Source: Haliotis rubra (Eukaryota). From it: a stretch of DNA of 64,000 bases. How positions within the stretch are numbered: the stretch's first letter is position 1; each line of letters begins with the position of its first letter. The position numbers and the translations under genes are program-made. This document shows positions 1-64,000 of the stretch, one piece after another. The stretch spans positions 868,001 to 932,000 of the forward strand of contig NW_025766103.1 of NCBI RefSeq assembly GCF_003918875.1, written 5' to 3'. The notes below the pieces were generated by a model. The model saw only the letters and a list, made by a program, of their open reading frames with translations. It did no database searches and was not told where the DNA came from.

Positions 1-3000
1 ATATGATGGCTTGTTATATACTGAATAACTCAACATGAAATGGAGTATGTTTAAAGCAAGTGAAGCTATTCCCGACCATTTTGGAGCAGGTAACTTCATG
101 AAGCATTTTGTTTCTATGATAACGATAGTGCATGTTTTAAGATTGTGACAGCAAATGTCGAGGTTTACTGAATATGAGATTCGAAATGGGTTTGTGAGAT
201 TGAATGTGAAGGTTCAAGTATGTATGGGGACTGTGTGAGAACCAGTGTGTAAGAGTTACGTATGAGACAGTCAGTACGTGTGGTAGTCGGGTAACTGTTA
301 GGCACAGTGTTAACAATAATACGTACGTATAACATATAACGTCTAACTGAAATTGTATTTGAGGATCACACATTAGGACAGTAAGCATTTGCCTAGTCTG
401 ATTCCCTACGCATTTATTGTTAGATCTTATCAGGTATATTGAATCCACAATGTTAATTAGATGTAAATGTCAATAGGACGTGAAGTCTGGGATATCATTT
501 GAGAAATTACCTATGCAATTTATCCACTAAAATTGAAATCTGATATCAATAAATAGATACCAGACTGACCAACATACAATTATTAGGGAAATGATATCCT
601 GTTCAGCATGATCAGTTTCATTTAAATGACAGTTAATAGACTGATATGCGACGAGCGGCATAAGTGAAGGTCATTATGTTCTCATATTTGTGGTTGCATT
701 GCTAGATATACACCTGGAAAAGGAATCGTATTATTCTAAAGTGATCTTGTCTGTCTGATGAAAATATGAATCCATGTACAGGTACAGATTACAGGAGGTA
801 TAATATTGGAACGTGTCTCATTTCCTCCTTGATAACAATTCATAGTAATGCTATTAACTTAACACGTGCGAATATAACACGCCGTGATGTTGCTGGAATA
901 TTGCTAAAAGTCTGAGGGTGAGGGTAGGAATCCGGTATTGAAATGAACCACATAAAGAACTGAAGTTTAAGTCTTCAAAACAATGTAAACGGTGTAACGA
1001 CAAATGGAACACATGTAGAATTATGAATGTATATATTCCAATTACCGCATAACTATAAATATATTAGACAGTGTTATAATTCCAACCGTGCATTTACTTG
1101 TGACATGTGCTAGATTAATCCATTAAGAAATCGCCGGTATGGAGTATTGCCTGGAATAGCGAAGTTCAACATATTTGAAACAAACGGATATCTCATCCGA
1201 TTTCTCGAAATGACCTCTCTATTGAACACTTTAAAAGGGATGCAACGGGACAGTTTGGTTTTGAATAGTGTCTATAACCATTGATGTGGACCACATGACC
1301 CATAGGAACTGTGGGACTGAATGGGACAACTTTCTGATTGTTGAACTTTAAGCCGTTAGCGAAACTGATTGGACAGAAACATGATGTTCCACATAGCGTC
1401 TCTACAGCTGAACACAATGCATATGACATTATCCATTGTCCATGATATTACAAACTGATGACAATACATGACCAGAGTAATGAATTTTAAGTCGACATAT
1501 GATACCTTTCCAATTTTGAAAGGACAATATATATAGTTCGCGAGCAACGTTACGACGTAGCTACCATGCTGCGTGCAAGAGCAAAAACAAACCATGCTTT
1601 CATGTCACAGAAACGAACACACGATAAATACCACGGCAAATGACCACATTATCCATAAATGGCAAAGCAGTAGTAGGTTATCCTGGGATTCAACGTGACA
1701 GATACAGTAGATCAGGATCGAAGTTACTATCTCGACCCCAAGGCCCTCAGTGGCACACTGATTGGGAACACTCGATCGGCCGCTGGTGCTTATGTCCTCA
1801 GTATACTGGTTGCTTCCTTGTAACTATGCAACCGTCCCCTATAATCGTCCAGAGCAGACTGGACAGAGCATAAATGATAACTGACCTTGAGCCTTCAAGT
1901 TGGGGATGTCTCGTTACTTGACAAGATTGAGATAAATTTTCTAAATGACGTTTTTGCAGGATAAACTAGTGGTCAATAGCATGATCAATAGCCATGGCGC
2001 CGGTTGTCACGACACGTAACAGCTAACCTTTACACTATAACCAGTTGATCAATGCTATAATCGACCTTTGAAGCACCAGTTTTGGGGACTTGTGAGGGAA
2101 TCTTTGGCGCATTACTCCATACCTGAAGTACAACTGCGTCATTGTGACCCTTACAAACACAAGAGTCAAAATGACAAAACATGTGACAATGCAAAATGTT
2201 TTCCGTTTATTTCATTGCCGCCTTGGCATGTTAAAAATAGTAAGTACAAGTTATTATTGATCATGCAACAAGCCCTTTGTTAGGGTTCATACCAAATAGA
2301 TACTTATGGCGTTTGCAAACGTTCTAGGATTTATTAACTCTCATCGCAAGATATTTTCGTTAGGTATGGTTCTGGAACCATCGGAAATTGTTTTTGAGAG
2401 CATTTGAAAAGGGTATACTGATATATGACCTGGCATAAATCGTGATTGACATGACACAGCAGGTGTCCCATCTTACAGCGGCTTTACGTAAAAAACTCAC
2501 TCACTCTTATAGCATCATAGAGCAAGTATGTATCTCTGCAACTACCACAGACAGGATATCGGCTTATAATTGTGTGCCTTCACTTGTACTTTAGCACAAT
2601 GCATAAATCCCATTTCCCACTTACCTGATCACAAACGGTCAGCTATAACTGACATGAGTCGGCTCGCCACCACATTGACCATATTAAGGGGTCGGAGAAC
2701 CAGACAAATGAGAAATAGGCTTCATGTTGTACGCAAATTGGTGTCGGAAGTTGACTGCAGGGAGTCATCTTGCCGAGCACCTTGGCATCCAGAGTCGCGT
2801 AAATAGCAGCTCTGACTGCAGACAAATTAAAAGGTGCAATAATTTGTGATGGTATCTTGAAGTTCGATAACCCTGTGTGATCTTTAACCCTTATTAATGG
2901 GTTCATAGTTCAATGTGTAACAACGAGGTCAATGGTAGAGGCGGTGAAGGGTTTGCCAGTCGGTAGATTTCAGCAATGGTGACTTTAATCGATGTCGATT

Positions 3001-3697
3001 TTTTTATTCATTTAAGACTTGGGCTATATGCCCCTCGTCATCATTTTACATTGTATACATGATAGAGTATGGTTATCCATTGAAATATACATATTTTTAC
3101 ATTTACATTTCGGTACTTACATGCATAACTTTATGTATTTACATACTTTTGCAATACTATCTTTACATGGGTTTCTTAATAATTCCAAAATTTCAACATA
3201 CTTGGTTTCTTCCAAAAATAAGGTTTAATCAGCTGTTTTCGATGTACTGTATGTTTTGGGCAAATTAAAACGAAATGGTATTCATCTTCAATTACATTTA
3301 CATTATTTTCTTTATAGTAGATACAATATCGTTTCTCCCGATCAATATTTTCATAACGCCCAGTTTCAATTGTTAATTTATGACACGAAATTCGTACCTT
3401 AGTTAAATACCTAACAGTGTTTGGATGTAAAGCATCTAAGTATAATTCATATCCAAATTCACTTTTGATATTGCTGTATAGCCATAATTTACTACTTGAA
3501 GTAATGTCATGATGCCATTTTTGAATAAAACAATCAATTAAGCATTGCTTAAAATAACAACAAAACGTACTAGCGTCAACACATCCTGGGTCACACCAAA
3601 CATATCAAAAACCATATATAAATAAAACATTTTTAACATGGAACACCCAGTTTTTGACGCCATTATTACACTGTGACAACAGCTATTCATAGATTAC

Positions 3698-4968
3698 TTA
3701 AAGGAGACAATTTGATGTACATTGCAGTTTGAACCAGTATTTTACAACCCTTAAATATCTATAAATATACAAAGGTCTACGGCCTAGTTCACCATATACA
3801 GCCATATTAGTAACATTGTGATGAACTTTAAGGATATTCTTACACAATTTTAAATGTACACGTTCAATTTCAATTGCGATTTGCAAACCCCAGACTTCAC
3901 AACCATAGTGCATAGTAAATGTAACAAAAGAATCAAACAGACCACAACCTGTTTTAGCAGAAAGGTGACCATTTCTAATGTTATGGAACAGAACATTCAT
4001 AGCTTTTGAACCTTTACCAGCTAACAATTTTTGAGTAAATCTGAAATTACCTGTGCATGTAAGTAGTTAAATTCATCTACAATCTCAAGCGGCATAGCAT
4101 TAAAATACCAATGCTCATCCTGGTTAAATTTTCGTCTTTTGCGGAAAACCATCACTTTAGTCTTCATAATGCCCCAGTCACTACAGAATTCATGCAAACT
4201 ATCCAGAGAATGTTGAAGTCCACTCGGCGATTCAGCAAGCAAGATCATGTCGTCAGCAAACAATATAAGGAACAGATTGACATATTCAATCCAAAGACCA
4301 CTATCGACGTTTTCTCGGAGCTTCAAGAACAAGAAAAATAACATGGGAGACATGACCTCGCCCTGTTTCATACCAACAGTAACATGGAAGTAGTCAGAGA
4401 TATTACCTTTATATCTAACGCAAGCTTTAACGTCGGCATACATAGCCTTTATAATAGTCCACATTTTACCACATATTCCCAAGTTATGTAATTTTAACAA
4501 CAGGCCATCTCTGTGGACAGTATCAAACGCCTTTGAAATGTCAACAAAACAACAATAAAGGCGCGAATTATCTTGAAGATAGCTTCTGACAAGTCCTTGG
4601 AGTACAAATAATGCATCTACGGTAGAATAACCATTTTTGAATCCAAACTGGACATCTGAAATGACGTTATATTTATCCACCCATACCATAAGTCTGTTAT
4701 TCAATACAGATGAAAACACATTTGCAAAGCCACTATTAATTGTGAAGCCGCGATAGTTCGATGTTAAATGAGCGTCTCCGTTTTTATGTAGAGGAATGAT
4801 AACTCCATCGGTCCAGGTGTTTGGATATATACCAGATGAGTAGATTACACTAAACAGTTTAGTAATGTCATTAATCATCAGTTCACGTGTACATTTGAAA
4901 TATTCATTCATAACTTGGTCTAGTCCAGACGATTTGTTATTTTTAAGATTTCTAATTGCTTGACGCAC
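3698..4968 (-). pseudogene. Reverse transcriptase (LINE ORF2) pseudogene, frameshifted
   Basis: ORFs 4021-4968 (KSSGLD, NYRGFT, QFGFK, FVDISKAFDTV, GMKQGEVMSP, LFADD) and 3698-4027. Confidence 0.95.
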
Positions 4969-4981
4969 TTCTTTAATGGTG

Positions 4982-5246
4982 GGTCCATGCAGGAGTATGG
5001 TGATCTACCTTCAGTTGTTGGCAATCTATAGCCGGTTTTTATATTGTATTGTCATTTAAAAGTAACATATTTTAGATTTAATTACTAGTCTTAAATTTAT
5101 CACTGTGATAATCTAGTTGTTTTACTGTCCTTCGTCGACAGGTGTTTTATAATGTAATTGTGTTTATTGTTTATTTATAACTTTTTAAGTCAAAAATGGT
5201 TGAAATATTACCGATGTGACTATAAATTTTAACTCACTCACTCACT
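4982..5246 (+). mobile_element. 3' UTR fragment of the I-group LINE, nested in the RTE-X-like element
   Basis: gtatggtgatctaccttcagttgttggc matches revcomp of ~58067-58094; ends in (TCAC)n; near-TSD TTTAATGGTG/TTTAGTGGTG interrupts the host RT reading frame. Confidence 0.85.
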
Positions 5247-7802
5247 CTTTAGTGGTGATGTCAAATTGCAGTTCATCATACAGAGCCTCATTATCATTGG
5301 TCATACTTGAGTTCACCGCGTTATCAGCATCGTCACGTGATGGGGTGCTAAAAGAACCAGCAATATTTTAAAAATAATTCATGAAGTCATTACAAGAACT
5401 GTCCATTTCACTCATACTTCTATGTGATTTAAAGTATTTCCTCTAATCGCTTACAGTTGTTCCTTGTCACTGTCGCCTTTTTCGTCGCCTTTTTAATCTT
5501 ACATTCATGTTTCATATATTTCAGGAAGTGTTGTGATAGAGTGATCAAGTATTAATGATGTCTGCAATATCCCATGGAAAAGGTCGAACAATCTCAGGCT
5601 TAAGCAACGGACCCTTTCAAGTAACGTAGGCTAGATTTGATGAATGAATTTATTGAATATCAGTGTCTTTGATGCATGATGTGTGAGGCATCACACATGT
5701 TGAGATACATACACTGTCTCTGCTATGACATCTTTGTCATGTTCTCTCAATGATGATTTCAAAGATCGTCATAGCAGTATTTCACAAACACTGTTACATC
5801 AGAGCTACAACACTCGATGTATATCTGCATAATTATGCAAAATGTCAATTATGGACATCAGGGTGATAGTCCAAATCTATAACATGAGTAACAAGAATGA
5901 TAGTCGATTCCTAATGTTGTTGTGTTTCTGTTGCTTCATATGAACACTTGACTTGCCTTTTCATGTGTTTGTGACGGTTGCCTGATGACAATGCTCTCGA
6001 TATAGAATACAGTACCTTCTCGTCAGCATTAACTTCTAGGGTGAGGCGTCTTCTGTCTTATTGGCGGGCTTTTTGAACGAAGAATCGTTCGTTGGAAGAA
6101 TTTTCGCTGGAAGTAACACACATTCACTTGATAGCTGAAAAGGTGAAACGTGTCCTGTTTGAAGATATTCTTAGTGAAATGACAATGTTCAAGGTCACGC
6201 GATCATAATATTTTGTACTTGTCTACCACTAACGTTAACACTAACAGACACGTGTTGCCCATGGATGGTCTATAGTATGGATTACACATTGGGGAATATC
6301 AGCATTCAATGTGATCCTCTGTTTTCAACTCTCATAACTGGAACAGCAATGTGAGGTGTTGACAATCTTGTGTAAACATGTCCATTGCAATTTTGGGGAT
6401 ATTGTTGATACTTCTGATCAGCAATCTTTGATTGTCTGAAGAAAGTTCAAAACCCTTACGGGCCAAAGTTCTGAAAAGTTTGAAGTACTTGGTATCATCA
6501 GTGTCAGGTAAGGAACTTAACATTGGTTGGAAACCCTTATGTTGGTTATTGTTTCTACACCATGTATGCAAAGGAATCCCAACACCAGATGATTAATTTC
6601 GTGAAATTCCAATTAAGATGGACATAATTTGGCAAATAGTTACAGTGTGTCCCTTAGAATGCATTTAACTATTTAACACTTGAAATTAAAGATCATCTCA
6701 AATATAATATTGTATTTTTTTCAACCCATGAAAGTCATAGTCAGAAATGAAGATGTTAAACCTGCATGGTTGTCCTTTATAAACGGACTATACTGCACGT
6801 ATCTTTGTGCTTTTTTGTATGTTGATTTTGTGAATAAAGTCAAATGTAAAAAAAAATACAAACACATCCCAAACAAAAACAACCGTATAAGATAAGAAAA
6901 AGGGTTGATATTAACGTGAAATAGTCCGTTTGACATTACTGGTGCATTCCTGCCTTGATGCATGTGAAATATTAGTTCAAACGGACGAAAGTTTCATTGA
7001 CACACCCGCATCCATAACTATATCAAACCACACATTCAATGTAATGGTTACAAGAATAGCTACCTTTCTATAATAACTGCTGATTATGTGTCTCATTCAC
7101 TGTCATAAGCTGTCTCCGTGTTTTGATTTGATATAATCAACCGGAATTCTTCATCGATATTCTTTAATTCTGAACAAATGAAAAACAGACAATGCTGTAA
7201 AATACATATACATTTCGATTCATATCAGTCCAATGAATATCAGTTAAAGCCCTGCATCTAGATTCAAATAACAGGGGATTGTTCTCAAGAGAGAAACTGT
7301 CAGTTGCACATTCTGCCATTCCGCACCTCCATATCTTCATCCTCCACTGAGTTATCTCACAAGTGAACCACTCCATCTCTTTCCTCATCTTAGTCAAGCC
7401 TGCGTGGACTCATCCGTCAGAGGCTAGACAGCCACTATCTTCCCCTGCCGCTGACGACCCAAACCCAAGGACTCAGCACTGCCAAGATGTCCTCAAGGAA
7501 CTGTATTTACAAGGTGATTGCCTTTCTGTGCGGAAGGATTAAGCGACGATCACTGTCGGGCCTAATGAGGCGCCCAAGTCTACGCGCTGTTCGCGTTGTT
7601 CGCTTTGATCCAGCATCCGTAACCGATCATCTTCATCAGTGTGCTCTGTATACGGCATGATATGTTACTAATACGTGGTTTCTGCACTATACTTGAAAGG
7701 ATTCAGTACAAAGCAATTGTGTTCCTGAAAAACACTTGCAAATTGGATACATAAATATGTGCGTGTGCTTATGTGTGTCTGTGTATGTGAGTGATTGAAA
7801 GC

Positions 7803-7894
7803 GTAAGTGTTTCATTTATGTACATCACAGAGCCATAATTTATATAAGTGTAAGTGCTTCATTTATGTACATCACAGAGCCATAATTTATATAA
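7803..7894. repeat. 47-bp tandem duplication
   Basis: gtaagtgYttcatttatgtacatcacagagccataatttatataa occurs at 7803 and 7850. Confidence 0.95.
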
Positions 7895-9711
7895 TGTATA
7901 TAATTTATATATATGGTCTATTCAGAAGCAGCTTAATGGCAAGGGGAATCTGATGCTTAAGATCATATAAGGATATCTACAGACATTGTGCTTGGTTATA
8001 TGTGGCAAAGTAAGATAAATACATTGCTTGATAGTTTGTCCTTTGAGACAGCACCTACACGTCCTCATTCCTGCCATTCCCAGCATAAGATGATGTGCAT
8101 TGCGTCGTTGCGTTCTTAGGGGTCGTCATTTCCATTTCCATTGGTTCAATATTAGTAATAAACATATTCCGACGACACTCACTGTCAACTTATAGTGTTG
8201 ATCGTGAGTTTAAAGACATGTAAGCATGATAAACAGCGCAACCAAATTTCTGTTGTTTAATTATAATGTACTGGAATACTTCCACAACTCCCTTGTGCAT
8301 TTAAACACAGGGTTACAGTTATAGTAAGCGGGCACGTCTGACTAACGGTACTTTGGGGTAATAAAAAAAGGCTGCTGTTCAAGGGCCATTCCTAGGGAAC
8401 AATAATTGAAGTTCACTGAATGAGCGGATGGTTGAATGAAGTAGGTTTTGCAAATCTTCACAACGAATTGCATCTTCTGTGATGATAATGCCTATAAATA
8501 AAATAGTATGTTTATTGTTTTGATCATATCAACAAAAGGGGAGTTGTTCGTAGAGAGGAAATGTTTTATTCACTTGCTCCGATGTATCTTATACAGCAGG
8601 ACATTGCGATGTATACATTCGACTTGGAACGTACACATGTACATGGTATAGTTGATTTACTTCCTGTAACAGCCAACCAACTTGAACACCACCACGGAAT
8701 GTTCATAGGTGACGATGGATTTATGGTGTGTTACCCGTTGGGAGGCGACAGTCTTCAGATGGATTGGTTTTAATATCCTGACGACGACCTAAAGCAATGG
8801 AAATGATGAGGACGGTAAATCGTCGTTGCTACAGGCGTAACAGATCTATGCACGAACTGATCACCAGGAGTAAACGACTACTTCTGCTCACCTATTCCGT
8901 TAGTATGCCTTTTTCAAATGTCCTTCAACTTCCCAGACACCATACATCCGGAGTGAAAGCATAGCTTCCATATTAAACATATAGCTTTTTACAACATACA
9001 AAAGGGTTATTAAATTCAATATCTGGTGAATCCAGGCTCAGCATCTTGCCTTTGCAACAAAATTCAGGTTAAAACAGGTGAAAAGAATCTTGCTAAGAAG
9101 ATCGTCTTTTTTGCTTTGTTATCAAATATAGATCCATGATATGAACATCGTCTTTATGGACATTCTGAGTTAACATGTAGCTGCGTGATAGGAACACCAC
9201 AGTCCCCGGTTATGTGTTGTACATTACATAGAGCGTCTGGTTTTTAATTGCAACTCGTAACTGTCACTGGTAAAGGAACACTTTCACCATAGTTATTGCA
9301 AGGTGATACGGGACTTCATGATAGCAACGCAACCGTCACACTGCATTCCAGTTAATATCGGTTAGTACGTTAGAATGACCGTCGTCATTGTTATTCCAGG
9401 TAATATTTGGCGATATGAAAGTAATAACGGACTGGTTCAATTTGACAGACGTTTTAAATATTAGGGACCTACCTCTCACCCCATTCTGGAAGTTATACAA
9501 GCGAATTTAATGTCTATTTCGCAACCTAAATATGATCTGTCATCATCATGTTGTTGCTGGCGTGGTAGTCAACTGATTCGACCTGCACAACTCAGGGGTT
9601 TTTCGGCTACAATGAGCTCACACACCACTGTATCCATGTACTAAGGCGTACATGTACGCTATCACCTACACTACATATTCTCGTTATTCCTCAACATTAC
9701 TAGCGTATACA

Positions 9712-9905
9712 TCATACCAAAAGACGTTAAAATATGGTACTTGTTGGTCCCTGCATGGCGCTCGGCATTAATGGGTACAAGGACTGGTCGGCTCGGAGTC
9801 AGTATAATGTGTCTGAGTGGAGTATCCATGCTTAACCGCGTCATGATATCTCAGAGGGCTAGCACTATAAAACCAGCTTCAGTCTGGGCTAGTACAAGAA
9901 GCCAC
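9712..9905 (+). mobile_element. V-domain-like SINE fragment
   Basis: cataccaaaagacgttaaaatatggtacttgttggtccctgcatggcgctcggcattaatggg resembles the V-SINE domain; a degenerate relative lies at ~41145-41240. Confidence 0.55.
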
Positions 9906-10008
9906 ACATTACACACGTCGTCATATGAGCGAAATATTTTTAAGTACCTCACCTACTTGCGTATGCAATCAGTTTACATTTCCTTGGTAGGCATGTGACA
10001 CATCAACT

Positions 10009-10400
10009 ATGTCAGTGACAATTTACGTTTCAATATATTATTCAACACCATTACTCACGCTACTGAAAACTCGTCACATTCTGCAAAGTTTCAAACTTAT
10101 CCCCTCCACGTTAAATACGTATGTAATCAGTTTCCGGTGACACTTCATATAAAACGTGAAGCATGTCAATGACAATTTAAGTATTAATATATTGTCCCAC
10201 ACCATCAATCACTCCACTGAAAACTCGTCACATTCTTCAAATTCCAATACCCTCAGTATCCCTTTACGTTGAATTCTGTTACTGTCACCAGGACATTTGA
10301 AGTCGGTTTCAGGTGTCATTTGGTTGACTTTGATTTTGAGCATGTAAAACATGAGTATAAAATAGTACGTGAAGGACAATTTAACTTTCCGAATATCCAA
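10009..10400. repeat. Diverged ~155-200 bp tandem repeat (2-3 units)
   Basis: atgtcaRtgacaattta...actgaaaactcgtcacattct starts at 10009 and 10163, with a partial third unit at ~10368; counterpart in C at 50950-51400. Confidence 0.8.
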
Positions 10401-11805
10401 ATGGCTGATTGGCGTACGATACAAGTATCTCTGTTTTCAAACGTAGTGGCAATGACGCTCAGTCAGACATGATTACAAAATGAATCATGGAATGTATTGA
10501 AACTCGAGACTTTGTCAAGTGTTTCGATTTTGTTTTAAAGTTTTCCGCCTCTAGACAGAGGCATATAATACCAAATGAGATTCCAGGAAAATTTAAAACT
10601 TTGGTAGCAGACAAAGAAGTGTTGAAATAGTACTGAAAAAGGCGTCAATTCCCACAAGGCATTATCCACGATGATAGGTAGACATGACAATCTCTACTTT
10701 CACCTTTAATATTTTCAAATATACCTCAAGCTGATCTCATTTGTAACTCTGTCCCCACACTATGGGGCAACTGAGATAAAAACAGACAGTGAAGCATTAT
10801 AGAAGCCACGCTAAACACAGAAAAAAACATACTATGCAGTTCTTACACAAGACCTTTTCCAGTAATTTTGTTCCTTTTCATATTGCATTCATTTTGAAAA
10901 TGAAGAAAATACTTTGATATAATTTATTTTATAACATCATTAAAGTGTGAATATTTCCAATTCATGTTTGTACATTAACATAAAGAAATACATGTGATGT
11001 TATATGACACTGTTTACCCGCATGTTTCAGACGACTTATCTGTAATTGAAAAGTTTAGGTATCCTTTCTTGGAAGAAAATGACATTCCATTTGCATCACC
11101 TGTTTTCTTGGCAGGTTTTCGAAACTGTACAAATACAATTTCAGAAGCCCTGAAGCCCGGATATGTCTTCAGCAGAAGCAGGATATCCTTTAACAACAGC
11201 GGCCGCAGGTATTACATGAGGTTGTTTTTCAATCCGATTTCTTCCTCCTTATAGATCGAAAGAAATTGGAATCTAAATTTATTTTGAATTGTTCCCATGC
11301 CCATTTATATTCACGATACCATGCTGCACTAAAATATATGCTGGGGAAGATTAAAATATAAGCCAGTATTCATTCAGATACTGTCATGTCGTTTGACTTC
11401 GTCAGTTCAATGTTGAGGGATAACGTTGTGCATGTTTCCAGCCACTGGTTTGCACAACCAAGTTTGCAGTAATATTAGGTGTATTGTATGTGTAGTAGGT
11501 AGGAAAACGTTGCCGCATTCAGCAAATACCGCAGCATTTACAACGTTAGCCTGTAAAAGAACACAGTCTTGACCAACCGTTAACTGCACTCCTTTCCATG
11601 TATATGGGCATGGGCATAAAATATGAACAGCTACTTTTCTCCTGTTTAATTTTAGGACAACTGTTAGTCACTTTGGACCAAGTCTTGTCTGGAATTTTGA
11701 TATATCAATACCTTGTTGGGAAAACACATGGACAGGCACCTAATCGCCAGCTTCCACAAAATGGAAGTCGGACAACTGGTAGTGTAGACTGCGGACTTTG
11801 TGTAT

Positions 11806-11961
11806 TTGGGGTGGCTGAGCGGCCTAGGCGTCTGACTTTGTGTGCTGGCGATTAGGTGCCTGACTCTGAGGGCGTGGGTTCGAATCCCGCATGGGACTCA
11901 ACCCAAAAAGTTCTAGAATCTGTACTTTACTAAGAAAGTGTTATCCCAAATATAACATATG
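11806..11961 (+). mobile_element. tRNA-Leu-like SINE (second family)
   Basis: A box GTGGCTGAGCGG, B box GGTTCGAATCCC, long variable region; tail gtactttactaagaaagtg..cccaaatataacatatg shared with 39090-39207. Confidence 0.75.
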
Positions 11962-13829
11962 CTACAGTTAGAGGCTTGTTGAAACTGAATAATGTCAACC
12001 ATCGCATGATGCTCATGTAGAAATACATGGATGGTGTGGAGTTTGGTGGTTTTCTTGCAGTATGCAGACCAGGAATCAATGCCAAATTCTTGAACCACGA
12101 TCCATGTTGTGCTTAATACAGCGTGAAATGTTGTCAACTGCCTGGTTTTGTTTCATTGTCTGATTGATACGTTGTCTAGACACATTATAGTGGTTCACTT
12201 CATTGACAGCTGGGAATCAGTGGCAGCTTCCAGTGTCATGACATAGACACAGCGTCCTCCACACACCTGCATACTGTGCCCTCATTTCCTGAACGCCACG
12301 ACAGACCTGAAAACAAAGGAAACCTCCATTGACTTCGATTTTTAAGGATTGTCATCTTTGGGGATATAGTCACAGATCTTCAACAGGTTCATATGACCTG
12401 ACTCATGGTGTTACATTCTAAACCAACGGACGTGCTTTATCCTGTGCATACGTGTAGCGATTATTTGACATCAACGGTAGATCCTTAATCAATGAATGAA
12501 TATTTCTCGTCTATCTGGTTGAAGGATTAGTTAACTTTGCTTTACATCTGCAACCAACATTGGTAAAAGTAACACGAAGCTGCTCCACTGCTGTAACTTT
12601 TGTATGTATTGATATATCATATATCGTATATATATCATTGCTGTAACGTGCGATCGTAGTGGATATACTATACATTTCAACTGATGCCAGTTTCATGAAA
12701 ATGAAATCTCTTCCAGAGAAACATACCCCAGACATTACTACGGCAAAGGGAATAAACGTTTCGATTTGTAACAAAGTTCCACTAAAATATTCAACAGCTG
12801 TCACTGCCACACCGTTTATTAGGATGATCCAGCTATAACACCATGTCAGTAATCACTGGTCCCACAGCCAACGAGTCCATGGATTAATGGATTTAAACTG
12901 GATTATTCAGATGAACGACCTGAACAAGTAGCTTGATAAGATTACACAAAAGATCAAAGTTTAAGTAATCACAGGACAACGTCATCACCATCCTCGTTGT
13001 GGATGTGGTGATCGAAGGATTAAAAACTTTCAACTCGGTTCAAGTGCTATTAACATCACTGATTTCAAATAACCTTTCCACCACTTTTCGCCCACTGGAA
13101 TCTGTTCCGTTGGATTATCGAGACTGGCCTTTGTTAACGTTTCATACTTACATCGCATTGACCAGTGCTACATCTGCTTAAGAGACTGCGTGGGTTAAAC
13201 TTGAAGATATAGTGCAGACAAAGTATTTTATTTGAGATGCACCATGGATCTGAACCAAGGACTGTTGTAAACTTCTAAACATTTGTCATATTATAAAATG
13301 TATGTGGAATTCAGGGATTCATATCAAGAAGGCGAATTTGAATAATATGTTATGTGTAGCTTCGTAGAGATTCTAGGGTCATCGGGAATGATCACTGGCG
13401 ATAAAATAAAACAAAACGTGATTACTAATATGTTTTGTGAAATTCAATTCTCCGAGTAAATATACGATATGTGGATGGTGATTTAGTAATGTATACGTTG
13501 TTTCGAGATTTATGATGTATTTAGTTTTCAGTAGTTTCCCCCCAAGTGGATGATGTCAAGGAAGAGGGGGGGGGGGACATTTATGTAGAAAAATGGTGAA
13601 CTTACCGTACCGGCCCATTCAGCAAGAGCTAGATTGATCTTGTGCATTCATACGTTTAGGATTTACTGAAAGAAGATACAGTTGGACAGACTATTAACGT
13701 TGGACGTTATACAATTTGGTTACACTGTGTGCAGAAATAGGCGAGGTATGACACATTTGTCCAATGTATACGATTTTGAAGCTGAGAAGTCATCACGCAG
13801 CACTGAGTGATACACAAACCAAGCTGATG

Positions 13830-13978
13830 AGTGCGTGGGTGAGTGTGCAGTTAGCAATATTCCAGCAATATCACGCCGGCGGACACCAGAAATGGTCTTC
13901 GCACATTGTACCCATGCGGGGAATCGAACCTAGGTCGTGACGAGTGAACGCTTTAACCACTAGGCTACCCCACCGCCT
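13830..13978 (-). mobile_element. tRNA-Asp-derived SINE
   Basis: A and B boxes; 11-bp TSD CCAAGCTGATG (13819-13829/13979-13989); absent at the equivalent site in C (~47295). Confidence 0.9.
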
Positions 13979-14056
13979 CCAAGCTGATGGGGCAACATGA
14001 CGGGTATACTGTAGGCTGCGCATCAAAACTCATGAATCACAAACACCTGTTCTTAC

Positions 14057-14472
14057 TAGTGTTGGGAATTGGTTAAAATCTCATAATTGATGATTGGTTT
14101 ATAACAACCGATCAATCATCGAAAAAAATTGGTTAGCGTCATTAATGAAATTTGTTAATGCACATAAAAATAAGGAAAAAACATGTAGTTCTTCTGGGTT
14201 TTGTGGCAAAATTTCACATTTTTAAAGGATGACTAGTATGTTAGGAACATAAATTTCTTGGAGTCTTTAAGATAAATTCAATCATGACTTGAAACGCGCT
14301 TGTAGTACTTATGAAATGTAACAGACAAAACCAACCTTGTGAAAAATATTGTTTATGAAAACAAGTGTTCCAGAAATGTTTGTGTTCGATTATGAGAAAA
14401 CATGATCGATTGCTTGGTCGTTTAGTCACTGCGACCAATCTTCGATTAGTTCAATTAATCGGACCACTACTA
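14057..14472. mobile_element. hAT-like MITE
   Basis: Imperfect termini TAGTGTTGG...CCACTACTA; perfect 8-bp TSD GTTCTTAC (14049-14056/14473-14480); absent in C. Confidence 0.8.
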
Positions 14473-17400
14473 GTTCTTACACCATGTGAAATGGGTCTAA
14501 TAATGTCTAATGAGATCGTGGTTAATGATTTGGTCCAGTGGCGCCATATTACAAGCCACATAAGCCATGGTGTGTTTATTATGGAAATAGGCTTTTTTTT
14601 AAACGTGCAGACTATGAATCGATACAATGCAAAACATAACTAAGTTACGTGTGATATCTGTAGACCTTTGGGTTTTATTCCTCCATGTTAAAAACGCTTC
14701 ATGATTACAAATGGGAGGACAAAAATGTTTATTTCCATGTACACTTGCCATTTCAGGTATGCAGTTCAGTTATGCTGTCCCGGATGTAGCTATGCACCTG
14801 GTATCTCCTGAACAAGCAACAGTGCGGTGCCATCCGTGAATCACACCGCAGCAAACCGACCTTAAGAACTATTAGAAGTGTCTGTGCATCTATTTCTATA
14901 TACTGCACTTACTGTGAAGTCGGTCTGAGATTCATTTCAGGCGTACAGTGATCAAAGTGTTCAACACTTCAGGAACAACCTTCTTCCTATTTAAAACACA
15001 TTAGCTGCCTTCCTCATTTCATGCTTGATATTACAGTTACCCTGGATATAACGGAATGTTGACTTACAAGACACACATTGTCACATAGAACCTGAACAAA
15101 TTACAGAGACACATGTAGATGACATTAGTCAGGTTTAGCACACCAGGCTGTGACACTGTACATTGGCAAATGGATGGGATTGGTAGTCCATTCCAATAAA
15201 CCAGCTAAATGTAACACGAAGAGGAGATTAGCGCCAAGAGTCTTGGCATTCGGAGAATCATCTCTTTGAAGTACTACACACCTAGTATCTCAGAATATGT
15301 ACATGCTGTTCTTTTGCAACCTACACTAATAATTGACCATAATACCAAATAAGGGACCACAAGGCTTCGTGCCTAATGACGTAAAGAGTGTTGTGGAATA
15401 TGGCTGTCCTCACAAGCAAGCGAACTTTCTAACCTCATTGGGCTACAATAACAAGGTTAGTATGCGAGAGATTGAGCGGATTTGTTCGATTGAGGTTGAA
15501 CATAGATTCTGAATGACGAACTTCAATCAAACGCCCACCTTGTCTAAATCGTCAAAGAATGTTTTAAAGGTGCTTACAAACACTTGGATTTAATAGAGAT
15601 TAGAGACGTCGTTTGTTTCCGGATCTGTAAGGTATACACAGGCATACACGTATCATTCCAGTCATTATTGCACAACTCGAAAATACAACAAAATGACATT
15701 GATGTCTGTGTCCAATTACGTTACCTAACTAATTTCCCTGAATATCAGTTAAGCAGAACTTTCTCCTGTGTAATACTCCGTCAAGATAATAAGCATATGC
15801 GACTTGGAATAGTAACCGGAACATACTCGTATTATACAAGTGAAACAACTCTGTCATATGTCTAGTCACTGATGTCTCAGATGTTCAACAGAAGTTTCAT
15901 GGCCTTGAGTGTTGCAATACTGATCAGAAATGTTTTGACATCTTCATAGAAAGAGCATGTTTTTCCTCAAAAGTCTCAACGTTAACTACGTTTTGTAATG
16001 GGGAATACACTTCAATTGGAAGATATAGAGTTGATACAAAGAATATGTTGTTATATTTTGCCTCTAAGCAGATGAATGTTTTCGAGTAATACTTATTTCA
16101 ACCTGCAAAGCATTTATTTGCAAATGCTGCCGCAACATGTTTCGTCATACATGACAGTATGGCGCACAATTATATCAAATGACGTGTATATTTGAGAATA
16201 TGTAACCTTTGACGAACGTATCTGCCCTGTTCCACCACACATGAAAACCAAGGTGTGTGGTCATATCAAATGTAGTGAAGAAGCATAGCAAGTCAAAAAC
16301 AATTCTGGGTTTAGCGGTATATTTGGTACACCATATGATATTTTTTCGGTTTAATGAAGTTCTTATCCTTTGTGTTGGTTAGGTGAGTGGCATGTTTGAC
16401 AAGTTAACAAACATTACACATCTTCCAAAACAGACTGTCAGTTCAATAAGCTGAATTCGGAGACACAACGTCCGTGTTTGCTCTCTGTGGTAAGGATAAT
16501 TGCTCGAATATGCCCTGGGTGCTGTTTCCGTGAGATATTTGGTCGCACTTGTAAGACGACATCAAACGAATGGACGTTAACATCACTAAACCGACACCCA
16601 CACACAATCACAAACAGATACACACTGGCATTGTCTGAGTAATTACCAATTCACTAATGAAGTTTTCACTTTCACTATTGACCTTTGCTATTGTCATGTA
16701 ACTGAAGCATTATACATCGACTTATTACACACGTGTTCTGAATATCTTTATGAGATAGTTTTGGTTATTGGAAACAAGTGCTGTGTAACCAGTTGAATGT
16801 TATCCTACACGTGTTGTGTAACCACACTAGGTTACACAACGATAGTGACGTCATAGTGTCGAACTTTCTGTTGCCACCTCGATATTTCATATTAACATTA
16901 TAACTCCATTCAAGCAGTTTTTGGTCTAAATGGCAACCAAACAAAACATTAGGTTTGTGCATAATTTACAATTCATTTTCGGAGTCCTGAGGAATAGTAG
17001 GTTTTTTAATTGATTTTTTACATGTTTATTGTCATCTATAAAGTAGTCGTGACAGTTATCCCCCTTTCGTTTTGGTTACATCTGGCATCGTCTTCTTGAT
17101 TTGTCATCATGGGTCACACTGTTTTCCCGTCCTGTATGTAATGAAAAGATCACAAAACTCGTGAATGTTGAATAAGGAAAATATTCAAATCAATATTTTG
17201 AAACGTTTTGAATTTTGAATAAATCCTAACGTATAAAAATGTTTCGTTGGAATATTTTCCATATTCAACACCCACTCGTTTCGTAATCTTTATATATCCA
17301 ATATAAGACGAAAACTGTTATTTTGTGACTGTTTCATTTCTTACGGCAAGGTATTTGAATATTAACTATGAGATCACTACAGCAACATAATGATATTTGT

Positions 17401-18652
17401 GTGGCGTCGACGTTACAATTATGGGATGATGATTCTATTATTTAGGATAAATATAACCTCCTTTGCTCTTGGTGCAACTATGTTGGCCGTTTTCTCTAGG
17501 CACAGAGGCCGTTTTCTCCAGCGCAGTGACCGTTTTCTTGTTTTTTTGGGGGTCCGTTTTCGCAGAGGTCCATTTTCTCCGTATCCCGCCAAAAGTACAA
17601 ATCACGCTACCAATAGGGTGCTAAATTCATTACAGGACTTTAAGATAATGTAACGTCAGTCAAATGGGGGGAGATTAGTCGGTTAATGTGGATTTAATGG
17701 AAGAAAAGTATTTGTGAAGTGGAAACATTGACACCATTATACACCTGAAATACCATAAATCGAAAAACAGACCATCTTAACATTGTGGCAGAGTCGACAG
17801 AGATGGATGCAGAAACTCTTCTTATGGTACTTAAGGTTCCTCAGCTACGGTGTCAATGTCTGATGACCCCGCGCCATTGAGTATGAAGGCGATACTAAGT
17901 ACACTGCTACATCCAGGAGATAATCGAAAACTGGAGAACACACAAGCTCAATTTACCAGATGACCATTGTGTATCGTACTTCGGTGGATCATGACGCCTT
18001 AATTCTCTGGACGGAGTTGCTTTTCGTTATCCGCATCAGTTATCATCAGTCCCAGGTTGATAGTTGGTTGGTTGGCTGTTGTTTAACAACTGAAGTCTGA
18101 CGATTTATATCCTTTCAACGTCTTTTCCTGTACGTTCTCCTTTAAGTTCACAAATAATGGACAAGAAAATGAATTGGGTTAATGTATTTCATTTTATGGA
18201 AGTGCAAATGATTTCCGACCTCGGTCTTTACGGCATATCTTTTTTGATGAATATGGTCACCATGTGTAAACTGGAGGCAAGCCATTTACAACAACGTAAA
18301 AGCAAAATGAGTTAGGTCATTGTGTCAATTTAAATCGAATATACTACAACTCTCTTTTTACAAGAATATGGTAGTTGAAGCCTGAGGACGCAGGAAGTAC
18401 CGACGTCATACACACTAGTCAACTTTTAGGCCAAATAGGGCGTATATTCATTGTACGAAGACAACACTATGAAGCAAATGGTGTTTTCTCTAACTACATG
18501 TTTGCATCACTGCGACAAAACATATTAGAGTTTTACCACCACTAAATAAAACCATTTCCATAATTAGAGTTGATCATAATAATAATCACGGTCGTAATCA
18601 TCGTAGGATTCCAACTGTGTGTATATCATAAGTATGTGTTCATGGAAGTTAC

Positions 18653-18818
18653 GGGGCGGTGGGGTAGTATTGTGGTGAAAGCGTTGGCTCGTCACGCCGA
18701 AGACCCGGGTTCGAATCCCCACTTGGGTACAACGTGTGAAGCCCTTTTCTGGTGTCCCCCGCCATGATATTGCTGGAATATTACTAAAAGCGGCATAAAA
18801 CCAAACTCAGTCAGTCAG
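18653..18818 (+). mobile_element. tRNA-Asp-derived SINE
   Basis: GGGGTAG..GTGG..CTCGTCACGCCGAAGACCCGGGTTCGAATCCC; (TCAG)n tail; 13-bp TSD TCATGGAAGTTAC. Confidence 0.93.
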
Positions 18819-19590
18819 TCATGGAAGTTACACGGAATTACATCTATACCTACTCTGTGTCAACATTATACTTACAGAGAGTATATTGTACAAACCGATA
18901 TTTGAGATAGATTCTCGGGACAGTTTCCTCTCTACTGTTATTAATATAATTCTACCAGACGAATATAGAGGTATACACACTATCAAATCGTGGATTCACA
19001 TGGAGACAGCTATAAATACGTGTGAAGAAAGTTTAAGAAAAATGTTTTCTGACGGTATATTTTAAGTTTAGAAAACTCTTCATTAAATATACCCACAGCT
19101 GCTATTGTTAAATGGCATCCGGCTTCTTCTACAGACTTATCTGAGCTTCGGGGCTTGTGGAAGTGAATGTTTACAGTTTCCTAGAACCTGCCATGGAAAC
19201 AGCTGCTTGAATTGGACTTTTCTTTTTGAGAGTGGTATTTCAGCTTCAGAAATATATCCAATTCGCTCACTGAAAACTATCACTTGTATCATCTGATTGT
19301 TGCAATTACGGTAATTCATTTGGAAAAGACGGCAAATAGGATGACCTTTTAAAAACACGTATCTATTTATGTTGAAACAAAGATAGTGGTCATAACTTGA
19401 ATTGGACTGATTAACATAACAAATTGATCCATCTAAACGTTTAAGAACGAACAAACACATTTAACCCTATTGTGGTAACATACTGTGCATAAGCCAGCTT
19501 AAGGTAATTTGAAAATATAAAAGGTGAAAGTAGATACTGTTATGCCTGCCTATCACTTTAAATGAAGTCTAATGGGAATTAAAGCCGGGT

Positions 19591-21171
19591 TGTGATGGGT
19601 ATAAATGACGTCCAAACACAGGCTACGGGTGTGAGGGTTTATTCGCATAGGCAGTAAGAGAGGTAACGACACCCTGCAATACACAAAACAATAACACAAG
19701 ATAATATCATAAAAACATGATACATCTTTCACATGTAACTTTCAAGTACATATTCACATTCGCATATACATATCTTTGTCAATGAGGCAGAAAATCATTG
19801 TCTGGATTACATAAATAATTCATGAAGGGGTGATAACTCAATGTATGCGTACTATACATGAGGTATACAATGAACATGGATTAATATTGCTATAAATTAC
19901 ATTGCATGTTCTCAATACAATAATTAATTACCACTTTGTGATACCAATGATATGAATTGCAATCAGTGGTACATATCTGTCATAATATATTATTTACAAT
20001 ATATACAGAGAATAATAATTAAGATTCAAATTGTCCGTACCCTGTGGGTGACACTGGGGTGTTAATTCTCCTGGGGAAGCCGCCACAATAGTAAAGTGAC
20101 TGTGTTCATTTATACAGGAACACATGAAAGCAAATTTATAGCCACCTGTTATACATGAAACCCGATACATATAAAGCATCACTCTGGAGACTGAATGTGT
20201 ATTGTCTGGATTACATAAATAATTCATGAAGGGGCGATAACTCAATGTATGTGTACTATGCATGAGGTATACAATGAACATGGATTAATATTGCTAAAAA
20301 ATGACATTGCATGTTCTCAATACAATAATTAATTACCACTTTGTGATACCAATGATATGAATTGCAATCAGTGGTACATATCTGTCATAATATATTATTT
20401 ACAATATATACAGAGAATAATAATTAATATTCAAATTACCCGTACCCTGTGGGTGACACTGGGGTGTTAATTCTCCTGGGAAGCCGCCACAATAGTACAG
20501 TGACTGTGTTCATATATACAGGAACACATGAAAGCGAATTTATAGCCACCAATACATGTAAAGTATCACTCTGGAGACTGAAAACACATGAAATGATTGA
20601 ACACTGAGTGAAGTGTTTTGCACAGCAAATAATCATCATCATACATTAATTAAGATAAGGCATTCACTCACTAAACATTCACACAGACAGATTAGAACAT
20701 GTCAGAATATTTAGCCCTACTGATTTCATGTCTATGGTGATATGATCACCATACCAAATATAAATATATTAAAGGTGTTGAAGTATGATTAAACATAGCT
20801 TAGACTACATATATTATATGCATATATAATAGCTAGTAAATAATATATATAACTAACCTTAAACAATGAAAATTCTCTGTTCCAATTAGACAAAGATCAG
20901 ACCAGTCTGTAAGTCAGTGTCTTGTCAAGTGAAAGATGGATGAAAAAGTGCACAGTTTAAACCGACCAATGAAAACAAGGCTTGGGTTAGAACAAAGAGG
21001 AGACAATGACTTAAACATGGACTAAGCTAAAACCCCTTTACCTTTATAGACTGCTCTAAAAGCATAGCAAGGAGAAGTTGAAAACTACTGTCCTTACAAC
21101 TTTAAAATACTAGAACATAAAAACACCTGAATGAGATAAAAAAAAACTATTCAGAACTTGTGTCTGCCACA
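19591..21171 (-). mobile_element. Possible solo LTR (B-specific 1.6 kb insertion)
   Basis: TGTG...CACA termini; AATAAA ~50 nt from the minus-strand 3' end; absent from A and C; no TSD found. Confidence 0.45.
19797..20582. repeat. Recent 404-bp tandem duplication
   Basis: attgtctggattacataaataattcatg starts at 19797 and 20201; the two units are near-identical. Confidence 0.95.
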
Positions 21172-24100
21172 CATTATCCCTTTAACACAGCAGTCTGATT
21201 GTGTACACAGTTTTTGACATTCCTTGAATATCGCTTTGTTTTTTATTTCTCTGTCTGGAGGATTTTAATGACAATATAATTTCGACCAACATAATCCTCC
21301 GAAGAAAACAAAGTATTAGGTTTCCGTAAACTCCTCGACTTATTTGTGAAATGGCGTCTGGGGATGCTTTATTGACACTGTGTTGTAAATCAGAAATACA
21401 TTTATTCTTCATTTGTGAGCCACTGGGGCAAAATGCTGAAGGAAATTTTGTCACTGGCGTGCTTGACGTTTCACATGAATTCTATTAAAAGCAAGCAATT
21501 GTAATGTAGATGGATAATGTGGGTATCAGAATGTGTAAGATGTGATGTGTCTTGAGTGGGTGAGTGAGAGTATGATTGTATGTATATAGTAGTACATGGT
21601 GTTGGTGTAGGTGGGTTATCGAACAGTATCGTATACCTAGGTGTGCCAGCTTATGTTAGGAGAAAATCGAAGTAAGTCGAATCCGTTGACCACTTTTCAG
21701 CGAGACCTGGGTATTGATAGATTATTGGGTTGAGAAAGAGAAAATACAATGGTTTGTACATCTAATTAAATGTAATAGGAGTTTGGGTACCAAATTGTCA
21801 ACTGTCTGTGAAATTTGACGAATTGGTGATAAATTGTTATTTATTACTAATACTAATAATGTGTTCATGTTGCCGTGGTATTAATGAAGTAACATCCTGA
21901 CGGGGTCCAAAGACGGTTTTTTTGGCGTGAGGTGATTAAATAACATGGCTTTTTTACGATATCACAAGACAATATAAACGTGCAGTTGTTCATGGCCCCA
22001 GATATTACGCTTGTTATTTAAGATTGTGATAAGAACCGAAATTTACCTTTCAATTGTGAATGTTGAAGCCTGAATGTTATATAACTTAAACAACAAAAGA
22101 CATGAATAATTTGTTAGCACTTCATTATTTAGTACCATATCTAGCAAACCTTAAGCAAATATTGCATGGTATCATGTCAACTCCTTAGTTATTCATCCCA
22201 CAGTTGAATTTTATTTTTCTCAAAAATTGAAAACGAAAACGTTTATAGCACGGAAAGTGAATACATACGTGCCGAAATTATTTTTATGCCAAGACATGCG
22301 CTTAGAACCACTGATACAAATGTGTTAAAATGCCGTCAACGATTAATCATTTATTGGCATTCCGTGCTGTGAACAGGTCAGCGTAAATCCGAGATAATAT
22401 CGAAACAAGAAACAGCAATTTAAAAAACAGGAAGAGAAAAAGAAAACTCGCTGTAGTTAATCCTTTACGATATAGTTTTTGCTAGAACATGTTTGTCAAT
22501 GTTTCTGAAACACGTTCTGGTGAAGGTAAATGCGTGAGAAGAGTTGTGATAGGTACAATGTTGTCAAAGCATATAATGTTGTGACACTTCTTTTCAATAT
22601 GAAATGTGTTGACTTAATTTACTCAAGTGTAATGTCAATTGTTTTTTTTTGTTTAAGTGGGTTAGTGGGCACACATGCATAATGTTTTTTGCTTTGCTGC
22701 CAAAGTGCTGATATCCATAGATGTTTTGACGGGATTTCGGGTCCATAGCACCCAAAATGCATCAGTACAGCCCACTCTAACATAAAATGCAATATCTTAA
22801 ATCTATAACCAATCAACTACCTGATATTACCTGGAATAACCATGCAGATATTGTTGCAAAACTGCCGCCATATATCTGAGAAAGGCATGACGATGGGACA
22901 TATATATTCCTGACAGAAACTATTACTGAGAAAAATATAATGACGGTGTTCCTGTCTCGCAGACAGATTTAACTCAGAATAGCAACGAAGACAATATTCT
23001 TCCTGACATGGGAATAACCTGGAAATGTGTTCCAGTCATGCAACTAGTTGGATTTGAGAAATCATGGCAACGACAGGGTGCCAATTGCTCAAACCAAATT
23101 CAACGGAAAGTTATTACAGCATTTATATAACGGAGAAAACGAGTGTTGCATATGCCGAGACAACCGGCCTGTCTTATAAAGCGTTTTATAGAAAGGATTT
23201 CTATTGACAGATTTTTCGTGAATTATATAACCGTCATATATGAGCGAACCAGCCATTATATTTAACCGCCACTTGGAGTAGGCATAATAATTATATACTG
23301 ACAATTTCCTATGTGATAGTTGAGTCATTAAACCTACATTCTGAGTCCGATTGAAAGAAGCTCTACTTTCGCTCCGGTTGTGTGGCGTCTGATCACTCAA
23401 AGGACATTTGAAAGAGTCATTCTGACAGAATAGTTGAACAGAAGTAGTCGTATGCCCCTGGAGATCAATTCGTGTACAGCACTTTGCTCTACGATTTATT
23501 GCATGCAGCCAGTTCAATTCAAAAACACGGAGTGGCGGCAGTTTCACTTCCACTTAAACTGAAATTACCTGAGAGTTATTACAACATGTAAGGAATTGGT
23601 ATTACGTTTTGGTGACTGCCAAAACCACCAGTCTGTCATTTGTGTTTTATAAAAAGGGTTTCGCTATATATATAGATTTGCCGTACATTATATCACAAGC
23701 ATCTATTGCTATAAGAATTCACTATCCAGTCTACAGAAACCGTCCCCTACAATATACATGACTGAAAGGGAAAAAACCCACAAATCAGAGACATATTCAA
23801 ATACTAATTTGAGAGTTGAGTAATTATACCTTCAGTCTGAATCTGACAGTAAGAAGTAATACTTCCAATCCAGTTCCGTGACGTCTGAGCCCTTGGAGGA
23901 TATTAGCAAAGGTAATCCTGTGAGAATAGTCGCAAAGAAGTACTCCTATTCCCTGGCGATCGCTCCTGCACAGAGCCTACAGACTTTGTCTGTAGTAACG
24001 GCGATTTATCTTTCTCGTCATCCCATTGCTTTAGGTCGTTGTGCGGATATTGAACGCAATACATCTGAAGACGTAACATACCATGAAAACATCGTCACCT

Positions 24101-24564
24101 ATGAACATTCAGCAGTGGGGTTAGTGTTGGTTGGCCACGTCATGGTTACAGGATGTAAATCAAATATATCATGTACTTGTTTTCCTTCAACAACATTTCT
24201 TCGTGAGTCGTGGATATGATCAATACCTAAAACATCCCTCATACTGTTTATCTGATTGACTGGCACGGACTTGTCTTCTAATTATAGGAAGATGCACTTC
24301 CTCGCACTGATATGCAAAACCCACTTCATTCACCCACTCATTCGTTCACTTTGTCTCTCGTGGGTTATTCTTAGGAATAACCCCTCTCACTCTCTGTTTC
24401 GATACTATTGAAAAAGTAGGGATATTCAGTTTTGGGAGTGATATTATTTGTATGATTGTAAATGAATTTAGAAAATAACTATTCCATTTATAGCATGTTG
24501 TGATTTTCGTGAAAAGACGCCTGAATGAATTATTATTATAGTTTATTGTTCATCGCAGGAATTT

Positions 24565-24830
24565 ATCAGGATGTACACGTGAAAGTGTCTTGATAACATT
24601 TTAAATATACGCTGAAACGAGGAGACACACGTGGTGCCATTTGCGCGCCGACATGGGCGTCGTTTTGTGTATCCGAATGATAATACAGGAGCACACAGCT
24701 CTCGTATAGGTACTGAGTATTGTTACCGAGTGCAATGGAGGACGTAGCCATCCTACTATTGCCAGCACTCAGTCCGGACTTGTCACTCATCGAATATGTC
24801 TTTGGATATCCACGGATATACGGATAATAC
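24565..24830 (+). pseudogene. Tc1/mariner transposase remnant
   Basis: Translates (with a frameshift) HVVPFARRHGRRFVYPNDNTGAH...LPALSPDLSLIEYV, matching the Tc1 QDDNA..H / WPA.SPDL.PIE region. Confidence 0.8.
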
Positions 24831-24871
24831 AAGAGCATACAATTTTTGCATTTTTACTGAGTATTGTTACT

Positions 24872-25040
24872 TAAGAAAAGCAAGATTTATGGATGTCAAC
24901 TTCTTTATTGTGAATAACCTGATGTTTCAGAGTGTATGCGTGCTCCTGTACGGGTGAATGATGAAGGAGCAAGCATGCACACCGAAACTTCATGTTATTC
25001 ACAATAAAGAAGTTGACATCCATAAATCTTGCTTTTCTTA
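24872..25040. mobile_element. Fold-back repeat, Penelope-like terminus with degenerate hammerhead core
   Basis: Perfect 47-bp outer inverted repeat plus imperfect inner arms; TGATGA-stem-GAAAC at 24959-24988. Confidence 0.65.
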
Positions 25041-26178
25041 TATATTCCACTTCTATTGTGACTTATCTTTCCCTCACACACACTCATTCGTTCATTCATT
25101 CACATTCACGTACACACAGGAACACATTCCCTAACACATACAGGTATATCCACTTTGAGTCATTTATAATGTGTCGTGTCTAGTACAGCACATAAACCAT
25201 AAACCACGCATGAGGAACATATCATGTCTTTGAGAGAGCAAAATGATCTGGATGAATCGTTACGCATGCTACTCAAAGCAGGAAACACGTAATGGCTCTT
25301 AATAAACTTGGTCGCTTCCTTAGGCTTGCCTCAGATCGTCGTTTAACCTACCGCACAGATAAGCAATCACTTTGTTAAACAGTTCCTTGAGGACATTTTG
25401 GCAGCGCTAACTTGCAGGGGTTTGGGCCGTCAGCTACACGGGGAGATTATGTCTGTCTAGCCTGTGACATATGGATCCATGCAGGCTTGACTCTCAGATG
25501 AGGAGAAAGATGGAGTGGTTCATTTGTGAGATAACAACGGAAGATGAAGATATGGACGTGCATTATTTCGCCAAATTTGCAACTGACAGTTTCTGAACAA
25601 TCCCTTGATTTGCAAGGCTTTAAACTGGTAATTATCAGGCTGATATGAATCAAATTGTGAATAATCATGTTCGTACGTTACAGCGCTGTCCGTTTTTCAG
25701 TTGTTAAGCATTAGATAATATTGATGAAGTATGTTAGTCGAATATGTTTAATCCGAACTCTGCTCTTGTGATTTGTTTTGACAGTGATTTAAAGAGGCAT
25801 TATCAAAGAAAGATGTCAGCTCGTGGAATTGTTACTAAGAAGCCTTCCTTTTAAAACTGTGACGGATGCAGGTGTGTCTCTTAAAGTCGATCAACTGTAT
25901 CAATCCAATAATGAACAAAGACTTCACAAGTCTTATATCTGGATGTCAAAATGACAACAAGATTGTTCAAGCTAGACTGAGTCCCTGACATGATTTTGGA
26001 CACATCATTTACATGGCATGCGCAGTCTGTAGGCCTCTTTAACCACAGCTATAATATTTATGTATTCATGTCCATAAAACTGACCTAAGTGCTCGCTATA
26101 GTGGTTTAGTTTAACATTTAAAGTAATGGGCAGGTTGTAGACTCAGCTACAGCGGTTGACTAGTAGTAGAACAAAACT

Positions 26179-26342
26179 NNNNNNNNNNNNNNNNNNNNNN
26201 NNNNNNNNNNNNNNNNNNNNNNNNNNNNNNNNNNNNNNNNNNNNNNNNNNNNNNNNNNNNNNNNNNNNNNNNNNNNNNNNNNNNNNNNNNNNNNNNNNNN
26301 NNNNNNNNNNNNNNNNNNNNNNNNNNNNNNNNNNNNNNNNNN
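26179..26342. other. Assembly gap (164 N)
   Basis: Run of N. Confidence 1.
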
Positions 26343-28821
26343 TTTGTGTGTAATCCCTTGATTGTCTAACGATGTGATTTAGAACATATCGCGAAAGTTA
26401 AACTGTAGGCATTGCTTGGTGTCCTGCTGTATGTGTGGGAGAAATACCCTTGTTATAATGAGTGTTGCAAGTCTGGAAAGTCTCCCATGACTCATATGGT
26501 CTGTCGGCGATATTTCCTAGCGAGACAACTCAGGCCTGGGGGTATTTATTTAACTGGTGTTGATGGACCTTAGTGTCGTATACCAAATTAACAAACTCAG
26601 AATTTTTGCAAAACCTGCCTGTTGGCTATTTTGTATTGGTCTCCAGACGTCGCACAGCAGAAGAGATAAATAACTCTCACTGTTGTTATAAAACGACAAA
26701 TCATAAGCTCACGCTCAATCCAGATATGACGAAAACGTTTCAACTCATGACCTCTGTCCAATCTCTTTAAAGCCTTATTAAACTGTTTACCTTGTATAAG
26801 GTTATGGCTGTTCACATCAGGGAATGAGTTTAGTTTTATGATCAAATACAATTTAACATAAGATTTAATGAAAACGAAGAGTCCATCGGCTAGGTTATAG
26901 AAACACCGCAAACACCTGAAGACATAGGTGACCCTGAAATACAGTTATGAAAGTCAAAGGACAAACTAAACATAATATATACGCAAGAACGTGTGGTCAC
27001 TTGCTACCGAATTGATTATGTCATTGTTGGAATCAAACCGCAATAATTACCTACCACATTAGCCAAGGCAATATTTTTCAGTGTGTCATCCATACTCTTA
27101 TATCATCCATGGGCAGGAGGTGCCTTGTAGTGCTTAACGTTAACGGTGGACAAGTAAAACATATTAAGATCGCAAGACCTCGAGCTTTGTCATTTCCTGT
27201 GCAATGCTTTATACAGGACACCTGGCCGCTGTTATCCTTAATAAAATATGTTATCACTTATCAAGTGTTCATCTATGTAGTAAATCTATGTTGGTTACTT
27301 TCAGGGTTTATACTTTTCTTCTTTCAGGGTAATTTAAATTGCGATTTCTGTCTTGTTAACGTGAAATTTAATGACAGTACTTATTTGTTGATGATTATAT
27401 TGACGACGAAGAGACAATAGTTCACCCTGTTTTTCAGACAGTCTCAGTTCTTCTGGACAAATATGGTTGTATGCTTTTAATTATGACATAAGACTTATCA
27501 TCCCATGAGTCAATGTTCATAGAAGGTACTTAATGCTAAATCAGACTTGGAGGAGTGCTATCCGGCACCCATCACAAAGACATGCAAAGACAAGATAAGA
27601 GTTCACTCAATACAATACAATACAAAAATAAATCCACCAAACAAACAGAATATAACACGGGAACATACGCCCATGGAATCATTTTCATACTGATGCATCA
27701 GATTTGGAAAACCTTCCATCTATTTGAAAGCTTTGCTGAAACCATAAATGTGATAACTGATGTAATACCTCTTGAGTAAGACTATGTATAATCCCAATAG
27801 ACAGAATTGTACATATCGCCGTAAGATTGGAAACCGTATATACATCTCAACATATCATGTGTCATGATTTCTACGACGTAGACACTGCTATCCCACTGAT
27901 TCATTTATCAAAGATAACGTGTTCATGCGACTTCGAATTACTTGAGTTTAAAGAGCTGTTGGTTAAACCTGAAATGGTTTCACGTCTGTGCTTTGGTTGC
28001 AACATGACAACACCCTCACACTATGTAGCATAACAAGACTTACTTAACTGAATGACTAATGAATGTGCGTTAAGATTAAAGTAACTACTTCCGGAACTAT
28101 AAACTGCTAAGCCCTTCACCACTTCGACCATTGACCTCGCTGTTACACTCTGAACTCCGCCCCCGTTTATAAGGGAGAAAGATCACACGAGGTTATCGCA
28201 AATCAAGACACTAGCACAAGTTATCGCATCTTTTAATTTGTCTGCAGTCAGAGCTGGTATTTACGAGTCTCTGGCTACCAAGGTGCTCGGCAAGGTGCGT
28301 CGCTGCAGGCAACTTCCGACACCAATTTGCGCACAACATGAAGCCAATTTCTGATTTGTCTGGTTCTCCGACCCCTTAATATGGTCAGTGTGGTGGCGAG
28401 CCGGCTCATGTCAGTTATAGCTGACCGTCTTTGATCAGCGGAGTGGGAAGTGGGATTTATGCATCGTGCTGAAGTACACTTGGAGGTCACACAGTTATAA
28501 GCCCATATCCTGTCTGTGGTAGTTGCGGAGATACTTTCAAAGTGCTTGTTCCATGATGCTTTAAGATGGGATACCTGCTGCTTCATACCAATCACCAGAA
28601 CATACATGAGTAATACACTTTCAAAATACACCTGGTGGTTACAGAACCATACATAACGAAATTATCTTGCGATGAGTTAAATTATGGAGCTTATGAAAAC
28701 TGTAAGGGCTAAACATTTCTACTTGGTATGCATTTTCAAAAAGGCGCTTTTCACATGGTCGCGCTGTGAATGATAATGTTAACTTTTTAGCAATTTTAAC
28801 ACAGCATTATATGGTTAACAT

Positions 28822-28936
28822 GAGTGAGTGAGTTTAGTTTTACGCCGCACTCCGCAATATTCCAGCTATATAGCGGCGGTCTGTAGAGAGTGAGTTAAGA
28901 TTTTAAGTCACATCGGCAGTATTTCAGCCATATCGT
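28822..28936 (-). mobile_element. Stacked SINE tail and LINE tail fragments
   Basis: gagtgagtttagttttacgccgcactccgcaatattccagct (SINE 3' end) followed by gagtgagttaagattttaagtcacatcggc (LINE 3' end). Confidence 0.75.
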
Positions 28937-30988
28937 GAGTGAGTGAGTGAGTTGATATTTAACGTCACATCGGCAATATCTCAGCCATATCGTGACGAAA
29001 ACAATTTATATAATACAAAAATGAAAACATTGTGAAGAGTGAAACCTGTCGACGATGGACAGTAAAAATACTAGAGTACCACATATATGTATATAAAATT
29101 TGCATGTCAAACTAAAACAGTGTAATTAAAGAAGACAATACAATATAAAACAAGAGCTATAGATCGCCAACATCTGAAGGTAGCCAGATCACCATACTAG
29201 GAACATTACTTTTGCTACCTGCATGGAGCCTAGCTGGAGTTACACCATCCCTTCAGCCGCTGGCGATTGTAGGATAATTTAGACGAAATTTAAAAAACAA
29301 AACATACTACGTTTAAAACTTGGTACGTGAAAATTTTACTTTGAAAGTTTTAGGGACTTGCGTACCCTCTCAGGAGGACAATAATTTTACGCTACTTGAA
29401 ACCCCTTTCAGGATACAGTCACTAACAATCTAAGTTGATGATCTGAACTACCAATTATAAAACTTGATCTATTTACAAAACATATATCAAACTTCATTTA
29501 ACAAATCTATCTCTTTTAAAAAATCAATGATTAAATGATAATTAACTTTAATAAAAAGGTACGGAAGCGTAGCAGTGCCACGGTGAAAATTTTTTTGGTC
29601 TTACTATCTCCAACGTAGTACTTAATATCTCCTACGTAGGACTTAGTATCTCCTACGTAGGACTTAATATCTCCTACGTAGGACTTAACATCTCCTACGT
29701 AGGACTTAGCATCTCCTACGTAGGACATAGTATCTCCTACGTAGGACTTAGTATATCCTACGTAGGAGTTAGTATCTCCTACGTAGGACTTAGCATCTCC
29801 TACGTAGGACTTACTATCTCCTACGTAGGAGTTAATATTTCCCGTAGGAGATGATCGATATACGTTTATATGGATTAATCTGAAACGGTCGACTTAAAGC
29901 CCCAGCCACGCACACAATCTCCTGTTTCACTGTTTCAGTCACTGTAAGAGTCTACAGTCATTCGTTTCATTCACTATTAGAGTCTACTATCATGTGTTTC
30001 ATTTACTGTTAGAGTCTACTATCATGTGTTTCAATTTACTATTAGAGTCTACTGTTTCCTTCACTATTAGAGTCATGTGTTCAACTAATTGTTGCACATT
30101 AGTACTGTGTTGGACCGACTGTTATACTTTACTGACTTGCGTTCAGTTTGCTCTACTATTACGCGTTGCAGTTAGTTCATTGTTATATGTTGCACTTTGT
30201 TACACTTTACTATTATGCTTTGGATATTTCAGAGGTCGTTGCACATAAATCATAAATTGCTTGTACAGACGAGTCTTAGACTATAGGTGGCAATCTATGT
30301 GCAAGTATCCCCTTATATTTATACACATAACTATAATGACAATTCTTTGCCTTTTTGAATTTCGTATTGTTTTACGCCGCACTCAACACTTGTCCATCCC
30401 AGTCAAGTCAACCTGTAAACAATTACGAATAAAACCGCAAACGAGCGTTGCATCCGATCCAACCTAGCCCTATAAAGACAAGCAACAACTTGCGGAGGTC
30501 GTGTTATGACCCGAGTTTCATATCAAAACCTCACCCCAGCCATCCCAACCACTTCTGTGTGTGTGTGTGTGTGTGCGCGTGTGTGTGAATAGATGTATGT
30601 ATGATAGATTAAACATAACCATACCCAAACCTCCATAACTGCAATTAGAACAGGGTCCACGTCACCCTAACGTAATACATACACAATAACACTGTATAGT
30701 AACACTGCGTTAGTGTCATGAATATTCACTGACTCACATTTCGACTATCTAACGTCCTGCTTAGCCAAACATTTCTCAACTTAATAACCATCCTTAAAAA
30801 AGGAGATAGTAAGTCCTACGTAGGAGATACTAAGTCCTACGTAGGAGATACTAAGTCCTACGTAGGAGATACTTAGTCCTACGTAGGAGATAGTGACCCC
30901 CCCAAATTTTTTTACCGTGGCCCTACTACGCTTCCGTAAAAAGGTCCTTTACTGTTCTGATATTGAAATATTTATCTCTTACGATGGT
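28937..30988 (-). mobile_element. I-group LINE 3' fragment (~650 bp) split by a MITE
   Basis: 29160-29559 matches 58061-58475 and 30939-30988 matches 58470-58520; (GAGT)n tail at 28937. Confidence 0.9.
29560..30938. mobile_element. Non-autonomous DNA transposon, IS3EU-like, with subterminal 21-bp arrays
   Basis: ~30-bp TIRs TACGGAAGCGTAG..GCCACGGT; 6-bp TSD AAAAGG; ~11 left and 4 right copies of ATCTCCTACGTAGGACTTAGT. TAYGG termini plus a 6-bp TSD fit IS3EU as I recall it. Confidence 0.85.
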
Positions 30989-31708
30989 GGTCAACATGAT
31001 GCATTGTCGAACGTTTTCTAATTTTGACACTTGTCTTGTAAAGGGGGACCAAGGAACAGTCGTCTTTCAAGGATGAGTCGAGCAGAGGTTATTGCGTCAC
31101 ACGTCCCTAAAACTGATGCTTTAAAGATCGATTAAAACATTGAATGGTTTGAGCTGGTACGTATCGTGACACCCAAAGCCATGGGTATTGATCGTGCTAT
31201 CGACCAGTTGTTTGACCTGTCTAAACTCGATTATTTTCTGATAAACGTGAAACACCTGGAACATTAACACGCCATGCAACAACTAACAGACACTCCCGGC
31301 CCAACTTTCAGTATCAAGGTTGGTCATCATTTATGCTCCGTCCAGTCTGCTCTGGGCAATCATCTGGTGGTAAGGGACACTTCAATAGTTACAAGGAAAT
31401 AAGGAAAGTGTACCCAATCATTGTGTCACTGAGGGCCTTGGGGTCGAGATAGTAACTTTCTGATCTACTGCATCTGTCACGCTGAATCCCAGGAGACCCA
31501 CTGCTGCATTGCCATTACTGCTGAGGCTTTGGCGGACAGCATTTTATCAACTTTATCGATAATGTGGTCATTTGTCTTAAATGGTTATTGACACTCCACT
31601 CGTAAGGCCGTGGTGTTTATCGTTTGTTTATGTAGTGCTCGCCAGCATGGTTTGTTTTTGCTTCGACACTGCAATGTGTTAACTACGTCGTAGCATCGTT
31701 CGTGCACT

Positions 31709-32175
31709 CACACCCTCAAAGGGGGTTGACGTAGCGTAAAATTATTGTCCTCCTGAGAGGGTACGTAAGTTCCAAAACTTTCAAAGTAAAATGTAAACTT
31801 ACCATATTTTAAACGTAGTATCTTTGTTCTTTTAACTGCCGGCTAAATTTTCCTACAATCGCCAGCGGCTGAAGGGATGAACTAGGGTCCATGCAGGTAG
31901 CAAAAGTAATGTAAGTTCCCATGGTTCCTAGTATGGTGATCTACCTTCAGTTGTTGGCGATCTATAGCCCGTGTTTTAAACTGTATTGTCCTCTTTAATT
32001 GAAATGTTTAGCTTTGCTCGCTAGTTTTATTCATATCTGTGATTCTCTAGTTTTTTACTGTCCATCGTCGATAGGTTTAATCTTCAAAATGTTTTCTCTT
32101 TATATTGTATAAATTGTTTTCGTCACGATATGGCTGAGATATTGCCGATGTGACGTTAAATATTAACTCACTCAC
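31709..32175 (+). mobile_element. I-group LINE 3' fragment
   Basis: Matches revcomp of 58061-58320 plus the tail; 9-bp TSD TCGTGCACT (31700-31708/32176-32184). Confidence 0.92.
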
Positions 32176-33699
32176 TCGTGCACTAACTCATACCAGTATT
32201 TGACATTCATATTTCAATATATGTTCTATTTGACATTACACCGTTAAGGCTGTTTAAATCTTTAAGAACGTTTTACAGTTTAGTATTTTGTTGGGTTCTA
32301 TTCAATACCGGAATCTTACCCTCACCCTACGAAACCCCAAACTGAATTTAATATGCAATTATTCACAGAGTATTGTCATTTACATGGATTGTTCGAAACA
32401 TCCACACTCTCATCTATGTGAGTAGAATACAATGAAATGCAGTCGTGTCTGATACTTCGTCTGATAAACCTCGTTATAGCCACAATAACTCGTTGAGCTA
32501 GTGGCTGCAAGAATTGTATCATCTCTTGAGATTGATAATACGATGTGCGATTGAGATTGACATCCAATGATCAAGGGAAAAATATCAGCGCCTTGAGCAA
32601 GCACTAGTTGCCTGGATATGTGCGCTATATTTCCTATAAAAATTAATAATACTTATAGCACTCTACTGTGCGTCGTCTTGGTTAAACAATCATCTTTAAC
32701 TGGGAGCACAAGTTTGGATATTTAGCTTATATCAAGAGAACTTTGGTTTGCTTGATGCGTTATATATTTGACTGGTCAGTCACAATACCCGCAGATGCGG
32801 CTCGAACTATATGTCCATGCGAAGCAAAAATACCTCCACAGGAATGAAATACTTCACGGAAGTGATGACAAAATGTTCTATGATGAGATACCTCTGTCGA
32901 GAAGAGATGATACGTATAAGTCAAAAGCAGGCTGCTCTAATGTTAAATAATGGCCAATGGTGAAATTGTATTGTGGTCCTAAATGTTGATGTTGATCTGT
33001 GTGGACTTCCAGGTGAATTACCTTTACTCTGACAGTGTTACCCAGGCGTGAGGAAGGGCTTTACATACAATAAAGTGGAAGATTTCCTCGCCTTTGTCTT
33101 GAAGGTGTCACATGAATAACTGATAATCTTTACCTGCTCAACCATGCGGCGCTGGGCTGTTGTTGCTTGAGTGAAGGGCAGCAGTCTGTGATACATTCTA
33201 AACGCATCTGCTACATTTTTGTTTTTAGGGGCATGCTTATCCATCCATCAGCGATTATACAGTTGCTTTGAAGTGGTGCACTTAGTGACAACGTCAAGTG
33301 ACTCACTTGGTCTTCATGCGTGCCAGATTCATATGAAAAGCAGATTCGTCCTGAGCAGACCCTGGCTTGGCAGCACGATGATCTTCACCAAAGGTGTGAA
33401 CGTCGACAATTTGTATCAACTGGGACTTTACATCTGCATTAACCTGTTGTACCGTAATTATATTAAATGCCGTCATCATTAAACCAAAACATTTACTTGT
33501 TCAAGTCAATGTGTTTTCATACACTACTGCTGTGGTTGTCTGAATCTTCGTTAAAAGAAGTGGTACTGAAGCGTTCATCCATCTCAACACCCACATGTAT
33601 AAAGGGCAAGGAATTGCTCCATAGTCATTGTAAATAGTGACATATGTGTAAAGGACATGATTTCAACATCACGGTAATTATAACCTGTGTTTTAATATG

Positions 33700-33865
33700 T
33701 TAAAACTCTACATGTGTTAAGATGTTAAGAGCATGCTTCTGACTACTCGCTTTCCTCGTAGGAAGTGTAACACCTGTGTTAAAAGTGTGCCTATGACTAC
33801 TCGCGTACCTCGTAGGAAGTGTAACCCCTGTATTAAAGGCGTGCTCCTGCCTATTCGCGTATCTC
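33700..33865. repeat. 54-bp minisatellite, ~3 units
   Basis: gactactcgc..cctcgtaggaagtgtaac at 33741 and 33795, plus partial units. Confidence 0.85.
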
Positions 33866-34742
33866 AGTCATTGTCACGCCTGTGTCAAGTTCATACACAA
33901 GACAAAAATGGTGATTTCCAAAAATTTCCAATTTGGAAATATCATATTTCCAAACATTTCCAAACTTAGAAAGATGATGTTTCCAGGGCTTGGAAATGTT
34001 TGGAAATTTAGGAAGGATTTTACCACTACTTCTTTCAATTTCTCCTTTTCCCCAAGGATCCCCGGCCCATGAGTGTAGTGTTACCATGAATTGTTATCAA
34101 GGAGACACATTCGAATATTTCTACTGTCTACTTCTACTTGTATTTTGTATTCATATTTCAATCTGAAAGACATTACCGCTTTCCAGGTTTAGTCTACCAA
34201 AGCAATCACAAACATGAGAACATAATGATTATCATTTATGCAGCTCGTCACATTTCAGCACATTAACAGTAGCTGTCATTAAATGAAGTTGATCATGCTG
34301 AGCAGGGTATCAATTGCTAAGTGACTGTATTTTGAGCAATCTGGAACATTGCAAATTTCAATTTCAGTGAATAAATTACAATTGTCATTTCAAAAGCGAT
34401 ATCCTAGACTTTATGTCCTATCGACGTCTTAGTCTAATTAACAGTGTAGATACAACATACCTAATTAAATCCATGCAATAAATGTGAAGGGTAACAGATT
34501 ATGGATATGTTTATGGTCTTGAATGGGATCCTCAAATGAGATATCATCTTAGAAAGTATATATAATGTGTACTTAAATGCAGCCTGCAAGCATGGACAGT
34601 ATTATGTGAAATACACGCAAACAGGTGAACTTTTCAGCCCCTCTATCCTCCATCGTCAGTGTTAGGCTTGATGTGATCTTCATATTGTCTCAATATGATT
34701 TGTGGTGTTGTCAGTGTTTGGAAAATGTAATGTGTATTTAGT

Positions 34743-35012
34743 GAATAAGTGAGTGAGTTAAAATTTAAAGTAACATCGGCAATTTTGCAGCCATATCGTG
34801 ACTAAAACTAGTTCTAAATTTATAATACAAACAGATAATATATAAAACCCTGTCAACGAAGGACAGTAAAACCACTAGAGTATCACAAAATGAGTTAAAA
34901 CTAGCTAGCATATATCTTTAAAAGTACAAAACTATTTTTTTGGACAATACAATGTAAAAATGGGCTATACATCGCCAACAACTGAAGGTAGATCACCATA
35001 CTAGGAACCGTG
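34743..35012 (-). mobile_element. I-group LINE 3' fragment
   Basis: Same 3' UTR; 11-bp TSD GTGTATTTAGT (34732-34742/35013-35023). Confidence 0.9.
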
Positions 35013-35049
35013 GTGTATTTAGTATGCGTGATGTAGTTTGTGTTAAATG

Positions 35050-35259
35050 CGTACTAGTTGTAAATTAAGAGCTGTGATATTCTAGTAGTTTTACTGTCCT
35101 TTGATGACAGGTTTTTAATTATCAATAAAAATCAATTTATTGTTTTTATATTCATATAAATTAAATTGTTCTCGTCACGATATAGCTGAGATATTGCTGA
35201 GACGTTAAATGTTAATTCACTCACTCACTCACTTATTCACTCACTCACTCACTCACTCA
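35050..35259 (+). mobile_element. I-group LINE 3' fragment
   Basis: ttttactgtcc..cgtcacgatatagctgagatattgc..(TCAC)n. Confidence 0.85.
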
Positions 35260-37309
35260 TTATGGGGACGCAGAAGGGTCCCTCACATAAGGCTATATGG
35301 ATATTCCAATTTAAAGAGTTTCACTAACGTTTATTTTACGATGGCTGTAACGTAATCAACTACATATATGCATATATTCTGCAGTTACCTCGGTCTCATT
35401 TCTTGTGTGTTGTTGGCAATGTTTATTTATCTTATTACGATAATTATGAGGGTGTGGCTTAATACCGCTTTCAGAGTATTATACTGAAGCGTCTGTCAGT
35501 GACAGCTGACGTAGTAGTCCACTGCCAAGTAATGCGTAAGCTGCTGCATGGCTCAAAGGGGGCCATGGCGTATTGTGTCCATTGGTGCTCACATGAAACG
35601 GTATTGTAGAAAGATTCGATGAACATAGACATATGTTATGGCTCAATGTGTTGTGGACGTTTAGTGTCCTTTGGTATCACATGAACACGGGTTTTCGGAA
35701 TGACCAGATGAACACAGATATATATTTTGAGCTCACGTAAGCTGAGGTATGCATACAGTAAAGGCTCGTTATGCCTAGAGTTTGCCATGAACCCGTTACC
35801 TTATGTAGAGACACCAAGGGGAGAGGTAGGAGTTAAGTGAGTCCCTTGAACTTGCCACAGAGTAGATCGAATACGGATATATATCTGATCCCTATTTCGG
35901 GAATGCTAACTGAAGAATGTCAAGAAGATTCCGACTCAATTATTCGCCTTACTGAAGAGCTGGTTTCCTTACGGTTTGGGGATAAGCTTTCATTCGCGTC
36001 AGCATTGTGGCTTCATGAAATAAATAAATCTGTTTAGCTTGACACTAAATTATCTCTTCTCTACGAAAGCTCTCACAGGAGACCCTTAAATAATCATCTT
36101 GAGAATCACGCGATCTCTTTAGTAGGACCACAGTCACTATTTTCGGATAGACAACATAACGATTGGTCTCGTGATGTTGATCTGATTAAAGCCTTATAGA
36201 TTAATGTGCCAAGTCAGTTCACCTAGCGTAGATTTGTAAGCCAATTCTGACTTGTCAGTATTGTTCACACAATGTCTGAGTCGTTTATATCTAACATGTA
36301 ACTGCTTGATCGCATATAGCTGTGTGATCTTGGACCATCACGAATACAGTCAAACGAAATTAAATAGTACAGCATCTGATATATAGCCATTTACATGTTA
36401 AGCAAGCTTGTATCAAGATACATATCTAAGTACAATAGCTGAAGTACATTGCGTCAAATAATATAGCTCTTAAGCAGCGACATGAACACGTGTGTCTTAA
36501 CCACTTGTTATTTTAATCTCCGTAATACCTAGCACCATTTTTAACGTCTCTTGTATGACGCGGCTGTGAGTTCTAACCAACAACCTTCCCCTCTGGGCAC
36601 AGCTGCTCTATCTACTACGGCACAGATGCAAAAACACTAAGGGTAGATGCCACTTCGATAGATATGCATATACTTAGATCAAATGTGTTTTTGTTCGAAC
36701 TTTACAAGTAGACAATGAACAGGACATATGTAACACTTAATTTGTAATGCATACACATGGAAATGCGCATGGACATGCACCTTGACCTTACTTCAAGACT
36801 TCGAGTAGCAATAGGTCATGTTGCCTTGGCTGTTCTCTTGTGTCGTGTTTGTAATCCAATGCAGATTTTACTAACACAGCTTTTCCTCTTTGTATATTTA
36901 ACACAAAGAACTGAATCAGGAATAAGAGGTCATGATGTGTCTGTATAAATGTATGCTACTTAATGCTGACTCAGTTTTAACTCCAGGCCTCTCATTGTAA
37001 TAAGGTGTATTAAAATAATTAAAACGTACGCTTCTTAATGCGGATACAGTTTGAGCCCCACGCAGAGACTGCTCATGGTTATAAGGTAAAGCGTATTTCA
37101 CAGGTCTCGGTTGAGCAATACATGCAACGAAGTGGCTGGCATTTTTGAAACGTACGCAAGGCAGATGAATATACAGACATTAACCACTTGCTGTCAGAGG
37201 GTTAGTTGCTGTGGAAATTACCAACAGATAAACACTCAAAAAGGATTAATTAATATAACAAGCGTTTCAAAGAAAATGTGTATCACATACGTATCTCTTG
37301 TATATGTTT

Positions 37310-37480
37310 GTTTGATGTAACGTTTGGAGGTATATGCCGGCAGTTGGTAAATATCTGAGACAGGACTAAACATTTCAGTGTTTGGCATCAGGAGCGTCGA
37401 TCTACGCAATTTAAGTAAGATTACATGTATCAGTCAAGTGAGCAAGCCTGAACACCCAGTCCTTTAGTCGCATCATCATT
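37310..37480 (-). mobile_element. Degenerate Meta-domain-like SINE
   Basis: gagcgtcgatctacgcaattt and ttagtcgc match revcomp of 40480-40550. Confidence 0.6.
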
Positions 37481-38864
37481 TAATGAAGATAATAGTGATG
37501 TACATTGGCGTGACATCAAGATCCAATTCACTGACACCTTTGTGAGACTGAAAGTGGGTATGAGTGTACGCATTAATGTAGCCGTTGTTAAATAGGAAGC
37601 AAGAATATGCTGGTTTTGAAACCTCATCTGTCATGAATGAAACAGTTCACCTTGCATCTTCTGAAGCTCTTGGCAAGGTATCCTATGTTACTGACGACGA
37701 CATGAGGCTAACGTGTCCCTTTCGGTGACGTTTACAGCGTTGTGTATTGCAGCTGACTTATTGATAACGGAAGTAAAGGGAGACGGCTTAAAGGACGTCC
37801 AGTAGACGTCCCCATCCTTGGTATCTAGTAACTATAGAGACATGCATACCACAAAAGACCCAATTGAAAGATTTCTCCATTAATACCAGCAAATTGGGGC
37901 AATTATATCATGTAGTTCGTCCCCAGACGGCATAGAGTTCTTTTGTGATGTATACAAGGGAAATCGAATTTGTCAGACACTATGAGGTCCAATTTCAGGG
38001 TTGGACATACTGTCCTGCTGTGTCTGCCCGTCTCCTTGTATACGCCCATGTGGCTTCTTAGTGTCCATGGGGCGGATAGTGAAAGGAGCTTTTATGCTGC
38101 AGTGGTGCAGAAAGGGTCTTGGTCTAGGAGTCATTAACGAAGTAGTTGTGGGGAGACTAACATACTAGCTTTATGATGAGACGTTGTCATCCAAGAATGC
38201 TGAGATATTTTTTCAGTGTCCTGTGTTGCATTGATGTCTGTATATTTGCACTTTTGCCGCTAGTTTGTGGTGAATGATAGTGTAAGTTAGATTTACGGCA
38301 ACTGAACCAATATTCCATCAATATAAATCTCACGGCCTCCCCACTGTATGTCCTTGAGGGGAATCGAACCCAGGCCTGTCAAGCCTAGTAACAAGTACCA
38401 TATCGATTCCACAAGAATACAGAAGCGCACGTAACTTGACGATATACAGATTATTCACGTGGTTCGATATTTAATGTTCATTATTGTTAACTATAATTTT
38501 ACAGCAAGGAAGATCTCTCTCTGTGAGAGGTATATCTTTGTGGCGACTTCATGTTGTGTGACTACCTCCTTGTTTAGCAAGTGGCCTGGTTGACCCCAAG
38601 AATCAATTGACACAGCCATACTGCGTAAAACAGCTTGATTCTATGTGTTTATGTTGGTCAGTCAATATGGTAATATGATATAACTTAGCGAATGACTCAG
38701 GTGTTGCTGTCCACCAGATTGCAAGTCTACGTTTCACATGATTGAAAGTACAATCGAACATAACCTCTCTTAGTTAAAAGAACATCATACGACTCCTTGT
38801 CAAATGTTGTTTGCTTTCAAAAAGTTTCATTGGAGAATCCAGTCGTCCGACTTCCATATTTGTG

Positions 38865-39207
38865 GACGTCGCAGTGACTCAGCGGGTTATATAGTTGACT
38901 GACTGACTGACTGAGTTTGGTTTTTACGCCGCTTTTAGCAATATTCCAGCAACATCACGGCGGGGGACACCAGAAATGGGCTTCACACATTGTACCCATG
39001 TGGGGATTCGAACCCGGGTCTTCGGCGTGACGAGCCAACGCTTTAACCACTAGGCTACCCCACCGCCCCCTATATAGTTGAACTTGTTTGCTGGTGATTA
39101 GGTGTCTGTCTCTGAGTGTGTGGGTTCGAATCCCGAATGAGACTCAACCTCAAAAGTACTAAAAGCTGTACTTTACTGAGAAAGTGTAATCCCAAATATA
39201 ACATATG
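38865..39207 (+). mobile_element. tRNA-Leu-like SINE interrupted by a younger SINE
   Basis: 39085-39207 aligns with 11840-11961; A-box part at 38873-38888. Confidence 0.75.
38899..39070 (-). mobile_element. tRNA-Asp-derived SINE
   Basis: Near-identical to the 51882-52052 copy; 11-bp TSD TATATAGTTGA. Confidence 0.93.
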
Positions 39208-40437
39208 TTATTTTTGACCAATTATGATATATAACGTTGATGCAAGAGAACCACTAGTCTTTCAATTAATTCAGATTTATTTGGCCAAAACAATGGAGGT
39301 AATTATATGAATCTCCAAACAACAGAGAAGACAGCAGGTGCTATCGAAAATGGTATTAAGCAGGTCCTGTCCTGTTGGTACCAATCGTCGCACACAAAAT
39401 GTCCACGTTTGTTGGTTTGTTGCCTGGTACTGCCATGGGTTAACAAAACCAAACAAACTTGAGTTTTAAAGAATTATCTTACTTGCAGATGTTGCTCTGA
39501 CTGAAGAGAACCGTCATTAATGTACCACTCTTTTCAAAAGCCGTTAATTTTCACGAAGGGACATTCTGATATAGTTTTAATGACAAACATAGTGCTTACC
39601 TCAGAGATCATCAGAGCAGGCTGTGCTAAATTATTGGTCCAGACAGATTGCTACTTTCAACTGTGGGGTAAAGAGGTAAATATAACGGCAGGTCATCCTG
39701 ATGTCATCATTAACCCGTAACGAATGGATGACATGCGTGTGTGAGTGTGTTTGATAATACATTTGCAATGTCAGGAACATACAATCATGTAACGACTGAC
39801 GACGGCAGCTACAGCTACGGCTTGACATGATCGCAACCACCTGGTGTCATTATAATAATTACGTGACAATGTACGGTACAATGATTTGTGTCAGTAATGA
39901 TGGGAATCTGGTTCCGCTTCTGTTTGGATTCATGTTCACATCACGTTAATCGATTATAAAATGCTCGTTCGTTAAGATTTGAGAGCTCGGTCAAATGTCT
40001 CTTTCGTGAGACGATTATGACAAGAATATATACCGAGGTACCAGAATCAATTGTTGAGCTTCGAAGTGACAAAAAAAACAAAACGCCATCATTGACAGTA
40101 TCAGAAAGCAGTAACCCCATGTCTTTGTAATTCAGAAAAATATTGTGGCTCAAGATCTTGATCACAATCTTTTGGGGCAAGAACTGGTCAGTATTGTAGA
40201 CCATGTGTGTGAAGGGTTTACTCGGCGATGAAAATACACTTATCCTTTCTTGAAGGTTACAGTTTCAATTTGCCAAACCGAAATGTTTTGTTAGAGTGAT
40301 TTTCAGGAGTTTACCATTAAAGGGGGTATTTTTTCCTAATTCATCCAATTCGTTCTGAAAACGACACGAACAGGCCATGTCCTGGAACTACAAGTTTGTT
40401 AAGATGATATGTGACAACCACCAGATCCTTTTTACCT

Positions 40438-40660
40438 GTGAAGTCCGGGTCTTCATTAACCCATGCTTGTCGTAAGAGGCGACTAACGGGATCGGGTGGT
40501 CAGGTTCGCTGACTTGGTTGACACGCCCAAATTGCGTAGATCGATGCTTATGCCGTTGATCACAGGATTGTCTGGTCCAGATTCGATCATCTACAGACCG
40601 TTGCCATATAGCTGGAATATTGCTGAGTGCGGCGTTAAACAACAAACCAATCAACCATCT
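40438..40660 (+). mobile_element. Meta-domain-like SINE (5'-truncated)
   Basis: cccatgcttgtcgtaagaggcgactaacgggatcgggtggtcagg...ggattgtctggtccaga...gctggaatattgctgagtgcggcgttaaac; 3' end shared with the other SINEs. Confidence 0.75.
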
Positions 40661-41814
40661 AGCAGCCCTGCCTTGAATGAAAGGAAAGATTCCTTTGCAC
40701 ATGAACACCCATCGCGTGTTGCCACAGACTATTTAGCCGCCCTTCAACCAAGCTTCATCCCCGACACTACTCACACCAGTTAAGCTCATTTCCATCTCAC
40801 CTCGCGCTGGTCACGGTTGACAGGAGAACATGTCTGGAAATGATGAGCCGGATATTTCTCACTCTTCTAATATCAAAATTCAAACAAGCCGCTGATGTGA
40901 ATAATGAGCGCTGGGATATCCTTCAGCCATGAAATGCAGGTTGTGTGTTTATCAGTTGTTTAGCAGGCAATATTTTGACGGGTTCATTATACTCATACCT
41001 CAGAGATAATATTTTAAGGGTTAACACATATGATTAACACAAATTCTAAATTGATTTTTTAATATTGCAATGCTTTGACCGCAAATTGTAGCATATCGTC
41101 GTAGTTAGGATACATGTTCAGTATTGGCATTACGTATAATGTTGGTCGAGTCACACCGAAACACGTTAAACGTCAGCTGAGTTTGCTAAGCAAAACGGCG
41201 CTCAGCATTAAGGGGAAAAGACAAGGAATGGTCGGCTCTAACACTATGTGAGTGGGATTTCTTGTTGAACTCCAGCATGGTATGCCGGCGAAGAGAAGAG
41301 TTACAAAACCGGTATTAGTCATAAATATTCAACCCCAATCCCACCCCCCACCCCCAACTAACAAACAAACAAATCTCACCCACCCACACCCATGCACACA
41401 AATACTCACACCCACCCGCTCCCGCCTTCCACATCTTTACGCACGTACGTACACACACACGCGCACGCAGGTACACGCCCCCACGCACACCCCACCCACA
41501 CATCCATCAATCGCTATGTGACTCTCTGGAGTTTATCCAGATAATGTAATCGCGTCCACTTTGGAGAAGTTTATACTCATCTGACACACGCACAACTCCA
41601 CATGGGTGAGCTCATGGTATGGCAATGCCAGCATTTATCATGAACATTAATTGAGATGCGCACATACTCACGCTTCTCAACTGTTTCAGGAATGTCCAAA
41701 CATGCCCGAAGAAGGGCTGTGAACTGTTGCAGGGGCAGGGAAAGAAGCAAAGATTTGACGATTTCTGACGGCGACATGTGACAGCTTCATACATACATGG
41801 CTACGTACGGTAGT

Positions 41815-41990
41815 TTGTTGTTTGAGCAATTTTCAAATGATTGACGCAGGCCTTTCAATAATGGAGTCTAGACCAAACGATCAGATGCCTGACATTATGA
41901 TCACGCCGACGGGAATGATGAGACTCAATCAACCAAGGTATCCAGCCTGACATCCTGATCGATGAAGTCGCCTCTTACGAGACGTATACC
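41815..41990 (-). mobile_element. Degenerate Meta-domain-like SINE
   Basis: agtcgcctcttacga and gagtctagacca match revcomp of the 40438 copy. Confidence 0.6.
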
Positions 41991-42169
41991 TGAAAATTGA
42001 CGCATTATATTCTAATACAGAATCACCACAGAGCTATGAGCATAAGACATATTAACTTACAATGCAGATTTCACAGAAGTTATTATTTCGAACAACTCCG
42101 TAGTAGAATTAATGAGTGAGTGAGTTAAGATTTATAGTCACAGCGGCAGTATTCAGCCACATCGTGATT

Positions 42170-42244
42170 ATTATTAGTATTAGTATTAATAGCAGCTATT
42201 ATTATCATTAGTAGTAGTAGTGGTGATGGTAGAAGTATTGGTGA

Positions 42245-42328
<84 letters not shown>

Positions 42329-42368
42329 AAGCAACAGCAGCGGCGCGGTGGTGGTGGTGGCGGTGATG

Positions 42369-42414
<46 letters not shown>

Positions 42415-42487
42415 AAGCAACGGTAGCGGGGCGGTGGTGGTAGTAGTAATAGTAGTAGTAGTAGTAGTATTAGAAGTAGTAGTAGTA
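42170..42487. repeat. Compound (TAG)n/(GGT)n microsatellite
   Basis: Long GTA runs; source of the poly-L/Y/T ORFs. Confidence 0.98.
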
Positions 42488-45400
42488 CGCGTCCGATGTA
42501 TACTAAAGTCTTCATCTTATTCATAATGCTGAAAGTGACAAGATTAACACGAGATTGACGCGCACAGCAACAACCCACTGCCCTAGCTTCAGGTTGTTAT
42601 TCGATAGATCATGCCCACTGCGGATCGATCTCAAGAGTTCTATTGAGCCAGTCCAAAGGGGGTGTTTAGTTGTGACCTAATGGACATAAAATAACATTTA
42701 TCACTTTGTTGACGTTAGCTATACTGTCATTTATCGCAATGGGAAATTCCGCCAGAATGAGTTACATGTTATTCACTCGATTTCAATCCTTAAGAAGTGT
42801 TCTATAAGGCAAATGTCTCACCGCTGGTGCTAACAGCTGTGACAGACATGATCACAAAATATGAAGCTATCTCAATTTGGCTTGACTGATTCGAATCCAT
42901 AAGTCTAGGATTATTCGATGTATAAAACACTCGGGAGAAAGGTGGAGATTAAAATCAGAAAGAAGTAATCCATCAATTTATCATAATCCGGTTCTGTTAA
43001 GGACAATGTACCAGTTTGACTTCCAGAACGTGTATTTAAACTTTCCCTGCCATGGCTTTCATTTCATATTGTTAACTTAGAGTTCGTTTGCAAGGTCGGT
43101 ATTCTCGTTCTCGACGTGACACGTTGTCCATCTGAAGAAGTACATTAAGTACTTCAAGGTGCCGACCATTCAAATATACCTACGAACGGCTTACTCACCT
43201 AACAGCGTTCCGCAGAACAAGATTTGATTGAGTGCATTGATTTTCTGGCGTTATCTCTAATCAGATAAAGCAGCATTGAATCTGTATCTCTAATCTGAAG
43301 TCATAAAAGACAACACAATTACAATTTGTTCAGGACTTACAAGCATTCCTATCAAGATCAGAGCAATTGCCATTAACGAAGATTAGAATGAGGCCCGAAT
43401 CTCGATATCAGATACGATAGGAGATGCTGAACCGGATACCTCTCTTGACTCTTTCATGAAAATCCAAATGGACAACAGCGATGAAAGTGACATTCCTCGT
43501 CAGAATCAGTGCATATCTAGTCTTCAACTCTTGTAAAATATCCAGATATATTAAACACTTTATTTATAATCGTACTTTTAATAATTTGGACAAAGACGGC
43601 TGAAATGTCTCCACGGTATATATTTCCAGTATAATTATATTTAAACAGCTGATGGTTTCAAAGCTTGCACCTGATTCTCATCTAAGAATACTAATCGACA
43701 ACAAAAGATTCAATATAGTACAAATCTTTCAGAAACCATCAATATGTTAAAACATGTCTGTAACGTTTCGAAAACTATGCAGGGTTGTGTCCTGTGGGCA
43801 CGTCAGGATCCGCTGATCGTGGATTCGAATCCCAGGTAGCCCCGGTTGTTTCTGGACTTCACACGGGGTAATAATGTGCTGTGCCTTGATTGTTAGCGCT
43901 ATGAGTATACCTAGTGTGGAGTTTGGCGCTATATAAATGGACACTTTATTATTACAGTGATATAACTGGCATTCTGGTAAAAGGAATGTTAAAATACTAA
44001 GTACAGATAATTGTTTTTGTAAAATGTCTGTGACTTTTGAACACCCATAACCTATATCTCTAAAAGCAAGTATGCGTTTCATTCCAAACGCTTGTTTAAT
44101 AAAGGATCGCTGGCTTGTTTTCAGTGAACAATTACTGGCATCGTAATATTCTATGACAGCATCTCGCATGACCGAGCGCAACTAATACACGGTTTGAGAT
44201 GTATCAGTATTTGTTGCGCCATGAATTACAGCTCCGTATAAACGACAAATCACAAACACAAGCAAATGTGTATCTCCTCCTGGATAGGCTTTAAACTGAA
44301 TCTATTGACCACTGCCTCTTTTGTTCTCTCACAAATACATTCTGCTCTTTATGCCGTAACGCATCGGGCGTGATAATGTTTTCAGACGAGCCCCTAAAGT
44401 ACCACTAATTCTTTCGGTCAAGACACCAACAGCTTTCGCCTTTGATACGCCCACACAGCCACGTTGCCTTCAGTGCCGCAGGGGGCTAAAAGAAAGGTTT
44501 GGTTTAAGTGCTCATTAAGCGCTCCATGTATATACATGAAGGTACCATAGAGAGCATACTTGTTGCCTGAGCATCTCACTAACATGAAATGTCATTATTT
44601 GAAACTATCAAGTTGAAGTGGCGACAATAGTGTTGTAATACGTGTACACTGAGTATACAGGAATGTATGAGTTAACAAACACATGCAGACACGTACGGTT
44701 TTAGGCAAACTGTGTCGGGAGCAGGTGCTACCGGTTGGGCAGAGTAACTATGCTTAACCTTTTCGCAAACAGAACATCACTAACTGAAATATTTTCACCG
44801 CTATTGTGTCAACTGAACCTGTTTCGTCAGGTAATCCAGATAGGTTATTCTGTGGCATTAGTGGATCATACATTATCAACATTCTCATAACATCTGTCAT
44901 AAAGAGACACTGGTGGTTGTATTGATACCAATATATCGCCAATCGTCGATAATTTTCTGAGGAGACTAAAATGAATATTCCCTGTCACTATGCGTGTTCC
45001 AGCTTTTTGTTGTCCTGGGTAAGGATTTGTATTAGCTTTACATAAATTGAGAATTCTAAGAATCACTCCTTAAGCATGTCAAAATGTTTTTTCATGTATA
45101 CATTTGCAACTAAACATTCTACAAGATAACACAGTGACGAAGTACTAGAACGTCAAGACAGGGCAACATGATCCAAAACGTCAAGGCCATGTCTGTCTAT
45201 CAATGGTTATAAATTGGTTGGGTCTTCCCCCATTACATATGTTTCCACAGATCATATCTGTGTTTGATCCACCCTTTTTAAAAACAACCCCAAAACCTGA
45301 TTGATTAAGACGATAGGTACTTGTGGGGTTTCAAAATAGCTTCAGTGATGTTCAGCTAGTGTGTATATAGTGTGTATACTGAATATAAGTTGTCTTATTC

Positions 45401-48400
45401 GGAAAGCCTAGAATTGTTCTTTACCTTAATGTTGATAGACTACATTCAACATGACCACTTTCCCTGGTATTCATTTGTCATGGAGCAGCTCAGGTGCATT
45501 AGGCAAAGGTTTCCTCACTTAAAGCAAGAAACTTCCATCCAGGGCAAATACTTATTGCTCATACAGTAAAATTTAAGACGACACTACACATAATGAAGAA
45601 ATGTATATATTCTCAAATATAACGTTACTTTTTAAATAATAATGTGCCATAATATCATGTATGTGTGAGCATGTATCAACTCGATATCTGTCCATCGATA
45701 TTTGTTCTCCATTACAAAACGTAGTTGAATATCCCGAGGGTACACCAGATACAATACGTAAGAACAAAAACACACAGCACTTGAAATGTGTGATAAGTGT
45801 CCGCAATGTTGATGTGAAGCAGACACGTTATGCTTGAAATATGGCAACTTTCGACACAGATTCTTGTGGATCTGTTCCGGTTACTATTCAAGTCGCACAT
45901 GTTTATGATGTAGTGTGAATACTACAATAAAGAAGGTTCTGCGTAAATGATATTCTGGGAAATTCTTTACTTATGTTAAGTAATTCGACAAAGACAAATT
46001 AATATCATTTTCCTTTGTATTTTAGAGTTGGAATCGTATGGGAATGACTAAAGTGATACATATATGCCAGCGTATACCTTACAGATCCGTAAACGTCTTT
46101 AATCTCTGTCAAGTCAAAGTGGTTGTAAGTACCTATTAAAAATGTCTTTGGCAATTTAGACAGGATGGACGTTTGATTGAAGTTCGTGAGTCAGGATCTA
46201 TGTTCAATCGCAACCAAACAAGATACGGTAGTGGACTAATCCGCTCAATCCCTCGCATACTAACCTTGTTATTGTATCCTAATGAGTTTAAAAGGTTTGT
46301 TTGTGAGGACAGCCATATTCCACACCACTCTTTACATCATTAGGCACGAAGCCTTTTGGTTTCTTAGTTGGTATTATGGTCAGTTATTAGTGTACGTTGC
46401 AAAAGAACAACATGTACATATTCTGAGATACAAGGTGTGTAGTACTTCAAAGAGATGGTACTGGCAATGACAAGGCACTTGGTGCTAATCTCCTCTTCGT
46501 GTTATAATGCATTTAACTGGTTTATTGGAATGCACTTCCAATCCCATCCGCTTGCCAATGTACAGTGTCACAGCCTGGTGCGCTAAACCTGACTAATGTC
46601 ATCTACATGTGTCTCTGTAATTTTCTCAGGTTCCATGTTCCAAATTGTTTAATATCTGTCCACAATCCGAAATATCCATGTTAACTGAAATATCAAGGTG
46701 TTAAAGCGTGAAGTAAGGAAGTCAGCTAATGTTCTTTAGACAGGTTGTTCCTGAAGTGGTGGACAATTTGACCATTTTACGCTGGAAATGAATTTCAGAT
46801 CGACTTTACATTCAGTGCAATCGACCGAGATGGACTCTAATATTTCTAATAAGTCCATTTGCTGCGGTGTTATTGACGGATGACGCCCCGCCGCCGGGTT
46901 TAACATGAGACAACAGGTACATTGTTACATCCATTAGAATATAACAGAACTGCATAAACCAAACCAAATTTACAAGACAATAAACCTTTTTTGTTTTGCA
47001 CTTTTTAGCATAAAACGTATCATGTAGTTGATAGCCCACGATATCACAGATATTACAGACATCACACGAAACAAATGTCTTTTTCATTACATCGATTCAT
47101 ATTTTGCACATTTACAGAGAGATATATTTCCACAATAAACACATCATGGCTGTTGTCCTTGTAATATGATGTACCTGGTGCCAACTGACATCATTATACA
47201 TTATTGGACTCATTTCACATGGTGTAAGTACTGGTGTAATTACGTTTGTCTCGAAACCCCGCCTACTGGCTAGCACTCATTGTACCTGACCGTCAGCTGG
47301 CTTTGTCTACCGCTCAGTGCCATACTGTGATGACCTCGAAGTTTCAAAACGTATACATTGTACAGAAAACATTCCGATTTCTTCATTCAGAGTAACCACA
47401 TTGTATAGCATTCTACTTGAGTTGATCGTTTTTCCAACTGTCTCTTCTCTTGGTACATATGGGTCCGCTTGATCAACACAGCTATTGCTGAATGGTCACC
47501 AGATACACAGTTGTCAATGAACTTAACCACAACGATGTGCCTGGACATCGTATCAGTCAGACAATGAAACAAAATCAGGCGGTTGACAACATTCTACACT
47601 GGACTAAGCACAACATGGGTCAAGACTGTGGTATTGATTCCTAGTGGAAATATTACAAGAAAACGAACTTAACTTGAACTCCACACCATCCATGTATTTA
47701 TACATGGACATTATGCGATGGTTGACATTATTCAGTTTCAGCAAGCCTTTACCTGTTTCATCCCTCATAGAAATTATATACATGGCTGTTGAAAATAAAG
47801 GTCACTAGCATCTATTGTCCCCAGGCTAAGAAAAGCAGTGCGTGGCTGCAACTATGGCAAGCAGAGCAGACAACTCATAATACATTCAGTATGTCAACCT
47901 TTCTTGATTTGAAGACATTTGGAACCCATTGCATGGCATTACATCTATATAGTCTCTGTCACCATCCTGAAACGAAATCATTACGCCAAGTTAACATTAA
48001 ACGTACATAGAATATATTGTACATAAAGGCATTTTGGGATAGCTTCTCGGGGATGTTTCCCGTCGACAGTCACATATACACACATGTATCATCTTTCCAG
48101 ATGAATACAGACATACATGCACACAAAAGATAACTGTCACATTTTCATTTCTTCTCACAGCTGACATCCACAAACAACATTAGTCAACGCGTATCAGCGA
48201 TTCTTAATTTAGTGTTCACGTTCACGATCGTCAACTTGTATCGTTTTTATTTGTGATCTTCTTTTTGTTATTGGGATTCTCTGAGAGAAAATACAATATA
48301 ACTGTAATTGCCACACTGTTGTTGCAATATTGGCACATGTTCTTCCCACAAATGGACCAAATTCTGTTTAAAAGAATTCAAACTTGAGACGAGAAAATTA

Positions 48401-48789
48401 AGTCATCACATATATCATTCCAAACACGAATTCAAATCGGCCTTGATGCACACGACGGCGTTATAAAACAGATCATGACTGGTTAAACGAACCAGTGTCC
48501 ATGTGCTCTACTCGTGGCTGTCCATCCACACAAGCTTAAGACACGTTGTTCGAAGACTATACATGTCGATGGTTGATGCGCTTAACTGTCGATGGATGTC
48601 ACAACTCACATGCTACATGCAGTCTACCCAGCAATTGTCTTTGATTAATTGATAAGATCGAGACTATGCTGTAATATTTAGGTGTTATATATATTATAAT
48701 CCTTTACTATAGCGCCGAGTTCAAGCTCGGCTGCTCACAGGCGTTTTGTTTTTCCCTCGATCATAGGATTTCAACCTCAACGGCACTTC

Positions 48790-49185
48790 GTATTATCAAT
48801 GTCAACTCCCGGGGGATCATACAACACTTGCAGCCAATAGGCGCACCGAGTTAATGCGGCTTTCCCATCCTTACGAGGTACCCATTCACAGCTGGGTTGA
48901 CTGGGACATATAGTCACAATACTTTGTTCAAGTTTACTGCACGTTGCTGTACACGCAACTAGGTGTTTGCACGTATTGCACCATCTGGTCATTTACCAAC
49001 GGATTCGTGGGTTCTTTTAAGTGCACAGGGTTGTGTAGTGTACACTAGGGGTTGTGACAACACTGAAAGAGTCTGCATACAAATTTGACTCCAAGGTTTT
49101 TACACCCAGTCACAGATAGGCTCGATCCCGGCACCTCAAGCTCGCTGGATTACTTAGACCTTAGACAGCTCGCCCACCACGCCCC
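48790..49185 (-). mobile_element. tRNA-headed SINE with CORE- and Nin/Deu-like blocks
   Basis: ggtacccattcacagctgggttgactgg (CORE-like), gggttcttttaagtgcacaggg (Nin/Deu-like), B-box-like at ~49120. Confidence 0.55.
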
Positions 49186-51881
49186 ACACCGTGACCAATT
49201 TATCATTTACTATTCTGTCACATCATGGCAGTAGTTTCATTGTTCGAAGGACACCAGGAGAAGGTGAAATATATATTTCTATTATGATTAATCATCATAT
49301 TAGATTTGGCTAAGTTGTTATTGCAACCTTGTTTATGTGACGGAATATACTGTCATTACTACTCTGAAGGAAGTGGTTTTCATCAATGCAGACATACTTG
49401 ATATTTATTATTGAGAAATCGAAGACGACCTAGGTGTAATTACTTTTAGAAAATAGATGACAAAGATATACATAGCAATAAGTGTGTTTTGATGGATGTC
49501 AATGATTTTCCAAACAAGGTATTGATATATCACCTTGGGCTTCGGTTGCAAAGTGGAAACTCCAGGCAAGTCCGAGATAACACACAAATCAGAAAATCAG
49601 CTGTTCATGCTCTATGCCCATGGCTCTAAGTAGCGCAAATAATGGTTTGGATGTTCATACCGTGTTCTTATTAAGGCACACATTATAAAAGCTTGGATGT
49701 TTGCTGAATACGGCAACGCTATTGCACTTACTACACATATATGTATAATCCACGCAGTATTACGGTAATCTGGGTCGTGAAAAACAGGTGCCGGAAGCAT
49801 TCACAACCCTCAACACTAAAGTGGCCAAGTCAAAGAACATGACATCTGAATGAATAGTTTAGTTTGTGTCTTTACGAGTCTTTAGCATGCATGTGTAGTA
49901 ATAGAAATGGTATTGTGGATATACATGGAGACGGGAATAGTTAAAAATAGATGTGAAGTTAGATTTTGATAAAGTTTGCAATTTCTTACGATCTATTTTA
50001 ACCTTATGGAGGAAGAAATCGGATATAAAAACATCTCAGTTAATACCCACGGCTGCTGTTGTTAAATGATATCCGGCTTCTGCTGAAGATATATCCGGGC
50101 ATCAGGGCTTGTGAAATTGTATTTGTATAGCTTCTTACAACCTGCCAAGAAAACAGGTCCTTCAAATGGAATGTCATATCTCTTCAGGAAATGATGCTTA
50201 AACTTTTAAATTATACCCAAATCGCCTCAGACATTTACTGCAAACTATCACCGTGAATATCAGTAGGTTTCGGGCATCCATTTGTAAAATGCGAGTACTC
50301 ATAGTCCCCTTTAACATTACATGTATTTCTTAATTTTAATACGTGATATGTATACAAATACGACTGGGAGATATTCACATTATAATAGCAATATAAAATG
50401 CAGCATTAAGATATTTCCTTCATTTTCAAAATGAATACAAGAAGAAAAGAAAACCAATTATTGGAAAAGGTCTCGTGTAAGAACTGCATAGTATGCTTTT
50501 TTCTGTGTTCAATGTTGCTTCCATAATGCTTCACTATCTGATTTCATCTCAATGATCCCTCAGTGTGGAGACATTGAGTTACAAATCATCTTGGGGAATA
50601 TTTGAAAATATTAAAGGTGAAAGTAGAGATTATTATGTCTACCATATCACTGTATATGAAGTCTAGTGGGAATTGAGGACTTCTTCAGGGACATTTCAAC
50701 ACTGCTAGAGTTTCTACTTACAAAGTTTATAATATTCCTTGAATCTCATTCACCACATAATCCACTGTCTGGAGGCTAAGAATTTCCAAATAAATCCAAC
50801 TACGCCTGCACTTGAAGAAATGAAAGTCTCAAGTTTCAATGAATTTCGTGACCCTTTTTACAATGGTGTCTGACCAGGCTATATTGACACTATGTATGAA
50901 ACATAGATACTTGTATAATACTCTAATGATCCATTTGAACAGTATCCTGAAAGTTAAATTGTCCTTGACATGCTTGAAGTTTTACATGCTCAACATCAAA
51001 GTCAACGGAATGAGACCTGAAACCGAATTCATGCGTCCTGGCGACAGTAACAGAATTCAATGTGGAGGGACACTTGGGTATGGGAATTTGTAGAATGTGG
51101 ATTTCGATTAGAATGAGTAATAGCATGGGAAATTATTGACGTGAATTGTTACAGACGTGTTCACGTTTTACATGATTGCCATTAAAGTCAAGGAACAGTC
51201 GCCGGGACCTTCTTACAGACGTGTGTTAGGTAGAGAGATAATGCGAGGAGAATGTTGCTGATTTTCGAGAGAAGTGATTGATAATGTGGGACAATATATT
51301 ATAAGTAAAATTGTCACTCACATGCTTGACGTTTTACATGCCCAATATAAAATTCAATCATCTGTCACCGAGATCTTATTGCATACGTATGTAATGTGGA
51401 GGTATAACCCGAAAATAAGAATTTGCAGAAGGTTCTGGCTAGTCAGTGACACCGTGAAGACATGTATGTCTTAGTACATCAATACAATGGCGTGTGAACA
51501 AATGGGTCAGTCAAACAGTATTGTATATATCGGCGTGCCAGGTTATTGTAGACGAAAATTCCTGAGCGATTCAAGACGCATCAGTTGACCACCGCCACAG
51601 AACATGGTGATGACAGATTATATTTGGGTTGCAAAACGGAGAATACATTGCCTGTTTTTAACTTATCATACTACCAAACATATCACCGGGTTTAACCATG
51701 ACGACGGTGATTGTATTGTGCAAACAGATATTACCTGGAATACAGAGTGGTGTTGGTGTTACTATCATGCAGTCCATACAACCTTGACATAACTATGACA
51801 GTGTTCCTAGTTGCAGTTAAAACGCAGACGCTCTATGGCATGCAAAACACAAGTAAAGTAAGACTGGTGTTCTTATCATGA

Positions 51882-52052
51882 GGGGGCGGTGGGGTAGCCT
51901 AGTGGTTAAAGCTTAGGCTCGTCACGCCGAAGACCCGGGTTCGAATATCCACATGGGTACAATGTGTGAAGCCCATTTCTGGTGTCCCCCGCCGTGATGT
52001 TGCTGGAATATTGCTAAAAGCGGCGTAAAACCAAACTCAGTCAGTCAGTCAG
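51882..52052 (+). mobile_element. tRNA-Asp-derived SINE
   Basis: A and B boxes, (TCAG)n tail, TSD TCTTAWCATGA; empty site in A at ~9190. Confidence 0.93.
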
Positions 52053-53054
52053 TCTTAACATGAGGATAGGCGATAACGCAGAATATTCATGAAGTCGATG
52101 TTCCTTTTATGCAGCTAGATTTATTTTAGAACAGCGACAAAGACCGTGTTGTCACCTGTTTTAACCTGAAGCCAGTGCTCTACTCATACAGTCAATGACA
52201 TTTGGAAAACAAAATTGATGGCAGGGAACCATCTGCTCAGACAAAATTCACCGGAAAGCATAATATTACAACAACGATCGCTGTAAGGGGTGAGTGTCAT
52301 GAGGAGGTTTAATTTCTTTTATGTAATAATTTGACTTTGACCTTTATTACCCATATATATGCTATAAGAAGCTATATATTTTATATAAAGAACCGATGCT
52401 TTCACTCCGGTGTCTAATCACCTGGCGGAAAAAGTCGTCCTAACAGAATAGATGTGTAGAAGTAGTCGTATACCGCTGGTGATGAGTTCGCGTACAAAAC
52501 GTCACCTGTAACAACGGCGATTTACCGTTCTCATTATCCCATTGCTTTAGGTTGTTGTCAGGATATTGAAAGCAAAACAGGCTGCCTCCTCCCAACAGGT
52601 AACACGCCACGAAGCTATTGTCTCATATGTACATTCAGCTGTGGTTGACTGTGCTGGCTGCGACCAGATTATATGATGTAAATTAAATATATCACGCACT
52701 TGTTTACGTTCAACAACGTTTCGTTGATATGGCCAATACCTAAAACATTCTTTATATTGTTTGCTTGATTAAGGAGATGCACTTCACTGCGAAAGTGTGC
52801 AAACTCCACTTGTTCATCCATCCACTCATCTATTCACTTTGTCTCTTTTTGGTGATTCGGAGCACAATTAAAGCTATTGCACATGAGGAATAACCCCTTA
52901 CCTTTTATAACCTCTAATTCACTATTTCTATAATATTGAAATATGTAGAGGATATTTCATTTTTGGAATGATGTTATTTCTATGACTGTAAACAAATAAA
53001 GAAAATAACGATTCCTTTCATCGCGTGTTATGAAACATCAATTTCGTGCAGGTA

Positions 53055-53350
53055 TTTTTCAGGATGTACACGTGAACGTGGTCGGGGTGACGTGTCAAAT
53101 GTACCGTGACGCACACGTGGCGTCATTTGTGTTTTAGGATGATAACACGACAGCAAGTGTATTGGAGTCCAACAGGAGAAGATAAGCACCTTTCCATGGC
53201 CAGCACTTGTCACCGATGAAACATGTCATTGACATCCATGGATATACGTCACCGTCAACCAAAAACCACTATCAACGAACTTAGCGCCGCCCTGCAGGTA
53301 GAATGGGATGGATTGAGCCAGGCTAACACGGGGCGTTTGATTAGATGTTT
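53055..53350 (+). pseudogene. Tc1/mariner transposase remnant (same site as 24565-24830)
   Basis: FPWPAL...IRHRQPKTTINELSAALQVEWDGLSQANTGRLIR, a typical Tc1 C-terminus. Confidence 0.85.
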
Positions 53351-54339
53351 GATTAGCGAAATGGTCCTAAGTATAGAAGCAGATTTACGCAATATTAATG
53401 AGTTTATAATAACTTTCAAAGGTGATCGGACATTGAAACAACGTCTCAAACAATGCGCATGGGAATGGCAGGAATAAGAAGTATTGGGGCTGTCTTGAAA
53501 TATAAACTCTGCAATGTAATTACTTAAGTTTACATCATAAATGCAGTGTCTGTAGACATTCTTATATGATCAAAAGCATCTTATTCCCTGTACCACCAAT
53601 ATGCTTCGGAGTACACCATAGCAGTATGTGAATTGCGGCTCTGTCATCGATTTACATCGATCACTCCCCCTCTCTCTCTCCCGCTCTCTCTCTCGCACAC
53701 GTACACTCATTCATTTATTCACTCACGTTCACATACACACAGGAGGAAAATTCGCGCACACACATCCAGATATATCCATTTGAAATGCTTTATACTGTGC
53801 CCTTTCTATTATAGCGCATACACCATGTTTTGAGAACATATCATGTCGTTTAGAGAGCAAAACGATCCGGATGAATCGCTACGCATGCTGGGTCAAAGCA
53901 GGAAACAGGTAAACGCTCTTGATAGACTTGGTCGCTTCATTAGGCTTGTCTGAGATCGTCGCTTAATTCTTCCGCACAGATGAGCAGTCACTTTGTTTAA
54001 ACAGTTCATTGAGGACATCTTGGCAGTCCTGGGGTTTGGGTCGTCAGCGACACGGGGAGATAGTGCCTGTCTAGCCTCTGACGGATGAGTCCATGGAGGC
54101 TTGACTGAGATTTGAGGTAAAAGATCGAGTGGTTCACTTGTGATATAACGTAACGGAGGATGAAGATATGGACTTGCATTATTTTGCCGAATTGGCCACT
54201 GACAGTTTCTGCCTTCAGAACAACCCTTGTGATTTGAATCTAGTTACAAGGCTTTAAACTGGTAATTATCGGACTGATATGAATCATATTGTGCGTAATC
54301 TTGTATGCAGGTTAGATAACTGTGTGTTTTTCAGTTGCA

Positions 54340-54972
54340 TTATTAGGGTAATGCTATATTTGAGGGCATTATCATTTGCAGAAGCCCGAGGTCTTCCATT
54401 AACTGCCCGACGAAGCAGGGCAGTTGAGAAAGACCGAGGGCTTCTGCAAATGACAATGCCCTCAAAAAATAGCATTGCCGTTATTATTGCTAAAATACAT
54501 GGAATTTGTGTTGAAAAGTAAAAGGAAACAATGAAGGAATTTGACTGTAAGTTTACTCAAAACCAACTTCTGACGGGGTTGACTGCTCGAATGCAATTAC
54601 GTCATCGAACAATTCAAGTGACGTCACAACAGAAATTGACGATATTCGACCTATGCCAGTGTTCGGTTTTGGTCCAACAACAACGTTAATAGTGCAATTG
54701 TTGAGGTTAGCACCAGCAAGAAAGCCACTATTACCGCTATTTAAAGCGGGAATTCGGGTTTCTTTGACTTGTTTGACCAAGATTATCTGCCACTCCAAAG
54801 CCAAAGTCGAATGAACCGTAAGCCCACGCATCCACTATGACGTCACTTGACAACAGAACTGATAGTCGCCCGTCGTTAAGGTTGAGCGGTCAAATATCAT
54901 TTGCAGCGGCCCGCAAATTTCTAATAATGGGAGGGCCGTTTCATGATAATTCCATGTATTTTAGCTATAATA
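54340..54972 (-). mobile_element. Crypton-like non-autonomous element
   Basis: ~60-bp-arm palindrome at 54347-54479; ~26-bp inverted repeats at 54481-54506/54948-54973; FLAGANLNNCTINV resembles DUF3504/Crypton C-termini; absent in B at ~25705. Confidence 0.6.
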
Positions 54973-55194
54973 AATGATATTGTTGAAGTATTGCAGTCGA
55001 ATTTGTTTAATCCGCACACTGCCCTTGTGGTTTGCTTTTGACAGTTATTTAAAGAGGCATTATTACAGAAAGAAGTCAACTCGTGGAATTCTTATGAAAA
55101 AGCAGTCCTTTTGATATTGTGATGATGCAGGTGCGTCTATAAAGGTCAATCGGTTGTTTCAGTCCAACAAGGCACTAAGACTTCACAAGTCACA

Positions 55195-55378
55195 TCCAGT
55201 ATTTGAATAGACATCACTGTCCAAATTGACAACAAACTGTTTCAATCTAGCCTGTGTCCCTGACACGATGTTGGGCATTAAGCAGCTACAAGACACGTCC
55301 AGTATTTGAATAGACCTCACTGTCCAAATTGACAACAAACTGTTTCAAGATACATATCCCTGGCACGATGTAGGGCAT
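55195..55378. repeat. 103-bp tandem duplication
   Basis: tccagtatttgaatagacMtcactgtccaaattgacaacaaactgtttcaa at 55195 and 55298. Confidence 0.9.
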
Positions 55379-55544
55379 GTCTTTGATATGGCATTGACCG
55401 TTTGTAGATTTCTTTTACCACAACTGATAATATGCATGCACTCATATCCTTCACCTAAGACCCTGTTATAGTGACTTGAATTAAACTCTGAAGTAATGGG
55501 TAGTTTGAAGAAATACAGACTCAGCTTCAACTGATGGCTGTTAG

Positions 55545-55900
55545 AAGGAATTGAATAGTGCAGCGCAACTCATTACTTGCACACAGAAACGCGACCGATC
55601 ACGCCGATCCTGAAGATGTTGCATTGGCTGCCCTTACACCTCCGGTGTCAGTACAAGATCTTGATGTACGTGTACATATCCAAAGGAGCTCATCATTCCT
55701 TATGAGTCGGCGCGATCTCTTGGATCGCAATCTGCATCTCTGATCACTGTGCCCGAAACACGAACTGTAATGCACGGGGACAGATGCTTCAACAAGAATG
55801 CAGCAAACTGTGGACCGATCTACTATCTACCCTGAGAAACTCAACATTTTATGACATTTTTCAGGAGGGCGTCAAAAACCATCTCTTAAAATCAGCTTAA
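55545..55900 (+). mobile_element. L2/CR1-group LINE 3' remnant
   Basis: NSAAQLIT...ITPILKMLHWLP..YKIL...GDRCF..KLW..HL, across frameshifts. Confidence 0.8.
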
Positions 55901-56631
55901 ACTCAGTAGCATTTGTGACACTTTCTGTGTATCGACTTTTAGTGTTTTAGTTTTTAATTCCTATATAAATTTTGCATATTATAATTATCATATTATGTTT
56001 GTATAATTGTGAAAGAGAAATATCGTGTTGTTGACATTGCATGATGGTACAGGAATCATATTCTGTGAAGAGTTAATTGAGTACATCGGGTAAGTGCGTG
56101 TGTGTCATTTGTACTCTCCATATCAAAATGTTTTACTGTTATGCATTTCTGTCTATGTGAGGCTTAGTATGCACCAATCATCCCTCGAATTTGACTTCTT
56201 AATTGTCTAACGTTGTCACCGTGATTCAGAACATGTAACGAAGTCAAACTGTGAACAATCATGTAAGTAGACAGTGCTTGGTGTCTTGTTGTATGATTTG
56301 GACAAATACCTTTGTTATAATGAGTGCTGCAAGTCTGGAAGATCTCCCATGACTAATGTGGTCTGTCGACGATATTTCCTAGCGAGACAACTCAGGCTTG
56401 GGGGTATTTATTTAACTCGTGTTGATAGACCTTGGTGTCATATACGAAATTAACAACTCGCAATATTTGCAAAACCTGCCTGTTGGCTATTTTTGTAGTG
56501 GTCGTAAGACGTCATGCAACAGAAGAGATACATAACCCTGTAAGTTACGATACAAATATGTACATCAAAGTCAAAGTCAAAACAGATATGATGAGAAACG
56601 TTTTAACCCATGACCTCTTTCCAATCATGTG

Positions 56632-56798
56632 GTGGGCGGTGGGGTAGCCTAATGGTTAAAGCGTTGCCTCGTCACACCGAAGACCCGGGTTCGAAACCCC
56701 ATATGGGTACAATGTGTGAAGCCCATTTCTGATGTCCCCTGCCGTGATGTTGCTGGAATATTGCTAAAAGCGGCGTAAAACCAAACTCAGTCAGTCAG
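56632..56798 (+). mobile_element. tRNA-Asp-derived SINE
   Basis: 12-bp TSD TCCAATCATGTG; empty site in B at ~26760. Confidence 0.93.
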
Positions 56799-58409
56799 TC
56801 CAATCATGTGAAAATGTGACACAATAATAGTGTGTCAACGACTTCAAACCCACTCTCTCCTTCCCTTTATCCTTGATTGAGTACGCCACATCGTTACTGA
56901 TAAAATAAACACAACCAGAACTACGTGTATTTTAACTGGCTAAACAAACATATAAGACATTAAGAAAACCAAATTACTGTCGTCATTAGATGAACATCCG
57001 AAAACAGTGCTACCAATTAAATGAGATAATTGTTAAGGAATGTTTACAAGATACGACGCTCAGTAAAGCAGCGTCAAAGAAGCATAAGGCATGATTTAAC
57101 TGTGTCGTGTTCAATGCTCACGTCGAGGATGTGGAAGAGAACCGGTATACTCAATGGCCACCTTGGGGAATACCAGGTTCTGTACTGGAGAGAAGCACAT
57201 AAAATACTTCTCATGCTCAATTTGACGCCTCGACACATCAATGTAATCAAACTTACATTATGAATGATTATGTATGTTTAGTGTTGTTTGGTATCACAAA
57301 TACATTTATGATTTATTATATTTACTTAAACAGACATGTATTATAATTTCTCCATTACATTTAATTGTAAATAATAGAAAATACCGTATTAACAGAAAGC
57401 CAGTATGGAATAATGTCCGGATTGAGTGAATGTAGGTCAGGCTCTCACTATCTCAACACCAAGGTCACATTGTCGCATCGTAGCGCTTTGGGCAATTGTA
57501 ACGCATTTTCCTTATTCTTCTCGTCTAGATGTTACCATTCAAACATCAGCTCAAGAAACTAACTCATTGCAAGTTAGTTTCGATATGTATTGTTCTGGAA
57601 ACCTTAGATTTAGTTTTGGGGAGAAGTTTATTATCAATATGCACATGCATGTCCTGGTAGGTAACCTTCTTAGAACATCAGGAGCGGGTACTTTGAATGT
57701 TTGTGTCGCTGCAACTACCACAGACAGGATATGGGCTTATACCTGTGTCACCTCCAAGTGTACTTTAGTGCGTTGCATAAATCCCACAACCCACTCAGAT
57801 GATCAAAGACGGTCAGCTATAACTGACATGAACCGGCTCGCCACCACACTGACCACATTAATGGGTTTTAAGAACCAGACAAATAAGAAATTGGCTTCAT
57901 GTTGTGCGCAAAATCGTGTCGGAAGTTTACGGCAGGGAGGTATCTTGCCGAGCAGCATGGCAGCCAGAGACGCGTAAATAGTAGCTCTGGCTGCAAACAA
58001 ATTAACAGATGCAATAATTTGTGCTTGTGTCTTAATGTGCGATAACCCCGTGTGATATTGTAGATCGCCAACAACTGAAGGTAGATCACCATACTAGGAA
58101 CCATGGGGACTTACATTACTTTTGCTGCCTGCATGGACTCTAGCTGGATTTACACTATCCCTTCAGCCGCTGGCAATGTAGGAAGATTTAGCCGAAAGTT
58201 AAAATAACAGAAATACTACGATTAAAAAGTACGGTTGTGCAAAATTGACTTTGAAAGTGTTTGGGACTTACATATCCTCTCAGGAGGACAATAAATTTAC
58301 GATACTCTAACCCCCTTTGAATATACAGCCACTAACAATCGAAGTTGCTAATTCATACTACCATGTTTAAAATACCATTTATATATTTACAAAACATTTT
58401 ATTCAAATT

Positions 58410-61400
58410 TTATGCAATAATACTATTTCTTTAAAAAACAACAAGTAGTAAATGATAATTTACAGTATAAAAAAGATCCTTCAGTGTTTTGACACTGAAA
58501 TACTTATCCCTTGTGATGGAAAAATCAATGCAGTCAAGCAGGACATCTTGACCGTGATTTTTTCATCACAAGGAGTACAGAATGGAGGATCTTCACCTTT
58601 CAATAAATATTCATGTGTATATCTTGTATGGCCAATGCGACATCGTCGCATGATGACCTCCTCAAACCTGGACTGACAACTCAAGTAGGTGTAACCGATA
58701 GTTGGTTTAATTTCGTGTAATTTATTGATACCTACGTGGTGTCCTACTTTTTTTGCATTAGAGCTCGGATATATGATCTAATCACGGCTTTATAATCTGA
58801 ATATGGGATTAGAAGTGGTGTCACAGATTTGTTGAGTGAGGCTTGGCAGCAAGATCGGCCATTGTGTTACGGAAATGCCAACGTGGTAACCAACAAAAGA
58901 CGATGTCGTATTGGCCAGTTCCAAGATCATTATACAATTCAATTATTTCAATTAAAAGTGGAAGTTTACAAGAGAGATTTTTTGAAGGCAAGAAAGAGAA
59001 TCTGAAAATATAATATTTTGTTTATATTTGGGGTGTCTATTAATGTATTTAAGAGCTGTTAGTATTGCGTTTGTTTCTGCTGTGAAAATAGAGCTGTTAT
59101 CAGGTATGCGAGAAGCTGTAGTTCTGGATCCAATGACAGTGGCACAAGCAACTTCGCCACCATCCTTGGATCCATCTGTAAATAAGGATTTGTATGTATT
59201 ATATTTATTTTTTAACTGACTAAATTCTTGTTTATACTGTAATTCGTTAGTTTCGGATTTTTTTGTCAGAGTTAGGTCAACTTGGGGCCTAACTAATTGC
59301 CAAGGAGGAGAAGAAGAAGACGGGAAAGAGATATATTGTCCAGCTCAATGCCGGCAGCAGAAATGAAAGGTTTAATTCTGAGCCCAAGAGGCGGAACAAG
59401 AGAAGGTTTCTTATTGTATAAATCCTCGTAGAGGGAATCGAAGACACAATTAAATGCAAGGTTAGATTTGTTAGAGTATAGTTTTGTAGTATATTGTAAA
59501 GATAATTTTATACGTCGTTGTGTAAGAGATGGCTCATCGGCCTTGACGTAGAAACTGTCAACAGGAGAAGTTCTAAAAGATCCAAGACAAAGTCTGAGAC
59601 CTTGGTGGTGGATAGAATCTAACATTTTAAGGTTGCTTTTACAGGCTCCACCATATACAATGGAGCCATAATCAAGCTTGGAGCGAATGAGTGATCTGTA
59701 TAAGTGAAGTAGGGTAGTTTGATCCCCTCCCCATTTTGAATTGGAAGCAACTTTTAACAAGTCGAGTGACTTCAGACATTTAGCCTTCAGGGATTTAATA
59801 TGCGGCAAAAACGTCAAGTGGGAATCGAAAATAAAACCCAGAAACCTGGCCTCCTTTACAACTTTGATAGGTGTGCCGTTTAGAAACAGTTCAGGGTCTT
59901 TATGTGTTTGTATTTACGGCAAAAATGTATGCAATTAGATTTGGACTTAGAAAATTTAAAGCCGTTTTCCACACACCATTTATTTATTTTGTTTAGACAT
60001 AGCTGCAGTTGTCGTCCAATAGTATGCATATTTTGACCACGACAAATAAATATTAAAATCATCCACAAAAAGGGATCCATCAATTGAATCATTTAAAACC
60101 GTTGATAAACTTGTTGATTTTGACACTAAATAATGTCACAGACAAAATACCACCTTGTGGGACACCTTGATCCTGATTTTAATGATCAGACAGGGTAGAG
60201 GCCCACCCGGACTTGAAATTGCCTGTCAGTTACAAAGTTGGATGTAAATTGAGGCAAACTGCATCTCAATCCAAAATCGTGTAAATCTCTTAGAATACCA
60301 TGTTTCCATGTAGTGTCATATGCTTTTTCTAAATCGAAAAAGCATGTTGTTTATGAATAATGGCATATTTTACAAAGGATTTTATACGCAATAAATGATC
60401 GATGGTACTTCTGTTTTTACGGAAACCGAATTGAATGGCTGTTATAAGGTTATTAGTTTCCAAGTACCACACAAGTCGATTATTTATCATGCGTTCCATG
60501 GTCTTGCAAATGCAGCTATTTAATGAGATTGGTCGATAATTCGAAGGATCAGTATGATCACGTCAAGGTTTAGGGATGGGTACAATAATAGAATTGCGCC
60601 ATGAAGAAGGAAATTGTCCAGAAGTCCAAATATCATCAAAAATGTTTAAGAGGGTTTCTAAACATGAATCCGGTAAGCGCTTCAGGAGCTGATAATGTAT
60701 GTTATCAGCCCCTGTAGCCGTATCATGAGCTTGATCAAGAGCAGTATGAAGCTCACAAATAGAAAATATTTCATTATAATCTTCCCCGTTATCTGAATTG
60801 AAATTAATAGTTTTCGTTTCCTGTTGCATTATATATTTTTGAAATTTTGGGATATAATTTGATGAGGAAAAATGTTTGGCCAAAGTTTCTCCAAGTTTAT
60901 TTGCTATATCAGATTTACTAGTTAATAATTCGTCTCCGTCTTTAAGATGCTTAATGCTAGATTGAGAGCCCTTACCTTTTATTTTCTGGATCATGTTCCA
61001 TACCTTTGATATTGGCGTTCGTGAATTTATTTTTGACACATAATTTCGCCCAGACAGACGTTAACATTGCTTGAAGGTACGCCGTGCCTTAGCATTTAAA
61101 ATTTGGAATATATTCAAATTATGGACCATAGAATGGCGACGGAAATAATTCTCAGCCTTCTTCCGTGCCTTCCTAGCTTGTTTGCACTCATTTGTGAACC
61201 ATGGTTTTCGGATGTGTGGAATTGCAGAGGATTGTGGGATACACTCATCAGCTATATTATTGAGTTCATCAGAGAAATCCTTTATGGCATCAGGAACATC
61301 TATAAACAGTTGAGGTTTAAGTCTGCTACAACACAGGATTTGATATAAATTCCAGTTAGCTTTTTTAAAGTTCCATCTTGAGGATGGGGTAATATCAGAT

Positions 61401-62044
61401 GGGTTCACAGGAAAATGGTCACTTCCACAGTGGTCATTGTGGACTGACCATTCAAATCCATTCAATAGGTGTGAGTTTGTAAATGATAAATCAAAAGCTG
61501 AATAAGTTCCTGTGCCAGGATGTAAATATGTGTTAGGACCGTCGTTATATATGCATAAATCATTATCTGAACAGAACTCTTCTAATAGTTTACCTTTAGT
61601 ATTAGTAGTTGTACCACCCAAGTGTGGGTTGTGGCCATTTAAATCTCCCATAATAATACAAGGTTTCGGGAGTTGGTGATATAGATTTTGAAGTTCAGTC
61701 TCCTGAAGAGTTGAAGACGGTGAGATGTACAAAGAGCATAATGTGAGCGCAACATGTAATGTGAGTCGCACGGCAACCGCCTGGAGACCAGTATTAAGTA
61801 TAACAGGGCTATGGATAATATTCTGTTTGATAAGGATCGAAGATCCTCCAGTGGCCCGATAACCCGGAGGTGAAAAAGAATAGTATGCATTGAAATGGCG
61901 TAGGTCAAATATATCCGTCTTTTTTAAATATGTCTCCTGCAGACAGATGGCTGATGGTGTTAAGTCCTGGACTAATAGCTGCAAATCATTGAAATTATTC
62001 CTTAACCCTCTGCAGTTCCACTGTACAATATTATTGGAAGACAT
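58410..62044 (-). pseudogene. LINE ORF2 (AP endonuclease, reverse transcriptase, RNase H), disrupted
   Basis: QWNCRGL, LQET, GDLNGH, GSDHFP; ATGADNI, NYRPISL, FDLEKAYD, GVPQGGILS; RSKLDYG; YTDGSK...SIFTAE; RIGHTRYTH..CTPC. Confidence 0.95.
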
Positions 62045-63307
62045 TATCTTTTGGGGGGATTTATTGGGGATCTACCCCGCACTTTTTTGGAGGGCGACAA
62101 GCTATGTGCCCTAGAATGGACGTTTTCACATACGTCCATGGCCTCAAGATGTCCATATTTGTTGTATAGCTGAATTCTATTTTCCGACCCTATTGGGGCT
62201 CTGCCACTTTGTTTTTTATCAAGCTGCTTCGGGTTATTTTTTTTGCTTTTAACAATTTGCTGAGTATCAGATGACGATTGAGACTGTGAACGTGACTGAG
62301 AGGATGACTTATGATCAGAAGATGACTCTGACTGCTTTTCGCACGTACTAGGAAGTGATTCCGTAGTTTGAGATGATACAGCAGGATACAAAAGCTGTGG
62401 ATTGTCGCCTTTGACCCAAGTCAAGTTTGTTTCACAGCTTGTGGATGATGTATATACTTTAGGGCTTGATTCAGTTGGTGTTTTGGTTATTGACGCATAA
62501 CTTTCTGTAAGTTCAGATCTCTTTACAAGTTTTTTGGCATCAGAAAAACTGATGTTTTGGGTAAATTTGATCTTGTTGATCTGCATATGTTCTTTCCAAA
62601 TCGGACATTCTTTTGAGAAAGATGAATGTTCTCCTGAACAGTTGGTGCATTTTTTAAAGGTACTTGTACAATCTTCAGTTGTGTGTGTCTTCTCACCACT
62701 GTGAGCACACACAACGGACAATGTGCAAGTATTTACACCATTGCCATACTTCTGGCATTTCAAGCATCTGAGCGGATTAGGAATGTAGGTGTCAACATTG
62801 ATATTGCAGTAACCTGCCTGATTTGGGAGCAGTTGGTGACGAAAAGGAAAACAGATAAGTATTGGTCTGAACAGTTTCATTGTTTTTACGGGTTGAAAAG
62901 CGTTTTATGTAGAGTACACCTTGATCTTTCATTTCATTCACGATGTCAAGTTCTGACATGTCAGAAAACAATCGATCACGATCTCTGATGATACCTTTGC
63001 TTGTGTTTAATGTCTTGTGAGCAGAGACAGCGACCGGAATGCCAACGAACGATTCAGTGCTCGACAGATTGGCTGATTGCTGCCGTTTCCTGCACTCAAC
63101 CAGTAACGCACCTTATCCTTAACTTCGCCGGCGATACCTTGAATACCCTTGGAAACCGCGAAAGGGTTCAACTTTAATTGTGTTTTGTCGACAGTTTCAA
63201 TCAAAGCATGGCCAAAAGTCAATTGATTTGGACGGCCTAAGGTCATCATCATCAGGATCATTTTCAAGAGGACGTTTTGTTTTTTTGGTGGGGGTTTCAT
63301 AAGCCAT
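62044..63307 (-). pseudogene. LINE ORF1 gag-like nucleic-acid-binding protein (frameshifted)
   Basis: MAYETPTKKTKR..., LNPFAVSKGIQGIAG, YIPNPLRCLKCQKYG..C..C..H..C..CTNCSGEHSSFSKECP. Confidence 0.9.
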
Positions 63308-63831
63308 GGTTATTGTAGAGATTTCATCATCCGAGCTCCCCACCCACCACGGAGTATCACAAGGACAATGCACAAAACAAGTGGATCTCCGACTCACAGC
63401 ACCAAGGATACCCGGATGATATACTCCAGCAGAAAAATTAAAAGATTAATCCACCAGATTAGCCCATGAGCCACCGCTTGCTGGGCATACGACTCTAGGC
63501 AAAAACATACATGAAATTGTGTAGTTGAAATTCTGAGTTCCAAAAAATCGCCAAGACTTTAAACATATCATTGTATGATTCTCAAAATTTGGTGCAATAA
63601 TACATAGACGTAGCACAGGGCTTGGCGTGACCAGCCGATGGATAGAACCGGGCCAGTTCTACCACCCGCCTAGGTAAAGTAAGGGGCGAAGTGATGTGTT
63701 GGGCAGAGGAACACTGTTCCCGGAACCAGTGCCCTCAACCACCAGACACCCGTCCTCCACCGACACAAGGGCGCAACCCACGGCGAACGGGTTGGTGGAC
63801 TAAATATACCCCCGGGTCCACAACGGGGGGT

Positions 63832-63890
63832 TGAAGAGCACTTAGCGTTACCCAGCACCCACCACGAGGAGGTCGCTCTTCACGGGTGCC
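63832..63890 (-). ncRNA. HDV-like self-cleaving ribozyme (minimal P4) at the LINE 5' end
   Basis: GGCACCC G UGAAGAGCG ACC UCCUCGU GGU GGGUGCU GG GUAAC GCUAA G UGCUCUUCA. P1 7 bp with G1.U wobble, P2 9 bp, P3 3 bp, L3 UCCUCGU, P1.1 CC/GG, J4/2 GCUAAG with the catalytic C. Confidence 0.88.
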
Positions 63891-64000
63891 AGTGATGTTA
63901 ATTACACTGAGCAGGGTGCCAATTGCTTTGTAACTGTATTTTGATTAACCTCGTATTTAATTATTTGTGTCAAATGTCAGTTTTAGGGAATATATTGCAT
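63891..64000 (-). repeat. Continuation of copy C beyond the LINE
   Basis: ctgagcagggtgccaattgctttgtaactgtattttga matches B ~34298 ctgagcagggtatcaattgctaagtgactgtattttga and revcomp of A ~570-610. Confidence 0.75.

What the first reader, a model, noticed from the sequence alone, without database searches (positions are those of the whole stretch)
1..35300. Hidden ~35 kb imperfect palindrome (arms A and B, ~2.6 kb spacer)
Seen: at least ten colinear reverse-complement anchors, from 330~34560 inward to 15010~17665, at roughly 60-85% identity by eye and interrupted by arm-specific insertions. No ORF or listed element explains it. Inference: an old head-to-head inverted duplication that has persisted. 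A read-through transcript could form patchy dsRNA, so this is a candidate hairpin-RNA/endo-siRNA or piRNA-cluster locus; it may also simply be neutral.
Basis: partly seen in the sequence, partly recalled or inferred. Interest (0 to 1): 0.72.

Follow-up and report, generated by a model that had tools for sequence, protein, structure and literature searches.

The report
Old decayed inverted duplication, non-coding
The hidden palindrome is real and about twice as long as reported, but it looks like an old, decayed, non-coding inverted duplication inside a locus that keeps copying itself, and nothing in the sequence supports an RNA-silencing role.

Summary
Arm A (320-15010) and arm B (34575-17677) share 15 colinear reverse-complement blocks. 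These cover 4.2 kb at 71% identity, with a chain score of 2277 against 214 or less in controls. The anchors occur only at this locus, so they are not scattered transposons.

The structure is larger and more complex than reported:
- The anti-diagonal continues past the window start and past 35300. The full palindrome is about 75 kb, from about -29.8k to 45.2k.
- The right arm was later partly re-copied in tandem (copy C at 45.6-58.1k, then D, E and F downstream). A is therefore one inverted copy facing an array of five direct ones.
- The 164-N gap lies between anchors that stay colinear with A, C and D.

I found no coding signal, no Rfam family and no conserved RNA fold. Only 182 nt of arm A lie in perfect complementary runs of 21 nt or more.

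Gene conversion or constraint could explain them, and I could not decide between the two.

A 2025 survey found no endo-siRNA pathway in molluscs. The scan found a similar non-coding palindrome elsewhere in this genome (s1-352091).

Verdict: a real but ordinary, probably neutral relic.

The parts
320..15010 (+). Arm A (unit X0), the inner left arm of the palindrome, paired with arm B
   Evidence: 15 colinear inverted blocks at 65.7-81.2% identity. The blocks are locus-specific.
15011..17676 (.). Central unpaired spacer of 2666 nt. 15011-16204 is still A-type sequence that copy C retains and B lacks. 16722-17304 is a dispersed ~580-bp repeat.
   Evidence: No A/B homology is detectable here (z -0.5 against shuffles). 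A-C homology runs to 16204. The repeat has many copies genome-wide at 74-86%.
17677..34575 (-). Arm B (unit X1), the inner right arm
   Evidence: It is direct to copies C and D.
26179..26342 (.). Assembly gap inside arm B. The flanks are colinear with A, C and D.
   Evidence: B-D offsets are 61936 before and 61925 after the gap. The A-B anchors on either side stay on the anti-diagonal.
35263..45168 (+). Unit Y1, the outer right arm. It pairs in inverted order with upstream DNA at about -5843 to -29789 (C1213:838.2-862.2 kb, loci L004-L006).
   Evidence: 16 further colinear inverted blocks. Two tested blocks have exactly two full-length copies in the genome; one of them also has a partial 74% match in the decayed Y2 copy.
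39540..39945 (.). High-identity island: 94.6% over 406 nt to the left arm (-14663..-15068), with exact runs of 81, 68 and 47 nt
   Evidence: No Pfam hit, no fold signal and no period-3 pattern.
35798..36249 (.). High-identity island: about 91-99% to the left arm (-6307..-6746). Its core is also the best-kept part of the decayed third copy Y2 (68043-68511, 68-78%).
   Evidence: Fold z-score 0.61.
40781..40994 (.). High-identity island, about 90% to -24883..-25093
   Evidence: a 55-nt exact run.
43422..43519 (.). High-identity island, 91% to -27190..-27287
28215..28464 (.). Block Xc core, about 90% to A 2599-2848. It is kept at 85-88% among the older copies A-D (up to 100% between the youngest, E and F) and is GC-richer (0.50).
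   Evidence: The ORF in copy C is broken by stops and frameshifts in A, D and E and only partly aligned in B. No covariation and no Rfam match.
45604..58059 (-). Copy C (unit X2), a tandem partial re-copy of the right arm. It is inverted to A (70-79%) and direct to B. 56812-58059 is locally inverted.
58061..63890 (-). LINE insertion next to copy C. It has an endonuclease domain, and a related copy is inserted in the left arm at -23438..-16267.
   Evidence: Pfam Exo_endo_phos; 73-80% match to the upstream copy.
4021..4968 (-). LINE reverse-transcriptase fragment, an insertion specific to arm A
   Evidence: Pfam RVT_1, E 1.9e-24.
19600..21175 (.). Dispersed transposable element carrying a 405-bp internal tandem repeat, an insertion specific to arm B
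   Evidence: Many copies genome-wide at 80-92%; TRF row at 19797-20550.

Best explanation
This is the decayed remnant of one old inverted segmental duplication in non-coding, transposon-rich DNA. A block of roughly 28-30 kb, made of units Y and X, was copied in reverse orientation next to itself. The layout became Y0-X0 | spacer | X1-Y1, running from about -29.8k to 45.2k in window coordinates.

Since then the two arms have diverged to about 72% identity over the third that still aligns. They have also taken up different LINE, SINE and other insertions. The left arm is now about 46 kb and the right arm about 27.5 kb.

Later, parts of the right arm were re-copied in tandem to the right, giving copies C, D, E and F. 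The youngest pair is 97-100% identical, so the locus is a long-lived duplication hotspot.

The few islands of 90-95% identity most likely reflect short arm-to-arm gene-conversion tracts, locally slow-evolving sequence, or both. The structure needs no function to persist, and I read it as neutral.

Shown here: the anatomy, the copy number, the locus specificity, and the absence of coding or RNA-structure signals. Inferred: the order of events, the conversion, and the neutrality.
For: - The inverted chain scores far above controls, and it extends to 30 blocks and 9471 aligned nt across about 75 kb.
- The anchors are found only on this contig.
- There are six X copies, with A the only inverted one.
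- Distances and trees place A as the deepest split, then B, then C/D, with E and F nearly identical.
- The only Pfam domains are LINE ones.
- The longest conserved-block ORF is broken in its paralogues.
- Conservation is equal in all six frames.
- There is no period-3 pattern in mismatches: 22 windows, with 1 at p<0.05 against 1.1 expected.
- Rfam finds nothing above threshold.
- Fold z-scores run from -0.01 to 0.70.
- The covariation term is +1.12, with one compensatory pair out of 82.
- The arms carry different transposon insertions.
Against: - Islands of 90-95% identity in a ~70% background are not expected from uniform neutral decay.
- In one island the same core is also the best-kept part of a third, decayed copy. 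That hints at constraint rather than conversion alone.
- Block Xc is kept at 85-88% among the older copies A-D.
- The X data put A and B as the most distant pair, whereas Y0 and Y1 are each other's closest relatives. The history is therefore not a single clean event.
- Expression was not tested.
Confidence: 0.7

Rival explanations
1. The islands are exons or regulatory modules of a pair of unannotated paralogous genes, probably non-coding, one in each arm. The palindrome would then be a duplicated gene pair rather than junk.
For: There are five or six short islands at colinear positions with 90-95% identity against ~70% flanks. They have only two full-length copies in the genome. One island core is also the best-kept part of a third copy. 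A donor-like GGTAAG lies on the minus strand near 39597.
Against: There are no Pfam hits, and no ORF runs through the putative donor. Mismatches fall 6/6/10 by phase (my count from the positions listed). Conservation continues about 55 nt past the putative donor at 92%, so there is no crisp exon edge. There is no fold signal. No transcript data were available.
Confidence: 0.15
2. The locus is a piRNA cluster: a long, transposon-rich transcription unit whose inverted layout yields sense and antisense transposon fragments.
For: The region is rich in LINE and SINE fragments in both orientations. Molluscs have abundant somatic and gonadal piRNAs (PMC12479628).
Against: Transposon richness is general in this genome, and the palindrome itself adds nothing specific. 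The arm-specific LINE copies point both ways (ORFs on + at -22.6k..-16.6k, and on - at -2.8k..-1.1k and 3.2-5.0k), so no orientation bias is visible. No small-RNA data could be obtained.
Confidence: 0.07
3. The locus is a hairpin-RNA or endo-siRNA locus. A read-through transcript folds back so that the arms form dsRNA, which Dicer then cuts.
For: The inverted arrangement is real.
Against: Overall the arms are 71% identical with many indels. Only 182 nt of arm A lie in perfect runs of 21 nt or more. The best islands are 25 kb and 54 kb apart, whereas known hpRNA loci (my recollection, not checked here) are compact with near-perfect arms. A survey of 32 molluscs found no evidence of an endo-siRNA pathway.
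Confidence: 0.04
4. The palindrome is an assembly artefact, such as a chimeric fold-back read or a wrong scaffold join at the N gap.
For: An N gap lies inside arm B, and fold-back chimeras do occur in long-read assemblies.
Against: Artefactual fold-backs give near-identical arms, whereas these differ by about 28% and carry different transposons. The centre is in continuous sequence about 9 kb from the gap. Both gap flanks stay colinear with three paralogous copies.
Confidence: 0.02

Closest known systems
Ancient inverted segmental duplications (fold-back palindromes) in animal genomes, including the ~28-kb one this scan reported elsewhere in the same genome (s1-352091)
   Same: Locus-specific inverted copies lie side by side with a short unique spacer. 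They are non-coding, deeply diverged, interrupted by arm-specific transposons, and carry patches of higher identity attributed to gene conversion.
   Different: This one is larger (about 75 kb). It has an asymmetric 2.7-kb spacer. It is also joined to a tandem array of five further partial copies of one arm, two of them very young.
Ampliconic sex-chromosome palindromes (human Y P1-P8 and X-linked palindromes; from established knowledge)
   Same: Large inverted repeats with a unique spacer, with arm-to-arm gene conversion invoked.
   Different: Those arms are more than 99% identical along their whole length and carry testis-expressed gene families. Here identity is about 72%, only short islands are kept similar, and no genes were found.
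Drosophila hairpin-RNA (hpRNA) loci, e.g. those described in PMC10292708
   Same: An inverted repeat that could in principle fold back if transcribed as one RNA.
   Different: From my own knowledge rather than a test here, hpRNA arms are compact (hundreds of bp to a few kb), adjacent and near-perfectly complementary, and they yield 21-nt siRNAs. Here the arms are tens of kb long, 71% identical and interrupted. The host clade shows no endo-siRNA pathway (PMC12479628).
Inverted-duplication rearrangements made by fold-back priming or template switching (DUP-TRP/INV-DUP, breakage-fusion-bridge; from established knowledge)
   Same: An inverted copy abuts direct copies of the same segment with a short spacer at the inversion junction.
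   Different: Those are recent, near-identical events seen in patients or tumours. Here the junction is too old for microhomology or breakpoints to be read.

Membership tests
Inverted segmental duplication | Two copies in opposite orientation with colinear internal order, beyond chance | tested here: met
   15 blocks, rising to 30 blocks. Chain score 2277 against 214, 28 and 0 in the controls.
Inverted segmental duplication | Copies are locus-specific rather than dispersed repeats | tested here: met
   The anchors hit only C1213:868-996 kb. The outer blocks have exactly two full-length copies genome-wide.
Inverted segmental duplication | Usual operational threshold of at least 1 kb at 90% identity or more | tested here: not met
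   Identity is about 72% overall, so this is an ancient duplication below the threshold. Only islands of up to 450 nt reach 90-95%.
Hairpin-RNA / endo-siRNA locus | Arms form a long, nearly continuous duplex | tested here: not met
   71% identity with indels. Only 182 nt of arm A lie in perfect runs of 21 nt or more. The best islands are 25-54 kb apart.
Hairpin-RNA / endo-siRNA locus | A single transcript spans both arms and the loop | not testable with these tools
Hairpin-RNA / endo-siRNA locus | 21-22-nt Dicer products, and a host with an endo-siRNA pathway | not testable with these tools
   No small-RNA data were available. The literature reports no evidence of the pathway in 32 molluscs (PMC12479628). 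The host's identity as an abalone rests on earlier scan notes that I did not verify.
piRNA cluster | Dense 26-31-nt 1U (and 10A) reads from a long transcription unit | not testable with these tools
piRNA cluster | Transposon fragments enriched, often with an orientation bias | tested here: inconclusive
   Transposon fragments are present in both orientations. There is no formal annotation and no visible bias.
Ampliconic palindrome maintained by gene conversion | Arm-to-arm identity above 99% over the whole arm | tested here: not met
Tandemly duplicated protein-coding gene cluster | Conserved ORFs or exons with codon-position bias or domain hits in the repeated unit | tested here: not met
   Pfam finds only LINE domains. 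ORFs are broken in paralogues. Conservation is equal in all frames. There is no period-3 pattern, although power is limited to 22 windows.

The most novel reading that the evidence does not exclude
The 90-95% islands are functional non-coding elements kept alike in both arms. They have only two full-length copies in the genome and sit in a ~70% background at colinear positions. One of them is also the best-kept core of a third copy. They could be exons of convergent paralogous long non-coding or piRNA-precursor transcripts. Read-through across the palindrome would then pair about 400 nt of near-perfect complement, in an animal clade thought to lack endo-siRNAs.
Probability: 0.1. Interest if true: 0.5.

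Novelty: new member of a known kind. Interest (0 to 1): 0.22.

Why it matters
If it is neutral, as I think, its value is descriptive. It is a readable fossil of how one region of a large animal genome, apparently an abalone's, has duplicated repeatedly. The record runs from one old inverted copy through tandem re-copies to a pair that is almost identical. It also shows that raw-sequence reading can pick out 70%-identity palindromes.

It would matter more if the high-identity islands proved to be transcribed. That would give a concrete test of whether molluscs process endogenous long dsRNA, a question a recent survey answers in the negative.

Tried and rejected
1. Scattered interspersed repeats instead of an anti-diagonal: rejected by colinearity and by genome-wide searches.
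2. A tandem or inverted protein-coding gene family: rejected.
   - No domains other than LINE ones.
   - The 183-aa ORF in copy C is broken in the other copies.
   - Conservation is equal in all six frames.
   - There is no period-3 pattern.
3. Structured RNA in the conserved islands or in block Xc: nothing found. Rfam at the gathering threshold and in E-value mode gave only a sub-threshold tRNA-like hit in a SINE at 39000-39058. Fold z-scores were about 0, and there was no covariation.
4. An originally spacerless fold-back whose centre has merely diverged: no residual homology in 15011-17676, even after removing the inserted repeat.
5. Assembly artefact or mis-join at the gap: rejected.
7. 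Naming the species from the assembly size through the literature: two paper searches found nothing. 'Abalone' therefore rests on earlier scan notes only.
8. A Pfam call with wrong coordinates failed and was corrected.
Full report
**Setting.** The window is G000:C1213:868001-932000 of a 1.38-Gb, 2855-contig animal genome. GC content is 38.7%, and the only N run is at 26179-26342. Earlier notes of this scan call its LINEs 'abalone-type'. I could not confirm the species from the literature, so I treat 'mollusc/abalone' as probable, not shown.

**Step 1: is the palindrome there?** Yes.
- Minus-strand self-blastn shows a monotone anti-diagonal from 320-720<->34575-34180 inward.
- I then compared 1-16340 with the reverse complement of 16341-35300 using sensitive settings and chained the result. 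This gives 15 colinear blocks, 4232 aligned nt, 71% identity and a chain score of 2277.
- The same procedure scored 214 on the direct strand, 28 on the reversed-only sequence and 0 on the complement-only sequence.
- The innermost block is 14778-15010<->17918-17677.
- Whole-genome searches with 320-2990, 6992-9020 and 10145-12218 hit only this contig, between 868 and 996 kb. The exceptions are a ~220-bp dispersed element near 11750-11970 and a 33-nt SINE piece near 878-912.

**The N gap.**
- Arm-B blocks on both sides of 26179-26342 keep the same relation to copy D (25254-26169 at offset 61936; 26410-26805 at offset 61925).
- They also keep their relation to copy C and to arm A (sums 33371 and 32877).
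- The two sides are therefore consistent with one continuous sequence and a gap of roughly the stated size.
- There is no ORF across the gap whose frame could matter. I did not try to fill it.

**Step 2: what else is there?** I fetched 80 kb upstream and 120 kb downstream. Three things change the picture.

- With the upstream LINE copy masked, the chain has 30 blocks and 9471 aligned nt at 72%. It runs from -29789<->45168 to the centre.
- The palindrome is thus about 75 kb (C1213:838.2-913.2 kb).
- The left arm is now about 46 kb and the right arm about 27.5 kb.
- The difference comes from arm-specific insertions: a 7.5-kb LINE at -23.5k..-16.1k, about 5.6 kb at -14.4k..-8.7k, and about 5.5 kb at -5.8k..0.3k.
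- Two outer blocks tested genome-wide exist in exactly two full-length copies, one per arm. One of them also has a partial 74% match in the decayed copy Y2.

(b) *Arm A is also inverted to a third copy, C.*
- A 7217-16204 matches C 54285-45604 in 11 blocks at 70-79%.
- This is much stronger than A-B over the inner 9 kb.

(c) *B and C are direct repeats about 29 kb apart, and more partial direct copies follow downstream.*
- D lies near 86-92k, E near 108-112k and F near 126-128k.
- Probe mapping shows six X copies, with only A in the opposite orientation. There are two full Y copies (Y0 upstream and Y1 at 35.3-45.2k) plus a decayed Y2.

**Order of events (inference).**
- For block Xe the K2P distances are A-B 0.30, A-C 0.26, A-D 0.25, B-C 0.20, B-D 0.20 and C-D 0.11.
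- For block Xc, D, E and F form a tight clade, with E and F identical.
- This fits an early inverted duplication (A against the ancestor of B-F), followed by successive tandem re-copying to the right that continued until recently.
- Two things do not fit a single clean history.
  - B has lost or replaced most of the inner sequence that A and C still share. Part of the replacement is a dispersed element at 19600-21175.
  - In Y the two palindrome arms are each other's closest relatives, with Y2 equidistant from both.

**The centre.**
- A-type sequence continues to 16204, as judged from copy C.
- A dispersed ~580-bp repeat occupies 16722-17304.
- No residual A/B homology is detectable in 15011-17676, even with that repeat removed (z -0.5, against z 37 for the neighbouring anchor).
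- The junction is too old to read a mechanism from it.

**Step 3: does it encode or fold into anything?**
- Pfam hits in the window are only LINE domains: RVT_1 at 4021-4968 and Exo_endo_phos at 61061-62044.
- ORFs over the conserved islands give nothing. The only row is a chance-level 14.5-bit hit, far below its cutoff.
- Translated comparison of all arm-A ORFs with the rest of the locus shows similar conservation in every frame and on both strands.
- The 183-aa ORF in copy C (57426-57977) is interrupted by stops and frameshifts in A, D and E and only partly aligned in B.
- Mismatch phase in 22 gap-free windows shows no period-3 excess: 1 window at p<0.05 against 1.1 expected.
- Rfam finds nothing at gathering thresholds. 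In E-value mode there is only a sub-threshold tRNA-like match inside a SINE at 39000-39058, and nothing at block Xc.
- Folding of the two largest islands gives z-scores of 0.70, -0.01 and 0.61.
- A five-copy alignment of Xc has a positive covariation term and one compensatory pair among 82.

**The one feature that is not plainly neutral.**
- Identity is very uneven. Against a 64-76% background there are islands of 90-95%:
  - 39540-39945 (94.6% over 406 nt, with exact runs of 81, 68 and 47 nt);
  - 35798-36249;
  - 40781-40994;
  - 43422-43519;
  - 44328-44391;
- Short gene-conversion tracts between inverted arms would produce this pattern.
- In island 35798-36249, however, the same ~300-nt core is also the best-kept part of the decayed third copy, at 68-78% against under 55% in the flanks.
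- Block Xc is likewise kept at 85-88% among the older copies A-D.
- Local constraint or a low local mutation rate therefore cannot be excluded. I could not separate these explanations.

**The functional hypothesis.**
- For a fold-back dsRNA the arms are poor. Only 182 nt of arm A lie in perfect complementary runs of 21 nt or more on the anti-diagonal.
- The only good partners are 25 kb apart (Xc) or 54 kb apart (the 39.5k island).
[quoted passage not shown] It notes this despite many inverted repeats in those genomes (PMC12479628).
- A piRNA-cluster reading is not excluded, but nothing specific supports it. The arm-specific LINE copies point in both directions.

**Comparison and verdict.**
- The structure is a member of a known kind: an ancient inverted segmental duplication, here attached to a still-active tandem duplication array.
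- It fails the defining features of hpRNA loci (a long, near-perfect duplex) and of conversion-maintained ampliconic palindromes (arms more than 99% identical).
- The scan has already described a comparable non-coding palindrome elsewhere in this genome (s1-352091).
- I rate it real, correctly spotted and larger than thought, but ordinary. The remaining open point is the nature of the high-identity islands.

Noticed in passing
window 28941-32177: A nested ~3.2-kb inverted repeat lies inside arm B. Two copies of a dispersed LINE-tail/SINE element (28941-29412 and 31714-32177, 83-93% complementary) face each other. Each is followed inward by an array of a 21-bp, partly self-complementary unit (29600-29849 and 30801-30892, up to 96% complementary). 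A (TG)16 run sits near the mid-point at 30556-30587. It would make a better hairpin than the large palindrome, but it is built from transposon copies.
   Followed up: partly
L002-L003, window coordinates -43055 to -35440 (C1213:824.9-832.6 kb): A ~7.6-kb element is flanked by 465-bp direct repeats that are 100% identical (-43055..-42591 and -35904..-35440). It carries open frames of 1193, 629 and 312 aa on the minus strand. The 1193-aa frame holds DUF1759, which I recall (not checked here) as typical of BEL/Pao gag. It looks like a very young LTR retrotransposon. I observed it only.
   Followed up: partly
L009-L013, window coordinates about 94-130k: Young tandem duplication with a period of about 18.2 kb at 93-99% identity (for example 96580-98698 <-> 114704-116813 at 98.8%). 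The locus is therefore still duplicating.
   Followed up: partly
window 56812-58059: Copy C carries a local inversion of about 1.25 kb relative to copies B, D and E. It lies directly next to the 5.8-kb LINE insertion at 58061-63890.
   Followed up: no
window 42209-42487 and upstream -26790..-26625: A (TAG)n microsatellite sits at colinear positions in both arms of the palindrome, so it seems to predate the duplication.
   Followed up: no
window 39000-39058 (-): A tRNA-like match (28.6 bits against a gathering score of 29) lies inside a ~170-bp dispersed element. That element recurs at 13851-13980, 18650-18821, 38897-39071, 51875-52050 and 56624-56800, and is probably a tRNA-derived SINE head.
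   Followed up: no
L001-L003, window coordinates -59.4k to -32.6k: A separate set of direct repeats lies upstream, with periods of about 8.5 kb and 14-16 kb at 72-89% identity. It is unrelated in sequence to the X and Y units and is a second duplicated block on the same contig.
   Followed up: no
window 14480-14760: The first ~280 nt of the best A-C block belong to a ~275-bp dispersed repeat with many copies at 73-74% genome-wide. The insertion appears older than the A/C split.
   Followed up: no
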